A stretch of 31,218 bases of DNA from contig JALTLT010000461.1 in the NCBI GenBank assembly GCA_027001815.1, positions 1 to 31,218 on the forward strand, given 5' to 3'. The translations under genes were made by a program, and so were the position numbers. Shown one piece after another: positions 1-31,218 of this stretch. Positions within the stretch are counted from its first letter, which is position 1. The number at the start of each line of letters is the position of its first letter. The notes beneath the pieces are model-generated. The model ran no database searches. It saw nothing but the letters and a program-made list of their open reading frames with translations, and had not been told where the DNA came from. This DNA comes from Gammaproteobacteria bacterium (GTDB taxonomy: Bacteria; Pseudomonadota; Gammaproteobacteria; JALTLT01).

Positions 1-2
1 GC

Positions 3-767
3 TGCGGCTCGGAGCGGCTGTTCAGCGAGGTGGGGCTCGCCACCCTGGCCATGCTCTACCATCAGGGGGTGCAGACGGTCATTCCGCCCGGCTACCTCTG
101 CTGTGGCTACCCGCAGACCGCCGCCGGCGACCTGCAGAGGGGGAGGCGGATCTCCACCGACAACCGGGTTCTCTTCCACAGGGTGGCCAACACCCTCAAC
201 TACCTGGATCTGCGCACCGTGCTGGTCTCCTGCGGCACCTGCATGGATCAGCTTCTGCAGTACCGGTTCGAGCAGATCTTTCCCGGATGCCGCCTGCTGG
301 ACATTCACGAATATCTCATGGAGCGTGACGTCTCCCTGCCGAAGGTGGAGGGGCGCCGCTACCTCTACCACGACCCCTGCCACACCCCCATGAAACAGCA
401 CGACCCTCTGGAAGTGGCCTCCCGTCTCATGGGCAGCGAGGTAAAGCTCTCCGATCGCTGCTGCGGAGAGGCGGGCACCTTCGCCGTCGCCCGCCCCGAC
501 ATCGCCAGCCAGGTGCGCTTCCGCAAGCGGGAGGAGCTGCTGGGTGGCATGGAGGCGATCCGCCGGGAGGCGGGTGACGGCGTGGAGGTGGGGCTGCTCA
601 CCAGTTGCCCCGCCTGCCAGCAGGGGCTGGCCCGCTACCGGGACGACACCTCCCTCGAACCGGAGTACATCGTGGTCGCCCTGGCGCGGGCGCTGCTCGG
701 CGAGGGGTGGAAGGAGCGTTTCCTGCAGCAGGTCCGCGGGGGGGGGGTGGAGCGGGTGCTGCTATAG
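3..767 (+). CDS. 3' part of an FAD-linked/Fe-S oxidoreductase with CCG (cysteine-rich) domains and a DUF3400-like C-terminus; 5'-truncated by the window edge
   Basis: Frame is open from position 3 (CGSERLFSEVGLATL...). Motifs CCGYP, VSCGTC, YHDPCH, CCGEAG and TSCPAC; ends EYIVVALAR..LGE.W....GGVERVLL, as in the DUF3683/DUF3400 oxidoreductase family. Stop TAG at 765-767. Confidence 0.8.
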   Translation, partial: CGSERLFSEVGLATLAMLYHQGVQTVIPPGYLCCGYPQTAAGDLQRGRRISTDNRVLFHRVANTLNYLDLRTVLVSCGTCMDQLLQYRFEQIFPGCRLLDIHEYLMERDVSLPKVEGRRYLYHDPCHTPMKQHDPLEVASRLMGSEVKLSDRCCGEAGTFAVARPDIASQVRFRKREELLGGMEAIRREAGDGVEVGLLTSCPACQQGLARYRDDTSLEPEYIVVALARALLGEGWKERFLQQVRGGGVERVLL

Positions 768-857
768 CCGTTGAAAAACGCAGTTTTTCGACAGCCTGTG
801 TGCGATGCAGGGAGGCATCGCCATGTTCTAATGATGGTATGTCATTGAACATCCTGA
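764..857 (+). mobile_element. MITE-like element copy 1 (internal-deletion derivative, degenerate left end)
   Basis: ccgttgaaaaacgcagtttttcgacagcctgtg...aatga-N7-tcattgaacatcctg aligns with the first ~85 nt and the right end of the 6449-6609 copy. Left boundary uncertain (764-768). Confidence 0.75.
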
Positions 858-2237
858 TATGGGTATCGCCCGAAGCGCCTTGGGGAGCTCGATAACGAAG
901 TGGGTGGTGCCTTGGGTCGATTCGGCGTGGATCGTGCCCCCGTGCGCCTCGACGATGGACTTGACGATGGCGAGTCCCAGGCCGGTCCCTTCTCCCTGTC
1001 TCGCGCGGTCCACCCGGTAGAAGCGTTCGAAGAGGTGTGTGAGGTGTTCCGGTGGGATCTCCATGCCCTGGTTTGCCACCTCGATACGCACTTTGCCGCC
1101 GTGCTCATCGATGGCCACCTCCACGATGCCGTTTTCACGGGAGTGGCGGATGGCGTTGGATAGCAGGTTGCTCACTGCCCGTCGCAGCATGGTCCGGTGG
1201 CCGGTAAGGCGAGCCGTTCCACGGCGCCCGAGGGTGACACCCTTTTCCTCCGACCACGGCTCATAGTAGTCGAACAGCGCATCCACCTCTTCGGCCAGGT
1301 CCACCTCTTCCAGTTCCGACGGCCTCAGTCCGTTGTCTGCCTTGGCCAGGAACAGCATGTCGTTGATCATCCTCGCAAGGTTTTCGAACTCCTCCATGTT
1401 GGAATAGAGGATTTCCCGGTACTCTTCCGGCGACCGCTCCTGCGACAGCGCCACCTGGGTCTGGGTCATCATGCTGGTGATGGGAGTACGCAGATCGTGT
1501 GCCATGTCGGCGGAGAAATCGGAGAGCCGGCGGAATGCCTCCTCCACCCGCTCGAGCATTTCGTTGAAAGAGTTTGCCAGGTCCCCCAGTTCGTTGGGGA
1601 GGGTCTGCGGATCGAGGCGGAGATCGAGGTCGCTGCCGCTGATGCGCTTCATCTGGGCGATGATCTGATGCAGCGGCGCGTGTCCTTCCCGAACCGCGAA
1701 CCACCCAAGTACTGCGCCGATGCCAGTACCGGTGAGGATCATCCACCACAGAGTGACTCGGAAGTGGGCGAGGAAATGGTCGTGGTAGCCCACCGGCACG
1801 GTGGCAATGGTGGTGTAGGTTTGGCCATTGCCGGAATCGGCGAGGGTGGCTACCAGCACCCGGTAGCGCTCGTCACCATCCGACCAGATCGCGGGGCCGG
1901 GTGATGGCGGCTCGACCAGCGAGTCGATGAGCTTCGAGAAATCGGGATGGTTGCTCGAATAGAGCACGCGGCCCGTGTCGTCCCGCACATGGAGCCATGC
2001 CCCATGGTGTCCCACGAGAAGATCGTCGAAGCGGGGTGCAAGAACACTCACCGCACCTTGCTTGCGAAGCGCGCCCTCCACTGCCTCGATGATACTGCTC
2101 AACTCGGCCTCGTCCTCCTGGGCGAAGTGGAGGCTGATGGAGCGCTCGACCATCCAGCCGAACCCGGTGAAGATGGTCGCCAGCACCAGGCCAAACAGCA
2201 GGGTCAGGCGAACCCTCAGGGAAAGGGGGCTGGTCAT
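828..2237 (-). CDS. copS: Heavy-metal sensor histidine kinase, CusS/CopS family
   Basis: Two TM segments, HAMP region, H-box FSADMAHDLRTP, N-box NLLSNAIRH, G-box GTGLGLAIV. Start placed at ATG 2237 (MTSPLSLRVRL), immediately after the regulator stop. The last ~9 codons lie inside MITE copy 1. Confidence 0.9.
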   Translation of the reverse strand: MTSPLSLRVRLTLLFGLVLATIFTGFGWMVERSISLHFAQEDEAELSSIIEAVEGALRKQGAVSVLAPRFDDLLVGHHGAWLHVRDDTGRVLYSSNHPDFSKLIDSLVEPPSPGPAIWSDGDERYRVLVATLADSGNGQTYTTIATVPVGYHDHFLAHFRVTLWWMILTGTGIGAVLGWFAVREGHAPLHQIIAQMKRISGSDLDLRLDPQTLPNELGDLANSFNEMLERVEEAFRRLSDFSADMAHDLRTPITSMMTQTQVALSQERSPEEYREILYSNMEEFENLARMINDMLFLAKADNGLRPSELEEVDLAEEVDALFDYYEPWSEEKGVTLGRRGTARLTGHRTMLRRAVSNLLSNAIRHSRENGIVEVAIDEHGGKVRIEVANQGMEIPPEHLTHLFERFYRVDRARQGEGTGLGLAIVKSIVEAHGGTIHAESTQGTTHFVIELPKALRAIPISGCSMTYHH

Positions 2238-2238
2238 G

Positions 2239-2928
2239 TCAGGGTGCCGACCCTTCGGGAGCGTCGAGCATGTAGCCCATGCCGCGCACCGTGTGGATGA
2301 GTCGGGGTTCGAAGCCTTCATCCACCTTCACCCGCAGTCGCCGGATGGCGACGTCGATGACGTTGGTATCGCTGTCAAAGTTCATGTCCCAGACCTGGGA
2401 GGCGATCAGTGAACGCGGCAGTACCTCACCCTTGCGCCGCATCAGCAGTTCCAGGAGTGCGAACTCCTTGGCGGTGAGCTTGATCGGCTTTCCGGCGCGG
2501 GTTGCGCGGCGCTTGAGAAGGTCGAGTTCGAGGTCCGCCACCCGCAGTCGGCTGTCGAGGGAGGGTCCGCCCCCGCGCCGGAGGAGAGTGCGAACGCGGG
2601 CGAGCAGCTCGGCGAAGGCGAACGGCTTGACGAGGTAGTCGTCGGCGCCGTGTTCGAGGCCGGTGACGCGGTCTTCCACCGTATCCCGCGCGGTGAGAAA
2701 GAGTACCGGTACGCGGTTGCCTGCCTCCCGCAGAGAGGAGAGGATCTTCAGGCCGTTGATGTCGGGAAGCATGATGTCGAGAATTACCAGGTCGTAGTCG
2801 CCGGTCATGGCGAGATGGTGGCCGTCCAGGCCGTTGCGTGCCAGATCCACCACGAAGCCTGCCTCGGTGAGACCCTGCCTGAGATAGTCCCCGATCTTCT
2901 GTTCGTCTTCCACGATCAGCAGTTTCAT
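2239..2928 (-). CDS. copR: Heavy-metal response regulator, CusR/CopR family (OmpR type)
   Basis: MKLLIVEDE...[10 protein letters not shown]...LTARD...[10 protein letters not shown]...[40 protein letters not shown] precedes ATG 2928. Confidence 0.93.
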
Positions 2929-3035
2929 GCATCGCTCTCCTCGTCGGGAGGTGGTGTGCCGTACCTCCTCACGTTTTGACGACGGCGGCTGTCGGCGTTT
3001 CCCCCCCTGTCGCGCATGAATGATCGGGGGGGGTT

Positions 3036-3064
3036 CATGACGCGATTGTAATCTCCGGGTCATG
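3036..3064. promoter_or_regulatory. CopR/CusR-type binding site (cop box) between divergent copRS and copAB
   Basis: cATGACgcgatTGTAATctccggGTCATg: one mismatch to the TGACA-N4-TGTAAT core, with an outer CATGAC/GTCATG inverted repeat. Position fits the family. Confidence 0.7.
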
Positions 3065-3150
3065 GGTGAGAAAGGTGTCGGTTGCTATCTTCGAGACCAT
3101 ACCGAACCCGGAGCGGGTCCCGGATCGAGATACGCAGGAGGATACCCATC

Positions 3151-4926
3151 ATGAAGAGATCGTATGCCCATGGCATTCAGCCGCCGGATCTGTCGCGCCG
3201 CCGTTTCCTCGGCGGCGTGCTGGCCGGGGGGGCCGCACTGACGCTGCCCCCGCTCTCGTCGCCGGCTCTGGCGGCGCGGGCCGCGGATACCCGGACCGGC
3301 ATGGCGCCGGTGCTGAGCGGTACCGAGTTCCATCTTACCGTGGATCAGACCTGGGTCGATTTCACCGGCACGCCGCGCCCGGCAACGACCATCAACGGCT
3401 CCATTCCGGCGCCTGTCTTGCGCTGGCGGGAGGGGGAAACGGTCACCATCCGGATCACCAATCGGCTGCCGGTCTCCACCTCCATTCACTGGCACGGCAT
3501 TATCCTGCCCTACCGGATGGACGGTGTGCCCGGGGTCAGCTTCCCCGGCATTGCACCCGGTGAGACCTTCGTCTACCGCTTCAAGGTGGGGCAGGCCGGT
3601 ACCTACTGGTATCACTCGCACACCGCCTTCCAGGAGCAGACCGGCATGTATGGTGCGATCATCGTCGAGCCGCGCGGGGGTGAGCGCATCCGTGCCGACC
3701 GGGACTACGTGGTGCAGCTCTCCGACTGGACCGACGAGGATCCGCTGGATGTGTTCGCCAAGCTCAAGAAGCAGAGTGACTATTACAACTTCAATCAGGT
3801 GACGGTGGGAGACTTCTTCCGGGACGTCTCCACCCTCGGCCTTTCGGGTGCCCTGCGCAAGCGCGCCATGTGGAACCGCATGCGCATGAACCCCACCGAC
3901 CTGGCCGACATCTCCGCCTACACCTACACCTACCTCATGAACGGCACGACCCCACGTGGCAACTGGACTGCGCTCTTCCGGACGGGCGACCGGGTCCGGC
4001 TGCGGTTTATCGGAAGCGCGACCCAGAGCTTCTTCGACGTACGGATTCCTGGCCTGAAGATGACGGTCGTGCATGTGGATGGACAGGATATCGAACCGGT
4101 CACCGTCGACGAGTTCCGCATCGGCCCCGGGGAGACCTATGACGTGATCGTCGAGCCCGAAGGAGATACCGCCTATACCATTTTTGCCCAGTCCATGGAT
4201 CGCACCGGGTATGCGCGCGGGACACTCGCCCCAAGGGCGGACATGGAGGCGCCGGTACCCCCACTCGACGAGTCCCAGTGGCTGACCATGCGGGACATGA
4301 TGGGCGCCATGGCGGGCGGGGAGGGCGCGTCGATGAAGGGGATGGCCGGTGCCGGTGGGATGGATCACATGGCGATGGGTTACGGATCCGGGGCGATGAG
4401 CCCGGTACATGCGCGACACGCGAAGACCGAATACGGACCCAGCGTCGACATGCGCGTCGACATGCCGAGGACCAATCTCGACGACCCCGGCATCGGGCTG
4501 CGTGACAACGGCCGTCGGGTGCTCACCTACGCCGACATCCGCACACCTACAGGCCCCCTCGACGCGCGCGAACCGGAGAGAGAGATCGAACTCCATCTCA
4601 CCGGCAACATGGAACGTTACACCTGGTCCCTCGATGGCTTGGAGTTCGGCAAGTCCACACCGATCCACTTCCGGCACGGCGAGCGGCTGCGGGTCATTCT
4701 GCACAACGACACCATGATGACCCATCCGATGCATCTGCACGGGATGTGGAGCGAGCTCGAGGATCCCGAGGGGCGCTTTCTCGCGCGCAGGCACACCATC
4801 AGTGTGCAGCCGGCCCAGCGCATCTCCTTCCGGGTGACGGCGGATGCCCTCGGGCGCTGGGCCTGGCACTGCCATCTCCTCTATCACATGGATGCCGGCA
4901 TGTTTCGTGAAGTGGTCGTGGCCTGA
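3151..4926 (+). CDS. copA: Copper-resistance multicopper oxidase (CopA/PcoA family), Tat-exported
   Basis: Tat motif SRRRFL; copper ligand motifs HWHG, YWYHSH, HPMHLHG, WAWHCHLLYHM; Met-rich insert; AGGAGG RBS before ATG 3151. Confidence 0.95.
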   Translation: MKRSYAHGIQPPDLSRRRFLGGVLAGGAALTLPPLSSPALAARAADTRTGMAPVLSGTEFHLTVDQTWVDFTGTPRPATTINGSIPAPVLRWREGETVTIRITNRLPVSTSIHWHGIILPYRMDGVPGVSFPGIAPGETFVYRFKVGQAGTYWYHSHTAFQEQTGMYGAIIVEPRGGERIRADRDYVVQLSDWTDEDPLDVFAKLKKQSDYYNFNQVTVGDFFRDVSTLGLSGALRKRAMWNRMRMNPTDLADISAYTYTYLMNGTTPRGNWTALFRTGDRVRLRFIGSATQSFFDVRIPGLKMTVVHVDGQDIEPVTVDEFRIGPGETYDVIVEPEGDTAYTIFAQSMDRTGYARGTLAPRADMEAPVPPLDESQWLTMRDMMGAMAGGEGASMKGMAGAGGMDHMAMGYGSGAMSPVHARHAKTEYGPSVDMRVDMPRTNLDDPGIGLRDNGRRVLTYADIRTPTGPLDAREPEREIELHLTGNMERYTWSLDGLEFGKSTPIHFRHGERLRVILHNDTMMTHPMHLHGMWSELEDPEGRFLARRHTISVQPAQRISFRVTADALGRWAWHCHLLYHMDAGMFREVVVA

Positions 4927-4958
4927 GCCACCGCAGCAGAGAGACGGAGAAGAAGACC

Positions 4959-5840
4959 ATGAAAATCACATGCTTCAAGGTGCTTTCGGGAGGGCTCCTG
5001 ATTTTCGGAAGTACCGTGGCCTGGGCCGCCCCGGCAACGGATGGGGCCCCATCACCCATGATGAACGATTCCATACCCATGGCCGAATCCGCGGGGTCCA
5101 TGAAGATGGGGCGAATGCAGGGTGGCTTGCCGCCTCCGGACGCGCGAGACCCTCACGCCTACTCCGACGGATACGACTTCGGAGATGCCGGGCGTCCCCA
5201 CTTTGCCGATGAGCAGCGTTTCGGCTCCCTGCTTGCCAATCGGATGGAGGTCTATGAGCAGGATGGTGCTACCACTGCCGTCTATGACCTCCAGCTCTGG
5301 TACGGCTACGACTATGACCGTCTCGTGGTCAAGGCGGAGGGAGATATCACCGACGGCAAGATCGAGGAGGCCAGTACCGAGCTGCTCTGGTCTCACGCAG
5401 TGGCCTCCTTCTGGGACATGCAGCTTGGTGTGCGCCATGACAGCGGCGAGCTGCCCGATCAGGGCTGGCTGGCGCTCGGGATCCAGGGGTTGGCGCCCTA
5501 CTGGTTCGAGGTCGATACAACTGCCTATTTCGGCGAGGAGAGTCGCACGGCCATCAACGTCGAACTTGAGTATGAACTGCTTTTCACCCAGAAGCTCATC
5601 CTGCAGCCCCGTATCGAGATGAACTGGTACGGAAAGGAAGATCTCGAGCGGGGGATCGGAGAGGGGTTCTCCGATGCAAGCGCCGGCCTGCGGCTCCGCT
5701 ACGAGTTTCGTCGGGAATTTGCCCCATATATCGGAATCGAACGATTCCGGCGCTATGGGAACACCCGGGAGTTGGTGAAGGAATCAGGAGCTGATCCGGA
5801 CGATACGCGGGTAGTGGCGGGAATTCGATTCTGGTTCTGA
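4959..5840 (+). CDS. copB: Outer-membrane copper resistance protein B (CopB/PcoB)
   Basis: Signal peptide, Met-rich N-terminus, PHAYSDG motif, GIQGLAPYWFEVD, LRLRYEFRREFAPYIG, C-terminal GIRFWF; directly downstream of copA. Confidence 0.92.
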   Translation: MKITCFKVLSGGLLIFGSTVAWAAPATDGAPSPMMNDSIPMAESAGSMKMGRMQGGLPPPDARDPHAYSDGYDFGDAGRPHFADEQRFGSLLANRMEVYEQDGATTAVYDLQLWYGYDYDRLVVKAEGDITDGKIEEASTELLWSHAVASFWDMQLGVRHDSGELPDQGWLALGIQGLAPYWFEVDTTAYFGEESRTAINVELEYELLFTQKLILQPRIEMNWYGKEDLERGIGEGFSDASAGLRLRYEFRREFAPYIGIERFRRYGNTRELVKESGADPDDTRVVAGIRFWF

Positions 5841-5894
5841 GAGATTCCGTTTTCTGAACGTTTCAACTGTTGTTTGTCTTGAGGAGGATATTAC

Positions 5895-6401
5895 GTGACG
5901 AAGATTGCTGGCCTCGCCCTTGCCTTGTCGCTTCCGGCCTTTGTTTTTGCCGGTGGCAATCATGTTGGTGGTCACTCTATGAATGGCCATTCCGGGCACG
6001 GAATGGATTCAGTGAAGCATCGGGAGATGATGCGGATTGGAACGAGGGGTGATGCGTCCGAGACAGATCGGATCGTCGAGGTGACAATGGATGACACCAT
6101 GCGATTCCTGCCGGAAACTCTCTCGTTCAGAGAGGGTGAAACCGTGCAGTTCCGCGTCAGGAACAATGGCTCCATTCGCCATGAGATGGTTCTGGGCAAT
6201 CCTTCAATGATTGCGGAGCATGCACGGGGGATGCGCCAGGGCATGGGGATGGATCATGACGATCCCAACATGCTCAGTTTACCGCCGGGTGAGGAGGGCA
6301 CCCTGATCTGGAAGTTTACCAGGGCCGGCAAGTTCACGTTTGCCTGCCTGGTGCCGGGGCATTTCGAGGCTGGGATGAAAGGTGACATCACTGTGGAATA
6401 G
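5895..6401 (+). CDS. Periplasmic cupredoxin (CopI-like copper-tolerance protein)
   Basis: GAGGAGG RBS and GTG start, signal peptide, His-rich N-terminus (HVGGHSMNGHSGH), IRHEMVLG, Met/His patch, C-terminal type-1 Cu loop FACLVPGHFEAGM. Confidence 0.85.
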   Translation: MTKIAGLALALSLPAFVFAGGNHVGGHSMNGHSGHGMDSVKHREMMRIGTRGDASETDRIVEVTMDDTMRFLPETLSFREGETVQFRVRNNGSIRHEMVLGNPSMIAEHARGMRQGMGMDHDDPNMLSLPPGEEGTLIWKFTRAGKFTFACLVPGHFEAGMKGDITVE

Positions 6402-6448
6402 TAAGGATTCCCCCGTTTCCGTGTAAAGCAAACCCAAACGTTGCATAA

Positions 6449-6609
6449 CAGGCTGTTGAAAAACTCCTTTTTCTGCAGCCTGTGCCGCGGTGGAGGGATG
6501 CACCGCCGTTTTCAATGACGAAAGATCATTGAAAACGTGAGGAAGCCGGAAATCGCATTTTCGGCTTCCGGCGTTGAAAAAGGCCAGGACGGCCTTTTTC
6601 AACATCCTG
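6449..6609 (+). mobile_element. MITE-like element copy 2, full length (161 bp)
   Basis: 15-bp terminal inverted repeats caggctgttgaaaaa / tttttcaacatcctg (1 mismatch), flanked by an exact 4-bp direct repeat ATAA (6445-6448, 6610-6613). Internal hairpins; no coding capacity. Confidence 0.85.
6573..6603. terminator. Bidirectional intrinsic-terminator-like hairpin inside MITE copy 2
   Basis: gttgaaaaaggcc-aggac-ggcctttttcaac: perfect 13-bp stem with an A5 tract before and a T5 tract after, between convergent cupredoxin and DUF2905-like genes. Confidence 0.65.
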
Positions 6610-6670
6610 ATAAATTTTCGGTACAGAACCGCTTTGCGCCTTCCTTGGCGTAGACGCGCCGCCACGAATA

Positions 6671-6871
6671 TCAACGCCGAAACAGCCAGAAGATGATGCT
6701 CAGCAGGATGCTGACCAGGATCGAGGTGGTGATGGGGAAATAGAAGCGGAAGTTGTCGCGTTCGATGACGATGTCACCGGGCAGGCGGCCGAGGCCCAGT
6801 TTGGTGAGCCAGGGCCAGAGCAGCCCGATCAGCAGGAGCACGATGCCGAGGATGAGTAGGGTCTTTTGCAT
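6671..6871 (-). CDS. Small membrane protein, DUF2905 family
   Basis: 66 aa, two hydrophobic segments around GLGRLPGDI.IER.NFRFYFPITTSIL; GGAGG RBS. Confidence 0.85.
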   Translation of the reverse strand: MQKTLLILGIVLLLIGLLWPWLTKLGLGRLPGDIVIERDNFRFYFPITTSILVSILLSIIFWLFRR

Positions 6872-6902
6872 GGGGCCTCCGCGTCGTGTTCTGTTCTGTA
6901 AC

Positions 6903-6955
6903 GCGTCACGCCGCGGAGCGGCGTGGCGCCCTATCCGGGGACGCCCTGCGTCCCC
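6903..6955. repeat. Tandem GC-rich perfect hairpins (REP-like)
   Basis: cacgccgc-gga-gcggcgtg (6907-6925, extendable to 6903-6929) and ggggacgc-cct-gcgtcccc (6937-6955), between the rpiA stop and the DUF2905 start. Confidence 0.55.
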
Positions 6956-6992
6956 ACGACAGCCAGGGATGCTCCCGCACCCCCCGGGGCGG

Positions 6993-7652
6993 TTACCGGG
7001 TGATGGTCTTCACCCCCTCCTCGGTGCCCAGCAGCAGCACATCGGCGGGACGCAGGGCGAACAGGCCGTTGGTGACCACGCCGGCGATGTTGTTGAGCCG
7101 GGCCTCCAGCTCCGGCGGGTTGACGATGGTCAGCCCGTGCACGTCGAGGATCACGTTGCCGTTGTCGGTGACGAAGCCCTCCCGCCACACCGGGTTGCCA
7201 CCCAGCTTCACCAGCTCGCGGGCCACGTAGCTGCGCGCCATGGGGATCACCTCCACCGGCAGGGGGAAGTTGCCCAGCACGTCCACCACCTTCGACTGGT
7301 CGGCGATGCAGACGAACCTCTTCGAGGCGGCGGCGACGATCTTCTCGCGGGTGAGCGCTCCGCCACCACCCTTGGTCAGATGCAGGTGGGGATCCGCCTC
7401 GTCGGCGCCGTCGATGTAGACGGAGATCTCGTCCACCTGGTTGAGGTCCAGGACCGGGATGCCGTGGCCGCGCAGCCGCTCGGCCGAGGCCTCCGAGCTG
7501 GCCACAGTGCCGTTGATCCGGCCCTTGATATCGGCCAGGAAGTCGATGAAGTGGTTGGCGGTGGAGCCGGTGCCGATGCCGATGATGGTGTCGGGCACCA
7601 CGTACTCGATGGCCGCCTTGGCCACCAGCTTCTTCAGGTCGTCCTGGTTCAT
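6993..7652 (-). CDS. rpiA: Ribose-5-phosphate isomerase A
   Basis: [41 protein letters not shown] motifs; RBS GAGGAG; start ATG 7652 (MNQDDLKK). Confidence 0.96.
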
Positions 7653-7891
7653 GCCTCGTCTCCTCGGGAGTTCGATGATCGGGTTGGGGTGCCGGGGAGT
7701 CCGGCACCGTGGAAAACTGCCTGTCGAAGCTCGACACGGTGAAGATTGCACCGCCTCTCGGGGCCTCCTGGCCGAGATCCGCAGAACCCGCCAGTCATTT
7801 CGAAGCCCGACAGTTTGCTGGTGCCAATGATACCGCGAGGGTCGTGGCGGGGGGAAACCTCTCGCCGACCCTCGGGGTTCGGCCGCGCTCG

Positions 7892-7900
7892 TGGTAAACT
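7892..7900 (+). promoter_or_regulatory. Extended -10 promoter candidate for ilvA
   Basis: TGgTAAACT, 55 nt upstream of the ilvA ATG. Confidence 0.4.
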
Positions 7901-7955
7901 GAAAGGCTTGATGCCGCGCCCGTTCCGGGGCGGCCGCGACCCTGGATACAGGCCG

Positions 7956-9467
7956 ATGCCGGACCGCTATATCGACAAGATCCTCAAGGCGCGCGTCTAC
8001 GACGTGGCGCGGGAGACACCGCTGGAGCGGGCGCCGCTGCTCAGTGCCCGGCTGGGCAACCAGGTGTATCTCAAGCGGGAGGATCTGCAGCCGGTCTTCT
8101 CCTTCAAGCTGCGCGGCGCCTACAACCGCATGGCCCATCTCTCCGCCGGGGAGCGGGGGCGGGGGGTGATCGCCGCCTCCGCCGGCAACCACGCCCAGGG
8201 GGTGGCCCTCTCCGCCCAGCGGCTGGGGATCCAGGCGGTGATCGTGATGCCGGAGACCACCCCCTCCATCAAGGTCGCCTCGGTACGCGCCCGCGGGGCT
8301 GAGGTGGTGCTGCACGGCGATGCCTACGACGAGGCCTACCGCCGGGCGGTCGACCTGGCGCAGCAGCGGGGGCTCACCTTCATCCACCCCTACGACGATC
8401 CGGAGGTGATCGCCGGCCAGGGGACCATCGCCATGGAGATCCTGCGCCAGCACCGGGACTCCCTGCACGCCATCTTCGTGCCGGTGGGGGGTGGTGGCCT
8501 GATCGCCGGCGTGGCGGCCTACGTGAAGTATCTCTATCCGGAGATCCGCGTCGTCGGTGTGGAGCCGGACGACGCCGCCTGCCTGCACGCCGCCCTCCAG
8601 GCGGGGGAGCGGGTGGTGCTCCCCCAGGTGGGGATCTTCGCCGACGGGGTGGCGGTGCGGCAGATCGGCGAGGAGCCGTTCCGCATCGCCCGTACCTGCG
8701 TGGACGAGGTGGTCACCGTCTCCACCGACGAGATCTGCGGTGCCCTCAAGGATGTCTTCGACGACACCCGCTCCATCGTCGAGCCGGCCGGTGCCCTGGC
8801 GGTGGCGGGGCTCAAGCGTTACGTGGAGCGGGAGGGGGTCGAAGGGCAGAACCTGGTGGCCATCAACAGCGGCGCCAATATCAACTTCGACCGGCTGCGC
8901 TATGTGGCGGAGCGGGCCGAGGTGGGCGAGCACCGTGAGGCGCTGCTGGCGGTCACCATCCCCGAGCGCCCCGGCAGCTTCCTGGAGTTCTGCCGCCTGA
9001 TCGGCCACCGCGGCATTACCGAGTTCAACTACCGCTACGCCGATGCCCGCGAGGCGCACGTCTTCGCCGGCGTGCAGCTCCAGCGGGGCGAGCGGGAGAA
9101 GGAGGAGCTGATCGGCCTGCTGCGGGAGCAGGGCTACGCGGTCACCGACATGACCGGCAACGAGATGGCCAAGAGCCACGTCCGCTACATGGTGGGCGGT
9201 CATGCGCAGGTGGCGGACGAGATCCTCTACCGCTTCGAGTTTCCGGAGCGTCCCGGCGCCCTGCTGCGCTTCCTGTCGCGCATCGGCGGGCGCTGGAACA
9301 TCAGCCTCTTCCACTACCGCAACCACGGCTCCACCTACGGCCGGGTGCTGGTGGGGATGCAGGTGCCGGAGGCGGACCGCGAGCGGCTGCGGGCCTTCCT
9401 CGAGGAGCTCAACTACGTCTACTGGGAGGAGCGGGGCAACCCCGCCTACCACCTCTTCCTGGGCTGA
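7956..9467 (+). CDS. ilvA: Threonine ammonia-lyase, biosynthetic
   Basis: [19 protein letters not shown] (PLP lysine), [15 protein letters not shown], two C-terminal ACT-like repeats ([15 protein letters not shown]; FHYRNHG). Start set at ATG 7956 ([10 protein letters not shown]). Confidence 0.96.
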
Positions 9468-9523
9468 AACGATCGATCGACGGTGGCGCCCGGCGCCGCC
9501 CATCTGAATATGGAGTGGCAGCA

Positions 9524-10750
<1,227 letters not shown>

Positions 10751-10802
10751 GCCGTTTTACCGCAGTGAAGGCGATCGACCCCGAAGATTCGTTGCACATC
10801 CC

Positions 10803-13800
10803 ATGAAAGAGATGACACGGATGCGTCTGCCTTTTACCACCCGCGAGATCTACCGGCTCTTCGATCATCGCTACATCAAGCGGGGCAAGGCCTACTTCCG
10901 CGAAGGACGGGTGGAGACGGCCCGCTATCATCCCGGAGCGGGGCGGATCACCGGCGAGGTGCGGGGCTCCGGGAGGCGCCGCTACCGGGTCCATGTGGCG
11001 ATCGGTCACAAGGGCGATGCCATCGATCTCTCCGGCTCCTGCAGCTGCCCGGTGGGGCGCAACTGCAAGCACGTGGTGGCGGTGCTGTTCGAGCTGCTGG
11101 AGGAGGAGCGGCTGGCGCTCCAGACGCCGGCCGGTACGCCACGCGATCCGGTGGAGAGCTGGCTCTTCCGGGTGCGTGACGCCCTGAAAGGGGAGGAGGG
11201 GGGATCCGCGGCGGAAGGGAAGCGGGCCCTCCGGCACGCACTGGTCTACGTGATCGACGAGGTGCCGCGGATGGTGGCCGGACGCCGGGAGCGGAGGCTC
11301 CGGGTGTCGGTGCTGGTGGCCTACCGGCTCAAGAGCGGCGGGTACGGCAACAACCACCCCTTCGGCCTGATGCGCCTGGGCAGTCTCATAAGCCCCCCCG
11401 CCTATCTTCAGCCCGCGGATCGGGACCTGCTGCCGCTGCTCTACGCGCGAGCGATGATGGATCCGGGTCGCCAGCCGTGCCTCGATGGCCCGGGCAGCGG
11501 TGAGCTGTTGCGCAGGATGCTGGAGACCGGACGCTGCCACTGGCAGGAGGTGAACGGCCCCCTTCTGGGAGTGGGCGCGGAACGGGATCTGGAGCCCGAC
11601 TGGGAACCCCCGGACGACGCCGGTTGCCAGGCCCCGCGGCTGCGTGCCGACCCCCCCGTCGACCGGCTCCTGCCGGTGGATCCCCCCTGGTATCTGGACC
11701 TGGAACGGCAGGTGTGCGGCCCCGCCCGCTCCTCCCTGCCGCCCACCCTTCTGCGCCAGTGGATCGAGGCGCCACCCGTGCCCCCCGATGCGGTGGCGCG
11801 CGTCGGCGCGGCCCTCGCCGAGGCCCCCGTGCCGCTGCCGCCACCGGCCACGGTGGAGCTGGTGGAGAAGGAGGCGCCACCCCTCTGCCCGGTCCTGCGG
11901 CTGGGCCGCATCCGGCGTGACCACTGGGGTCAGGGGTGGGAGTACGATCCCACCCCCGGCGGTTGGGGATACGAGTATCGGGCGGTGGCCTGGCTCCACT
12001 TCGAGTACGAGGGTCTGGAGGTCTCCCCCCGCGACGATCGCGACGAGCTGGTGAAGCGGGAGGGGCTGCGCCTACGTCGTTTCGTGCGCGACTTCGATGC
12101 CGAGAAGGCCGCCCTTCAACGCCTGGCCAGGGCCGGTCTGAAGCCGCCTTTCTGGTGCCGCGAGGCGGATCGTCCGCCGGGGATACTGCTGGCCATGGGG
12201 GAGGGGGCGGAAGAGGAGCTCTGGATGCACTTCGTGCTGACGGAGATGGCCAGCCTGGAAGAGGAGGGGTGGCGCGTGGAGATCGAGGCGCCGTTCCCCT
12301 ACCGGATCGCCGAGGTGGATGCCTGGCATGTGGACATCGACGCCACCGGCGACAATCAGTGGTTCGACCTGGAGCTGGGGGTGGAGGTGGAGGGGCGACG
12401 GATCAGCCTTCTGCCGATCCTGGTCCAGGTGCTGGAGACCCATCGGGATCTGCTGGCGGGATGGCGTGATCTCCCCGAAGAACACGCCCTGCTGCTGGAG
12501 CTGGAGGATGGTCGTCGTCTGCGCCTGCCGACCCGGCGCATCGGCCACATCCTCGACGTGCTGGTGGAGTTGTACGACCCCGAGGCGCTGGACGATGCGG
12601 GGAGGCTGCGGGTCCATCGTCTCCGTTCGCGCGAGCTGACGGAGCTGGGCCAGGGGGAGGGTGACCTCCGGTGGCGGGGCAGCGAGCAGCTCCGGGCCGC
12701 GGCCCGGCAGCTCGAGGCGCTCGGCCGGGTGCGTCCGAAGGCCGCCCCGCGCGGTTTTCGCACCCGCCTGCGCCCCTACCAGAAGGAGGGGCTCGGCTGG
12801 CTCCAGTTCCTCCGCCAGCACGGCTTCAACGGTGTGCTGGCCGACGACATGGGACTGGGCAAGACCGTGCAGACCCTGGCCCACGTCCTGCGCGAGAAGC
12901 GGGAGGGGCGCCTCGACCGGCCCGCCCTGGTGGTGGCGCCCACCAGCCTGATGTTCAACTGGCGCCGGGAGGCGGAGCAGTTCACTCCGGAGCTGTCGGT
13001 GCTCACCCTGCACGGTCCGGAGCGCAAGGGGCTCTTCGACGAGATTCCCCGCCACGACCTGGTGCTCACCACCTATCCTCTGCTGCCCCGTGACGAACAG
13101 AGCCTCCGGGCGCACCCCTTCCACCTGCTGATCCTGGATGAGGCACAGCAGATCAAGAATCCCAGGGCCAAGGCGGGGCAGGTGGTCCGATCACTCGAGG
13201 CGCGCCACCGCCTCTGCCTCACCGGCACCCCCCTCGAGAACCATCTGGGGGAGCTGTGGTCGCTGTTCGACTTTCTCATGCCGGGTCTGCTCGGCAGCGA
13301 GCGGCAGTTCCGGCGCCTCTTCCGCACGCCGGTGGAGAAGCATGGCGACCAGGAGCGGGCGCAGCGGCTGGCGCGTCGCGTGGCCCCCTTCCTGCTGCGG
13401 CGCGACAAGGAGCAGGTGGCCACCGACCTGCCCCCCAAGACCGAGATCGTGCGCAGTGTTCCCCTGAAGGGGAAGCAGCGTGATCTCTACGAGACCATCC
13501 GCCTCGCCATGCATGGCAAGGTGCGCAAGGCGATCGCCGCCCGCGGTCTCGCCCGCAGCCAGATCGTGATCCTGGAGGCACTGCTCAAGCTGCGCCAGGT
13601 GTGCTGCGATCCCCGCCTGCTGAAGATGGAGGCGGCGCGCAAGGTGAGGGGCTCGGCCAAGCTCGATCTGCTCATGGGGCTGTTGCCGGAGCTGCTGGAG
13701 GAGGGGCGGCGGATCCTGCTCTTCAGCCAGTTCACCTCCATGCTCGCCCTGATCGAGGAGGAGCTGGCGGCCCGCCGCATCGGCTACCTGAAGCTGACCG

Positions 13801-14162
13801 GCAAGACCCGCGACCGGGAGACCCCCATCCGCCGATTCCAGGAGGGGGAGATCCCCCTCTTTCTCATCAGCCTCAAGGCGGGTGGCACCGGTCTCAACCT
13901 GACCACCGCCGATACCGTTATCCACTACGATCCCTGGTGGAACCCGGCGGTGGAGAACCAGGCCACCGACCGCGCCCACCGTATCGGCCAGGAGAAGCCG
14001 GTCTTCGTTTACAGGCTCCTCACCGAGGGAACCGTCGAGGAGCGGATCCAGGCCCTCCAGGCCCGCAAGCGGGAGCTGGCCGAAGGGCTCTTCGACCGCG
14101 CCGGTCGCGGTCGTCTGCCCGGCCCCGACGAGCTGGAGGCGCTCTTCGAACCGCTGGGGTGA
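10803..14162 (+). CDS. SWIM zinc finger plus SNF2-family (DEAQ) helicase/ATPase
   Basis: SWIM CSCPVGRNCKH; SNF2 motifs LADDMGLGKT, DEAQ, TGTPLEN, LFSQFT, SLKAGGTGLNLT, QATDRAHRIGQ. Start could be 10803, 10812 or 10821. Confidence 0.9.
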   Translation: MKEMTRMRLPFTTREIYRLFDHRYIKRGKAYFREGRVETARYHPGAGRITGEVRGSGRRRYRVHVAIGHKGDAIDLSGSCSCPVGRNCKHVVAVLFELLEEERLALQTPAGTPRDPVESWLFRVRDALKGEEGGSAAEGKRALRHALVYVIDEVPRMVAGRRERRLRVSVLVAYRLKSGGYGNNHPFGLMRLGSLISPPAYLQPADRDLLPLLYARAMMDPGRQPCLDGPGSGELLRRMLETGRCHWQEVNGPLLGVGAERDLEPDWEPPDDAGCQAPRLRADPPVDRLLPVDPPWYLDLERQVCGPARSSLPPTLLRQWIEAPPVPPDAVARVGAALAEAPVPLPPPATVELVEKEAPPLCPVLRLGRIRRDHWGQGWEYDPTPGGWGYEYRAVAWLHFEYEGLEVSPRDDRDELVKREGLRLRRFVRDFDAEKAALQRLARAGLKPPFWCREADRPPGILLAMGEGAEEELWMHFVLTEMASLEEEGWRVEIEAPFPYRIAEVDAWHVDIDATGDNQWFDLELGVEVEGRRISLLPILVQVLETHRDLLAGWRDLPEEHALLLELEDGRRLRLPTRRIGHILDVLVELYDPEALDDAGRLRVHRLRSRELTELGQGEGDLRWRGSEQLRAAARQLEALGRVRPKAAPRGFRTRLRPYQKEGLGWLQFLRQHGFNGVLADDMGLGKTVQTLAHVLREKREGRLDRPALVVAPTSLMFNWRREAEQFTPELSVLTLHGPERKGLFDEIPRHDLVLTTYPLLPRDEQSLRAHPFHLLILDEAQQIKNPRAKAGQVVRSLEARHRLCLTGTPLENHLGELWSLFDFLMPGLLGSERQFRRLFRTPVEKHGDQERAQRLARRVAPFLLRRDKEQVATDLPPKTEIVRSVPLKGKQRDLYETIRLAMHGKVRKAIAARGLARSQIVILEALLKLRQVCCDPRLLKMEAARKVRGSAKLDLLMGLLPELLEEGRRILLFSQFTSMLALIEEELAARRIGYLKLTGKTRDRETPIRRFQEGEIPLFLISLKAGGTGLNLTTADTVIHYDPWWNPAVENQATDRAHRIGQEKPVFVYRLLTEGTVEERIQALQARKRELAEGLFDRAGRGRLPGPDELEALFEPLG

Positions 14163-14222
14163 ACCGAACCGGCGCTTCCTGAACTTTTCCTCCCCCACCC
14201 TGTCTCACCATCCGACGCCCGA

Positions 14223-14259
14223 TTGACAACGGTTCTCGTTTCCGCGTACCGTTGGGGTA
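14223..14259 (+). promoter_or_regulatory. Sigma70 promoter with an overlapping palindromic operator candidate for the uORF-cusCBA operon
   Basis: TTGACA (14223-28), 18-nt spacer, TACCGT (14247-52). TACC-gttgg-GGTA at 14247-14259 covers the -10. A second inverted repeat caacggt/accgttg lies at 14227-33 / 14248-54. Confidence 0.6.
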
Positions 14260-14267
14260 CGGATCAC

Positions 14268-14690
14268 ATGGGAGAGAGCGGCTTGTTCCAGGCCCTGCGC
14301 AAAGCCTATCGACGCAACGCCCTGCTGGCGGTTCCGCTGCTGGCGGCGGCGTGGCTGGTGCTGGCGTGCCAGAGCTGTCTGGCGGCGGTGGCCGGCGACG
14401 GGGTGGAGGGAGCGGCCGGAGCGGAGCATCACTGCTGTCCCGACGCCGTCCAGACGGCCCATCATGAAGGCTGCGACTGTGGTGCCCAGTGCCTCTCCGC
14501 CCTGCCCGATTCGGTCCAGCCTCCTGCCCTGGCGAAGAGCGTGGACGAGAAGCCGGCTCCCGCCCTTGTGGCGCTGGTGGAGTACCGGCAGCCCGACTAC
14601 CCGGTGGTGTGGCAGATCCCGCCGCCCCGCGCCGAGGCCTCTCCCGGCGATCCCCTTCTTCTCGCCCGCAAGTGTCTCCTTCTGCTTTGA
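14268..14690 (+). CDS. Cys/His-rich upstream membrane-anchored protein (DUF2946-like / leader-type ORF preceding heavy-metal RND operons)
   Basis: 140 aa from ATG 14268: hydrophobic segment, CQSC, HHCC, HHEGCDCGAQC, Pro-rich PPP, C-terminal RKCLLLL; first ORF after the promoter. Family assignment is by pattern only. Confidence 0.65.
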   Translation: MGESGLFQALRKAYRRNALLAVPLLAAAWLVLACQSCLAAVAGDGVEGAAGAEHHCCPDAVQTAHHEGCDCGAQCLSALPDSVQPPALAKSVDEKPAPALVALVEYRQPDYPVVWQIPPPRAEASPGDPLLLARKCLLLL

Positions 14691-14847
14691 CAGACCCCCT
14701 CCCTTCCGCGGAGTGGTGTCTGATCCCCCGTTTCTGCGCCGTTTTCTGACCGGCTGAGTCCGGTTCCGGCATCCGACGTCACTCCGCTCGTGTTCCACGG
14801 GCGCCCGGACCCCTTCCGGGTATTCCAGAGAGAACCGGAGTGACGAG
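14691..14847 (+). promoter_or_regulatory. Structured intercistronic RNA with mutually exclusive helices covering the cusC RBS
   Basis: 14777-14786 is the perfect 10-nt complement of 14836-14845 (contains GGAG). 14708-14720 pairs with 14775-14787 (13 bp, 2 G-U). 14691-14722 forms a hairpin directly after the uORF stop. Confidence 0.6.
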
Positions 14848-16110
14848 ATGTCCACACGACACTGGATCCCCCTCCTGCTGCTGCTGCTGGCAGCGGGTAC
14901 CACACAGGCTGCCACCCCGGCCCCGTTGACCCTCGACGAGGCGGAGCGACTGGCGGTGGAACAGGACGCGCTCAGCGAGCGCAGCGCCCGCCTGGCCGAG
15001 GCCTTCGAAGAGGAGGCGGTGGCCGACGAGCAGCTTCCCGACCCGCGCCTCAAGCTGGGCCTGGCCAACTTCCCTACCGACACCTTCAGCTTCACCCAGG
15101 AGCCGATGACCCAGCTCGTGGTGGGGGTACAGCAGCGCTTTCCACGCGGTGAAAGCCGCCGAATCCGCGGCGAGCGGCGCCAGGTGCAGGCCGCCGAGCA
15201 GCGGGCCCGGCTGGCCGAACGCCGTCGCAAGGTGCGCCAGGAGACCCGCAAGGCGTGGTGGGAACTGGTCTACTGGCTGCGGGCCGAGAAGGTGCTGGAG
15301 GCCAACCGCGGCCTCTTCCGGCAGATGGTGGAGGTGACCGAGTACCAGTACGGGGCCGGCCGCCACAACCAGCAGGACGTGATCCGTGCCCAGCTCGAGC
15401 TCTCCCGGCTGGAGGACCGGCTGGCGAAGGTGCGCCAGGAGCAGGATCGTGCCCGGGCGGTGCTGGCGCGCTGGATCGGCGACGCCGCGGCGCGCCGGGC
15501 CCTGGCCGACGACCATCCGGACGAGGTCTCCCTGCCGGGCCTGGAGGTGCTGGTGGAGCGTCTCCCCGCACACCCTCTCCTGAAGGCGGAGCAGGCGCGC
15601 ATCGAGGCGGCCCGCAAGGGGGTGGAGCTGGCCGAGCAGGCCTACAGGCCGGGCTGGATGCTGGATGTCAGCTACGGCCTTCGCGGGGGCGAGAACATGG
15701 ACGGCAGCACCCGCTCCGATTTCCTCTCCGCGGCGGTGATGGTGGACCTTCCCCTCTTCACCGCCAACCGCCAGGACCGCAAGGTGACCGCCGCCCACCG
15801 GCGGGTATCGGCGGCCCAGAGCGTACGGGACGACCGGTTGCGGGAGCTGAAGCGGATGCTCGAGAGCCAGTACGCCTCCTGGCTGCGCATCAACGAGCGT
15901 CTGGTCCTCTACCGGGAACGGCTGGTGCCGGAGACGGCGCAGAACGCCATCGCCTCGCTTGAGGCCTACCAGAACGACAACGCCGACTTCACCACCCTGT
16001 TGCGTGCCCGCATCACCGAACTCAACACCCATCTCGACGTGGAGCGCCTGCACCGTGACCGCGGGCGGGTGCTGGCCGTCATCGAATACCTCGCAGGAGA
16101 AGAACAATGA
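14848..16110 (+). CDS. cusC: TolC-family outer-membrane factor of a heavy-metal RND efflux system (CusC-like)
   Basis: Signal peptide, [19 protein letters not shown], coiled-coil repeats, [21 protein letters not shown]; ATGA overlap with the next gene. Confidence 0.85.
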
Positions 16111-17699
16111 TTCGCAGATCCACTCTCTCTCTCGCCGTCGCCCTGACGCTCGTCTCCACCGCGGCCCTGCCCCTGCCCGCCCGTGCCGCCGAGGCGGCCG
16201 GGGAGACCGCCCTGGAGCATGCGCAGAAGCATCTCGACCCCAAGTACGTCTGCCCCATGCATCCGCAGATCATCCGTGACGAGCCCGGGAACTGTCCCAT
16301 CTGCGGCATGGATCTGGTTCCCGTGGAGCAGGAGGAGGCCGACGAGCCGAAGGAGCGCAAGATCCTCTACTACCGCCACCCCCACAAGCCCGACATCATC
16401 TCGCCGGTGCCGCGCAAGGACGAGATGGGGATGGACTTCGTGCCGGTCTACGACGACGGTGGCGGCGCCTCGGTGAAGATCACCCCGGCGGTGATCAACA
16501 ATCTGGGAGTGCGTACCGCCGAGGCGGAGCGGGGGCGCCTGTGGCGCCGCATCGATACGGTCGGCTTCGTCGACTACGACGAGAATCTCGTCTCCCACAT
16601 CCACCTGCGCACCGACGGCTGGATCGAGAAGCTGCACGTCAAGTACGACGGTGAGCGGGTGAAGAAGGGGCAGGTGCTGTTCGAGGTCTACTCGCCCAAG
16701 CTGGTCAACGCCCAGGAGGAGTATCTCAACGCCCGCCGTGCCGGGGGCCGGCTGGTGAAGGCCTCCGCCGAGCGACTGCGGGCGCTCGGGGTCTCCGACG
16801 ACCAGATCGACGAACTGGCGCGCAGCGGCCGGGTGCTGCAGCGGGTCAAGATCCACGCCCCCCAGGATGGCATCGTGGCCAGGCTCAAGGTCCGTCAGGG
16901 GATGTACGTCAAGCCCATGAACGAGGTGATGAGCATCGCCGACCTCTCCCGCGTCTGGGTGATGGCGGAGGTGTTCGAGAAGCAGGTGGACTGGGTGCAG
17001 GAGGGGCAGAGTGCCGATGTCCGTCTCGACTACCTGCCGGGGGAGGAGCTCGAGGGGCGGGTGGAGTTCATCTATCCGGAACTCGATCCCAGGACCCGCA
17101 CCCTGCGCGTGCGGCTCAGCTTCCCCAACCCGGAGATGCGCCTCAAGCCCAACATGTACGCCAGTGTCGCCATCTACGGTGGGCCGAAGGATGACGTGGT
17201 CTTCATCCCGCGCGAGGCGCTGATCCGCACCGGCCGGGAGAGCCGGGTGATCCTGGCGGTGGGTGAGGGGCGTTTCCAGCCGCGCGAGGTGGTGCCCGGC
17301 ATCGAGTCCGGGGACTACGTGGAGATCCGCGCCGGTCTCGAGGGGGGCGAGAAGGTGGTCACCTCCGGCCAGTTCCTGATCGACTCCGAGGCGAGCCTCA
17401 AGGCGAGCCTGCTGCGCATGCAGGGGGCGGCCGGAGAGGAGGCGTCCGCGGCGCCGGAGGTGGTGGCCACCGGCACCGGCGAGCTGAAGGCGGTGGGGGA
17501 GGGCAGTGTCAATCTCGCCCACGACCCCATCGAGGCGCTGGGCTGGCCGGCCATGACCATGGACTTCGAACTGGCCGAGGGGGCCTCGGCGGAGGGCATC
17601 GCGCCCGGAACCGCCGTGGAGTTCGACCTCATCGAGGGCAGCGACGGCTATCTGATCTCGGCCATTCGCCCGCGGGACGGCGAGGGGGGTGAGCAATGA
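16107..17699 (+). CDS. cusB: Heavy-metal RND periplasmic adaptor (CusB) with N-terminal metal-binding repeats and a C-terminal CusF domain
   Basis: [20 protein letters not shown], second repeat [21 protein letters not shown], core GWIEKL / YSP.LV.AQEEYL / IYPELD..TRTLRVR, C-terminal [16 protein letters not shown] (CusF H/W/M/M site). Confidence 0.92.
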
Positions 17700-20600
17700 T
17701 CGCGCGCGTCATCGAATGGTCGCTGGCCAACCGCTTCCTGGTGCTGCTGCTGACGGCGATCCTCACCGGCTGGGGGATCTGGTCGGTGAAGAACACGCCG
17801 CTGGATGCGATCCCCGACCTCTCCGACGTCCAGGTGATCATCAAGACCTCCTACCCGGGGCAGGCGCCCCGGGTGGTGGAGGACCAGGTCACCTATCCTC
17901 TGACCACCGCCATGCTCTCCGTGCCCGGGGCGGTGAACGTGCGGGGCTACTCCTTCTTCGGTGACTCCTACGTCTACATCATCTTCGAGGACGGTACCGA
18001 CATCTACTGGGCCCGTTCGCGGGTGCTGGAGTACCTCTCCCAGGTGGCGCCCAACCTGCCGCCCCAGGCGCGCTCGGCCCTCGGGCCCGACGCCACCGGG
18101 GTGGGCTGGGTCTACGAGTATGCGCTGGTGGATCGCGAGAACCGCCACGACCTCGCCCAGCTCCGCTCCCTGCAGGACTGGTTCCTCAAGTACGAGCTGC
18201 AGACGGTGCCCGGGGTCTCCGAGGTGGCCACCATCGGTGGCATGGTCAAGCAGTACCAGGTGGTGCTCGACCCCAACCGGCTGCGCGCCTACGGCATCCC
18301 GCTGATGAAGGTGAAGCAGGCGATCCAGCGCGCCAACAGCGAGACCGGCGGCTCGGTGATCGAAATGGCCGAGGCCGAATACATGGTGCGCGCCACCGGC
18401 TACATCGACGATCCGGAGGATCTGCGCCGGATCCCCCTGGGGGTCAACCGGCAGGGGACGCCGATCCTGCTGCGTGACGTGGCGGAGATCCGTCTCGGTC
18501 CGCAGATGCGGCGTGGCATCGCCGACCTGGACGGGGAAGGAGAGGTGGTCGGCGGCATCATCGTCATGCGCTTCGGCGAGAACGCCCTGACCACCATCGA
18601 GGCGGTCAAGGAGAAGCTGAAGGAGCTGCAGCGCAGCCTGCCGGAGGGGGTGGAGATCGTCGAGACCTACGACCGCTCCTCCCTCATCATGCGCGCGGTG
18701 GAGACCCTGGAGGGGAAGCTGGTGGAGGAGTTCCTGGTGGTGGCGCTGGTCTGCGCCGTCTTCCTCTTCCACCTGCGTTCGGCGCTGGTGGCGATCGTCA
18801 GCCTGCCGATCGGTATCCTGGTCGCCTTCATCGTCATGCACGGCCAGGGGATCAATGCCAACATCATGTCGCTGGGTGGCATCGCCATCGCCATCGGCGC
18901 CATGGTGGACGCGGCGATCGTCATGATCGAGAACCTCCACAAGCACATGGAGCGGGAGGCGATCACCAACGAGAACCGCTGGCGGATCATCGCCGAATCG
19001 ACCAAGGAGGTGGGGCCGCCGCTCTTCTTCTCGCTGCTGATCATCACTCTCAGCTTCCTGCCGGTCTTCACCCTGGAGGCGCAGGAGGGACGGCTCTTCG
19101 CCCCCCTCGCCTTCACCAAGACCTACGCCATGGCGGCGGCGGCCGGGTTGTCGGTGACCCTGGTGCCGGTGCTGATGGGCTACTTCATCCGTGGCCACAT
19201 CACCCCGGAGCACAAGAACCCGGTCAACCGCCTGCTGATGCTCCTCTACAAACCGGTGATCAACCTGGTGCTGCGGGCGCCGAAGACGGTGCTGGCGGTC
19301 TGCGTGGCGCTGGTGATCGTCGGCTTCTGGCCCATCGACAAGATCGGCTCGGAGTTCATGCCCGATCTGGACGAGGGGGACCTGATGTACATGCCCACCA
19401 CCTTTCCGGGGGTCTCGGTGGGCAAGGCGCGTCAGCTCCTGCAGCAGACCGACCGGCTGATCCGCACCGTGCCGGAGGTGAAGCGGGTGTTCGGCAAGAT
19501 CGGTCGTGCCGAGACCGCCACCGACCCGGCGCCCCTGACCATGATCGAGACCACCATCCAGCTCAAGCCGCGCGACCAGTGGCGGGAGGGGATGACCCTG
19601 GAGAAGCTGATCGAGGAGCTCAACGAGCTGATCAAGTTCCCCGGTCTCACCAACGCCTGGGTGATGCCCATCAAGACCCGCATCGACATGCTCGCCACCG
19701 GTATCAAGACGCCGGTGGGGATCAAGGTATCGGGGCCCGACCTGTCGGTGATCCAGGAGATCGGCAAGCGGATCGAGGAGGTGATCCAGCAGGTGCCGGG
19801 CACCCTCTCGGCCTACTCGGAGCGGGTCGCCGGCGGACGCTACGTGACGGTGGACATCGACCGGGTGGCCGCCTCCCGCTTCGGCCTCAACATCGCCGAC
19901 GTGCAGATGGTGATCTCCAGCGCGGTGGGCGGCATGCAGGTGGCCCAGTCGGTGGAAGGGCTGGAGCGCTATCCCATCAACCTGCGCTACCCGCGCGAGG
20001 TGCGCGACTCCCTCGAGGATCTGCGCAACCTGCCCATCGTCACCCCCTCGGGGGCACAGATCTCCCTGGGCGAGGTGGCCGACGTGCGGGTCGAGGACGG
20101 GCCGGCGGTGATCAAGAGCGAGAACGCCCGCCCCAACGGCTGGACCTTCGTCGACATCCGCGGTCGTGACCTGGGCTCCTACGTGGCCGAGGCGCAGAGG
20201 GTAGTGGCCGAGCAGGTGGAGCTGCCCCCCGGCTACTCCATCGCCTGGTCGGGGCAGTACGAGTACATGGTGCGGGCCAAGGAACGGCTCTCGGTGGTGG
20301 TGCCGCTGACCCTGGTGATCATCGTCCTGCTGCTCTACCTGAACTTCCGCAACGTGGTGGAGGTGGGGATCATCATGGGTACCCTGCCGCTGGCCCTGGT
20401 GGGGGGTGTCTGGCTCCTCTACCTGCTCGACTTCAACATGTCGGTGGCGGTAGGGGTCGGCTTCATCGCCCTGGCCGGCGTAGCGGTGGAGATCGGGGTG
20501 GTGATGCTGGTCTATCTCAACCAGGCCTACCGCCGCAAGCGCCAGGAGATGGGCGATGCGTTCACCATCGAGCACCTGCGCGAGGCGGTGATCGAGGGGG

Positions 20601-20815
20601 CGCTGATGCGCGTGCGGCCGATCATGATGACGGTGGCGGCGATCATCGCCGGCCTGCTGCCGATCATGCTCGGCACCGGCACCGGCTCGGAAGTGATGCA
20701 GCGCATCGCCGCGCCGATGGTGGGCGGCATGGTCAGCGCGACCATCCTCACCCTCATCGTCATTCCTTCCGTCTTCCTGGTCTGGAAGGGAGTGGAGCTG
20801 AAGAGGAGGGGTTGA
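17696..20815 (+). CDS. cusA: Cu(I)/Ag(I) RND efflux permease, CusA/SilA family
   Basis: [84 protein letters not shown]; 1039 aa; ATGA coupling to cusB. Confidence 0.96.
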
Positions 20816-20823
20816 CCTCCGGA

Positions 20824-20863
20824 GGCGGCCCGCGTCCCGCCGGGACGTGGGCCGCCCCTTTTT
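20824..20863 (+). terminator. Intrinsic terminator after cusA
   Basis: 15-bp stem ggcggcccgcgtccc / gggacgtgggccgcc (1 G-U), 3-nt loop, followed by ccttttt. Confidence 0.7.
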
Positions 20864-20893
20864 CGGGGCCGACGGCCCCAGAGGAGCGGAATC

Positions 20894-21208
20894 ATGAACT
20901 ACCGAAAGATCACGGCCATCTTCCCCTCCATCCTCCTCGAGGAGATGGAGCGGGCGCTGGAGCGGAAGGGGGTGCCCGGCATGACCGTCACCCGGGTGCG
21001 GGGGCTGGGCGACTACCGCAACTTCTACACCGAGGACAACCTGGTGGACTGTGCGCGCATCGAGATCTTCACCACCGTGGAGGAGGCGCCGCGGATCACC
21101 GCGGTGATCCGCGAGATGGTGGAGGAGAAGGTGGGTGGCGGGGCGCTGGTGGCGGTGCTGCCGGTGGAGGAACTGCTCCACCTGCACGGCGGAGAGGCAG
21201 TCGGCTGA
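20894..21208 (+). CDS. PII-family (GlnB-like) protein associated with the metal efflux operon
   Basis: 104 aa, KITAIF....LEE...AL...GVPGMTVTRVRGLG...RIEIF..VEE....I......GGG.LVAVLPVEE; RBS GAGGAG. Short divergent T-loop, so not canonical GlnB/GlnK. Confidence 0.85.
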   Translation: MNYRKITAIFPSILLEEMERALERKGVPGMTVTRVRGLGDYRNFYTEDNLVDCARIEIFTTVEEAPRITAVIREMVEEKVGGGALVAVLPVEELLHLHGGEAVG

Positions 21209-21227
21209 CGCGCTGCTCGGGCGGCCC

Positions 21228-21256
21228 CTTGAAACGGCCTCCCGTCGCCCCCACCT
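21228..21256 (+). promoter_or_regulatory. Sigma32 (RpoH) heat-shock promoter of htpG
   Basis: CTTGAAA (21228-34), N14, CCCCACCT (21249-56); fits the CTTGAAA-N13/14-CCCCATnT consensus, upstream of a known RpoH-regulon gene. Confidence 0.8.
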
Positions 21257-21332
21257 GACGGTCAGGTTTCACCCCGGAGCGGGCGGAAGTGTCGTGCCCG
21301 TCCCGGCAAACGAGAGAGGAGCGCACTGACCC

Positions 21333-23225
21333 ATGACCGTCGACACCCACAAGGAGACCCTCGAGTTCCAGACCGAGGTGCAGCAGCTCCTGCACCTGAT
21401 GATCCACTCCCTCTACTCCAACAAGGAGATCTTCCTCCGCGAGCTGATCTCCAACGCCTCCGACGCCTGCGACAAGCTGCGCTTCGAGGCGCTCTCCGAC
21501 GAGGCGCTCTACGAGGGCGACGCGGAGCTGCGGGTGGAGATCGAGGTGGACCGGGAGGCGCGTACCCTCACCGTGCGCGACAACGGCATCGGCATGAGTC
21601 GCCAGGAGGTGGTGGAGAACCTGGGTACCATCGCCCGCTCCGGCACCCGCCGCTTCCTGGAGCAGCTCAGCGGCGACCAGCAGAAGGACGCGAAGCTCAT
21701 CGGCCAGTTCGGGGTCGGCTTCTACTCCAGCTTCATCGTCGCCGACCGGGTCACCGTGCGCACGCGGCGCGCCGGCCTCACCTCCGAGCACGGGGTGCAG
21801 TGGGAGTCGGACGGCCAGGGCGCCTACACCCTGGAGAACATCGAGCGCGAGCCGCGTGGCACCGAGGTGATCCTCCACCTCAAGGAGGGGGAGGACGACT
21901 TCCTGGACGGATTCCATCTCCGCCACATCGTCAAGAAGTACTCGGACCACATCACCCTGCCGGTGAAGATGCGCAAGGAGGGCGAAGAGGGGGAGGGCGA
22001 ATGGGAGGTGGTCAATCGCGCCTCCGCCCTCTGGAGCCGGCCGCGCAACGAGATCACGGACGAGGAGTACCGGGAGTTCTACCGTCATCTCACCCACGAC
22101 TGGGAGGATCCGCTGGCCTGGATCCACAACCACGTGGAGGGGAGCCAGTCCTACACCACCCTCTTCTACATCCCGAAACGGGCCCCCTTCGATCTCTGGG
22201 ACCGTGACCGGCGCAGCGGCATCAAGCTCTACGTGAAGCGGGTCTTCATCATGGACGACGCCGAGCATCTGATGCCCAACTGGCTCCGTTTCGTCCGCGG
22301 ACTGGTGGATTCCGATGATCTGCCGCTCAACATCTCCCGCGAGATCCTCCAGCACAACCGCCAGATCGACACCATCCGCGCCGCCTCGGTGAAGCGGGTC
22401 CTCGGCCTGCTGGAGAAGATGGCCAAGGAAGAGCCGCAGAAGTACCGTGAGTTCTGGGCCGCCTTCGGCCAGGTGCTCAAGGAGGGGCCGGCGGAGGATC
22501 CCGCCAACCGGGAGCGGATCGCCGCCCTGTTCCGGTTCGCCTCCACCCACACCGACAGCGAGGAGCAGAGCGTCTCCCTCGACGACTACGTCGGACGGAT
22601 GAAGGAGGGGCAGGATGCGATCTACTACGTCACCGCCGACACCTTCGCCGCGGCCCGCAACAGTCCCCATCTGGAGGTGTTCCGCGACAAGGGGGTGGAG
22701 GTGCTGCTGCTCCACGACCGGGTGGACGAGTGGATGACCTCCCACCTCCACGAGTACAAGGGCAAGAAACTGAAGAACATCGCCAAGGGCGACCTGGATC
22801 TCGGCGAGCTGGAGGACGAGAAGGAGAAGGAGCAGATCCAGGAGGCGGAGAAGACGTACCGGGAGCTGGTGGAGCGGATGGCCAGGGTGCTCGGCGAGCG
22901 GGTCAAGGAGGTGCGCGTCTCCCACCGTCTGAAGCGATCTCCCTCCTGCCTGGTGCTGGGCGAGCACGACATGGCGGTCTCTCTGCAGAAGATCCTCCGC
23001 CAGGCGGGCCACGAGGTGCCCCAGGTGAAGGCGACCCTGGAGATCAACCCCGGCCATCCGCTGGTGGAGCGGATCCGCGAGGAGCAGGACGACAGGCGCT
23101 TCGAGGACTGGACCTGGCTCCTCTACGAGCAGGCGTGGCTCAACGAGGGTGGTCAGCTCGACGACCCGGCCAGCTTCGTGCAGCGTCTCAACGAGCTGCT
23201 TCTGCTGCTCTCCGCTGGGAAGTGA
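21333..23225 (+). CDS. htpG: Molecular chaperone HtpG (Hsp90)
   Basis: [61 protein letters not shown]. Confidence 0.98.
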
Positions 23226-23235
23226 TCCGTCTTGG

Positions 23236-23278
23236 CAGGATGTTGAAAAAGGCTAGGACGGCCTTTTTCAACATCCTG
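23236..23278. mobile_element. MITE-like element copy 3, minimal 43-bp form; probably also a bidirectional terminator
   Basis: caggatgttgaaaaaggc-taggacg-gcctttttcaacatcctg: perfect 18-bp stem; flanks TTGG / TTAG; between convergent htpG and GGDEF-EAL genes. Confidence 0.8.
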
Positions 23279-25669
23279 TTAGCCGAGGAGGGAATCCGCT
23301 TCCCCCGGCGAGCCGGCGGGGGGAGGGGAGGGAAACCACCCATCCCGGATCATCCGCTGCAGATGTGACAGGGGCATGGGGCGGGCGAAGTGGAAGCCCT
23401 GGAACCGGTCGCAACCGGCGTCGCGCAGCCGCGCCGCCTGTTGCCGGTTCTCCACCCCCTCGGCAAGGACCGGAATGTCGAGGCTTCGGCCGAGGTCGAT
23501 GATTCCCATGATGAGCTTGTAGTCCTGGGAGTCGGTGAGGATGTTCTGGACGAATTCGCGATCGATCTTGAGTTCGGAGAGAGGGAGCCGGGTGAGGAGA
23601 CTGAGCGAGGAGTAACCGGTTCCGAAATCGTCCAGGGAGATCTCCATGCCCTCGCCGCGCAGCCGGTCGAGCCGCTCCCGTGCGTGTTCCAGGTCGTGGA
23701 TGAAGAGGCTCTCGGTCACCTCGATCACCAGCGTGCGGGTGGGGTGGTGGTAGTTGCGGCAGAGGGCGATCATCGCATCCACGAACCCTTCGTCGCGGAG
23801 CTGGCTGGCGGAGACGTTGAGCGCGATGCGGAAATTTCGGGAGGCCTCTGCGAGAGGGATCAGGGAGGCGGAGTCGACCAGCGCCTTTTCGGTCACCATG
23901 AGGCCGATCTCCCGCATCAGGCCCATGTTCTCGGCGATCGGAATGAACCGGTCGGGGGGGATGTCGCCCAGCGTGTCGTGGTGCCAGCGCACCAGGGCCT
24001 CCGCACCGACGATCTCGCCGCTCCTGGCATCGATCTGGGGCTGATAGACGACGGAGAACTCCCCCCGTTCCAGGGCACCCGCCAGCGCCTGTTCGATCCT
24101 CGTGTCCCCCCCGGTCTGGTCTTCGAGGCGGGGCTGGTAGTGGAAGATGCCTGCATGGAGGCGCTTGGCCTCGTACATCGCCATGTCCGCCCGGCGGAGC
24201 AGCTCTTCGAGCCGCGTGCCGTCGCGGGGTGCCCGGGCGATGCCGATGCTGGCGCGGATGGAGAACTGCATCTCGCCGCACGCGATCGGCGTTCGGAGAG
24301 CGGCCAGAAAGCGTCGGCAGATCGTCTCGAGCTGCTCCTTCGGCACCGCCTCCCAGAGGACGATGAACTCGTCCCCACCCTGGCGGAAGACGCAGTGGTC
24401 GCCGAAATGGTGCTGCAGGCGAACCCCCACCTCGCGCAGGATCGCGTCGCCCACCGAGTGTCCGTGCAGGTCGTTGATCCCCTTGAAGTTGTCCAGGTCG
24501 ATGAAGAGCAGGGAGAAGCCCTGCCTGCGGCTCATGGACCATTCCGGGAAACGGTCGCTCAGGTTGCGGCGGTTCGGCAGGCGGGTCAACTGATCGTGAC
24601 TCGCCAGGTAGGCCAGCTCCGCCTCGTTCCTCCGCTGTTGGCGGATGGCGGCGCGGAAGATCAAATAGAGCAACCCGTTGAAGATCAGCAGCAGCCCGAG
24701 GGTCCAGAGCGCCTGGCGCGAGAAGCGCAGGAGGACTTCGGTGAGCGGCATCGCCGTGAGGGTGTAGTAGCCGTAGAGGCTCGTGTAGCCGATGCAGACC
24801 CGCCCCCAGTTGCCGCGGAAATCGGGGGCATAGAGATGGACCTTGCTTCCCTCCTCCGGACGGCTGGTGATAGAGAGGCCCTGCCGGGCCAGCAGTCGGT
24901 CGTAGATCTCCAGAACCCTCTGGCTGATGGGGGAGGCGTAGTAGGCCTCCATCTCGGGACCCGAGATGTAGGATCCGTACTGTCGGTACATGTCCTCCCG
25001 GATCACCGCGAAACGGATCGGGGCGGGTACCGACTCCTTCGACCAGAGGCTCTCGCCGGCGCCGAGTCTCAGTCCCGTGGTGATGACCGCCACCACCCGC
25101 CCCTCGCCATCGCGCAGGGGGTAGCGCATGGGGATAATCCAGCCGCCGGCCGTCGGCAGATGGTAGGTCCTGCCGATCACCATCCGCTCCGCGTCGAGCG
25201 CCTTCGAGAAGGTGTCCGAGGTGCGTGGGTCGAGGGCCAGGTTGGGGACCCGTGAGCGATCGAGGTTTTGGGTGGTGAGAATCAGGTTGCCCTCGGGATC
25301 TGCCAGCCCGAAGCCCGCGAGCTCGGGGTTGCGCTGCAGAAGACGGTCGATCAGCTCGCGCGCGCGGGGTGAGTCGCGCAGGCCTTCCAGCTCCAGCAGC
25401 CGTTCACCGAGAACCTCCAGCAGCGTCTCGTACTTGCGCATCACCATCTGCAGGGAGTTGATAATCTGGTCGTTGGCGCTGGAGAGTTCCAGTGACACCT
25501 CTTCCTCGATGTTGCGCCACTGCAGGAACAGCACCGCTACTCCCAGGAGCAGCGAGGTGGCACCGACGAAGAAGTAGAGCCGCCACCAGGCGTGGAGTGG
25601 CCGCGCGCTCCTCGTGGAGAGTGAGTGACTCTTCCGTTCACTCGTCTGGGGAGGTGGGAGACTCGCCAT
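23279..25669 (-). CDS. Membrane-bound GGDEF-EAL (diguanylate cyclase/phosphodiesterase) protein with a periplasmic Cache-like sensor
   Basis: Two TM segments flanking a ~270-aa sensor region; SHDQLTRLPNRR, FIDLDNFKGINDLHGH.VGD, GGDEF; EALVRW, DDFGTGYSS, ELKIDR, AEGVE. Start ATG 25669 (or 25690). Confidence 0.9.
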   Translation of the reverse strand: MASLPPPQTSERKSHSLSTRSARPLHAWWRLYFFVGATSLLLGVAVLFLQWRNIEEEVSLELSSANDQIINSLQMVMRKYETLLEVLGERLLELEGLRDSPRARELIDRLLQRNPELAGFGLADPEGNLILTTQNLDRSRVPNLALDPRTSDTFSKALDAERMVIGRTYHLPTAGGWIIPMRYPLRDGEGRVVAVITTGLRLGAGESLWSKESVPAPIRFAVIREDMYRQYGSYISGPEMEAYYASPISQRVLEIYDRLLARQGLSITSRPEEGSKVHLYAPDFRGNWGRVCIGYTSLYGYYTLTAMPLTEVLLRFSRQALWTLGLLLIFNGLLYLIFRAAIRQQRRNEAELAYLASHDQLTRLPNRRNLSDRFPEWSMSRRQGFSLLFIDLDNFKGINDLHGHSVGDAILREVGVRLQHHFGDHCVFRQGGDEFIVLWEAVPKEQLETICRRFLAALRTPIACGEMQFSIRASIGIARAPRDGTRLEELLRRADMAMYEAKRLHAGIFHYQPRLEDQTGGDTRIEQALAGALERGEFSVVYQPQIDARSGEIVGAEALVRWHHDTLGDIPPDRFIPIAENMGLMREIGLMVTEKALVDSASLIPLAEASRNFRIALNVSASQLRDEGFVDAMIALCRNYHHPTRTLVIEVTESLFIHDLEHARERLDRLRGEGMEISLDDFGTGYSSLSLLTRLPLSELKIDREFVQNILTDSQDYKLIMGIIDLGRSLDIPVLAEGVENRQQAARLRDAGCDRFQGFHFARPMPLSHLQRMIRDGWFPSPPPAGSPGEADSLLG

Positions 25670-25759
25670 TCCGTGATCAGGGGGGCGCAACCTGGAGAGG
25701 GAGAAGGTGCCGGTGGCCTCTTGTCCGCCAACGGGGAGGCTGCCCTCCGTCGGCCCTGG

Positions 25760-25920
25760 CAGGCCGTTGAATGGCCCTGTTTTTCGGCGGCTTGGGAGTG
25801 ATGCAGGGGTGCATTGCCGTTTCCAATGAGGTCAGGTCATTGAAAACGCGAGGAAACCGGGAGCCGCGCCTTCGGCTTCCGGCGTTGAAAAAGGCCAGGA
25901 CGGCCTCTTTCAACATCCTG
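25760..25920 (+). mobile_element. MITE-like element copy 4, full length (161 bp)
   Basis: Same length as copy 2 and aligns without gaps (about 125/161 identical by hand count; last ~50 nt nearly identical); flanks CTGG / CCAG. Confidence 0.85.
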
Positions 25921-26067
25921 CCAGACTCCCCGGAAAGCGGTCGAGGTCGCGGTGAACCTCGATCTGGCGATCCTCCCGGGAGGTGTGATTTCGAGACCGG
26001 CGCCGCCACGGGCTTGTCGTCTGAATCCATGGGGAGATTCTAGCGCCTCGCCCCTGCCGGGTTCCAG

Positions 26068-26191
26068 CAGGCTGTTTGTGGCCCAGGGAGGCACCGCCGC
26101 ATTTTCAATGCCGTCGGGGGGAGGAAGCCGGAAACCGCGTTTTCGGGCTCCCCGCGTCGAAAGAGGTCGGGACGGCCTTTTTGCCGTCCCG
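26068..26191 (+). mobile_element. MITE-like element copy 5, degenerate
   Basis: caggctgtt...gcaccgccgcattttcaatg...gaggaagccggaaaccgcgttttcgg...ggacggccttttt...cccg; flanks CCAG / CCGG. Confidence 0.7.
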
Positions 26192-26289
26192 CCGGAAGGG
26201 GAAAGGATCGCCCCCCCGTCGGTCGCGAGGCGGTGCCGGAGAGAGACGTCTCTTTCCGCTCCGCCGTCGTTCCCGGGGACGGACGGAAT

Positions 26290-26319
26290 TTGACGCATGA
26301 CGGGTCCGTGTCCTATCTT
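26290..26319 (+). promoter_or_regulatory. Sigma70 promoter candidate for the lnt-like gene
   Basis: TTGACG-N18-TATCTT, followed by GGAGG (26338-42) and GTG start 26349. Confidence 0.55.
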
Positions 26320-26348
26320 CTCGCCCACGGATTCCACGGAGGAAGGCA

Positions 26349-28478
26349 GTGTTGCCAGGGAAGGGCGATCCAGCGAGTTCCGTTACACCGGCTCCGCGAC
26401 CGCTGCCCGGGTGGGGGGTGCGAGCCGCCTTCTCCCGTCGGCGACCGCCCACCGTCATCCCCTCCCTTGCGATCCACCTGGCCGCACTTCCCGCCTTCCT
26501 CCTGGCCACCCTCTCCTTCCCGCCTCTGCAGCTCTGGCCCGCGGGGCTTGTCGCGCTCGCGCCCCTGATGTGGGCGTTGCCTCGTCTTTCGGCCGGCTGG
26601 GCCCTGGTCAACGGCATGCTCTTCGGCGCATGGACGGGGGGGTACGCCTTCTGGGGCGGGTACGCCTATCATCCCCTCGCCTGGCTCGCGGTGGTCGCCG
26701 CCTGCGGTCTCGTCATGGGGATCGCCGGTTGGGCGTTCCGGCGGCTGGCGACTCTTGGCGGCGGCTGGCTGGCCCCCCTGCCGTGGCTGCTCGCGGAGCA
26801 GCTCCTGCAGGCGCTCGGCGTGCCCTGGAGCTTCGCCCTCATGGTGGGTGGAGAGCCTGCGCTGCTGCAGAGCGCGGCGTTCGGAGGGGCCGGCTGGATC
26901 ACCCTCTCCCTGCTGCTCCTGCAATGGGGGGGTGTGCAGGCGTGGAGGGTGCGGGGTCCCGAGCGGTACCGGCGGTTGTTCCTCGTTCTTCTCGCCCTCG
27001 TCCTGTTGTCGATCGATCCCTCCACGCCTCTCACGGGCGACCCCCTCCGGGTCGCAGTGGTGCAGACCGACATCTCCCGATCCTCTTCCGCCACCGCCGC
27101 CGATTCGGGTCGTCTCGAATCGCTCCTGGAGCAGCGGCGGAGGGGCGTCGAGCGGGCCCTGGCGCAAGAGGGGGGGGAGAGCCCCGAACTGATCGTTCTT
27201 CCCGAACTCTCCTTTCCCGGTTTCGAGTTCGTCGGCGGTGCTCCCCTCGCCGATCTCGCTCGAAGTGGCGGGGTGACCCTGCTGCTCTCTTCCCCCCATC
27301 TGCTGGCCGACGGCCGGCCGGCCAATGCGGTCTTTTCGCTCTCTCCCGACGGCAGGGTGGGCGGCATCCATCTCCAGAGCCGTACCATCCCGATCCTGGA
27401 GAGGGGCTATCTGGCGGGCAGCGAGGTGCGTCCCCTCGATTCCACCCCGGGCAGTCCGGGAACCCTGATCTGTTACGAATCGACCCTCCCCGGGCCGGCG
27501 CGGATGATGACCGCGGCGGGCGCGGGTCTGCTCGTCGTCACCAGCAGTGACGCCTATGCGGGGCCCTCCGTGCTGGCCGCGCTGCATCTGATGATGGATC
27601 GCATCCGTGCCATCGAGAATCGTCGCTATCTGGTGAGGGCTGCCAACGGGGGCCCCAGCGCGGTGATCGATCCGCGGGGCGGGATGGTTGCGCAACTCGG
27701 AGTGTTCGAGGAAGGGGTCCTGCACGCCTCCGTCACCATCCACGAGGAGTTGTCACCCTACAGTCGACACGCTCTCCTTTTCCACATGCTCTGGTGGCTG
27801 GCCGGTCTGACGGCGCTGGCGGTCGCGTTTCTGGGTGGTGGAGCCGTGATCCGCGGGGAGGGATCCGCCACACGCCACGCGCGGGGAGGTGCGGCCGCCG
27901 TCGCCTCCACGGGTGTACTGGCCCTCCTCCCTCTGGTCGTCGCGCTGCAGTGGCAGCACCAGAAGGTGGCGGCCGATTTCCGCCCCGCGGGCAGGGAGGG
28001 AGCGCCCGGGCCTCTCTTTCTCGACCCGTTTCCCGGGGCGGAGGGGTGGCGATTCGAGACGTTTCCGCAGGTCTCCACCCTGCCGGAGGCGGAGGCCGCG
28101 GCGCTGGCCCTGTTGATGCGCCTCTACGGCCGCCCGGTGAGTCCCGCCCGGCTCCTCGAGGAAGGGCACTCGTCGCTGGAAGGGATGGCCAGGCGTCACG
28201 GGCTCTGTGCTAGGCTCCTGGAGAGTCGGCCGACCGGTTCGCAGGGGGGGCGTTCGCCATGGCTGGCCAGGCTCTCCTCCGGCTGGCCGGTGACGGTTCG
28301 CGAGATGGACGAGCGGGCCGTACTGCTCTTCGACCCCCGCCGGCGAGGGTGGGTGATCCTCAGGACGGAGGCCTTCCTCGAGGTGCTGGGCTGGCAGGCG
28401 CTTCGTCTGGTCGCCTGTGGAGAGGGCCGAGATCCCCCGCTCGGCCGATCCTCCCGCCAGCAGCCTGTCGGCCTTTGA
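26349..28478 (+). CDS. lnt: Apolipoprotein N-acyltransferase (Lnt)-like protein fused to a C-terminal, apparently non-catalytic peptidase C39-like domain
   Basis: Multiple N-terminal TMs; VAVVQTDI, IVLPE, LICYES, RAIENRRYLVRAANGGPSAVIDPRG; then two TMs and EAEAAALALLMRLYG...VLLFDP resembling the C39 fold. Divergent paralogue; the symbol marks the family only. Confidence 0.75.
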   Translation: MLPGKGDPASSVTPAPRPLPGWGVRAAFSRRRPPTVIPSLAIHLAALPAFLLATLSFPPLQLWPAGLVALAPLMWALPRLSAGWALVNGMLFGAWTGGYAFWGGYAYHPLAWLAVVAACGLVMGIAGWAFRRLATLGGGWLAPLPWLLAEQLLQALGVPWSFALMVGGEPALLQSAAFGGAGWITLSLLLLQWGGVQAWRVRGPERYRRLFLVLLALVLLSIDPSTPLTGDPLRVAVVQTDISRSSSATAADSGRLESLLEQRRRGVERALAQEGGESPELIVLPELSFPGFEFVGGAPLADLARSGGVTLLLSSPHLLADGRPANAVFSLSPDGRVGGIHLQSRTIPILERGYLAGSEVRPLDSTPGSPGTLICYESTLPGPARMMTAAGAGLLVVTSSDAYAGPSVLAALHLMMDRIRAIENRRYLVRAANGGPSAVIDPRGGMVAQLGVFEEGVLHASVTIHEELSPYSRHALLFHMLWWLAGLTALAVAFLGGGAVIRGEGSATRHARGGAAAVASTGVLALLPLVVALQWQHQKVAADFRPAGREGAPGPLFLDPFPGAEGWRFETFPQVSTLPEAEAAALALLMRLYGRPVSPARLLEEGHSSLEGMARRHGLCARLLESRPTGSQGGRSPWLARLSSGWPVTVREMDERAVLLFDPRRRGWVILRTEAFLEVLGWQALRLVACGEGRDPPLGRSSRQQPVGL

Positions 28479-28568
28479 CAGACCATCGGGTTCTGGTGCT
28501 TTCCGCGGGGCGGAGTGACCTTCAGCCTGAAGTCCGACGGGCTGCTAACAGTTTTCCCCCCTCTTCGG

Positions 28569-28595
28569 TTGACGTCACCGGGGGTTTCGTATATT
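28569..28595 (+). promoter_or_regulatory. Possible sigma70 promoter for the kinase-tad pair
   Basis: TTGACG at 28569-74 and an AT-rich TATATT at 28590-95. The 15-nt spacer is short, so support is weak. Confidence 0.3.
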
Positions 28596-28646
28596 TATTT
28601 CCGGAAACTGCATTTCACTCACGGACAGAGAACAGGGGATCCAGGG

Positions 28647-29618
28647 ATGAGCGATCCAAACCCATGCCTGCCGTTCGACGGCAGAGACCCTTTTCGAACC
28701 ACGCCCCACGCCGAGGTCCGCAGGCTTCCCCTGGCCGAAGAGTTGGTGAGAGAGCCGGTTCCGATCGGTGCCGGCGGCAACTCCAGGCTGTTCCGTCTCG
28801 ACACGTCGGCGGGCGCACTCACCCTCAAGGTCCTGCGGCCCTCCCTGGCGCGCTACGCCCAGCACCGGGCGCGCTTTCTCGAGGAGGCACTCCTCCTGCG
28901 GCGCCTCCGGCGGGTGGAAGGGGTACCCCGTTTCGCGGGCAGTGGGCGTTGGCAGGGTCAGCCGGTCATCGCCTACCAGCATGTGACGGGTGTCTCCCTG
29001 CAGCGATTCATGTCCGCCGCCCCCTCCAGGGGTCTGCCTCCCTTGCTGGCGGTCGAGATGACGGTGGGGCTGCTCAATGTCCTCTGTCAGCTCCACCATC
29101 CGGCTGTGGCCGTGACACACGGGGACATCAGCCTCGAGAACGTTCTTCTCGACCGACAGAGACGAATCTGGCTGATCGACTTCGGGAGCGCCGCGCCGGC
29201 GGACGCCTCGTGCCGCCGGCCCGGTTCCCTGGCCGTCAAGCCGCGCTGTCTCTCTCCGGAGCAGGCGAAAGGGCATCCCTGGGCGGAGGCGAGTGATCTC
29301 TACCAGGTGGGACTGGTGTTCTACCGGCTTCTCACCGGCCGGCATCTCAATCCGGGGCGCGTACCGGCGAGGGCGAGGGTGTTCGCCGCCAATCCGCCCC
29401 CGGTGGACTATCGGGGCGTGCATCCCGCCCTTCGGACCTTTCTGGCCAACCTCCTCGATCCCGACCCACGGAACCGGTGGAGCGCAGCCCCGCAGGCGAG
29501 AGACGTGTTGCAATGGATCCATGCGGAACTGGAGGAGGCGCAGTCGGGCCGGATACAGCGCTGGCGGCCGATCCTTCGAGCCACTCCGCGGCGCATCTTC
29601 AAGGGAGAGGAGAGATGA
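28647..29618 (+). CDS. Hanks-type Ser/Thr protein kinase, soluble
   Basis: IGAGGNS (Gly loop), LTLKVL (Lys), EEALLL (alpha-C Glu), HGDISLENVLL, LIDFGSA, LSPEQ, SDLYQVG; start ATG 28647; no TM segment. Confidence 0.88.
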   Translation: MSDPNPCLPFDGRDPFRTTPHAEVRRLPLAEELVREPVPIGAGGNSRLFRLDTSAGALTLKVLRPSLARYAQHRARFLEEALLLRRLRRVEGVPRFAGSGRWQGQPVIAYQHVTGVSLQRFMSAAPSRGLPPLLAVEMTVGLLNVLCQLHHPAVAVTHGDISLENVLLDRQRRIWLIDFGSAAPADASCRRPGSLAVKPRCLSPEQAKGHPWAEASDLYQVGLVFYRLLTGRHLNPGRVPARARVFAANPPPVDYRGVHPALRTFLANLLDPDPRNRWSAAPQARDVLQWIHAELEEAQSGRIQRWRPILRATPRRIFKGEER

Positions 29619-30892
29619 AAAGGGAAGTGAGGAGGCCGCTCCGCGGCTCCCAGGAAGGACAGGCCCTCGTCCTCGGTCTGGTGCTGCTCATGATCGCTCT
29701 CGCCACGGTGGTGGTGATGTACAACAACACCCAGGTCACCACCGAGAAGGTGAAGGTGGTGAATGCGGCCGACGCGGCGGCCTACAGTGGCGCGGTGTTC
29801 GTGGCCCGAAACCTCAATTTCATGGCCTATACCAATCGTGCCCTGATCGCCAATCACGTCGCGGCCGGACACTACGTCTCCATCTCCTCGTGGGTGCGCT
29901 ACATGAACGAGTCGATGGAGGATCTGGAACAGGTGGGTGACATGGTCTGGTGGATCCCCTATGTGGGGCCCTGGATCGAGCGGATCACCGACATCATGGC
30001 CGAGGTGGCCGAACAGATCGAGGAGGTGGTGGACCTGCTGGGGGGGGATGTACTCCTGCCTCTGGTGGACGGCATGGGAGGCGTGATGTCTCTCGCCCAG
30101 AGCGCGGCGGCGGGGCAGTCCCTCGGTGGTGTCACCGTGGGAGGCTTCTCCATGCCGATCGGCACCCTCATGAGGGAGGTCGCCCAGACCTACGACGACC
30201 GGATCCGGGTCAACGATTCCGGAGATCTTGGGACCACGGAGGCGGCGATCATCGCGGCCCGCATCGCGATGGAGAACGGTCGCATCATGAATGTGGTCGA
30301 ACGTACCGATGCCGCAAGTGACTCCGGGGAGCTGGAGCAGATGGTGGATCTCAGCCTTGGAGGGTCCCGTGCCTGGATCCAGGGGAATCGGGGATGGAGT
30401 CTGGAACCGCCGGTGATCAATCTCGTCTGGTGGCTGGAGAAGAGGGGTTCCACCCGCCATCTGCGAGACGGGTCGAAGCTGGACTGGGACGCCTCCGACG
30501 AACTGGTGCATCACTGGTTCAGTTTCGATCCGAAGGACTGGGGATGGCACGAGGATACCTGGGCGAGGGGTCAGACCCGGGCCAGCGACCTGGCACTCGG
30601 CGGGCGCTACGATCCGATCCCTTCCTACTACCGGACGGCGCGGAGTGAAGGGAGAGGAGCACAGGATACGGTGTTGTCGATCACCGCCTACTGCGTCCTG
30701 CCCATGGATGCCGCGCGCCAGAAGCCGCTGCTGGGCCTCGACTCCGGCGTCGACTCCATCACGCATGCCGCGGTTGCCGAGATCCATTACCAGAGGCCCC
30801 GGGCGGGTTTCGGTGGTGACATGGAGGAGTATGCGAACCTCTACAATCCCTTCTGGGAGGCCAGGCTGGCCAGTGATCTGGTATCCCTCTAG
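29615..30892 (+). CDS. Tad/Flp pilus assembly TadG-related pseudopilin-like protein
   Basis: GQALVLGLVLLMI (prepilin-like G-Q cleavage site and TM), then N.TQVTTEKVKVVNAADAAAYSGA...ARNLNFMAYTNRALIANHV; ATGA overlap with the kinase stop; GGAG RBS. Confidence 0.8.
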   Translation: MKREVRRPLRGSQEGQALVLGLVLLMIALATVVVMYNNTQVTTEKVKVVNAADAAAYSGAVFVARNLNFMAYTNRALIANHVAAGHYVSISSWVRYMNESMEDLEQVGDMVWWIPYVGPWIERITDIMAEVAEQIEEVVDLLGGDVLLPLVDGMGGVMSLAQSAAAGQSLGGVTVGGFSMPIGTLMREVAQTYDDRIRVNDSGDLGTTEAAIIAARIAMENGRIMNVVERTDAASDSGELEQMVDLSLGGSRAWIQGNRGWSLEPPVINLVWWLEKRGSTRHLRDGSKLDWDASDELVHHWFSFDPKDWGWHEDTWARGQTRASDLALGGRYDPIPSYYRTARSEGRGAQDTVLSITAYCVLPMDAARQKPLLGLDSGVDSITHAAVAEIHYQRPRAGFGGDMEEYANLYNPFWEARLASDLVSL

Positions 30893-30967
30893 CAGGATGT
30901 TGAAAACGGCGGAGCAGCCATGCACCGCGGCGCAGGCCGTCGAAAAACGGTGTTTTCCAACAGCCTG
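30893..30967 (-). mobile_element. MITE-like element copy 6 (75-bp internal-deletion derivative, inverted)
   Basis: Reverse complement caggctgttggaaaacaccgtttttcgacggcctgcgccgcggtgcatggctgctccgccgttttcaacatcctg matches the first ~67 nt of copy 2 joined to its right end; flanks CTAG / CCAG. Confidence 0.8.
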
Positions 30968-31218
30968 CCAGCGTCACTGAAAGGGAAGCGGTGCATCCGG
31001 GCACCGGCGCCGCTCACAGGATGTGGAACCAGCCCTTTTCAGGCACCCTCGCATGAACGGCCGAGCGGCCTCTCCTCGAGAGCCCCTGGAACGGTTCCCG
31101 ACACCCTGCGGGGGCGCGGATCGGGGGAGAGGACCGGCAAGTGTGAAGAAACGGACCTCCCGGTGGAGAGGGAGGTGGATGCCCGCAGGAGGGAGAGGAC
31201 GTGGAACGGTGCGTAACG

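What the first reader, a model, noticed from the sequence alone, without database searches (positions are those of the whole stretch)
764..30967. Dense family of hairpin-array MITE-like elements: six copies in 31 kb
Six non-coding elements share ends of the form cagg(c/a)(t/c)gttgaaaa ... ttttcaaca(t/g)cctg, with copies 1 and 5 degenerate at one end: 764-857, 6449-6609, 23236-23278, 25760-25920, 26068-26191 and 30893-30967 (inverted). Two copies are exactly 161 bp and collinear. Copy 2 has an exact 4-bp target duplication (ATAA); the flanks of copies 3-6 are CTAG/TTAG or one change from them. No transposase is in the window, so these would be non-autonomous and mobilised in trans. A 4-bp CTAG/YTAR target is established for IS5-family elements; assigning these ends to a particular IS family is inference. 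I do not recognise this as a named repeat.
Basis: partly seen in the sequence, partly recalled or inferred. Interest (0 to 1): 0.75.

Follow-up and report, generated by a model that had tools for sequence, protein, structure and literature searches.

The report
Five-hairpin IS5-type MITE family
The six repeats are real copies of a small gene-less jumping element (a MITE) that borrows the end sequences of IS5-family insertion sequences and fills about 2% of this hydrothermal-vent bacterium's genome; this is an ordinary kind of element, but its folded core is unusually well conserved.

Summary
All six copies lie at the stated coordinates, give or take 1 nt. The end motif occurs 10 times in the window against 0.12 expected by chance.

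In the whole genome (3.07 Mb, 496 contigs, a vent metagenome bin) the family has about 500 loci, 1.8% of the DNA. 158 of them are full-length 162-bp copies with a median 95.7% identity to the consensus.

The element has 15-nt terminal inverted repeats, CAGGCTGTTGAAAAA and TTTTTCAACATCCTG. It makes a 4-bp direct target duplication, NTAR and mostly YTAR. It is almost always intergenic and often sits exactly on a TAA or TAG stop codon. It shows no orientation bias.

Paralogous empty sites carry a single 4-mer where filled sites carry two.

No transposase is present in this assembly. Intact 1.26-1.35 kb IS5-family elements (ISAzs10-like, DUF772 plus DDE_Tnp_1) found elsewhere have the same 15-20 terminal bases and CTAG/TTAG duplications.

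The interior is not derived from the IS. It is an array of five hairpins whose stems covary across phyla. The invariant loop letters (CAKGGAYG) look like CsrA-binding sites; that is a lead, not a result.

This scan has already met the same family in other genomes.

The parts
764..856 (+). Family A copy 1. A truncated form with hairpins 1-3 joined to the right terminus. The left terminus is degenerate (ATAGCC in place of CAGGCT). It lies between two convergent gene ends. The TAG stop of the upstream gene (765-767) and the last ~10 codons plus the stop of the CusS-like kinase (828-856, minus strand) lie inside it.
6449..6609 (+). Family A copy 2. Full length at 161 bp, with five hairpins, 94% identical to the genome consensus and 98% to several other copies. 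Exact 4-bp duplication ATAA at 6445-6448 and 6610-6613.
23236..23278 (.). Family A copy 3. The minimal 43-bp palindromic form, with both termini around hairpin 5. Flanks are TTGG/TTAG. It lies 10 nt after the htpG stop codon.
25760..25920 (+). Family A copy 4. Full length at 161 bp and old, 81% identical to the consensus. Flanks are CTGG/CCAG, which are decayed CTAG. Contigs from three other vent samples also run into it.
26068..26191 (+). Family A copy 5. A degenerate copy: hairpin 1 is mostly lost, hairpins 2, 4 and 5 are recognisable, and the right terminus has decayed.
30893..30967 (-). Family A copy 6. A 75-bp form with hairpins 1-2 joined to the right terminus. The left flank CTAG contains the TAG stop (30890-30892) of the upstream Tad-like gene. 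The right flank is CCAG.
28458..28544 (.). A copy of a second, separate MITE family (B), in its short ~87-bp deletion form. Its ends are CAGCCTGTCGG.../...CCGACGGGCTG and its flanks are CCAG/CTAA.

Best explanation
These are copies of a non-autonomous DNA transposon (a MITE), mobilised in trans by the DDE transposase of an ISAzs10-like member of the IS5 family.

The transposase would recognise the 15-20 nt terminal inverted repeats, CAGG(C/A)TGTTGAAAAA. It would insert the element at a 4-bp NTAR site, preferably YTAR, and that site is duplicated on insertion.

YTAR is disfavoured in all six reading frames of a 66% GC genome and is 7- to 30-fold depleted. This target choice therefore steers insertions into intergenic DNA and onto TAA/TAG stop codons, where they do little harm. 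That tolerance allowed about 500 copies to accumulate.

The interior is not a deleted IS. It is an unrelated, strongly folded core of five hairpins capped by IS-type ends.

Shown: the ends, the duplication, the copy number, the insertion pattern, the paralogous empty sites, and the existence of ISs with the same ends. Inferred: trans-mobilisation, which transposase does it, and any role of the core.
For: Family size and sharp ends: there are 158 full-length copies among about 500 loci, together 55 kb or 1.8% of the genome. Conservation drops from at least 90% to background exactly at the termini.

Target duplication: 55 of 153 copies have identical 4-bp flanks and 45 more differ at one base. 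Exact duplications make up 52% of the youngest copies and 15% of the oldest. Flank position 1 agrees left and right in 127 of 153 copies (56 expected). Position 4 agrees in 124 of 153 (70 expected). The inverted-repeat model gives no association.

Paralogous empty sites: C305:12310-12471 has TTAA on both sides, while about 50 uninterrupted copies of family C carry a single 4-mer there. C97:316-477 has TTAG on both sides, while C244:4055-4149 has TCAG once.

Insertion pattern: 414 of 496 elements overlap predicted genes by 10% or less in a genome that is 85% coding. 68 flanks abut a stop codon exactly. Orientation relative to neighbouring genes is unbiased, 35 against 36.

Parent ISs with the same ends: G015, of the same class, has a 1317-bp IS with ends CAGGCTGCTGAAAAA, a CTAG/CTAG duplication and a 202-bit match to NF033581. 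Massilia cavernae has a 1322-bp IS whose left end matches the MITE's right end at 18 of 18 bases, with DUF772 and DDE_Tnp_1 domains. ISAzs10 is 1307 bp with a TTAG/TTAG duplication. 34 of 80 metagenome loci with 358-aa transposases have such ends 1263-1353 bp apart, 18 of 32 have identical 4-bp flanks, and one left end matches family A at 19 of 20 bases.

Contigs from other vent samples show the element's right end followed by many different YTAR-type flanks, and head-to-tail copies sharing one CTAG.
Against: No IS5-type transposase was found in this genome. The DDE_Tnp_1, DDE_Tnp_4 and DUF772 searches and a tblastn were all negative. One weak tblastn hit lies antisense to a methyltransferase gene. 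The assembly is a 95%-complete short-read bin broken into 496 contigs, so a multicopy IS could simply be unassembled, or it could have been lost.

No orthologous empty-site allele was found.

The IS and the MITE share only the terminal 16-20 bp. The link therefore rests on the ends and the target, not on internal homology.

Transposition itself was not observed.
Confidence: 0.88

Rival explanations
1. The element is a MITE, and its conserved five-hairpin core is also a functional RNA module. It would display CsrA/RsmA-type binding sites (GGA in hairpin loops), so that the roughly 500 transcribed copies act as a dispersed CsrA sponge or place neighbouring genes under Csr control. This adds to the best explanation rather than replacing it.
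For: In an alignment of 22 five-hairpin elements from Gammaproteobacteria, Nitrospiria, 'Deltaproteobacteria', Balneolaceae and a second family in this genome, the stems covary. 85% of cells are paired against 36-47% with slid partners, and 36 pairs show double changes against 15-25.

The invariant letters lie in the loops of hairpin 2 (CA-K-GGA-Y-G) and hairpin 5 (CAGGACG here, CAGGATG in L062). This equals the CsrB repeat CAGGA(U/A/C)G. In the Sedimenticola copies it equals the SELEX consensus RUACARGGAUGU exactly (PMC7652899).

Family C of this genome keeps these hairpins although its termini are different.

csrA is present in G000, G034, G019 and the Nitrospiria genome.
Against: Copies show no orientation bias relative to flanking genes, 35 against 36 downstream and 27 against 35 upstream, yet the GGA motifs exist on one strand only.

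Rfam's Csr/Rsm models do not match: rsmX scores 12 bits at E = 3.3.

The stems are 8-13 bp, longer than typical high-affinity CsrA hairpins (PMC7652899).

No csrA was found in the Balneolaceae genome that carries the element.

No RNA data could be examined. The loop motif also resembles the element's own terminal heptamer CAGGATG, so it could be a DNA-level transposase or host-factor site instead.
Confidence: 0.15
2. REP/REPIN-type elements spread by a RAYT (REP-associated tyrosine/HUH transposase) rather than by a DDE transposase.
For: The element is a short, hairpin-rich intergenic repeat present in hundreds of copies. Some flanks read GTAG. The genome has one Y1_Tnp (PF01797) gene at C3:7969-8250.
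Against: That gene is not flanked by family A, B or C. It sits next to a different, enterobacterial-type GTAG palindrome. Family A has true terminal inverted repeats and a variable 4-bp direct duplication, which HUH elements do not make. Its termini are those of IS5-family ISs.
Confidence: 0.02
3. An IS630/Tc1-mariner-type MITE that inserts into CTAG and duplicates only the central TA, with one extra base belonging to each inverted repeat.
For: The flanks always contain TA, and CTAG is the classical IS630 target. This basis is recalled from general knowledge.
Against: The outer flank positions 1 and 4 are duplicated directly, as in GTAA/GTAA and ATAA/ATAA. They agree in 127 of 153 and 124 of 153 copies. 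The inverted relation that this model predicts is at chance, 68 against 63 expected. The ISs carrying these ends encode DUF772 plus DDE_Tnp_1 transposases of the IS5 family.
Confidence: 0.02
4. Not mobile: independently evolved, terminator-like palindromes at gene ends.
For: Many copies lie just after genes, and hairpin 5 has an A-tract, a GC stem and a T-tract.
Against: There are hundreds of copies at 89-99% identity over 162 bp with sharp ends. They have target duplications and paralogous empty sites. They are equally common in divergent (5'/5') spacers, 87 against 86 in convergent spacers. The terminator scan does not call hairpin 5 in window 22800-31218.
Confidence: 0.01

Closest known systems
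ISAzs10-like insertion sequences of the IS5 family (NCBIfam NF033581, transposase with DUF772 plus DDE_Tnp_1)
   Same: They share the terminal 15-20 nt, of the form CAGG(C/A)(T/C)G(C/T)(T/G)GAAAAA, and the 4-bp CTAG/TTAG/CTAA/TTAA target duplication.
   Different: The ISs are 1.26-1.35 kb and encode a 358-aa transposase. The element here is 162 bp, non-coding, and has no internal similarity to the IS beyond the ends. No such IS is in this assembly.
MITEPsy1 / ISPsy2 of Pseudomonas syringae pv. phaseolicola (PMC3189936)
   Same: It is a roughly 100-nt MITE with IS5-family ends (GGAAGGTCTGAAAAAGCC). It duplicates 4 nt at CTAG or YTAA, and it was caught transposing experimentally. The mechanism and target are the same.
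   Different: MITEPsy1 has about 6 copies. Here there are about 500, the outer end sequence differs, and the core is a conserved five-hairpin array shared across phyla.
Correia/NEMIS elements of Neisseria and other structured bacterial MITEs (ERIC, RUP, BOX). Basis: recalled general knowledge, not tested here.
   Same: They are 100-160-bp intergenic repeats in hundreds of copies, with inverted-repeat ends and strong RNA/DNA folding. Some have effects on neighbouring transcripts.
   Different: They have different ends and targets (Correia duplicates TA) and no sequence relation. No Rfam family matched at gathering score.
CsrB/RsmY/RsmZ-type CsrA-sequestering RNAs (PMC7652899)
   Same: They carry repeated CAGGA(N)G or A(N)GGA motifs presented in hairpin loops. 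Hairpins 2 and 5 of the element carry exactly such loops, conserved across phyla.
   Different: Those are single-copy regulated sRNA genes with many GGA sites. Here there are two sites on a mobile element, with no covariance-model match, no orientation bias and no expression data.

Membership tests
Prokaryotic MITE | Short, non-coding and multicopy | tested here: met
   162 bp with no ORF. About 500 loci, 158 of them full length.
Prokaryotic MITE | Terminal inverted repeats with sharp family boundaries | tested here: met
   15-nt TIR with one mismatch. Conservation falls to background outside the ends.
Prokaryotic MITE | Target-site duplication of fixed length | tested here: met
   4 bp. 55 of 153 copies are exact and 45 are one base off. 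Positions 1 and 4 agree left and right, p<0.0002.
Prokaryotic MITE | Empty sites that lack the element and carry one copy of the target | tested here: met
   Paralogous empty sites exist: C305 against about 50 family C copies, and C97 against C244. Orthologous empty alleles were sought and not found.
IS5 family, ISAzs10-like clade (as non-autonomous derivative) | The same terminal sequence as the autonomous IS | tested here: met
   18 of 18 bases with the Massilia IS, 14 of 15 with the G015 IS, 19 of 20 with metagenome locus L200.
IS5 family, ISAzs10-like clade (as non-autonomous derivative) | 4-bp YTAR target duplication | tested here: met
   The MITE shows it. So do the ISs: CTAG, TTAG and CTAA in 18 of 32 loci with identical flanks.
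IS5 family, ISAzs10-like clade (as non-autonomous derivative) | Cognate DDE transposase present in the same genome | tested here: not met
   PF01609, PF13359 and PF05598 searches and a tblastn were negative in a 95%-complete, 496-contig bin. Absence is not proven.
IS5 family, ISAzs10-like clade (as non-autonomous derivative) | Mobilisation by that transposase | not testable with these tools
   Needs a transposition assay.
REP/REPIN with RAYT | Single-copy RAYT gene flanked by the repeats, with no target duplication | tested here: not met
   The Y1_Tnp gene on C3 is not flanked by family A, B or C. Family A makes a 4-bp duplication.
IS630/Tc1-mariner-derived MITE | 2-bp TA duplication | tested here: not met
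   The outer flank bases are directly duplicated, and the inverted model is at chance.
Csr/Rsm-type CsrA-binding RNA | Several GGA motifs in hairpin loops | tested here: met
   The loops of hairpins 2 and 5 are invariant across 22 elements from several phyla. The motif definition comes from PMC7652899.
Csr/Rsm-type CsrA-binding RNA | Match to a curated Csr/Rsm covariance model | tested here: not met
   rsmX scores 12.4 bits against a gathering score of 56. There was no CsrB, CsrC, RsmY or RsmZ hit.
Csr/Rsm-type CsrA-binding RNA | Transcribed, and bound by CsrA | not testable with these tools
   No RNA run holds the sequence, and binding needs an experiment.
Intrinsic terminator | GC-rich stem followed by an unpaired T-run | tested here: inconclusive
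   The consensus scan of 22800-31218 does not call hairpin 5 of copies 3-6. The T-run is paired with an A-run in the stem. Bidirectional termination is not excluded.

The most novel reading that the evidence does not exclude
The five-hairpin core is not mere filler. It would be a conserved, portable RNA or DNA module that different IS5-type ends have captured repeatedly: family A and family C in this genome share the core but have different termini. Its two invariant loops (CAKGGAYG) would be CsrA/RsmA binding sites. This MITE superfamily would then scatter hundreds of Csr-type sites through genomes of several phyla, acting as a mobile CsrA sponge or a rewiring device.
Probability: 0.12. Interest if true: 0.8.

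Novelty: new member of a known kind. Interest (0 to 1): 0.42.

Why it matters
As a MITE of the IS5 family it is an ordinary kind of selfish repeat, so the finding should not be read as a new mechanism. Four points are still useful.

(1) It explains why this genome bin is shattered into 496 contigs. It also warns annotators that dozens of stop codons and a few C-terminal codons are supplied by the element or its duplication.

(2) It gives a clear case of target choice acting as a safe-site strategy. YTAR is nearly absent from coding DNA at 66% GC, and a sixth of all YTAR sites in the genome now flank this one family.

(3) The same ends with different cores (Nitrospira), and the same core with different ends (family C), show modular exchange between MITE families across phyla.

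(4) The phylum-spanning conservation of the hairpin architecture and of two GGA loops is unexplained. It offers a cheap, testable hypothesis of CsrA binding.

Tried and rejected
- Rfam at gathering score on the whole window, and at E up to 10 on copy 2: nothing meaningful. The best hit was AS-pc01 at 29 bits against a cut-off of 79.
- Transposase searches in the own genome (PF01609, PF13359, PF05598, and tblastn with the Massilia transposase) were negative. The one weak tblastn hit (C132) lies antisense to methyltransferase genes.
- The IS5_4-type gene of G034 (C57) has no recognisable matching ends and is probably a remnant.
It is useful only for the enriched taxa, Sedimenticola and Nitrospira.
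- Reads: only Logan contigs were available, and they break at the repeat. No joint skipping a copy was listed, so no orthologous empty site was seen. The exact empty-site string for copy 2 is absent from JGI metagenome contigs.
- Literature searches for the end sequences and for ISAzs10 found nothing relevant. Searches for MITEs in Nitrospira or in vent symbionts found no description of this family.
- Naming the organism: an exact-protein look-up failed. I can say only Pseudomonadota. Gammaproteobacteria is probable by inference from the relatives that carry the closest copies.
- The RAYT, IS630 and terminator readings were rejected, as set out under rivals.
- My first GC3-based gene caller was too strict, giving 68% coding, and was replaced.


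Full report
**The observation.** Copy 1 ends at 856 rather than 857. A consensus built from the whole genome finds exactly these six in the window. The 14-nt end motif occurs 10 times against 0.12 expected from shuffles. Copies 2 and 4 are 161 bp and collinear. Pfam scans of the window's main ORFs show copper-resistance and housekeeping genes and no transposase.

**The family in its genome.** The window is one whole contig of a 3.07-Mb, 496-contig, 66% GC assembly that is 95% complete. It is held by hydrothermal-vent metagenome runs, and its HtpG groups with Pseudomonadota.

BLAST gives 158 full-length copies among 536 raw loci, which reduce to about 496 elements. Together they cover 55 kb, or 1.8% of the genome. 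127 well-aligned copies are 88.9-99.4% identical to their consensus, with a median of 95.7%. Conservation is at least 90% throughout the 162 bp and collapses exactly at both ends.

The recurrent shorter forms (43, about 75, about 90 and 138-140 bp) are deletions between the repeated TTGAAAA/TTTTCAA words. The window's copies 1, 3 and 6 are such forms.

**Anatomy.** The termini are CAGGCTGTTGAAAAA and TTTTTCAACATCCTG. Between them lie five consecutive hairpins. Either strand folds far better than shuffles as RNA, and the + strand does so as DNA too (z = -9.3 to -9.8).

**Target duplication.** The four bases outside the ends read NTAR, mostly CTAG, CTAA, TTAG or TTAA.
- They are identical left and right in 55 of 153 copies and differ at one base in 45 more.
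- Exact duplications fall from 52% in the least diverged copies to 15% in the most diverged.
- Flank positions 1 and 4 agree left and right in 127 and 124 of 153 copies, against 56 and 70 expected, and 0 of 5000 permutations reach this.
- The relation expected if those bases extended the inverted repeat is at chance.

The duplication is therefore 4 bp, not TA.

**Empty sites.** Joining the two flanks with one 4-mer removed, and searching the genome with the result, gave paralogous empty sites.
- The copy at C305:12310-12471 (TTAA on both sides) sits in the hairpin-3 loop of another repeat family, C. About 50 uninterrupted copies of C continue straight through with a single 4-mer.
- The copy at C97:316-477 (TTAG on both sides) has a 96%-identical unfilled paralogue at C244:4055-4149, with TCAG once.

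Orthologous empty alleles were not found. Logan contigs of four vent runs break at the repeat, and the exact empty-site string of copy 2 is not in JGI metagenome contigs. Those contigs do show the right end followed by dozens of different YTAR-type flanks, and head-to-tail copies sharing one CTAG.

**Where it lands.** I used a simple GC3-based gene caller, which gives 2702 genes and 85% coding. 414 of 496 elements overlap genes by 10% or less. 68 flanks abut a stop codon with zero distance, a sharp spike in the distribution. Window copies 1 and 6 are examples.

Copies occur in convergent, tandem and divergent spacers (86, 192 and 87). They have no orientation bias relative to neighbouring genes, 35 against 36.

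YTAR tetramers are extremely rare in this genome: observed over expected is 0.03 for CTAG, 0.05 for CTAA and TTAG, and 0.15 for TTAA. By contrast GTAG and CTAC are at about 0.7. 195 of the 1169 YTAR sites directly flank a family A end. The rarity follows from codon usage, which is my inference: on both strands YTAR reads as a stop, a rare Leu codon or a T-ending codon. A YTAR-seeking transposase is thereby steered to spacers and stop codons.

**The parent.** No IS5-type transposase is in this assembly. Elsewhere the link is direct.
- An exact scan for the right terminus in species-representative genomes turned up a 1322-bp IS in Massilia cavernae. Its left end equals the MITE's right end at 18 of 18 bases. 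Its frameshifted gene has DUF772 and DDE_Tnp_1 domains and matches NCBIfam IS5 model NF033581.
- G015, a genome of the window's own class, has a 1317-bp IS with ends CAGGCTGCTGAAAAA, a perfect CTAG/CTAG duplication and a 202-bit NF033581 match.
- The nearest named relative is ISAzs10 of Azospirillum sp. B510. It is 1307 bp, with TTAG/TTAG flanks and ends CAGGCCGCGGAAAAAGG.
- Of 80 metagenome loci encoding intact 358-aa relatives, 34 hold both ends of the type CAGGnnGnnGAAAA, 1263-1353 bp apart. 18 of 32 have identical 4-bp flanks, 15 of them CTAG. Several carry GTTGAAAAA-type ends, and one matches family A at 19 of 20 bases.

Beyond 16-20 terminal bases the ISs and the MITE are unrelated. The element is therefore an IS-capped foreign core and not an internally deleted IS. 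MITEPsy1/ISPsy2 is a published, experimentally mobile analogue with the same target (PMC3189936).

**Relatives of the MITE.**
- Related elements occur in 5 of 40 class-level relatives searched.
- Full five-hairpin copies at 77-82% identity occur in Sedimenticola bins. More distant ones occur in other Gammaproteobacteria, a Nitrospiria bin, 'Deltaproteobacteria' bins, a Balneolaceae bin and Microbulbifer, each with YTAR or YTAY duplications.
- Nitrospira genomes carry the same terminus and flanks on a different 122-125-bp fold-back core.
- Conversely, family C of this genome (151 bp, 49 full copies) has different ends (GGAATCTCTGA...) but hairpins 2-4 homologous to family A.

Ends and cores are thus exchanged.

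**The core.** In an alignment of 22 five-hairpin elements, the stems of hairpins 2-5 are kept by compensatory change. 85% of cells are paired, against 36-47% when partners are slid. 36 pairs show double changes against 15-25. The covariation score is 0.265 against at most 0.111. The proposed multiloop-closing helix is not supported (59% paired).

Within the genome, stems vary 3.5-fold less than loops.

The invariant columns lie in two loops. Hairpin 2 reads CA-K-GGA-Y-G. Hairpin 5 reads CAGGACG here and CAGGATG or CATGGAAG elsewhere. Within this genome the variable positions in those loops are the K of hairpin 2 and the base that follows GGA in hairpin 5.

This motif is that of the CsrB repeats, CAGGA(U/A/C)G, in hairpin loops. 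In the Sedimenticola copies it is the SELEX consensus RUACARGGAUGU letter for letter (PMC7652899). csrA is present in this genome and in three other carriers tested, but was not found in the Balneolaceae carrier.

Several points count against a host-level RNA role. There is no orientation bias. No Csr/Rsm covariance model matches. The stems are long. The motif also resembles the element's own terminal heptamer. I treat CsrA binding as a lead at roughly 12-15%.

**Rivals.** A RAYT/REPIN system is excluded. The genome's single Y1_Tnp gene is flanked by a different GTAG palindrome, and family A duplicates its target. IS630-type TA duplication is excluded. Convergent terminators are excluded by copy number, identity, duplications and empty sites, and the terminator scan does not call hairpin 5.

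**Earlier notes of this scan.** The same 162-bp family, and the IS5 reading, were reported before on other genomes (e1-900384, e1-4992939, e1-2401343, e1-4736059). My results agree, and I reached them from this genome's own data.

**Verdict.** This is a real, very abundant, apparently unnamed member of a known kind: an IS5-family MITE. The remaining question worth an experiment is what the conserved five-hairpin core does.

Noticed in passing
window 28458-28544; G000 C146:3545-3966, C353:7668-8089 and many others: A second MITE family, B. The full form is about 422 bp, with common deletion forms of about 196 and about 84 bp. Its ends are CAGCCTGTCGGACTT and its flanks are YTAR-type. About 40 assembled copies of family A carry a B element at one fixed point in the hairpin-3 loop, in both orientations. 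This gives composite elements of 363, 574 and about 250 bp that seem to have spread as units.
   Followed up: partly
G000 C100:5937-6087, C491:1284-1434, C446:4945-5095 (loci L156-L160): A third family, C. It is 151 bp with 49 full copies and five hairpins. Its termini are GGAATCTCTGA.../...TCAGAGTTTCC, but hairpins 2-4 are homologous to family A, with compensatory stem changes. The core is the same and the ends are swapped.
   Followed up: partly
whole genome G000: YTAR tetranucleotides are 7- to 30-fold under-represented (CTAG observed/expected 0.03), while GTAG and CTAC are near 0.7. One sixth of all YTAR sites flank a family A end.
   Followed up: yes
flanks of family A copies genome-wide, e.g. 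window 25756-25759 / 25921-25924: Decayed duplications are asymmetric. The left flank tends to CTGG/CTGA (A to G at -2) and the right flank to CCAG/CCAA (T to C at +2). The changed base is symmetric about the element and extends the terminal pairing with G-C. The cause is unknown; context-dependent repair or selection on a terminal stem are possibilities.
   Followed up: partly
window 828-856 (minus strand) and 765-767: The CusS-like kinase ORF (828-2321, minus strand) runs about 10 codons into copy 1 and stops inside it. The upstream CCG/DUF3400 gene's TAG stop lies in the degenerate left end of the same copy.
   Followed up: partly
window 1000-7000: The cusRS-copAB-cupredoxin stretch between copies 1 and 2 has lower GC (0.575-0.648 per kb) than the rest of the contig (0.64-0.72).
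   Followed up: no
G000 C3:7700-8250 (locus L165): A single Y1_Tnp (RAYT-like) gene is preceded by a GTAG-tagged palindrome that closely resembles enterobacterial REP sequences. It is unrelated to families A-C. The contig could be a separate REP system or contamination of the bin.
   Followed up: partly
L031:319-478 (G010, another family of the class): A mosaic copy. Hairpins 4-5 and the right end are 97% identical to this genome's family A, while hairpins 1-3 are quite different. This suggests recombination between subfamilies, transfer between lineages, or cross-binning.
   Followed up: no
G000 C136:12443-12770, C218:4234-4560; run X4 contig: Head-to-tail tandem copies separated by a single 4-mer (TTAA, CTAA, CTAG). 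This means insertion into the duplicated target of an existing copy.
   Followed up: partly
window 30971-31006: Just beyond copy 6 there is a weak match to the hairpin-2 region of the consensus (36 nt, 81%). It may be the remnant of another copy.
   Followed up: no
G000 C324:10208-10369 and 10590-10745: A full family A copy lies about 220 bp upstream of the genome's csrA gene. With one copy per roughly 6 kb this may well be chance.
   Followed up: no

Follow-up and report, generated by a model that had tools for sequence, protein, structure and literature searches.

Pumps of the CusCBA type are the textbook case of transcriptional control by CusRS. In the window, i.e., the whole stretch of 31,218 nucleotides that was analysed (contig JALTLT010000461.1 of a gammaproteobacterium), the nearest cusRS-type regulator gene lies at 828-3063 as part of a copAB cluster, and none adjoins the cusCBA-type operon. 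The operon is preceded by a small gene, here called the leader gene, and the spacer between leader and cusC comprises 157 nt. Folding models support a masked ribosome-binding site (RBS) of cusC and a structural link between this masking and the stop codon of the leader. We consider the spacer, at a probability of about 0.5, to be the RNA half of a CutF-like device of leader gene plus masked RBS that sets the translation of cusCBA. The three pump genes are:

14848-16110, plus strand: cusC-like outer-membrane factor (PF02321, E 1.5e-35)
16107-17699, plus strand: cusB-like adaptor with N-terminal HMBD and C-terminal fused CusF domain, overlapping cusC by ATGA
17696-20815, plus strand: cusA-like RND pump (PF00873, E 5.7e-242), overlapping cusB by ATGA

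The two ATGA overlaps described in the first-pass annotation are both present in the sequence. The same annotation had named the gene in front of cusC a uORF; it is a real open reading frame upstream of cusC, but not a short leader, since it encodes 140 amino acids. Its features and the element upstream are:

14224-14259, plus strand: promoter-like TTGACA, 18-nt spacer and TACCGT, from direct reading
14268-14690, plus strand: leader gene, ATG at 14268, TGA at 14688-14690, 140 aa
14619-14627, plus strand: PPP codons of the leader, residues 118-120 of 140, about 20 codons before the stop
14656-14690, plus strand: CU-rich last codons and stop of the leader, complementary to 14824-14840

The promoter-like element is overlapped by a palindrome, GTACC-N5-GGTAC, and is from its sequence the likely start of the leader-cusCBA transcript; a simple sigma-70 scan left it unscored and a promoter/terminator scan returned nothing. 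A search for RNA or Ribo-seq runs that contain this DNA gave no match. Read by eye, the leader protein has RKAYRR ahead of a 16-residue hydrophobic run and a c-region of small residues. The basic N-terminus and the putative hydrophobic signal or anchor, which ends in CQSC, are followed by HHCC, HHEGCDCGAQC and PPPR, and the tail before the stop is GDPLLLARKCLLLL. In the alignment, HHCC and HHEGCDCGAQC fall on the HxCxHCPP and C..C columns of 28 relatives, the PPP codons on their SPPR/RAPPR motifs. The leader has neither a Pfam match (E<=0.01) nor an NCBIfam match. Membership in DUF2946 (PF11162) was rejected: neither the Pfam and NCBIfam searches nor PF11162 run against the genome in six frames gave a match for the leader; the sole link to this family comes from a language model, as the nearest ESM Atlas clusters include some named DUF2946 (score 0.96). 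The leader is a member of a family referred to as class B, which is CutF-like by architecture. Among ten class-B representatives no PF11162 match was obtained, and an hhalign comparison of class B with class A was not significant.

The spacer and the start of cusC contain the following elements, in which segments 1 to 4 are numbered in the direction of transcription:

14691-14722, plus strand: gate hairpin of segments 1 and 2 (-14.1 kcal/mol, p 0.99)
14748-14765, plus strand: small ACCGG/CCGGU hairpin (-7.6 kcal/mol in isolation)
14768-14787, plus strand: segment 3, the anti-Shine-Dalgarno (anti-SD) and anti-AUG strand, from folds and duplex energies
14786-14821, plus strand: local hairpins at 14786-14802 and at 14803-14821, inside the OFF helix (MFE and centroid folds)
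14832-14852, plus strand: segment 4, the RBS of cusC, with SD GGAG at 14837-14840 and AUG at 14848-14850

Segment 1 (14691-14703) is CU-rich, begins with the first base directly 3' of the TGA and falls within the footprint of a terminating ribosome. Segment 2 (14708-14722) is a decoy copy of the SD strand with its own GGAG; both strands have the 7-mer CGGAGTG in common. The pairings proposed before are all present in the sequence. Positions 14777-14786 are the exact reverse complement of 14836-14845 (10 bp, OFF), 14708-14720 pair with 14775-14787 over 13 bp including two G-U pairs (ON), and 14691-14722 fold into the gate hairpin with the energy and probability listed above. A second anti-SD had been placed at 14759-14766; these bases are indeed an exact complement of 14832-14839 (8 bp), but the helix had a probability of about 0 in all ensembles. 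Duplex energies were -19.2 kcal/mol for the OFF (3:4), -14.3 kcal/mol for the second anti-SD and -22.8 kcal/mol for the ON (2:3) pairing. In the unconstrained MFE structure and ensemble the gate (p 0.99) coexists with the OFF helix 14777-14785/14837-14845 (p about 1.0). An additional helix, absent from the first-pass annotation, pairs 14768-14773 with 14847-14852 and buries the AUG as well (p about 1.0). ON helix and second anti-SD helix have a probability of about 0 without a ribosome. A further duplex, between 14656-14690 and 14824-14840 (-12.2 to -16.9 kcal/mol), forms in an enforced ON fold without ribosome; this complementarity is possibly a remnant of the direct anti-SD of the family described below. 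The 14748-14765 hairpin resembles the inner (A)GCCG..CGGUUU hairpin of class-B spacers, a homology by resemblance only. The marks of a trp-type transcription attenuator (an intrinsic terminator hairpin with a U tract) or of a riboswitch are absent: the promoter/terminator scan found no terminator-like site, and an Rfam scan of 13500-15500 gave chance-level matches only, none better than E 1.3.

The complementarity is not easily obtained by chance. The whole fold had a z-score of -2.4, with two of 200 shuffles equally good. Taken singly, the OFF duplex energy was reached by 1.5 % and the ON duplex energy by 8 % of 1000 shuffles; jointly, as a complementarity of three strands, they were reached by none of 1000 dinucleotide shuffles. 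The exact 10-mer is absent elsewhere in the window and its five matches with one mismatch correspond to the chance level, hence it is no dispersed repeat. A second copy of the spacer was not found elsewhere in the genome.

A ribosome on the leader stop lowered the predicted cost of opening the cusC RBS by 3-6 kcal/mol, from 13-17 kcal/mol in the free RNA to 10-14 kcal/mol, a drop matched by 2 % of 150 shuffles. In the widest sequence context the relief was just 2.7-3.0 kcal/mol, with 14 kcal/mol left. The fold suggested earlier, with 14675-14703 forced single-stranded, turned the MFE structure to the ON helix and reduced the opening cost as anticipated, although the probability of an unpaired SD rose only from 0.001 to 0.01. 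Relief was confined to P-site positions 14679-14691, i.e., the last codons and the stop; control blocks inside the spacer gave none in the position scan. A stall at the PPP codons was rejected as the opening event, with a relief of -3.2 to +0.9 kcal/mol for a block there: since these codons lie about 60 nt away, a CutF-style stall at PPP would leave the gate shut. The expectation that a ribosome frees the SD was thus borne out in part. The MFE structure flips to ON, the opening cost falls and the effect is specific to the stop, but it is modest, and OFF stays dominant. Depending on the 3' end, 45-99 % of the ribosome-bound ensemble remain OFF at equilibrium; a figure of about 77-99 % comes from the same folds. 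With a ribosome bound, OFF is favoured over ON by 1.6 kcal/mol, and the enforced ON state still masks the RBS by about 9 kcal/mol. In folds of the growing transcript, the ON helix had a probability of 0.98 until the SD emerged.

The leader belongs to a large unannotated family of 919 clusters at 50 % identity, without a Pfam model, whose genes adjoin cusC-like genes on the upstream side. A small Cys/His ORF was encountered ahead of the cusC homologue at nearly all of some 70 loci. The covariation sought across homologous loci was observed for the pairing of stop region and SD: in 60 loci, the stop-codon region acts in the models as the anti-SD of cusC, with -14.4 kcal/mol for cognate and -10.2 kcal/mol for non-cognate pairs (permutation p<1/5000). 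Structure counting in 19 loci found 83 % of the cells paired vs. 37-50 % with slid partners, and a covariation of 0.31 vs. 0.07-0.17, which none of 500 shuffles attained. Mean predicted relief was 5.8 kcal/mol in the family and 1.3 kcal/mol in shuffles (Wilcoxon 1.6e-9). Measured from the second Pro codon, the median distance to the start of the anti-SD is 2 nt in class-A relatives and 30 nt in class B. At several other long-gap loci little relief is predicted, and a direct pairing of stop and SD is often missing. The closest relative, locus L016 (59 % CusC identity), has a direct 9-bp anti-SD behind the stop, a 133-nt gap and a relief of 14.2 kcal/mol; its spacer is unalignable with that of the window. 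A homologue of the leader was absent from the 41 genomes searched (G000 and 40 of the same class). Ten other contigs carry an identical leader, and their spacer is the same except for A/G at 14723. These near-identical sequences are the sole orthologous spacers, and the relay via segments 1 to 4 shows no covariation. Between two haplotypes with a divergence of 4.5 % at four-fold sites, the spacer has one difference in its 157 nt (P=0.006) and the upstream intergenic region six in 105 positions. Local divergence is low in the leader gene and in cusB as well, and the invariant spacer could therefore stem from recombination or a sweep. A covariance model, R1, built from 19 class-B spacers matched neither the window (best E 9.8, elsewhere) nor any of 151 genomes of the class. 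R1 is overly short and specific, and there is no sequence homology between its 55-nt element and the spacer of the window.

How the elements may act together can be outlined from the folds. In silico, segment 3 locks the SD and AUG of cusC in segment 4, but has an equally good partner in the decoy SD of segment 2, and segment 2 in turn is tied up in the gate hairpin with segment 1, the 13 nt directly behind the leader stop. During transcription, the 2:3 helix (ON) would form first; once the SD has been synthesized, the RNA would relax to 1:2 plus 3:4 (OFF). If a ribosome stands on the leader stop or on the last codons before it, segment 1 would be covered, most of the driving force from ON to OFF would be lost and the cusC RBS would become cheaper to open. 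Translation of cusC and, via the ATGA overlaps, of cusB and cusA would then be roughly proportional to the number of ribosomes that finish the leader. By analogy to known systems, the leader may be exported co-translationally and its Cys/His cluster may bind periplasmic copper or silver. Metal binding could alter the number or the dwell time of ribosomes at the stop and thereby give a metal response, as for CutF and CruR.

Copper-sensing nascent leader proteins have been described. CutF melts an SD-masking stem-loop (PMC9973294; bioRxiv 10.1101/2025.02.05.636593), and CruR (Bp2923) of Bordetella pertussis acts by Rho-dependent termination (PMC9426467). The mechanism is thus known in kind from CutF-cutO (PMC9973294; 10.1101/2025.02.05.636593) and CruR (PMC9426467), and the term candidate new translational attenuator, used in the first-pass annotation, does not hold in kind: the locus presents a new and more complex version of the recently described copper-sensing leaders CutF and CruR, and does not stand for a regulator of a new type. 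No test of such a device for cusCBA turned up in the literature searched, while OEP/CusC-type genes are the commonest downstream neighbours of CutF-like genes (PMC9973294). Like CutF-cutO of Rhodobacter capsulatus, the prototype of CutF-like/DUF2946 leaders, the locus has a small, here putatively exported, protein with Cys motifs at the head of a copper-detoxification operon, and an intergenic stem-loop that masks the SD of the next gene and is, here by prediction, melted by a ribosome near the leader end. Of the traits used to define CutF-like loci (PMC9973294), the window has the gene order, with a 140-aa leader and a 157-nt spacer in front of cusC, cusB and cusA, and the Cys motif, in the form of HHCC and HHEGCDCGAQC. 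For a further trait, an N-terminal Sec signal peptide, the hydrophobic run behind RKAYRR is a candidate. The leader lacks the PP within the last 15 residues (PMC9973294), which contain single prolines only; the Pro run lies 20-22 residues from the C-terminus. In contrast to CutF-cutO, PF11162 is unmatched, the target is an RND pump and the spacer extends to 157 nt. In CutF the ribosome at the arrest site reaches the anti-SD, whereas here relief comes from stop positions only, and the anti-SD, away from the stall site, is reached via the post-stop hairpin and the decoy SD, i.e., by four segments. CruR shares the leader ORF with a Cys motif, a Pro-containing, here putative, arrest motif, an extended spacer to the next gene (162 nt against 157 nt here) and the position at the head of a copper operon, and its polarity, the relief of arrest by copper, would suit a readout at the stop codon. 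It differs by Rho-dependent termination, the repression of an importer, its DUF2946 domain and a RAPP near the C-terminus, with no SD-masking relay described.

The topology equals that of ermC/cat-type translational attenuation, in which 1:2 and 3:4 are paired at rest and a ribosome on 1 permits 2:3 and frees SD and AUG. The spacer likewise has mutually exclusive 1:2/3:4 and 2:3 pairings with the SD in segment 4, and its MFE structure switches when segment 1 is blocked. In ermC a drug-bound ribosome stalls inside a leader peptide of 19 aa; here segment 1 lies directly 3' of the TGA of a gene for a putatively exported 140-aa protein, and by analogy an extracytoplasmic metal would be the signal. 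SecM-secA, MifM-yidC2 and VemP-secDF2 also expose a downstream SD according to where the ribosome of an exported or inserted nascent chain stands, but these sense translocation force and have defined arrest peptides beside the stem-loop, whereas an arrest is only putative here. In the coat-replicase coupling of phage MS2, a long-range helix over the RBS of the second cistron is opened when the first cistron is translated. Such RBS-unmasking coupling is the minimal reading of class-A and class-B loci. Unlike in MS2, the partner is a small dedicated gene that has metal motifs and a conserved tail; in the window, the link is also indirect. CusD/SilD, CzcI and CopL, small genes preceding cus/sil/czc/cop operons, are comparable in size and position; they have been placed among the CutF-like proteins (PMC9973294), and the literature found reports no RNA mechanism for them.

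The tail of class-B leaders is near-invariant (...PPLxxLxCVYLx-stop). A tentative extension, which we regard as rather doubtful, takes these leaders, that of the window included, as a distinct undescribed branch of metal-sensing leaders whose readout lies at termination instead of an arrest site. Periplasmic copper or silver, bound by the Cys/His cluster of the exported leader, would relieve an upstream RAPP-like pause (the polarity of CruR) or alter termination on the tail; ribosomes would occupy the stop in larger number or for longer, the anti-SD located at this very site would be melted and cusCBA translated, in this vent bacterium by relay through ermC-like four segments with a decoy SD.

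Other explanations have to be weighed against the CutF-like device. A constitutive element unlinked to leader translation, in which the 3:4 helix damps cusC translation or stabilises or processes the mRNA and segments 1 and 2 are a by-product that arose when the SD strand was duplicated locally within a GC-rich spacer, is unlikely. It would agree with an OFF helix that prevails in all equilibrium folds, also in those with the stop occupied by a ribosome, with the 7-mer shared by segment 2 and the SD strand, with the frequency of equally good ON duplexes in shuffles (8 %) and with a relay that lacks covariation. Such an element fits poorly to the joint complementarity, absent from all 1000 shuffles, to a relief specific to the stop position and to a hairpin that begins exactly at the first base behind the stop; moreover, the stop region is coupled to the SD across the whole family, and the spacer is kept within the population.

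Less probable again is a CruR-like Rho-dependent termination as the main control, in which the C-rich, G-poor leader end and spacer start would be a Rho loading site, arrest or release of the ribosome on the leader would decide on termination before cusC, and the helices would be secondary. The C/G ratio of 2.0-2.7 over 14610-14700, compared to about 0.9-1.3 in the flanks, points in this direction, as do the resemblance of the 157-nt spacer to the 162-nt cruR-bfrG region (PMC9973294), the alignment of PPPR with SPPR/RAPPR of the relatives, the mode of action of CruR (PMC9426467) and the direct stop/SD pairing often missing at long-gap loci. However, the gate hairpin sequesters part of the C-rich strand, and the helix masking SD and AUG is strong and non-random regardless of Rho. 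Rho termination and SD masking are mutually compatible mechanisms. Very improbable is an origin at the DNA level, with the inverted and direct copies of CGGAGTGACG as operators of a transcription factor or as remnant of a mobile element. One word in three copies within 140 bp and an operon without adjacent cusRS-type regulator gene would suit operators, but the exact word does not recur elsewhere in the window, where matches with one mismatch are at chance level, the spacer is single-copy in the genome, the copies are 59-68 bp apart and one is the SD itself. Besides, the G-U pairs of the ON helix make sense in RNA alone, and the complementarity is retained in relatives despite sequence change.

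For annotation, ORFs of 115-160 aa in this position, together with their spacers, are better read as regulatory modules than as hypothetical proteins. According to the models, an additional lock in the RNA ties the first pump gene to the stop codon of a dedicated small gene with metal motifs, in the window as well as in at least 60 related loci. If functional, the device would carry the paradigm set by CutF and CruR (2022-2025) beyond an oxidase and an importer to RND efflux pumps, add a large unannotated leader family of different geometry, with the anti-SD past the stop and a conserved tail, and provide natural variants with two and with four strands in which the conversion of ribosome position into RBS exposure can be dissected. 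If the more tentative readout at termination is true, hundreds of gammaproteobacterial lineages would possess a post-transcriptional, regulator-free metal switch for RND pumps.

The cusCBA operon studied here belongs to a 496-contig MAG from hydrothermal-vent metagenomes; relatives among the sampled genomes were at class level at closest, and a 98%-identical CusC was labelled Thiotrichales. The first-pass annotation had described a uORF before cusC. The frame ending at TGA 14688-90 was confirmed, its actual size being that of a 140-aa gene. The features of the window relevant here are:

14268-14690, plus strand: leader gene, start ATG 14268
from ATG 14848, plus strand: CusC-type OEP, downstream of the leader, with GGAG at 14837-40
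16107-17699: CusB adaptor with an HMBD at its N-terminus and a CusF domain fused to its C-terminus
downstream of cusB and overlapping it by ATGA: CusA RND pump
within 828-6401, minus strand: CusS-type sensor kinase and response regulator, divergent from multicopper oxidase, CopB and cupredoxin

The ATGA overlaps annotated as joining cusC, cusB and cusA are present, and the fusion of CusF to CusB builds a periplasmic chaperone into the adaptor. The leader protein presents, in order, a basic and hydrophobic N-terminus, CQSC, HHCC, HHEGCDCGAQC, PPPR and the tail GDPLLLARKCLLLL; searches of Pfam and NCBIfam gave zero matches. A 148-aa ORF with a TTG start (20812-21258), also without Pfam or NCBIfam matches, has a 4-nt overlap with the cusA stop and is a possible fourth gene of the operon. 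Upstream of the leader, TTGACA, an 18-nt spacer and TACCGT (14224-14259) are overlapped by the palindrome GTACC-N5-GGTAC; judged by these motifs, the operon may have a regulated promoter here. The copper cluster at 828-6401 is separate, and no two-component system adjoins the cusCBA operon in the window. In the closest relative, locus L016 (59% identity in CusC), a LysR-type regulator gene (L016:184-1155) directly precedes the leader, a place occupied in the window by an SNF2 helicase gene.

Between the leader stop and the cusC ATG lie 157 nt, for which a three-way RNA switch had been proposed from the sequence. The sequence observation is confirmed: 14777-86 is a perfect complement of 14836-45, as is a second anti-SD (14759-66) of 14832-39; the ON pairing 14708-20/14775-87 has 13 bp with two G-U; and the gate hairpin 14691-14722 begins at the first base 3' of the stop. 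Duplex energies (ViennaRNA) were -19.2 kcal/mol for the OFF helix, -14.3 for the second anti-SD, -22.8 for ON and -14.1 for the gate. In unconstrained folds of several contexts the gate appeared with p 0.99 and the OFF helix with p about 1.0; the latter was extended by 14768-73/14847-52, which buries the cusC AUG. The fold had a z-score of -2.4; in dinucleotide-shuffled spacers (n=1000), the OFF energy was attained by 1.5%, the ON energy by 8% and both by 0. The exact 10-mer occurs nowhere else in the window, with one-mismatch matches at chance level, and the genome holds no second spacer copy. An Rfam family, a sigma-70 site and an intrinsic terminator were searched for and not found. The segments are 14691-14703 (1), the decoy SD 14708-14722 (2), the anti-SD 14768-14787 (3) and the cusC RBS 14832-14852 (4), and their topology matches that of ermC-type translational attenuation.

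The identical leader was found on ten other contigs, with spacers at most one base off the window; the single variable base, 14723, is unpaired and immediately 3' of the gate. Between two haplotypes, 4.5% of the four-fold sites of flanking genes differ, as do 6 of 105 positions of the upstream intergenic region, compared with 1 of the 157 spacer positions (P=0.006). Leader and cusB diverge little too, so that the spacer's invariance is only moderate evidence of constraint. The same haplotypes show 61 substitutions over 13000-16700, and one of them has an extra in-frame CTG (Leu, 14875-14877) within the poly-Leu stretch of CusC's signal peptide (420 versus 419 aa).

The folding models suggest that segment 3, the local anti-SD, is the main lock on the SD; the stop codon would be connected to the SD via segment 1 and the decoy SD. 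Direct pairing of the stop region with the SD survives weakly (14656-14690 with 14824-14840, -12 to -17 kcal/mol). With 14675-14703 held unpaired, the MFE moved to the ON helix as anticipated, but the ensemble remained 77% OFF with 22% ON, and the predicted gain in SD accessibility amounted only to a rise in p(unpaired) from 0.001 to 0.01. With the same block, opening 14834-14862 cost 10.2-14.9 kcal/mol instead of 15.6-17.6, the values varying with context; for the RBS block from start-14 to +15 the cost fell from 13.3 to 10.2, a relief of 3.1 kcal/mol equalled in 2% of 150 shuffles. In a scan of ribosome positions, relief appeared only with the P site at 14679-14691, and none with the ribosome at the PPP codons or with blocks inside the spacer. 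Enforced ON with bound ribosome reached -63.7 kcal/mol versus -65.3 for OFF, and about 9 kcal/mol of RBS masking remained. In growing transcripts the ON helix formed first (p 0.98 at 3' ends 14790-14800), and gate and OFF replaced it only after the SD was transcribed; with a ribosome on the stop, ON roughly equalled OFF at 14846, and OFF led at later 3' ends. Since ON forms first and OFF wins at equilibrium, these models make plausible a switch that is kinetic and metastable, with a moderate amplitude, and disfavour a clean thermodynamic one.

About 70 distant loci were collected through CusC, and in almost all of them a Cys/His ORF of 115-160 aa lies directly upstream on the same strand. Their tails are of two types: (F/L/Y)RPP plus 1-6 residues in class A, and ...PPLxxLxC(V/I)(Y/F)Lx or YR(I/V)LLI in class B. 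Class-A proteins had no significant match to PF11162. The window leader aligns to class B over its whole length, its IPPPR opposite SPPR/RAPPR of relatives. A class-B profile search (E<=0.001, clustered at 50% identity) retrieved 919 representative clusters, and the representatives tested belonged to no Pfam family or NCBIfam model. Codons of the tail vary synonymously, so it is the peptide that is conserved. Class-B genes adjoin cusC-like genes upstream, with a stop-to-ATG gap of typically 50-58 nt. Members (L017-L096, e.g., L080:805-1349 and L075:1894-2422) are putatively exported and carry WLNLxxQPCAMA, HxCPHCPP and ...PPLxxLxCVYLx-stop. In two loci (L073:2210-2330, L072:2300-2455) an in-frame upstream ATG restores a gap of ~55 nt and the anti-SD/SD geometry; the automatically assigned cusC start is probably too far downstream there.

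In class B, a 12-nt stretch whose first base is the final base of the stop codon can pair with the SD strand, and a small hairpin lies in between. Over 19 loci, 83% of the cells were paired versus 37-50% with slid partners, and the covariation score was 0.31 versus 0.07-0.17, a value reached in 0/500 shuffles; one helix position switches among U-A, A-U and G-U. Without alignment, stop regions (-15..+15) bound their own SD at -14.4 kcal/mol versus -10.2 for the SDs of other loci (permutation p<1/5000; cognate ranked first in 13/60), and ORF segments 30-120 nt upstream bound less well (-9.5 to -10.8). Across these loci, a ribosome footprint on the stop reduced the RBS opening cost by a mean of 5.8 kcal/mol versus 1.3 in shuffles (Wilcoxon 1.6e-9, loci being non-independent). 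The class-B anti-SD covers -4..+15 relative to the stop, its start lying at a median distance of 30 nt beyond the last PP. In class A the corresponding median, counted from the second Pro codon of RPP, is 2 nt; judged by position, the anti-SD would lie inside an arrested ribosome, which is the CutF geometry. In class-A loci (L028:2245-2350, L045, L031, L034, L071, L092) the last codons and stop form the anti-SD, e.g., CTCCATAGC-TGA versus GCTATGGAG, and variants covary. In L016 the SD pairs with the first nine post-stop bases, 133 nt away, and the predicted relief is 14.2 kcal/mol.

In CutF of R. capsulatus, export is co-translational, and a Cu-induced stall at a C-terminal Pro motif melts the stem-loop hiding the cutO SD (PMC9973294; 10.1101/2025.02.05.636593). 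SilD, CusD, CopL and CzcI have been counted among CutF-like genes, whose commonest 3' neighbours are of the OEP/CusC type; for systems beyond CutF, the intergenic length alone was analysed (PMC9973294). Our literature search for tests of an RNA mechanism on cusCBA found no paper. By architecture the window leader shares most CutF-like characters, but it lacks PP in the last 15 residues and a PF11162 match; clusters named DUF2946 came up as its neighbours in a language-model search only. Hence the device would work like the CutF type, with a leader that is at most a candidate DUF2946 member.

Other explanations are less probable. A constitutive structure, with no part for leader translation, is unlikely. 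In CruR of B. pertussis, a DUF2946 leader ORF, nascent-chain Cu sensing relieves RAPP arrest and leads to Rho termination (PMC9426467). Such Rho control would find a rut-like, C-rich and G-poor stretch at the leader end and spacer start (14610-14700, C/G 2.0-2.7 in 60-nt windows); we consider it somewhat more doubtful still. Operators at the DNA level are very improbable. The reading as a three-way switch holds in part: within the family the link between leader stop and SD is real, and in the window it is plausible but of modest amplitude. By analogy, metal dependence is a candidate property of the device. The finding provides covariation evidence specific to cus, a previously unannotated class-B family with termination-linked geometry, and a putative four-segment relay in the window.

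Follow-up and report, generated by a model that had tools for sequence, protein, structure and literature searches.

The window analysed here, a stretch of 31,218 nucleotides, carries an open reading frame whose product resembles apolipoprotein N-acyltransferase (Lnt) with an additional C-terminal domain, and the question is whether this protein is the housekeeping Lnt or a paralogue with another task, and what the added domain does. An earlier note, made from the letters of the window, had described an Lnt-like protein fused to a catalytically dead C39 peptidase-like domain, and this observation was confirmed. The frame begins with GTG, with a GGAGG SD-like box 6 nt upstream, and was intact (no frameshifts, no stops) in contigs from four independent vent metagenomes, across which 8 synonymous and 8 non-synonymous differences were found. 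Feature coordinates are collected in Table 1. Databases name the proteins of this clade plainly 'apolipoprotein N-acyltransferase/CutE', which is misleading.

Table 1. Features of the Lnt-like gene and its downstream neighbours, in window positions.
Feature	Position	Strand	Remarks
Whole gene, Tad-linked Lnt paralogue with C-terminal C39-like domain	26349..28478	+	709 aa; TGA stop 28476-28478
LNT_N membrane domain, N-terminal	26499..26921	+	residues 51-191; PF20154, E 4.2e-8; hydrophobic segments
Periplasmic nitrilase-type CN_hydrolase domain	27048..27737	+	residues 234-463; PF00795, E 5.9e-24
Glu286, catalytic (E. coli E267), conserved	27204..27206	+	alignment with E. coli Lnt and 12 family members
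Gln343 (CAG) at catalytic Lys site (E. coli K335)	27375..27377	+	alignment; codon read
Glu351 (E. coli E343) to catalytic Cys375 (27471-27473; E. coli C387)	27399..27473	+	345-365 arm (lid loop) deleted
TM8, final helix of canonical Lnt, periplasm to cytoplasm (predicted)	27774..27839	+	aligns with E. coli Lnt ~484-504; hydropathy
TM9, extra, chain back to periplasm (predicted)	27891..27953	+	hydropathy; family loop composition
Predicted periplasmic C39-like (papain-fold) domain without catalytic residues	28035..28439	+	residues 563-697; Pfam, AF2, Foldseek
Ala581 (GCG) at C39 nucleophile Cys site	28089..28091	+	alignment; codon read
Trp646 at C39 catalytic His site	28284..28286	+	alignment; codon read
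Hanks-type Ser/Thr kinase, conserved downstream partner	28647..29618	+	Pfam Pkinase
TadG-like protein, N-terminal Tad domain	29615..30892	+	PF13400

For homologues, a word-indexed search with the C-terminal region matched the protein itself only, and an exhaustive phmmer search returned one true relative and P0003, a low-complexity artefact. At least 13 proteins from uncultured Gammaproteobacteria, this one included, form a tight clade, which was separated from gammaproteobacterial Lnt with SH-aLRT support of 99-100. In the genome of the window (G000), the 5′ end of a canonical lnt (about the first 80 codons) follows corC (C164:4322-5161) and is cut by the contig end, and four of the five other carrier genomes contain both a complete canonical lnt after corC and the long paralogue (G041, G042, G044 and G045; 309-319 bits for the canonical lnt, 157-165 bits for the long paralogue). 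On these sequence grounds the protein is not the housekeeping Lnt, as the earlier note had proposed, a separate canonical gene being found beside corC/ybeX.

Both parts of the Lnt-like module that had been claimed, the membrane domain (PF20154) and the nitrilase domain (PF00795), are present, and the TIGR00546 'lnt' model was passed marginally, with 136.1 bits at a cut-off of 132.9. Active-site residues were read by alignment with E. coli Lnt (b0657; TIGR00546; PDB 5N6H, 5XHQ, 5VRG). All 13 clade members keep Glu at the E267 site and Cys at the C387 site, and Lys at the K335 site is kept in 12 of the 13, the exception being this protein, whose Gln343 codon did not vary in contigs of the vent metagenome runs X1, X3, X5 and X6. 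E343 is strictly kept in the 12 other members, and the clade-specific active-site motifs DAYAGPS and ANGGPS are conserved. The full Lnt set of the Glu-Lys-Cys triad plus E343 is accordingly one residue short here (Glu286, Gln343, Cys375, Glu351). In Lnt, K335 forms the oxyanion hole, and the mobile 345-365 arm, W237 and W415 frame the acceptor portal (PMC6971011). The elements of this portal (the arm, W237, W415/F416) are absent or changed in the present protein: the span from Glu351 to Cys375 measures 25 residues in all 13 clade members as against 45 in E. coli Lnt and four canonical Lnts, a 20-residue deletion; W415Y and F416A are shared by all 13; and the W237 site is Ala in this protein. 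Because the oxyanion-hole Lys is replaced by Gln, acyl transfer by the copy in this genome is probably slow or absent.

The nitrilase domain is followed by a pair of hydrophobic helices (residues 476-494 and 515-533 by hydropathy), as had been noted earlier, although not both are additions: the first corresponds to TM8 of Lnt, which leaves TM9 as the single extra helix. The side of the membrane given for the tail was upheld. Because the cytoplasmic TM8-TM9 loop (residues 498-514, Arg-rich here) is Arg/Lys-rich in all members, the C-terminal tail, and with it the C39-like domain, is predicted to face the periplasm.

The C-terminal domain comprises about 135 aa (residues about 563-697). Pfam Peptidase_C39 (PF03412) matched this protein weakly (20.5 bits, E 4.5e-4; gathering score 22), clearly matched four of six relatives (best E 3.2e-8) and gave 24.0 bits with the isolated domain of the relative P0004. 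The AF2 model of the domain had a pLDDT of 76.9 and a pTM of 0.74, and its best Foldseek matches in the PDB were PCAT1, ComA, LahT150, 3b79 and the HlyB C39-like domain (E 7e-6, TM 0.70-0.73); each of the top 29 PDB matches was a C39 peptidase domain, a C39-like domain or another papain-like protein. Foldseek against AFDB clusters agreed with the C39 fold, and protein-language-model features gave 0.93 for C39. Because Pfam HMMs, AF2 with Foldseek (PDB and AFDB) and protein-language-model features agree, the C39 assignment is not a chance result, and the domain that the earlier note had recognised is borne out by these models as papain-like and of the C39 type, with the catalytic residues missing. 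A sequence-profile search of the PDB returned 3b79 alone (E 1.2), and when hhalign was used to compare the family profile with the one C39 domain in the genome's own ABC exporter, the probability was 31% and the alignment covered the C-terminal half only; AF2 run on residues 470-709 without an alignment was unusable (pLDDT 52). The family profile matched N-terminal domains of gammaproteobacterial ABC exporters with E down to 1e-10, and the four of these that were read have Thr at the Cys position, as in the C39-like domains (CLDs). Genome G039, flagged as unpublished, entered one tally and possibly a class sample, and no particular claim depends on it.

Both replacements at the C39 active site that had been read from the letters, Ala for the nucleophile Cys and the loss of the catalytic His, were found. 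Among the relatives, the nucleophile site is Ala, Thr or Ser nearly throughout and Cys in none, with Lys in two Thiodiazotropha copies, for which the alignment is less certain; the His site is Glu in 10 of 12 and, by alignment, Asp in two divergent Thiodiazotropha copies. The third catalytic site keeps Asp here (Asp662) and is Ser in most relatives. By alignment, a catalytic Cys or His at the C39 sites was found in none of the clade members.

When gene neighbourhoods were inspected, Tad pilus genes were present at every locus examined, the gene lying in or beside a distinctive Tad/Flp pilus cluster. Neighbours (L026, L028-L034, L051-L053) encode Flp pilin, TadG, TadE/F-like proteins, RcpC, secretin, FHA-TadA, TadB and TadC; for P0060 and P0039, the nearest, weakly grouped Lnt-like outgroups, no Tad linkage was seen. 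In G000 the remaining genes of the Tad cluster are divided between contigs C425 and C486, and their order is compatible with a single collinear operon. A kinase orthologue lies directly downstream in most loci (L026, L028-L032, L051, L053), overlapping the Lnt-like gene by 4 bp in gene-called loci (e.g. L026, L051, L053), and the gap is 168 bp here. The start of the TadG-like gene overlaps the kinase stop (ATGA), and its product is 38-40% identical to that of the TadG-like gene of all related clusters. Homologues of the ~93-aa Flp pilin and of u256, sought with one query each, were not found in this genome; the part missing from the assembly between C425 and the end of the window may contain them. 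Many bacteria, chemosynthetic symbionts (Thiodiazotropha) among them, adhere by means of Tad pili. The inactive C39-type domain and the Tad linkage of the gene suggest that pilus biogenesis includes a step of acylation or assembly that has not been described.

We lean slightly towards a Lnt paralogue specific to the Tad (Flp) pilus cluster, in which the family retains acyltransferase activity and the dead C39 domain recruits the target. The Lnt membrane and nitrilase domains are kept, and the acceptor-handling parts (the 345-365 arm, W415/F416) are lost or changed. Because Glu, Lys and Cys are kept, the family enzyme is expected to form an acyl-thioester from phospholipid; by analogy with AatD, whose acceptor is the N-terminal Gly of CexE/Aap, the acyl chain might then be moved to an amine of a Tad-system protein and not to diacylglyceryl-Cys lipoproteins. 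The CLD of HlyB binds its substrate, and by the same kind of analogy the dead C39 domain could stand in for the lost arm as a target-recruiting module. More speculatively, and in our estimate improbable as a whole, there would be a new lipidation step in the biogenesis of Tad/Flp type IV filaments, a C39-guided N-acylation of a Tad component, with the Ser/Thr kinase and the FHA-TadA ATPase regulating the same machine from the cytoplasm; the peptide recognised by the C39 domain could belong, for example, to TadG, to an exported protein of the cluster or to the ~93-aa Flp pilin, whose tail is conserved. When the C39-like domain was predicted in complex with the tail that the cognate ~93-aa Flp pilin has in the periplasm, the score was 0.00, which speaks neither for nor against binding. 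A motif in the Flp tail resembling a double-glycine leader was considered and dropped, its hydrophobic spacing being off consensus. Counting against acylation, neither a lipobox nor a conserved N-terminal Gly was found in the exported cluster proteins (u241, u256 and secretin families), and mature Flp pilin N-termini are made on the cytoplasmic face, beyond the reach of a periplasmic active site. Of the dedicated N-acylating enzyme that the earlier note had envisaged, the separate, Tad-linked paralogue stands, and Gln343 makes the acyltransferase activity of this copy doubtful; here the protein may serve mainly in binding or scaffolding within the pilus machinery.

Acyl transfer could also be lacking in this copy, or even throughout the family, and the protein would then be a pseudoenzyme or scaffold, an inner-membrane and periplasmic Tad assembly factor comparable to GspA/GspB (ExeAB/EpsAB), with the pilin, RcpC, the secretin or peptidoglycan as possible partners of the papain-like domain. 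GspA/GspB help T2SS secretin assembly. We regard this reading as unlikely, though it deserves serious weight. It would account for the Gln in place of the catalytic Lys, the same in four metagenomes, and for the loss of the lid arm in all members, and it fits with the cluster parts examined, in which no tadZ, tadD or tadV homologue was seen. The strict retention of Glu, Lys, Cys, E343 and the DAYAGPS and ANGGPS motifs in the 12 other members is, however, hard to explain without catalysis. The Foldseek list does include the EpsAB periplasmic domain (4g54; E 4.9e-3, TM 0.55), placed among the papain-like folds in a published classification (PMC10318531 supplement), but this match is far weaker than those to true C39 domains.

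Catalysis might also reside in the C-terminal domain, which would then act as a hydrolase or transferase through different residues (Ser-Gly-Glu or Ser-Pro, for example) and process a periplasmic Tad peptide. In favour of this, most members conserve SGE and FSP motifs where the active site used to be. We consider it highly improbable, given that no member has Cys or His at the catalytic positions and that this protein has Trp for Glu and Asp for Ser at those sites; moreover, we know of no precedent for Ser/Glu catalysis in a C39 fold. An ordinary housekeeping Lnt with a lineage-specific C-terminal decoration was rejected as scarcely credible. That the protein is the sole match above the TIGR00546 cut-off in this fragmented assembly would fit it, but the 5′ end of a corC-linked lnt at a contig end, the presence of both genes in four other carriers, a position outside the gammaproteobacterial Lnt clade, the missing catalytic Lys and the deleted arm all argue against it.

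To our knowledge, Lnt is regarded as a single-purpose housekeeping enzyme, and AatD is the first known paralogue with its own substrate. If the favoured reading of a Tad-specific, target-recruiting acyltransferase is true, the clade would add a second, independent example to that of AatD. It would be the first such case to involve a type IV filament machine, and no earlier one would have traded the acceptor-handling arm for a recruited peptide-binding domain. It would also place the C39 fold in the periplasm, the C39 peptidase and C39-like domains of ABC exporters being cytoplasmic. Through the clade it could be tested whether Tad pili carry a lipid modification or depend on a new assembly factor, and the natural Lys-to-Gln variant in this genome provides a ready comparison of catalytic and non-catalytic roles.

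Searches of the literature brought up no relevant work on a fusion of Lnt with C39, on an Lnt linked to Tad genes or on a C39-like domain in the periplasm; the earlier note had not recognised this architecture as characterised. The protein was compared with known systems part by part. It shares with Lnt the membrane and periplasmic nitrilase domains and the conserved Glu, Cys and E343, and differs from it in TM9 and the predicted periplasmic C39-like domain, in the deleted 345-365 arm, W415Y and F416A, and in being encoded in a Tad cluster, not beside corC, with a canonical lnt coexisting. The C39 domains of the PCAT exporters (PCAT1, ComA, LahT) and the HlyB-type CLDs (PDB 3zua, 3b79) have the same fold (Foldseek probability 1.0, TM 0.63-0.73), and the CLDs likewise lack the catalytic Cys, whereas those of exporters are cytoplasmic and N-terminal and the present domain is predicted to be periplasmic and lies C-terminal to Lnt after TM9. 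GspA/EpsAB (PDB 4g54) is likewise a membrane protein with a papain-like domain in the periplasm, and the machine that it serves contains a secretin and is related to type IV filaments; its structural match is far weaker, it has no Lnt module, and GspA is an AAA+ protein. AatD is a system-dedicated Lnt paralogue of Aat dispersin/CexE export in EAEC and ETEC, works in cells that have Lnt, and acylates a protein without a lipobox, on the N-terminal Gly left by signal peptidase I cleavage (PMC7943197). Close kinship was rejected, AatD (L079:8237-9451) giving no BLAST match to the family and standing on a long branch elsewhere in the tree; at 404 aa, it has no C39-like domain, and its partner is a T1SS/Lol hybrid as opposed to a Tad pilus. 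AatD is nevertheless the best functional precedent for the Tad-linked clade, its gene being part of one dedicated surface-structure or secretion system in a cell where Lnt coexists.

The Lnt-like gene of the Tad pilus cluster begins with GTG, 6 nt after a GGAGG box, in a GC-rich window (GC ~0.65-0.70 around the gene). Its product scored 136.1 bits against NCBIfam TIGR00546 'lnt', marginally over the cut-off of 132.9. The earlier note had counted two extra helices after the nitrilase domain; both are present, but the first aligns with TM8, the last helix of E. coli Lnt, and therefore a single helix is extra. Since the C-terminus of Lnt is cytoplasmic and the TM8-TM9 loop is Arg/Lys-rich in every member of the family (13 proteins of this architecture, window copy included), the ninth helix would bring the chain back into the periplasm, and the C-terminal domain is predicted from topology to be periplasmic, the side proposed earlier. 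Upstream lies a divergent gene for a GGDEF-EAL membrane protein (window 23279-25690, minus strand); the ~660 bp between the two genes (25691-26348) hold neither a convincing ORF nor anything Flp-like.

Coordinates of the Lnt-like gene, its protein features and associated genes
Feature	Location	Strand	Remarks
Lnt-like gene	window 26349-28478	+	709-aa protein
LNT_N domain	residues 51-191		Pfam
CN_hydrolase domain	residues 234-463		Pfam
Hydrophobic helices after nitrilase domain	residues 476-494 and 515-533
Ser/Thr kinase	window 28647-29618		linked to Lnt-like gene
corC/ybeX	G000 (window's assembly) C164:4322-5161		loci L048, L049
TadA/CpaF ATPase	G000 C486:5314-6984		N-terminal FHA domains; L054, L057

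The C-terminal domain truly has the C39 fold, and it is catalytically dead. Pfam Peptidase_C39 matched the Lnt-like protein below threshold (20.5 bits, E 4.5e-4). Exhaustive and profile searches recovered the same architecture in five more clusters, P0004 to P0008 (644-710 aa); PF03412 matched four of the six C-terminal domains (best E 3.2e-8), and that of P0004, taken alone, exceeded the gathering score. The domain was modeled with AF2 from a six-sequence alignment (pLDDT 76.9, pTM 0.74), and in Foldseek comparison with the PDB, C39 proteins ranked first: PCAT1, the ComA peptidase domain, LahT150, the Vibrio C39-like domain 3b79 and the non-catalytic C39-like domain (CLD) of HlyB (probability 1.0, E from 7e-6, TM 0.63-0.73). 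Matched AFDB clusters were 'Peptidase C39 domain' proteins, language-model features agreed with C39 (0.93), and the family profile picked up N-terminal domains of gammaproteobacterial ABC exporters (E down to 1e-10); where the catalytic Cys would be, all four exporter domains read carry Thr, like C39-like domains. The nucleophile position is Ala581 (GCG, 28089-91), as the earlier note had read it; nearly all relatives carry Ala, Thr or Ser there, two divergent Thiodiazotropha copies carry Lys, and none has Cys. The catalytic His, also reported missing, is replaced by Trp646, and by Glu in 10 of 12 relatives. The C-terminal part of a public 700-aa AFDB entry, A0A3B1AWK7, matches the domain model; it is annotated only 'Apolipoprotein N-acyltransferase / Copper homeostasis protein CutE', and such database names conceal the family.

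The Lnt-like gene is not the housekeeping enzyme, although it is the sole match over the TIGR00546 cut-off in its assembly (496 contigs, 95% complete). The earlier note had asked for a check for a separate canonical lnt beside corC/ybeX; one follows corC on contig C164, where its first ~80 codons, 46% identical to the Lnt of a relative, run into the contig end at 5436 (corC-lnt stretch C164:4322-5436), so that most of the true lnt is missing from the assembly. In four of the five other genomes carrying a family member, corC is followed by a canonical lnt (309-319 bits), and the long paralogue (157-165 bits) is present as well. The 13 family members group in a single clade (SH-aLRT 99) in a tree of 90 Lnt sequences, apart from the clade of gammaproteobacterial Lnt (SH-aLRT 99); the two nearest outgroup Lnt-like proteins, weakly attached, have no Tad linkage.

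The architecture was found in 6 of 400 genomes evenly drawn from the class, window genome included, spanning 4 GTDB families. At L026, L028-L032 and L051-L053, a Pkinase gene lies directly downstream, overlapping the Lnt-like gene by 4 bp where genes were called (L026, L051, L053), and the pair is divergent from one type of cluster, ordered Flp pilin (~93 aa), TadG-like, u256, TadE/F-like, u241, Flp pilin (~52-56 aa), RcpC, secretin, FHA-domain TadA, TadB and TadC. Two Thiodiazotropha genomes carry a more divergent version (631-632 aa) of the same architecture, first in the cluster and on the same strand; no kinase gene was found at these loci. The window reads Lnt-like, kinase, TadG-like, contig end; C425 of the same assembly carries TadE/F-like, u241-like, short Flp and the rcpC 5' part, and C486 the rcpC 3' part, secretin, FHA-TadA, TadB and TadC, an order consistent with a single collinear operon. 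The cluster parts examined (L026, L053, other clusters, 10-kb flanks) showed no homologue of tadV (prepilin peptidase), tadZ or tadD. At L053 a DUF192 gene follows tadC. Wherever TadA was checked, the kinase co-occurs with an FHA-bearing TadA/CpaF ATPase; FHA domains bind phosphothreonine, and the co-occurrence suggests a pilus motor under kinase control.

Glu267, Glu343 and Cys387 (E. coli numbering) are conserved in all 13 family members and Lys335 in 12; Lys335 contributes to the oxyanion hole in both half-reactions (PMC6971011). The span from E343 to the Cys is exactly 25 residues in every member versus 45, with the mobile 345-365 arm (lid loop) cleanly deleted; Tyr-Ala replaces W415-F416 throughout, and W237 is absent from most. 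The apolipoprotein enters Lnt through a portal bordered by W237, the arm, W415 and E343, and W237 is required only for the second step, acyl transfer to the acceptor (PMC6971011). Kept catalytic residues and changed portal residues would thus mean acyl-enzyme formation retained and the acceptor side rebuilt, together with a putative peptide-binding fold gained on the membrane side shared with the nitrilase domain. This residue pattern suggests a new acceptor, and the mechanism, read from sequence, is plausible.

The window copy may depart from this scheme: codon 27375-77, CAG, encodes Gln343 at a position that is Lys in every other member, and Lnt loses its function when Ala replaces K335 (as cited in PMC7943197). 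The codon is invariant in contigs of four vent metagenome runs from four studies in which nearby strain differences are visible, and across vent contigs the gene shows 8 synonymous and 8 non-synonymous differences, the latter mostly conservative, with zero indels and zero stops; Gln343 is therefore real and the gene maintained. The window copy may be catalytically impaired and act by binding alone. Its organism recurs in hydrothermal vent metagenomes of several studies (runs X1-X13), strains differing by <1% within the gene. A role as scaffold or secretin-assembly factor may also be considered, and a weaker structural echo of the C-terminal domain in the periplasmic papain-like domain of EpsAB/GspA, a T2SS assembly factor, leaves room for it.

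Among exported cluster proteins examined for an acceptor, no lipobox, conserved N-terminal Gly or acceptor was found. The ~93-aa Flp pilin adjoining the Lnt-like gene (L026:9210-9488, L053:9481-9768, L033:~5487-5723 and equivalents) has a highly conserved segment past its TM helix, GD-x-x-S-N-Q-M…E-I-x-G, and a variable ~30-aa tail with a conserved terminal motif, L/M-x-N-Y/F-x-x-x-N; a single query did not find it in the window's assembly. Flp N-termini are produced at the cytoplasmic membrane face. A single complex prediction pairing the C39-like domain and the Flp tail spoke neither for nor against binding. The exported protein u256 (L026, L028, L029, L032, L051, L053; e.g. L053:7362-8147) has a conserved Cys a few residues past the predicted signal-peptide cleavage site, Cys-Pro in 5 of 6 copies read; the site is not a canonical lipobox.

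The earlier observation is confirmed, and the interpretation given with it is largely supported: the gene represents a known kind of enzyme in variant form, within a context that is conserved but previously undescribed, and literature searches, as far as they went, yielded neither the Lnt-C39 architecture, which the earlier note had not recognized as characterized, nor a Tad-linked Lnt. The closest functional precedent is AatD of the Aat system, an Lnt paralogue present alongside Lnt in the same cells; once signal peptidase I has cleaved CexE/Aap, AatD acylates the Gly exposed at its N-terminus (PMC7943197). Sequence comparison rejected the family as an AatD relative, and the partner machine of the family differs from that of AatD. 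The C-terminal domain is closest to the C39 peptidase domains and CLDs of ABC exporters, from which it differs in being C-terminal and, by prediction, periplasmic.
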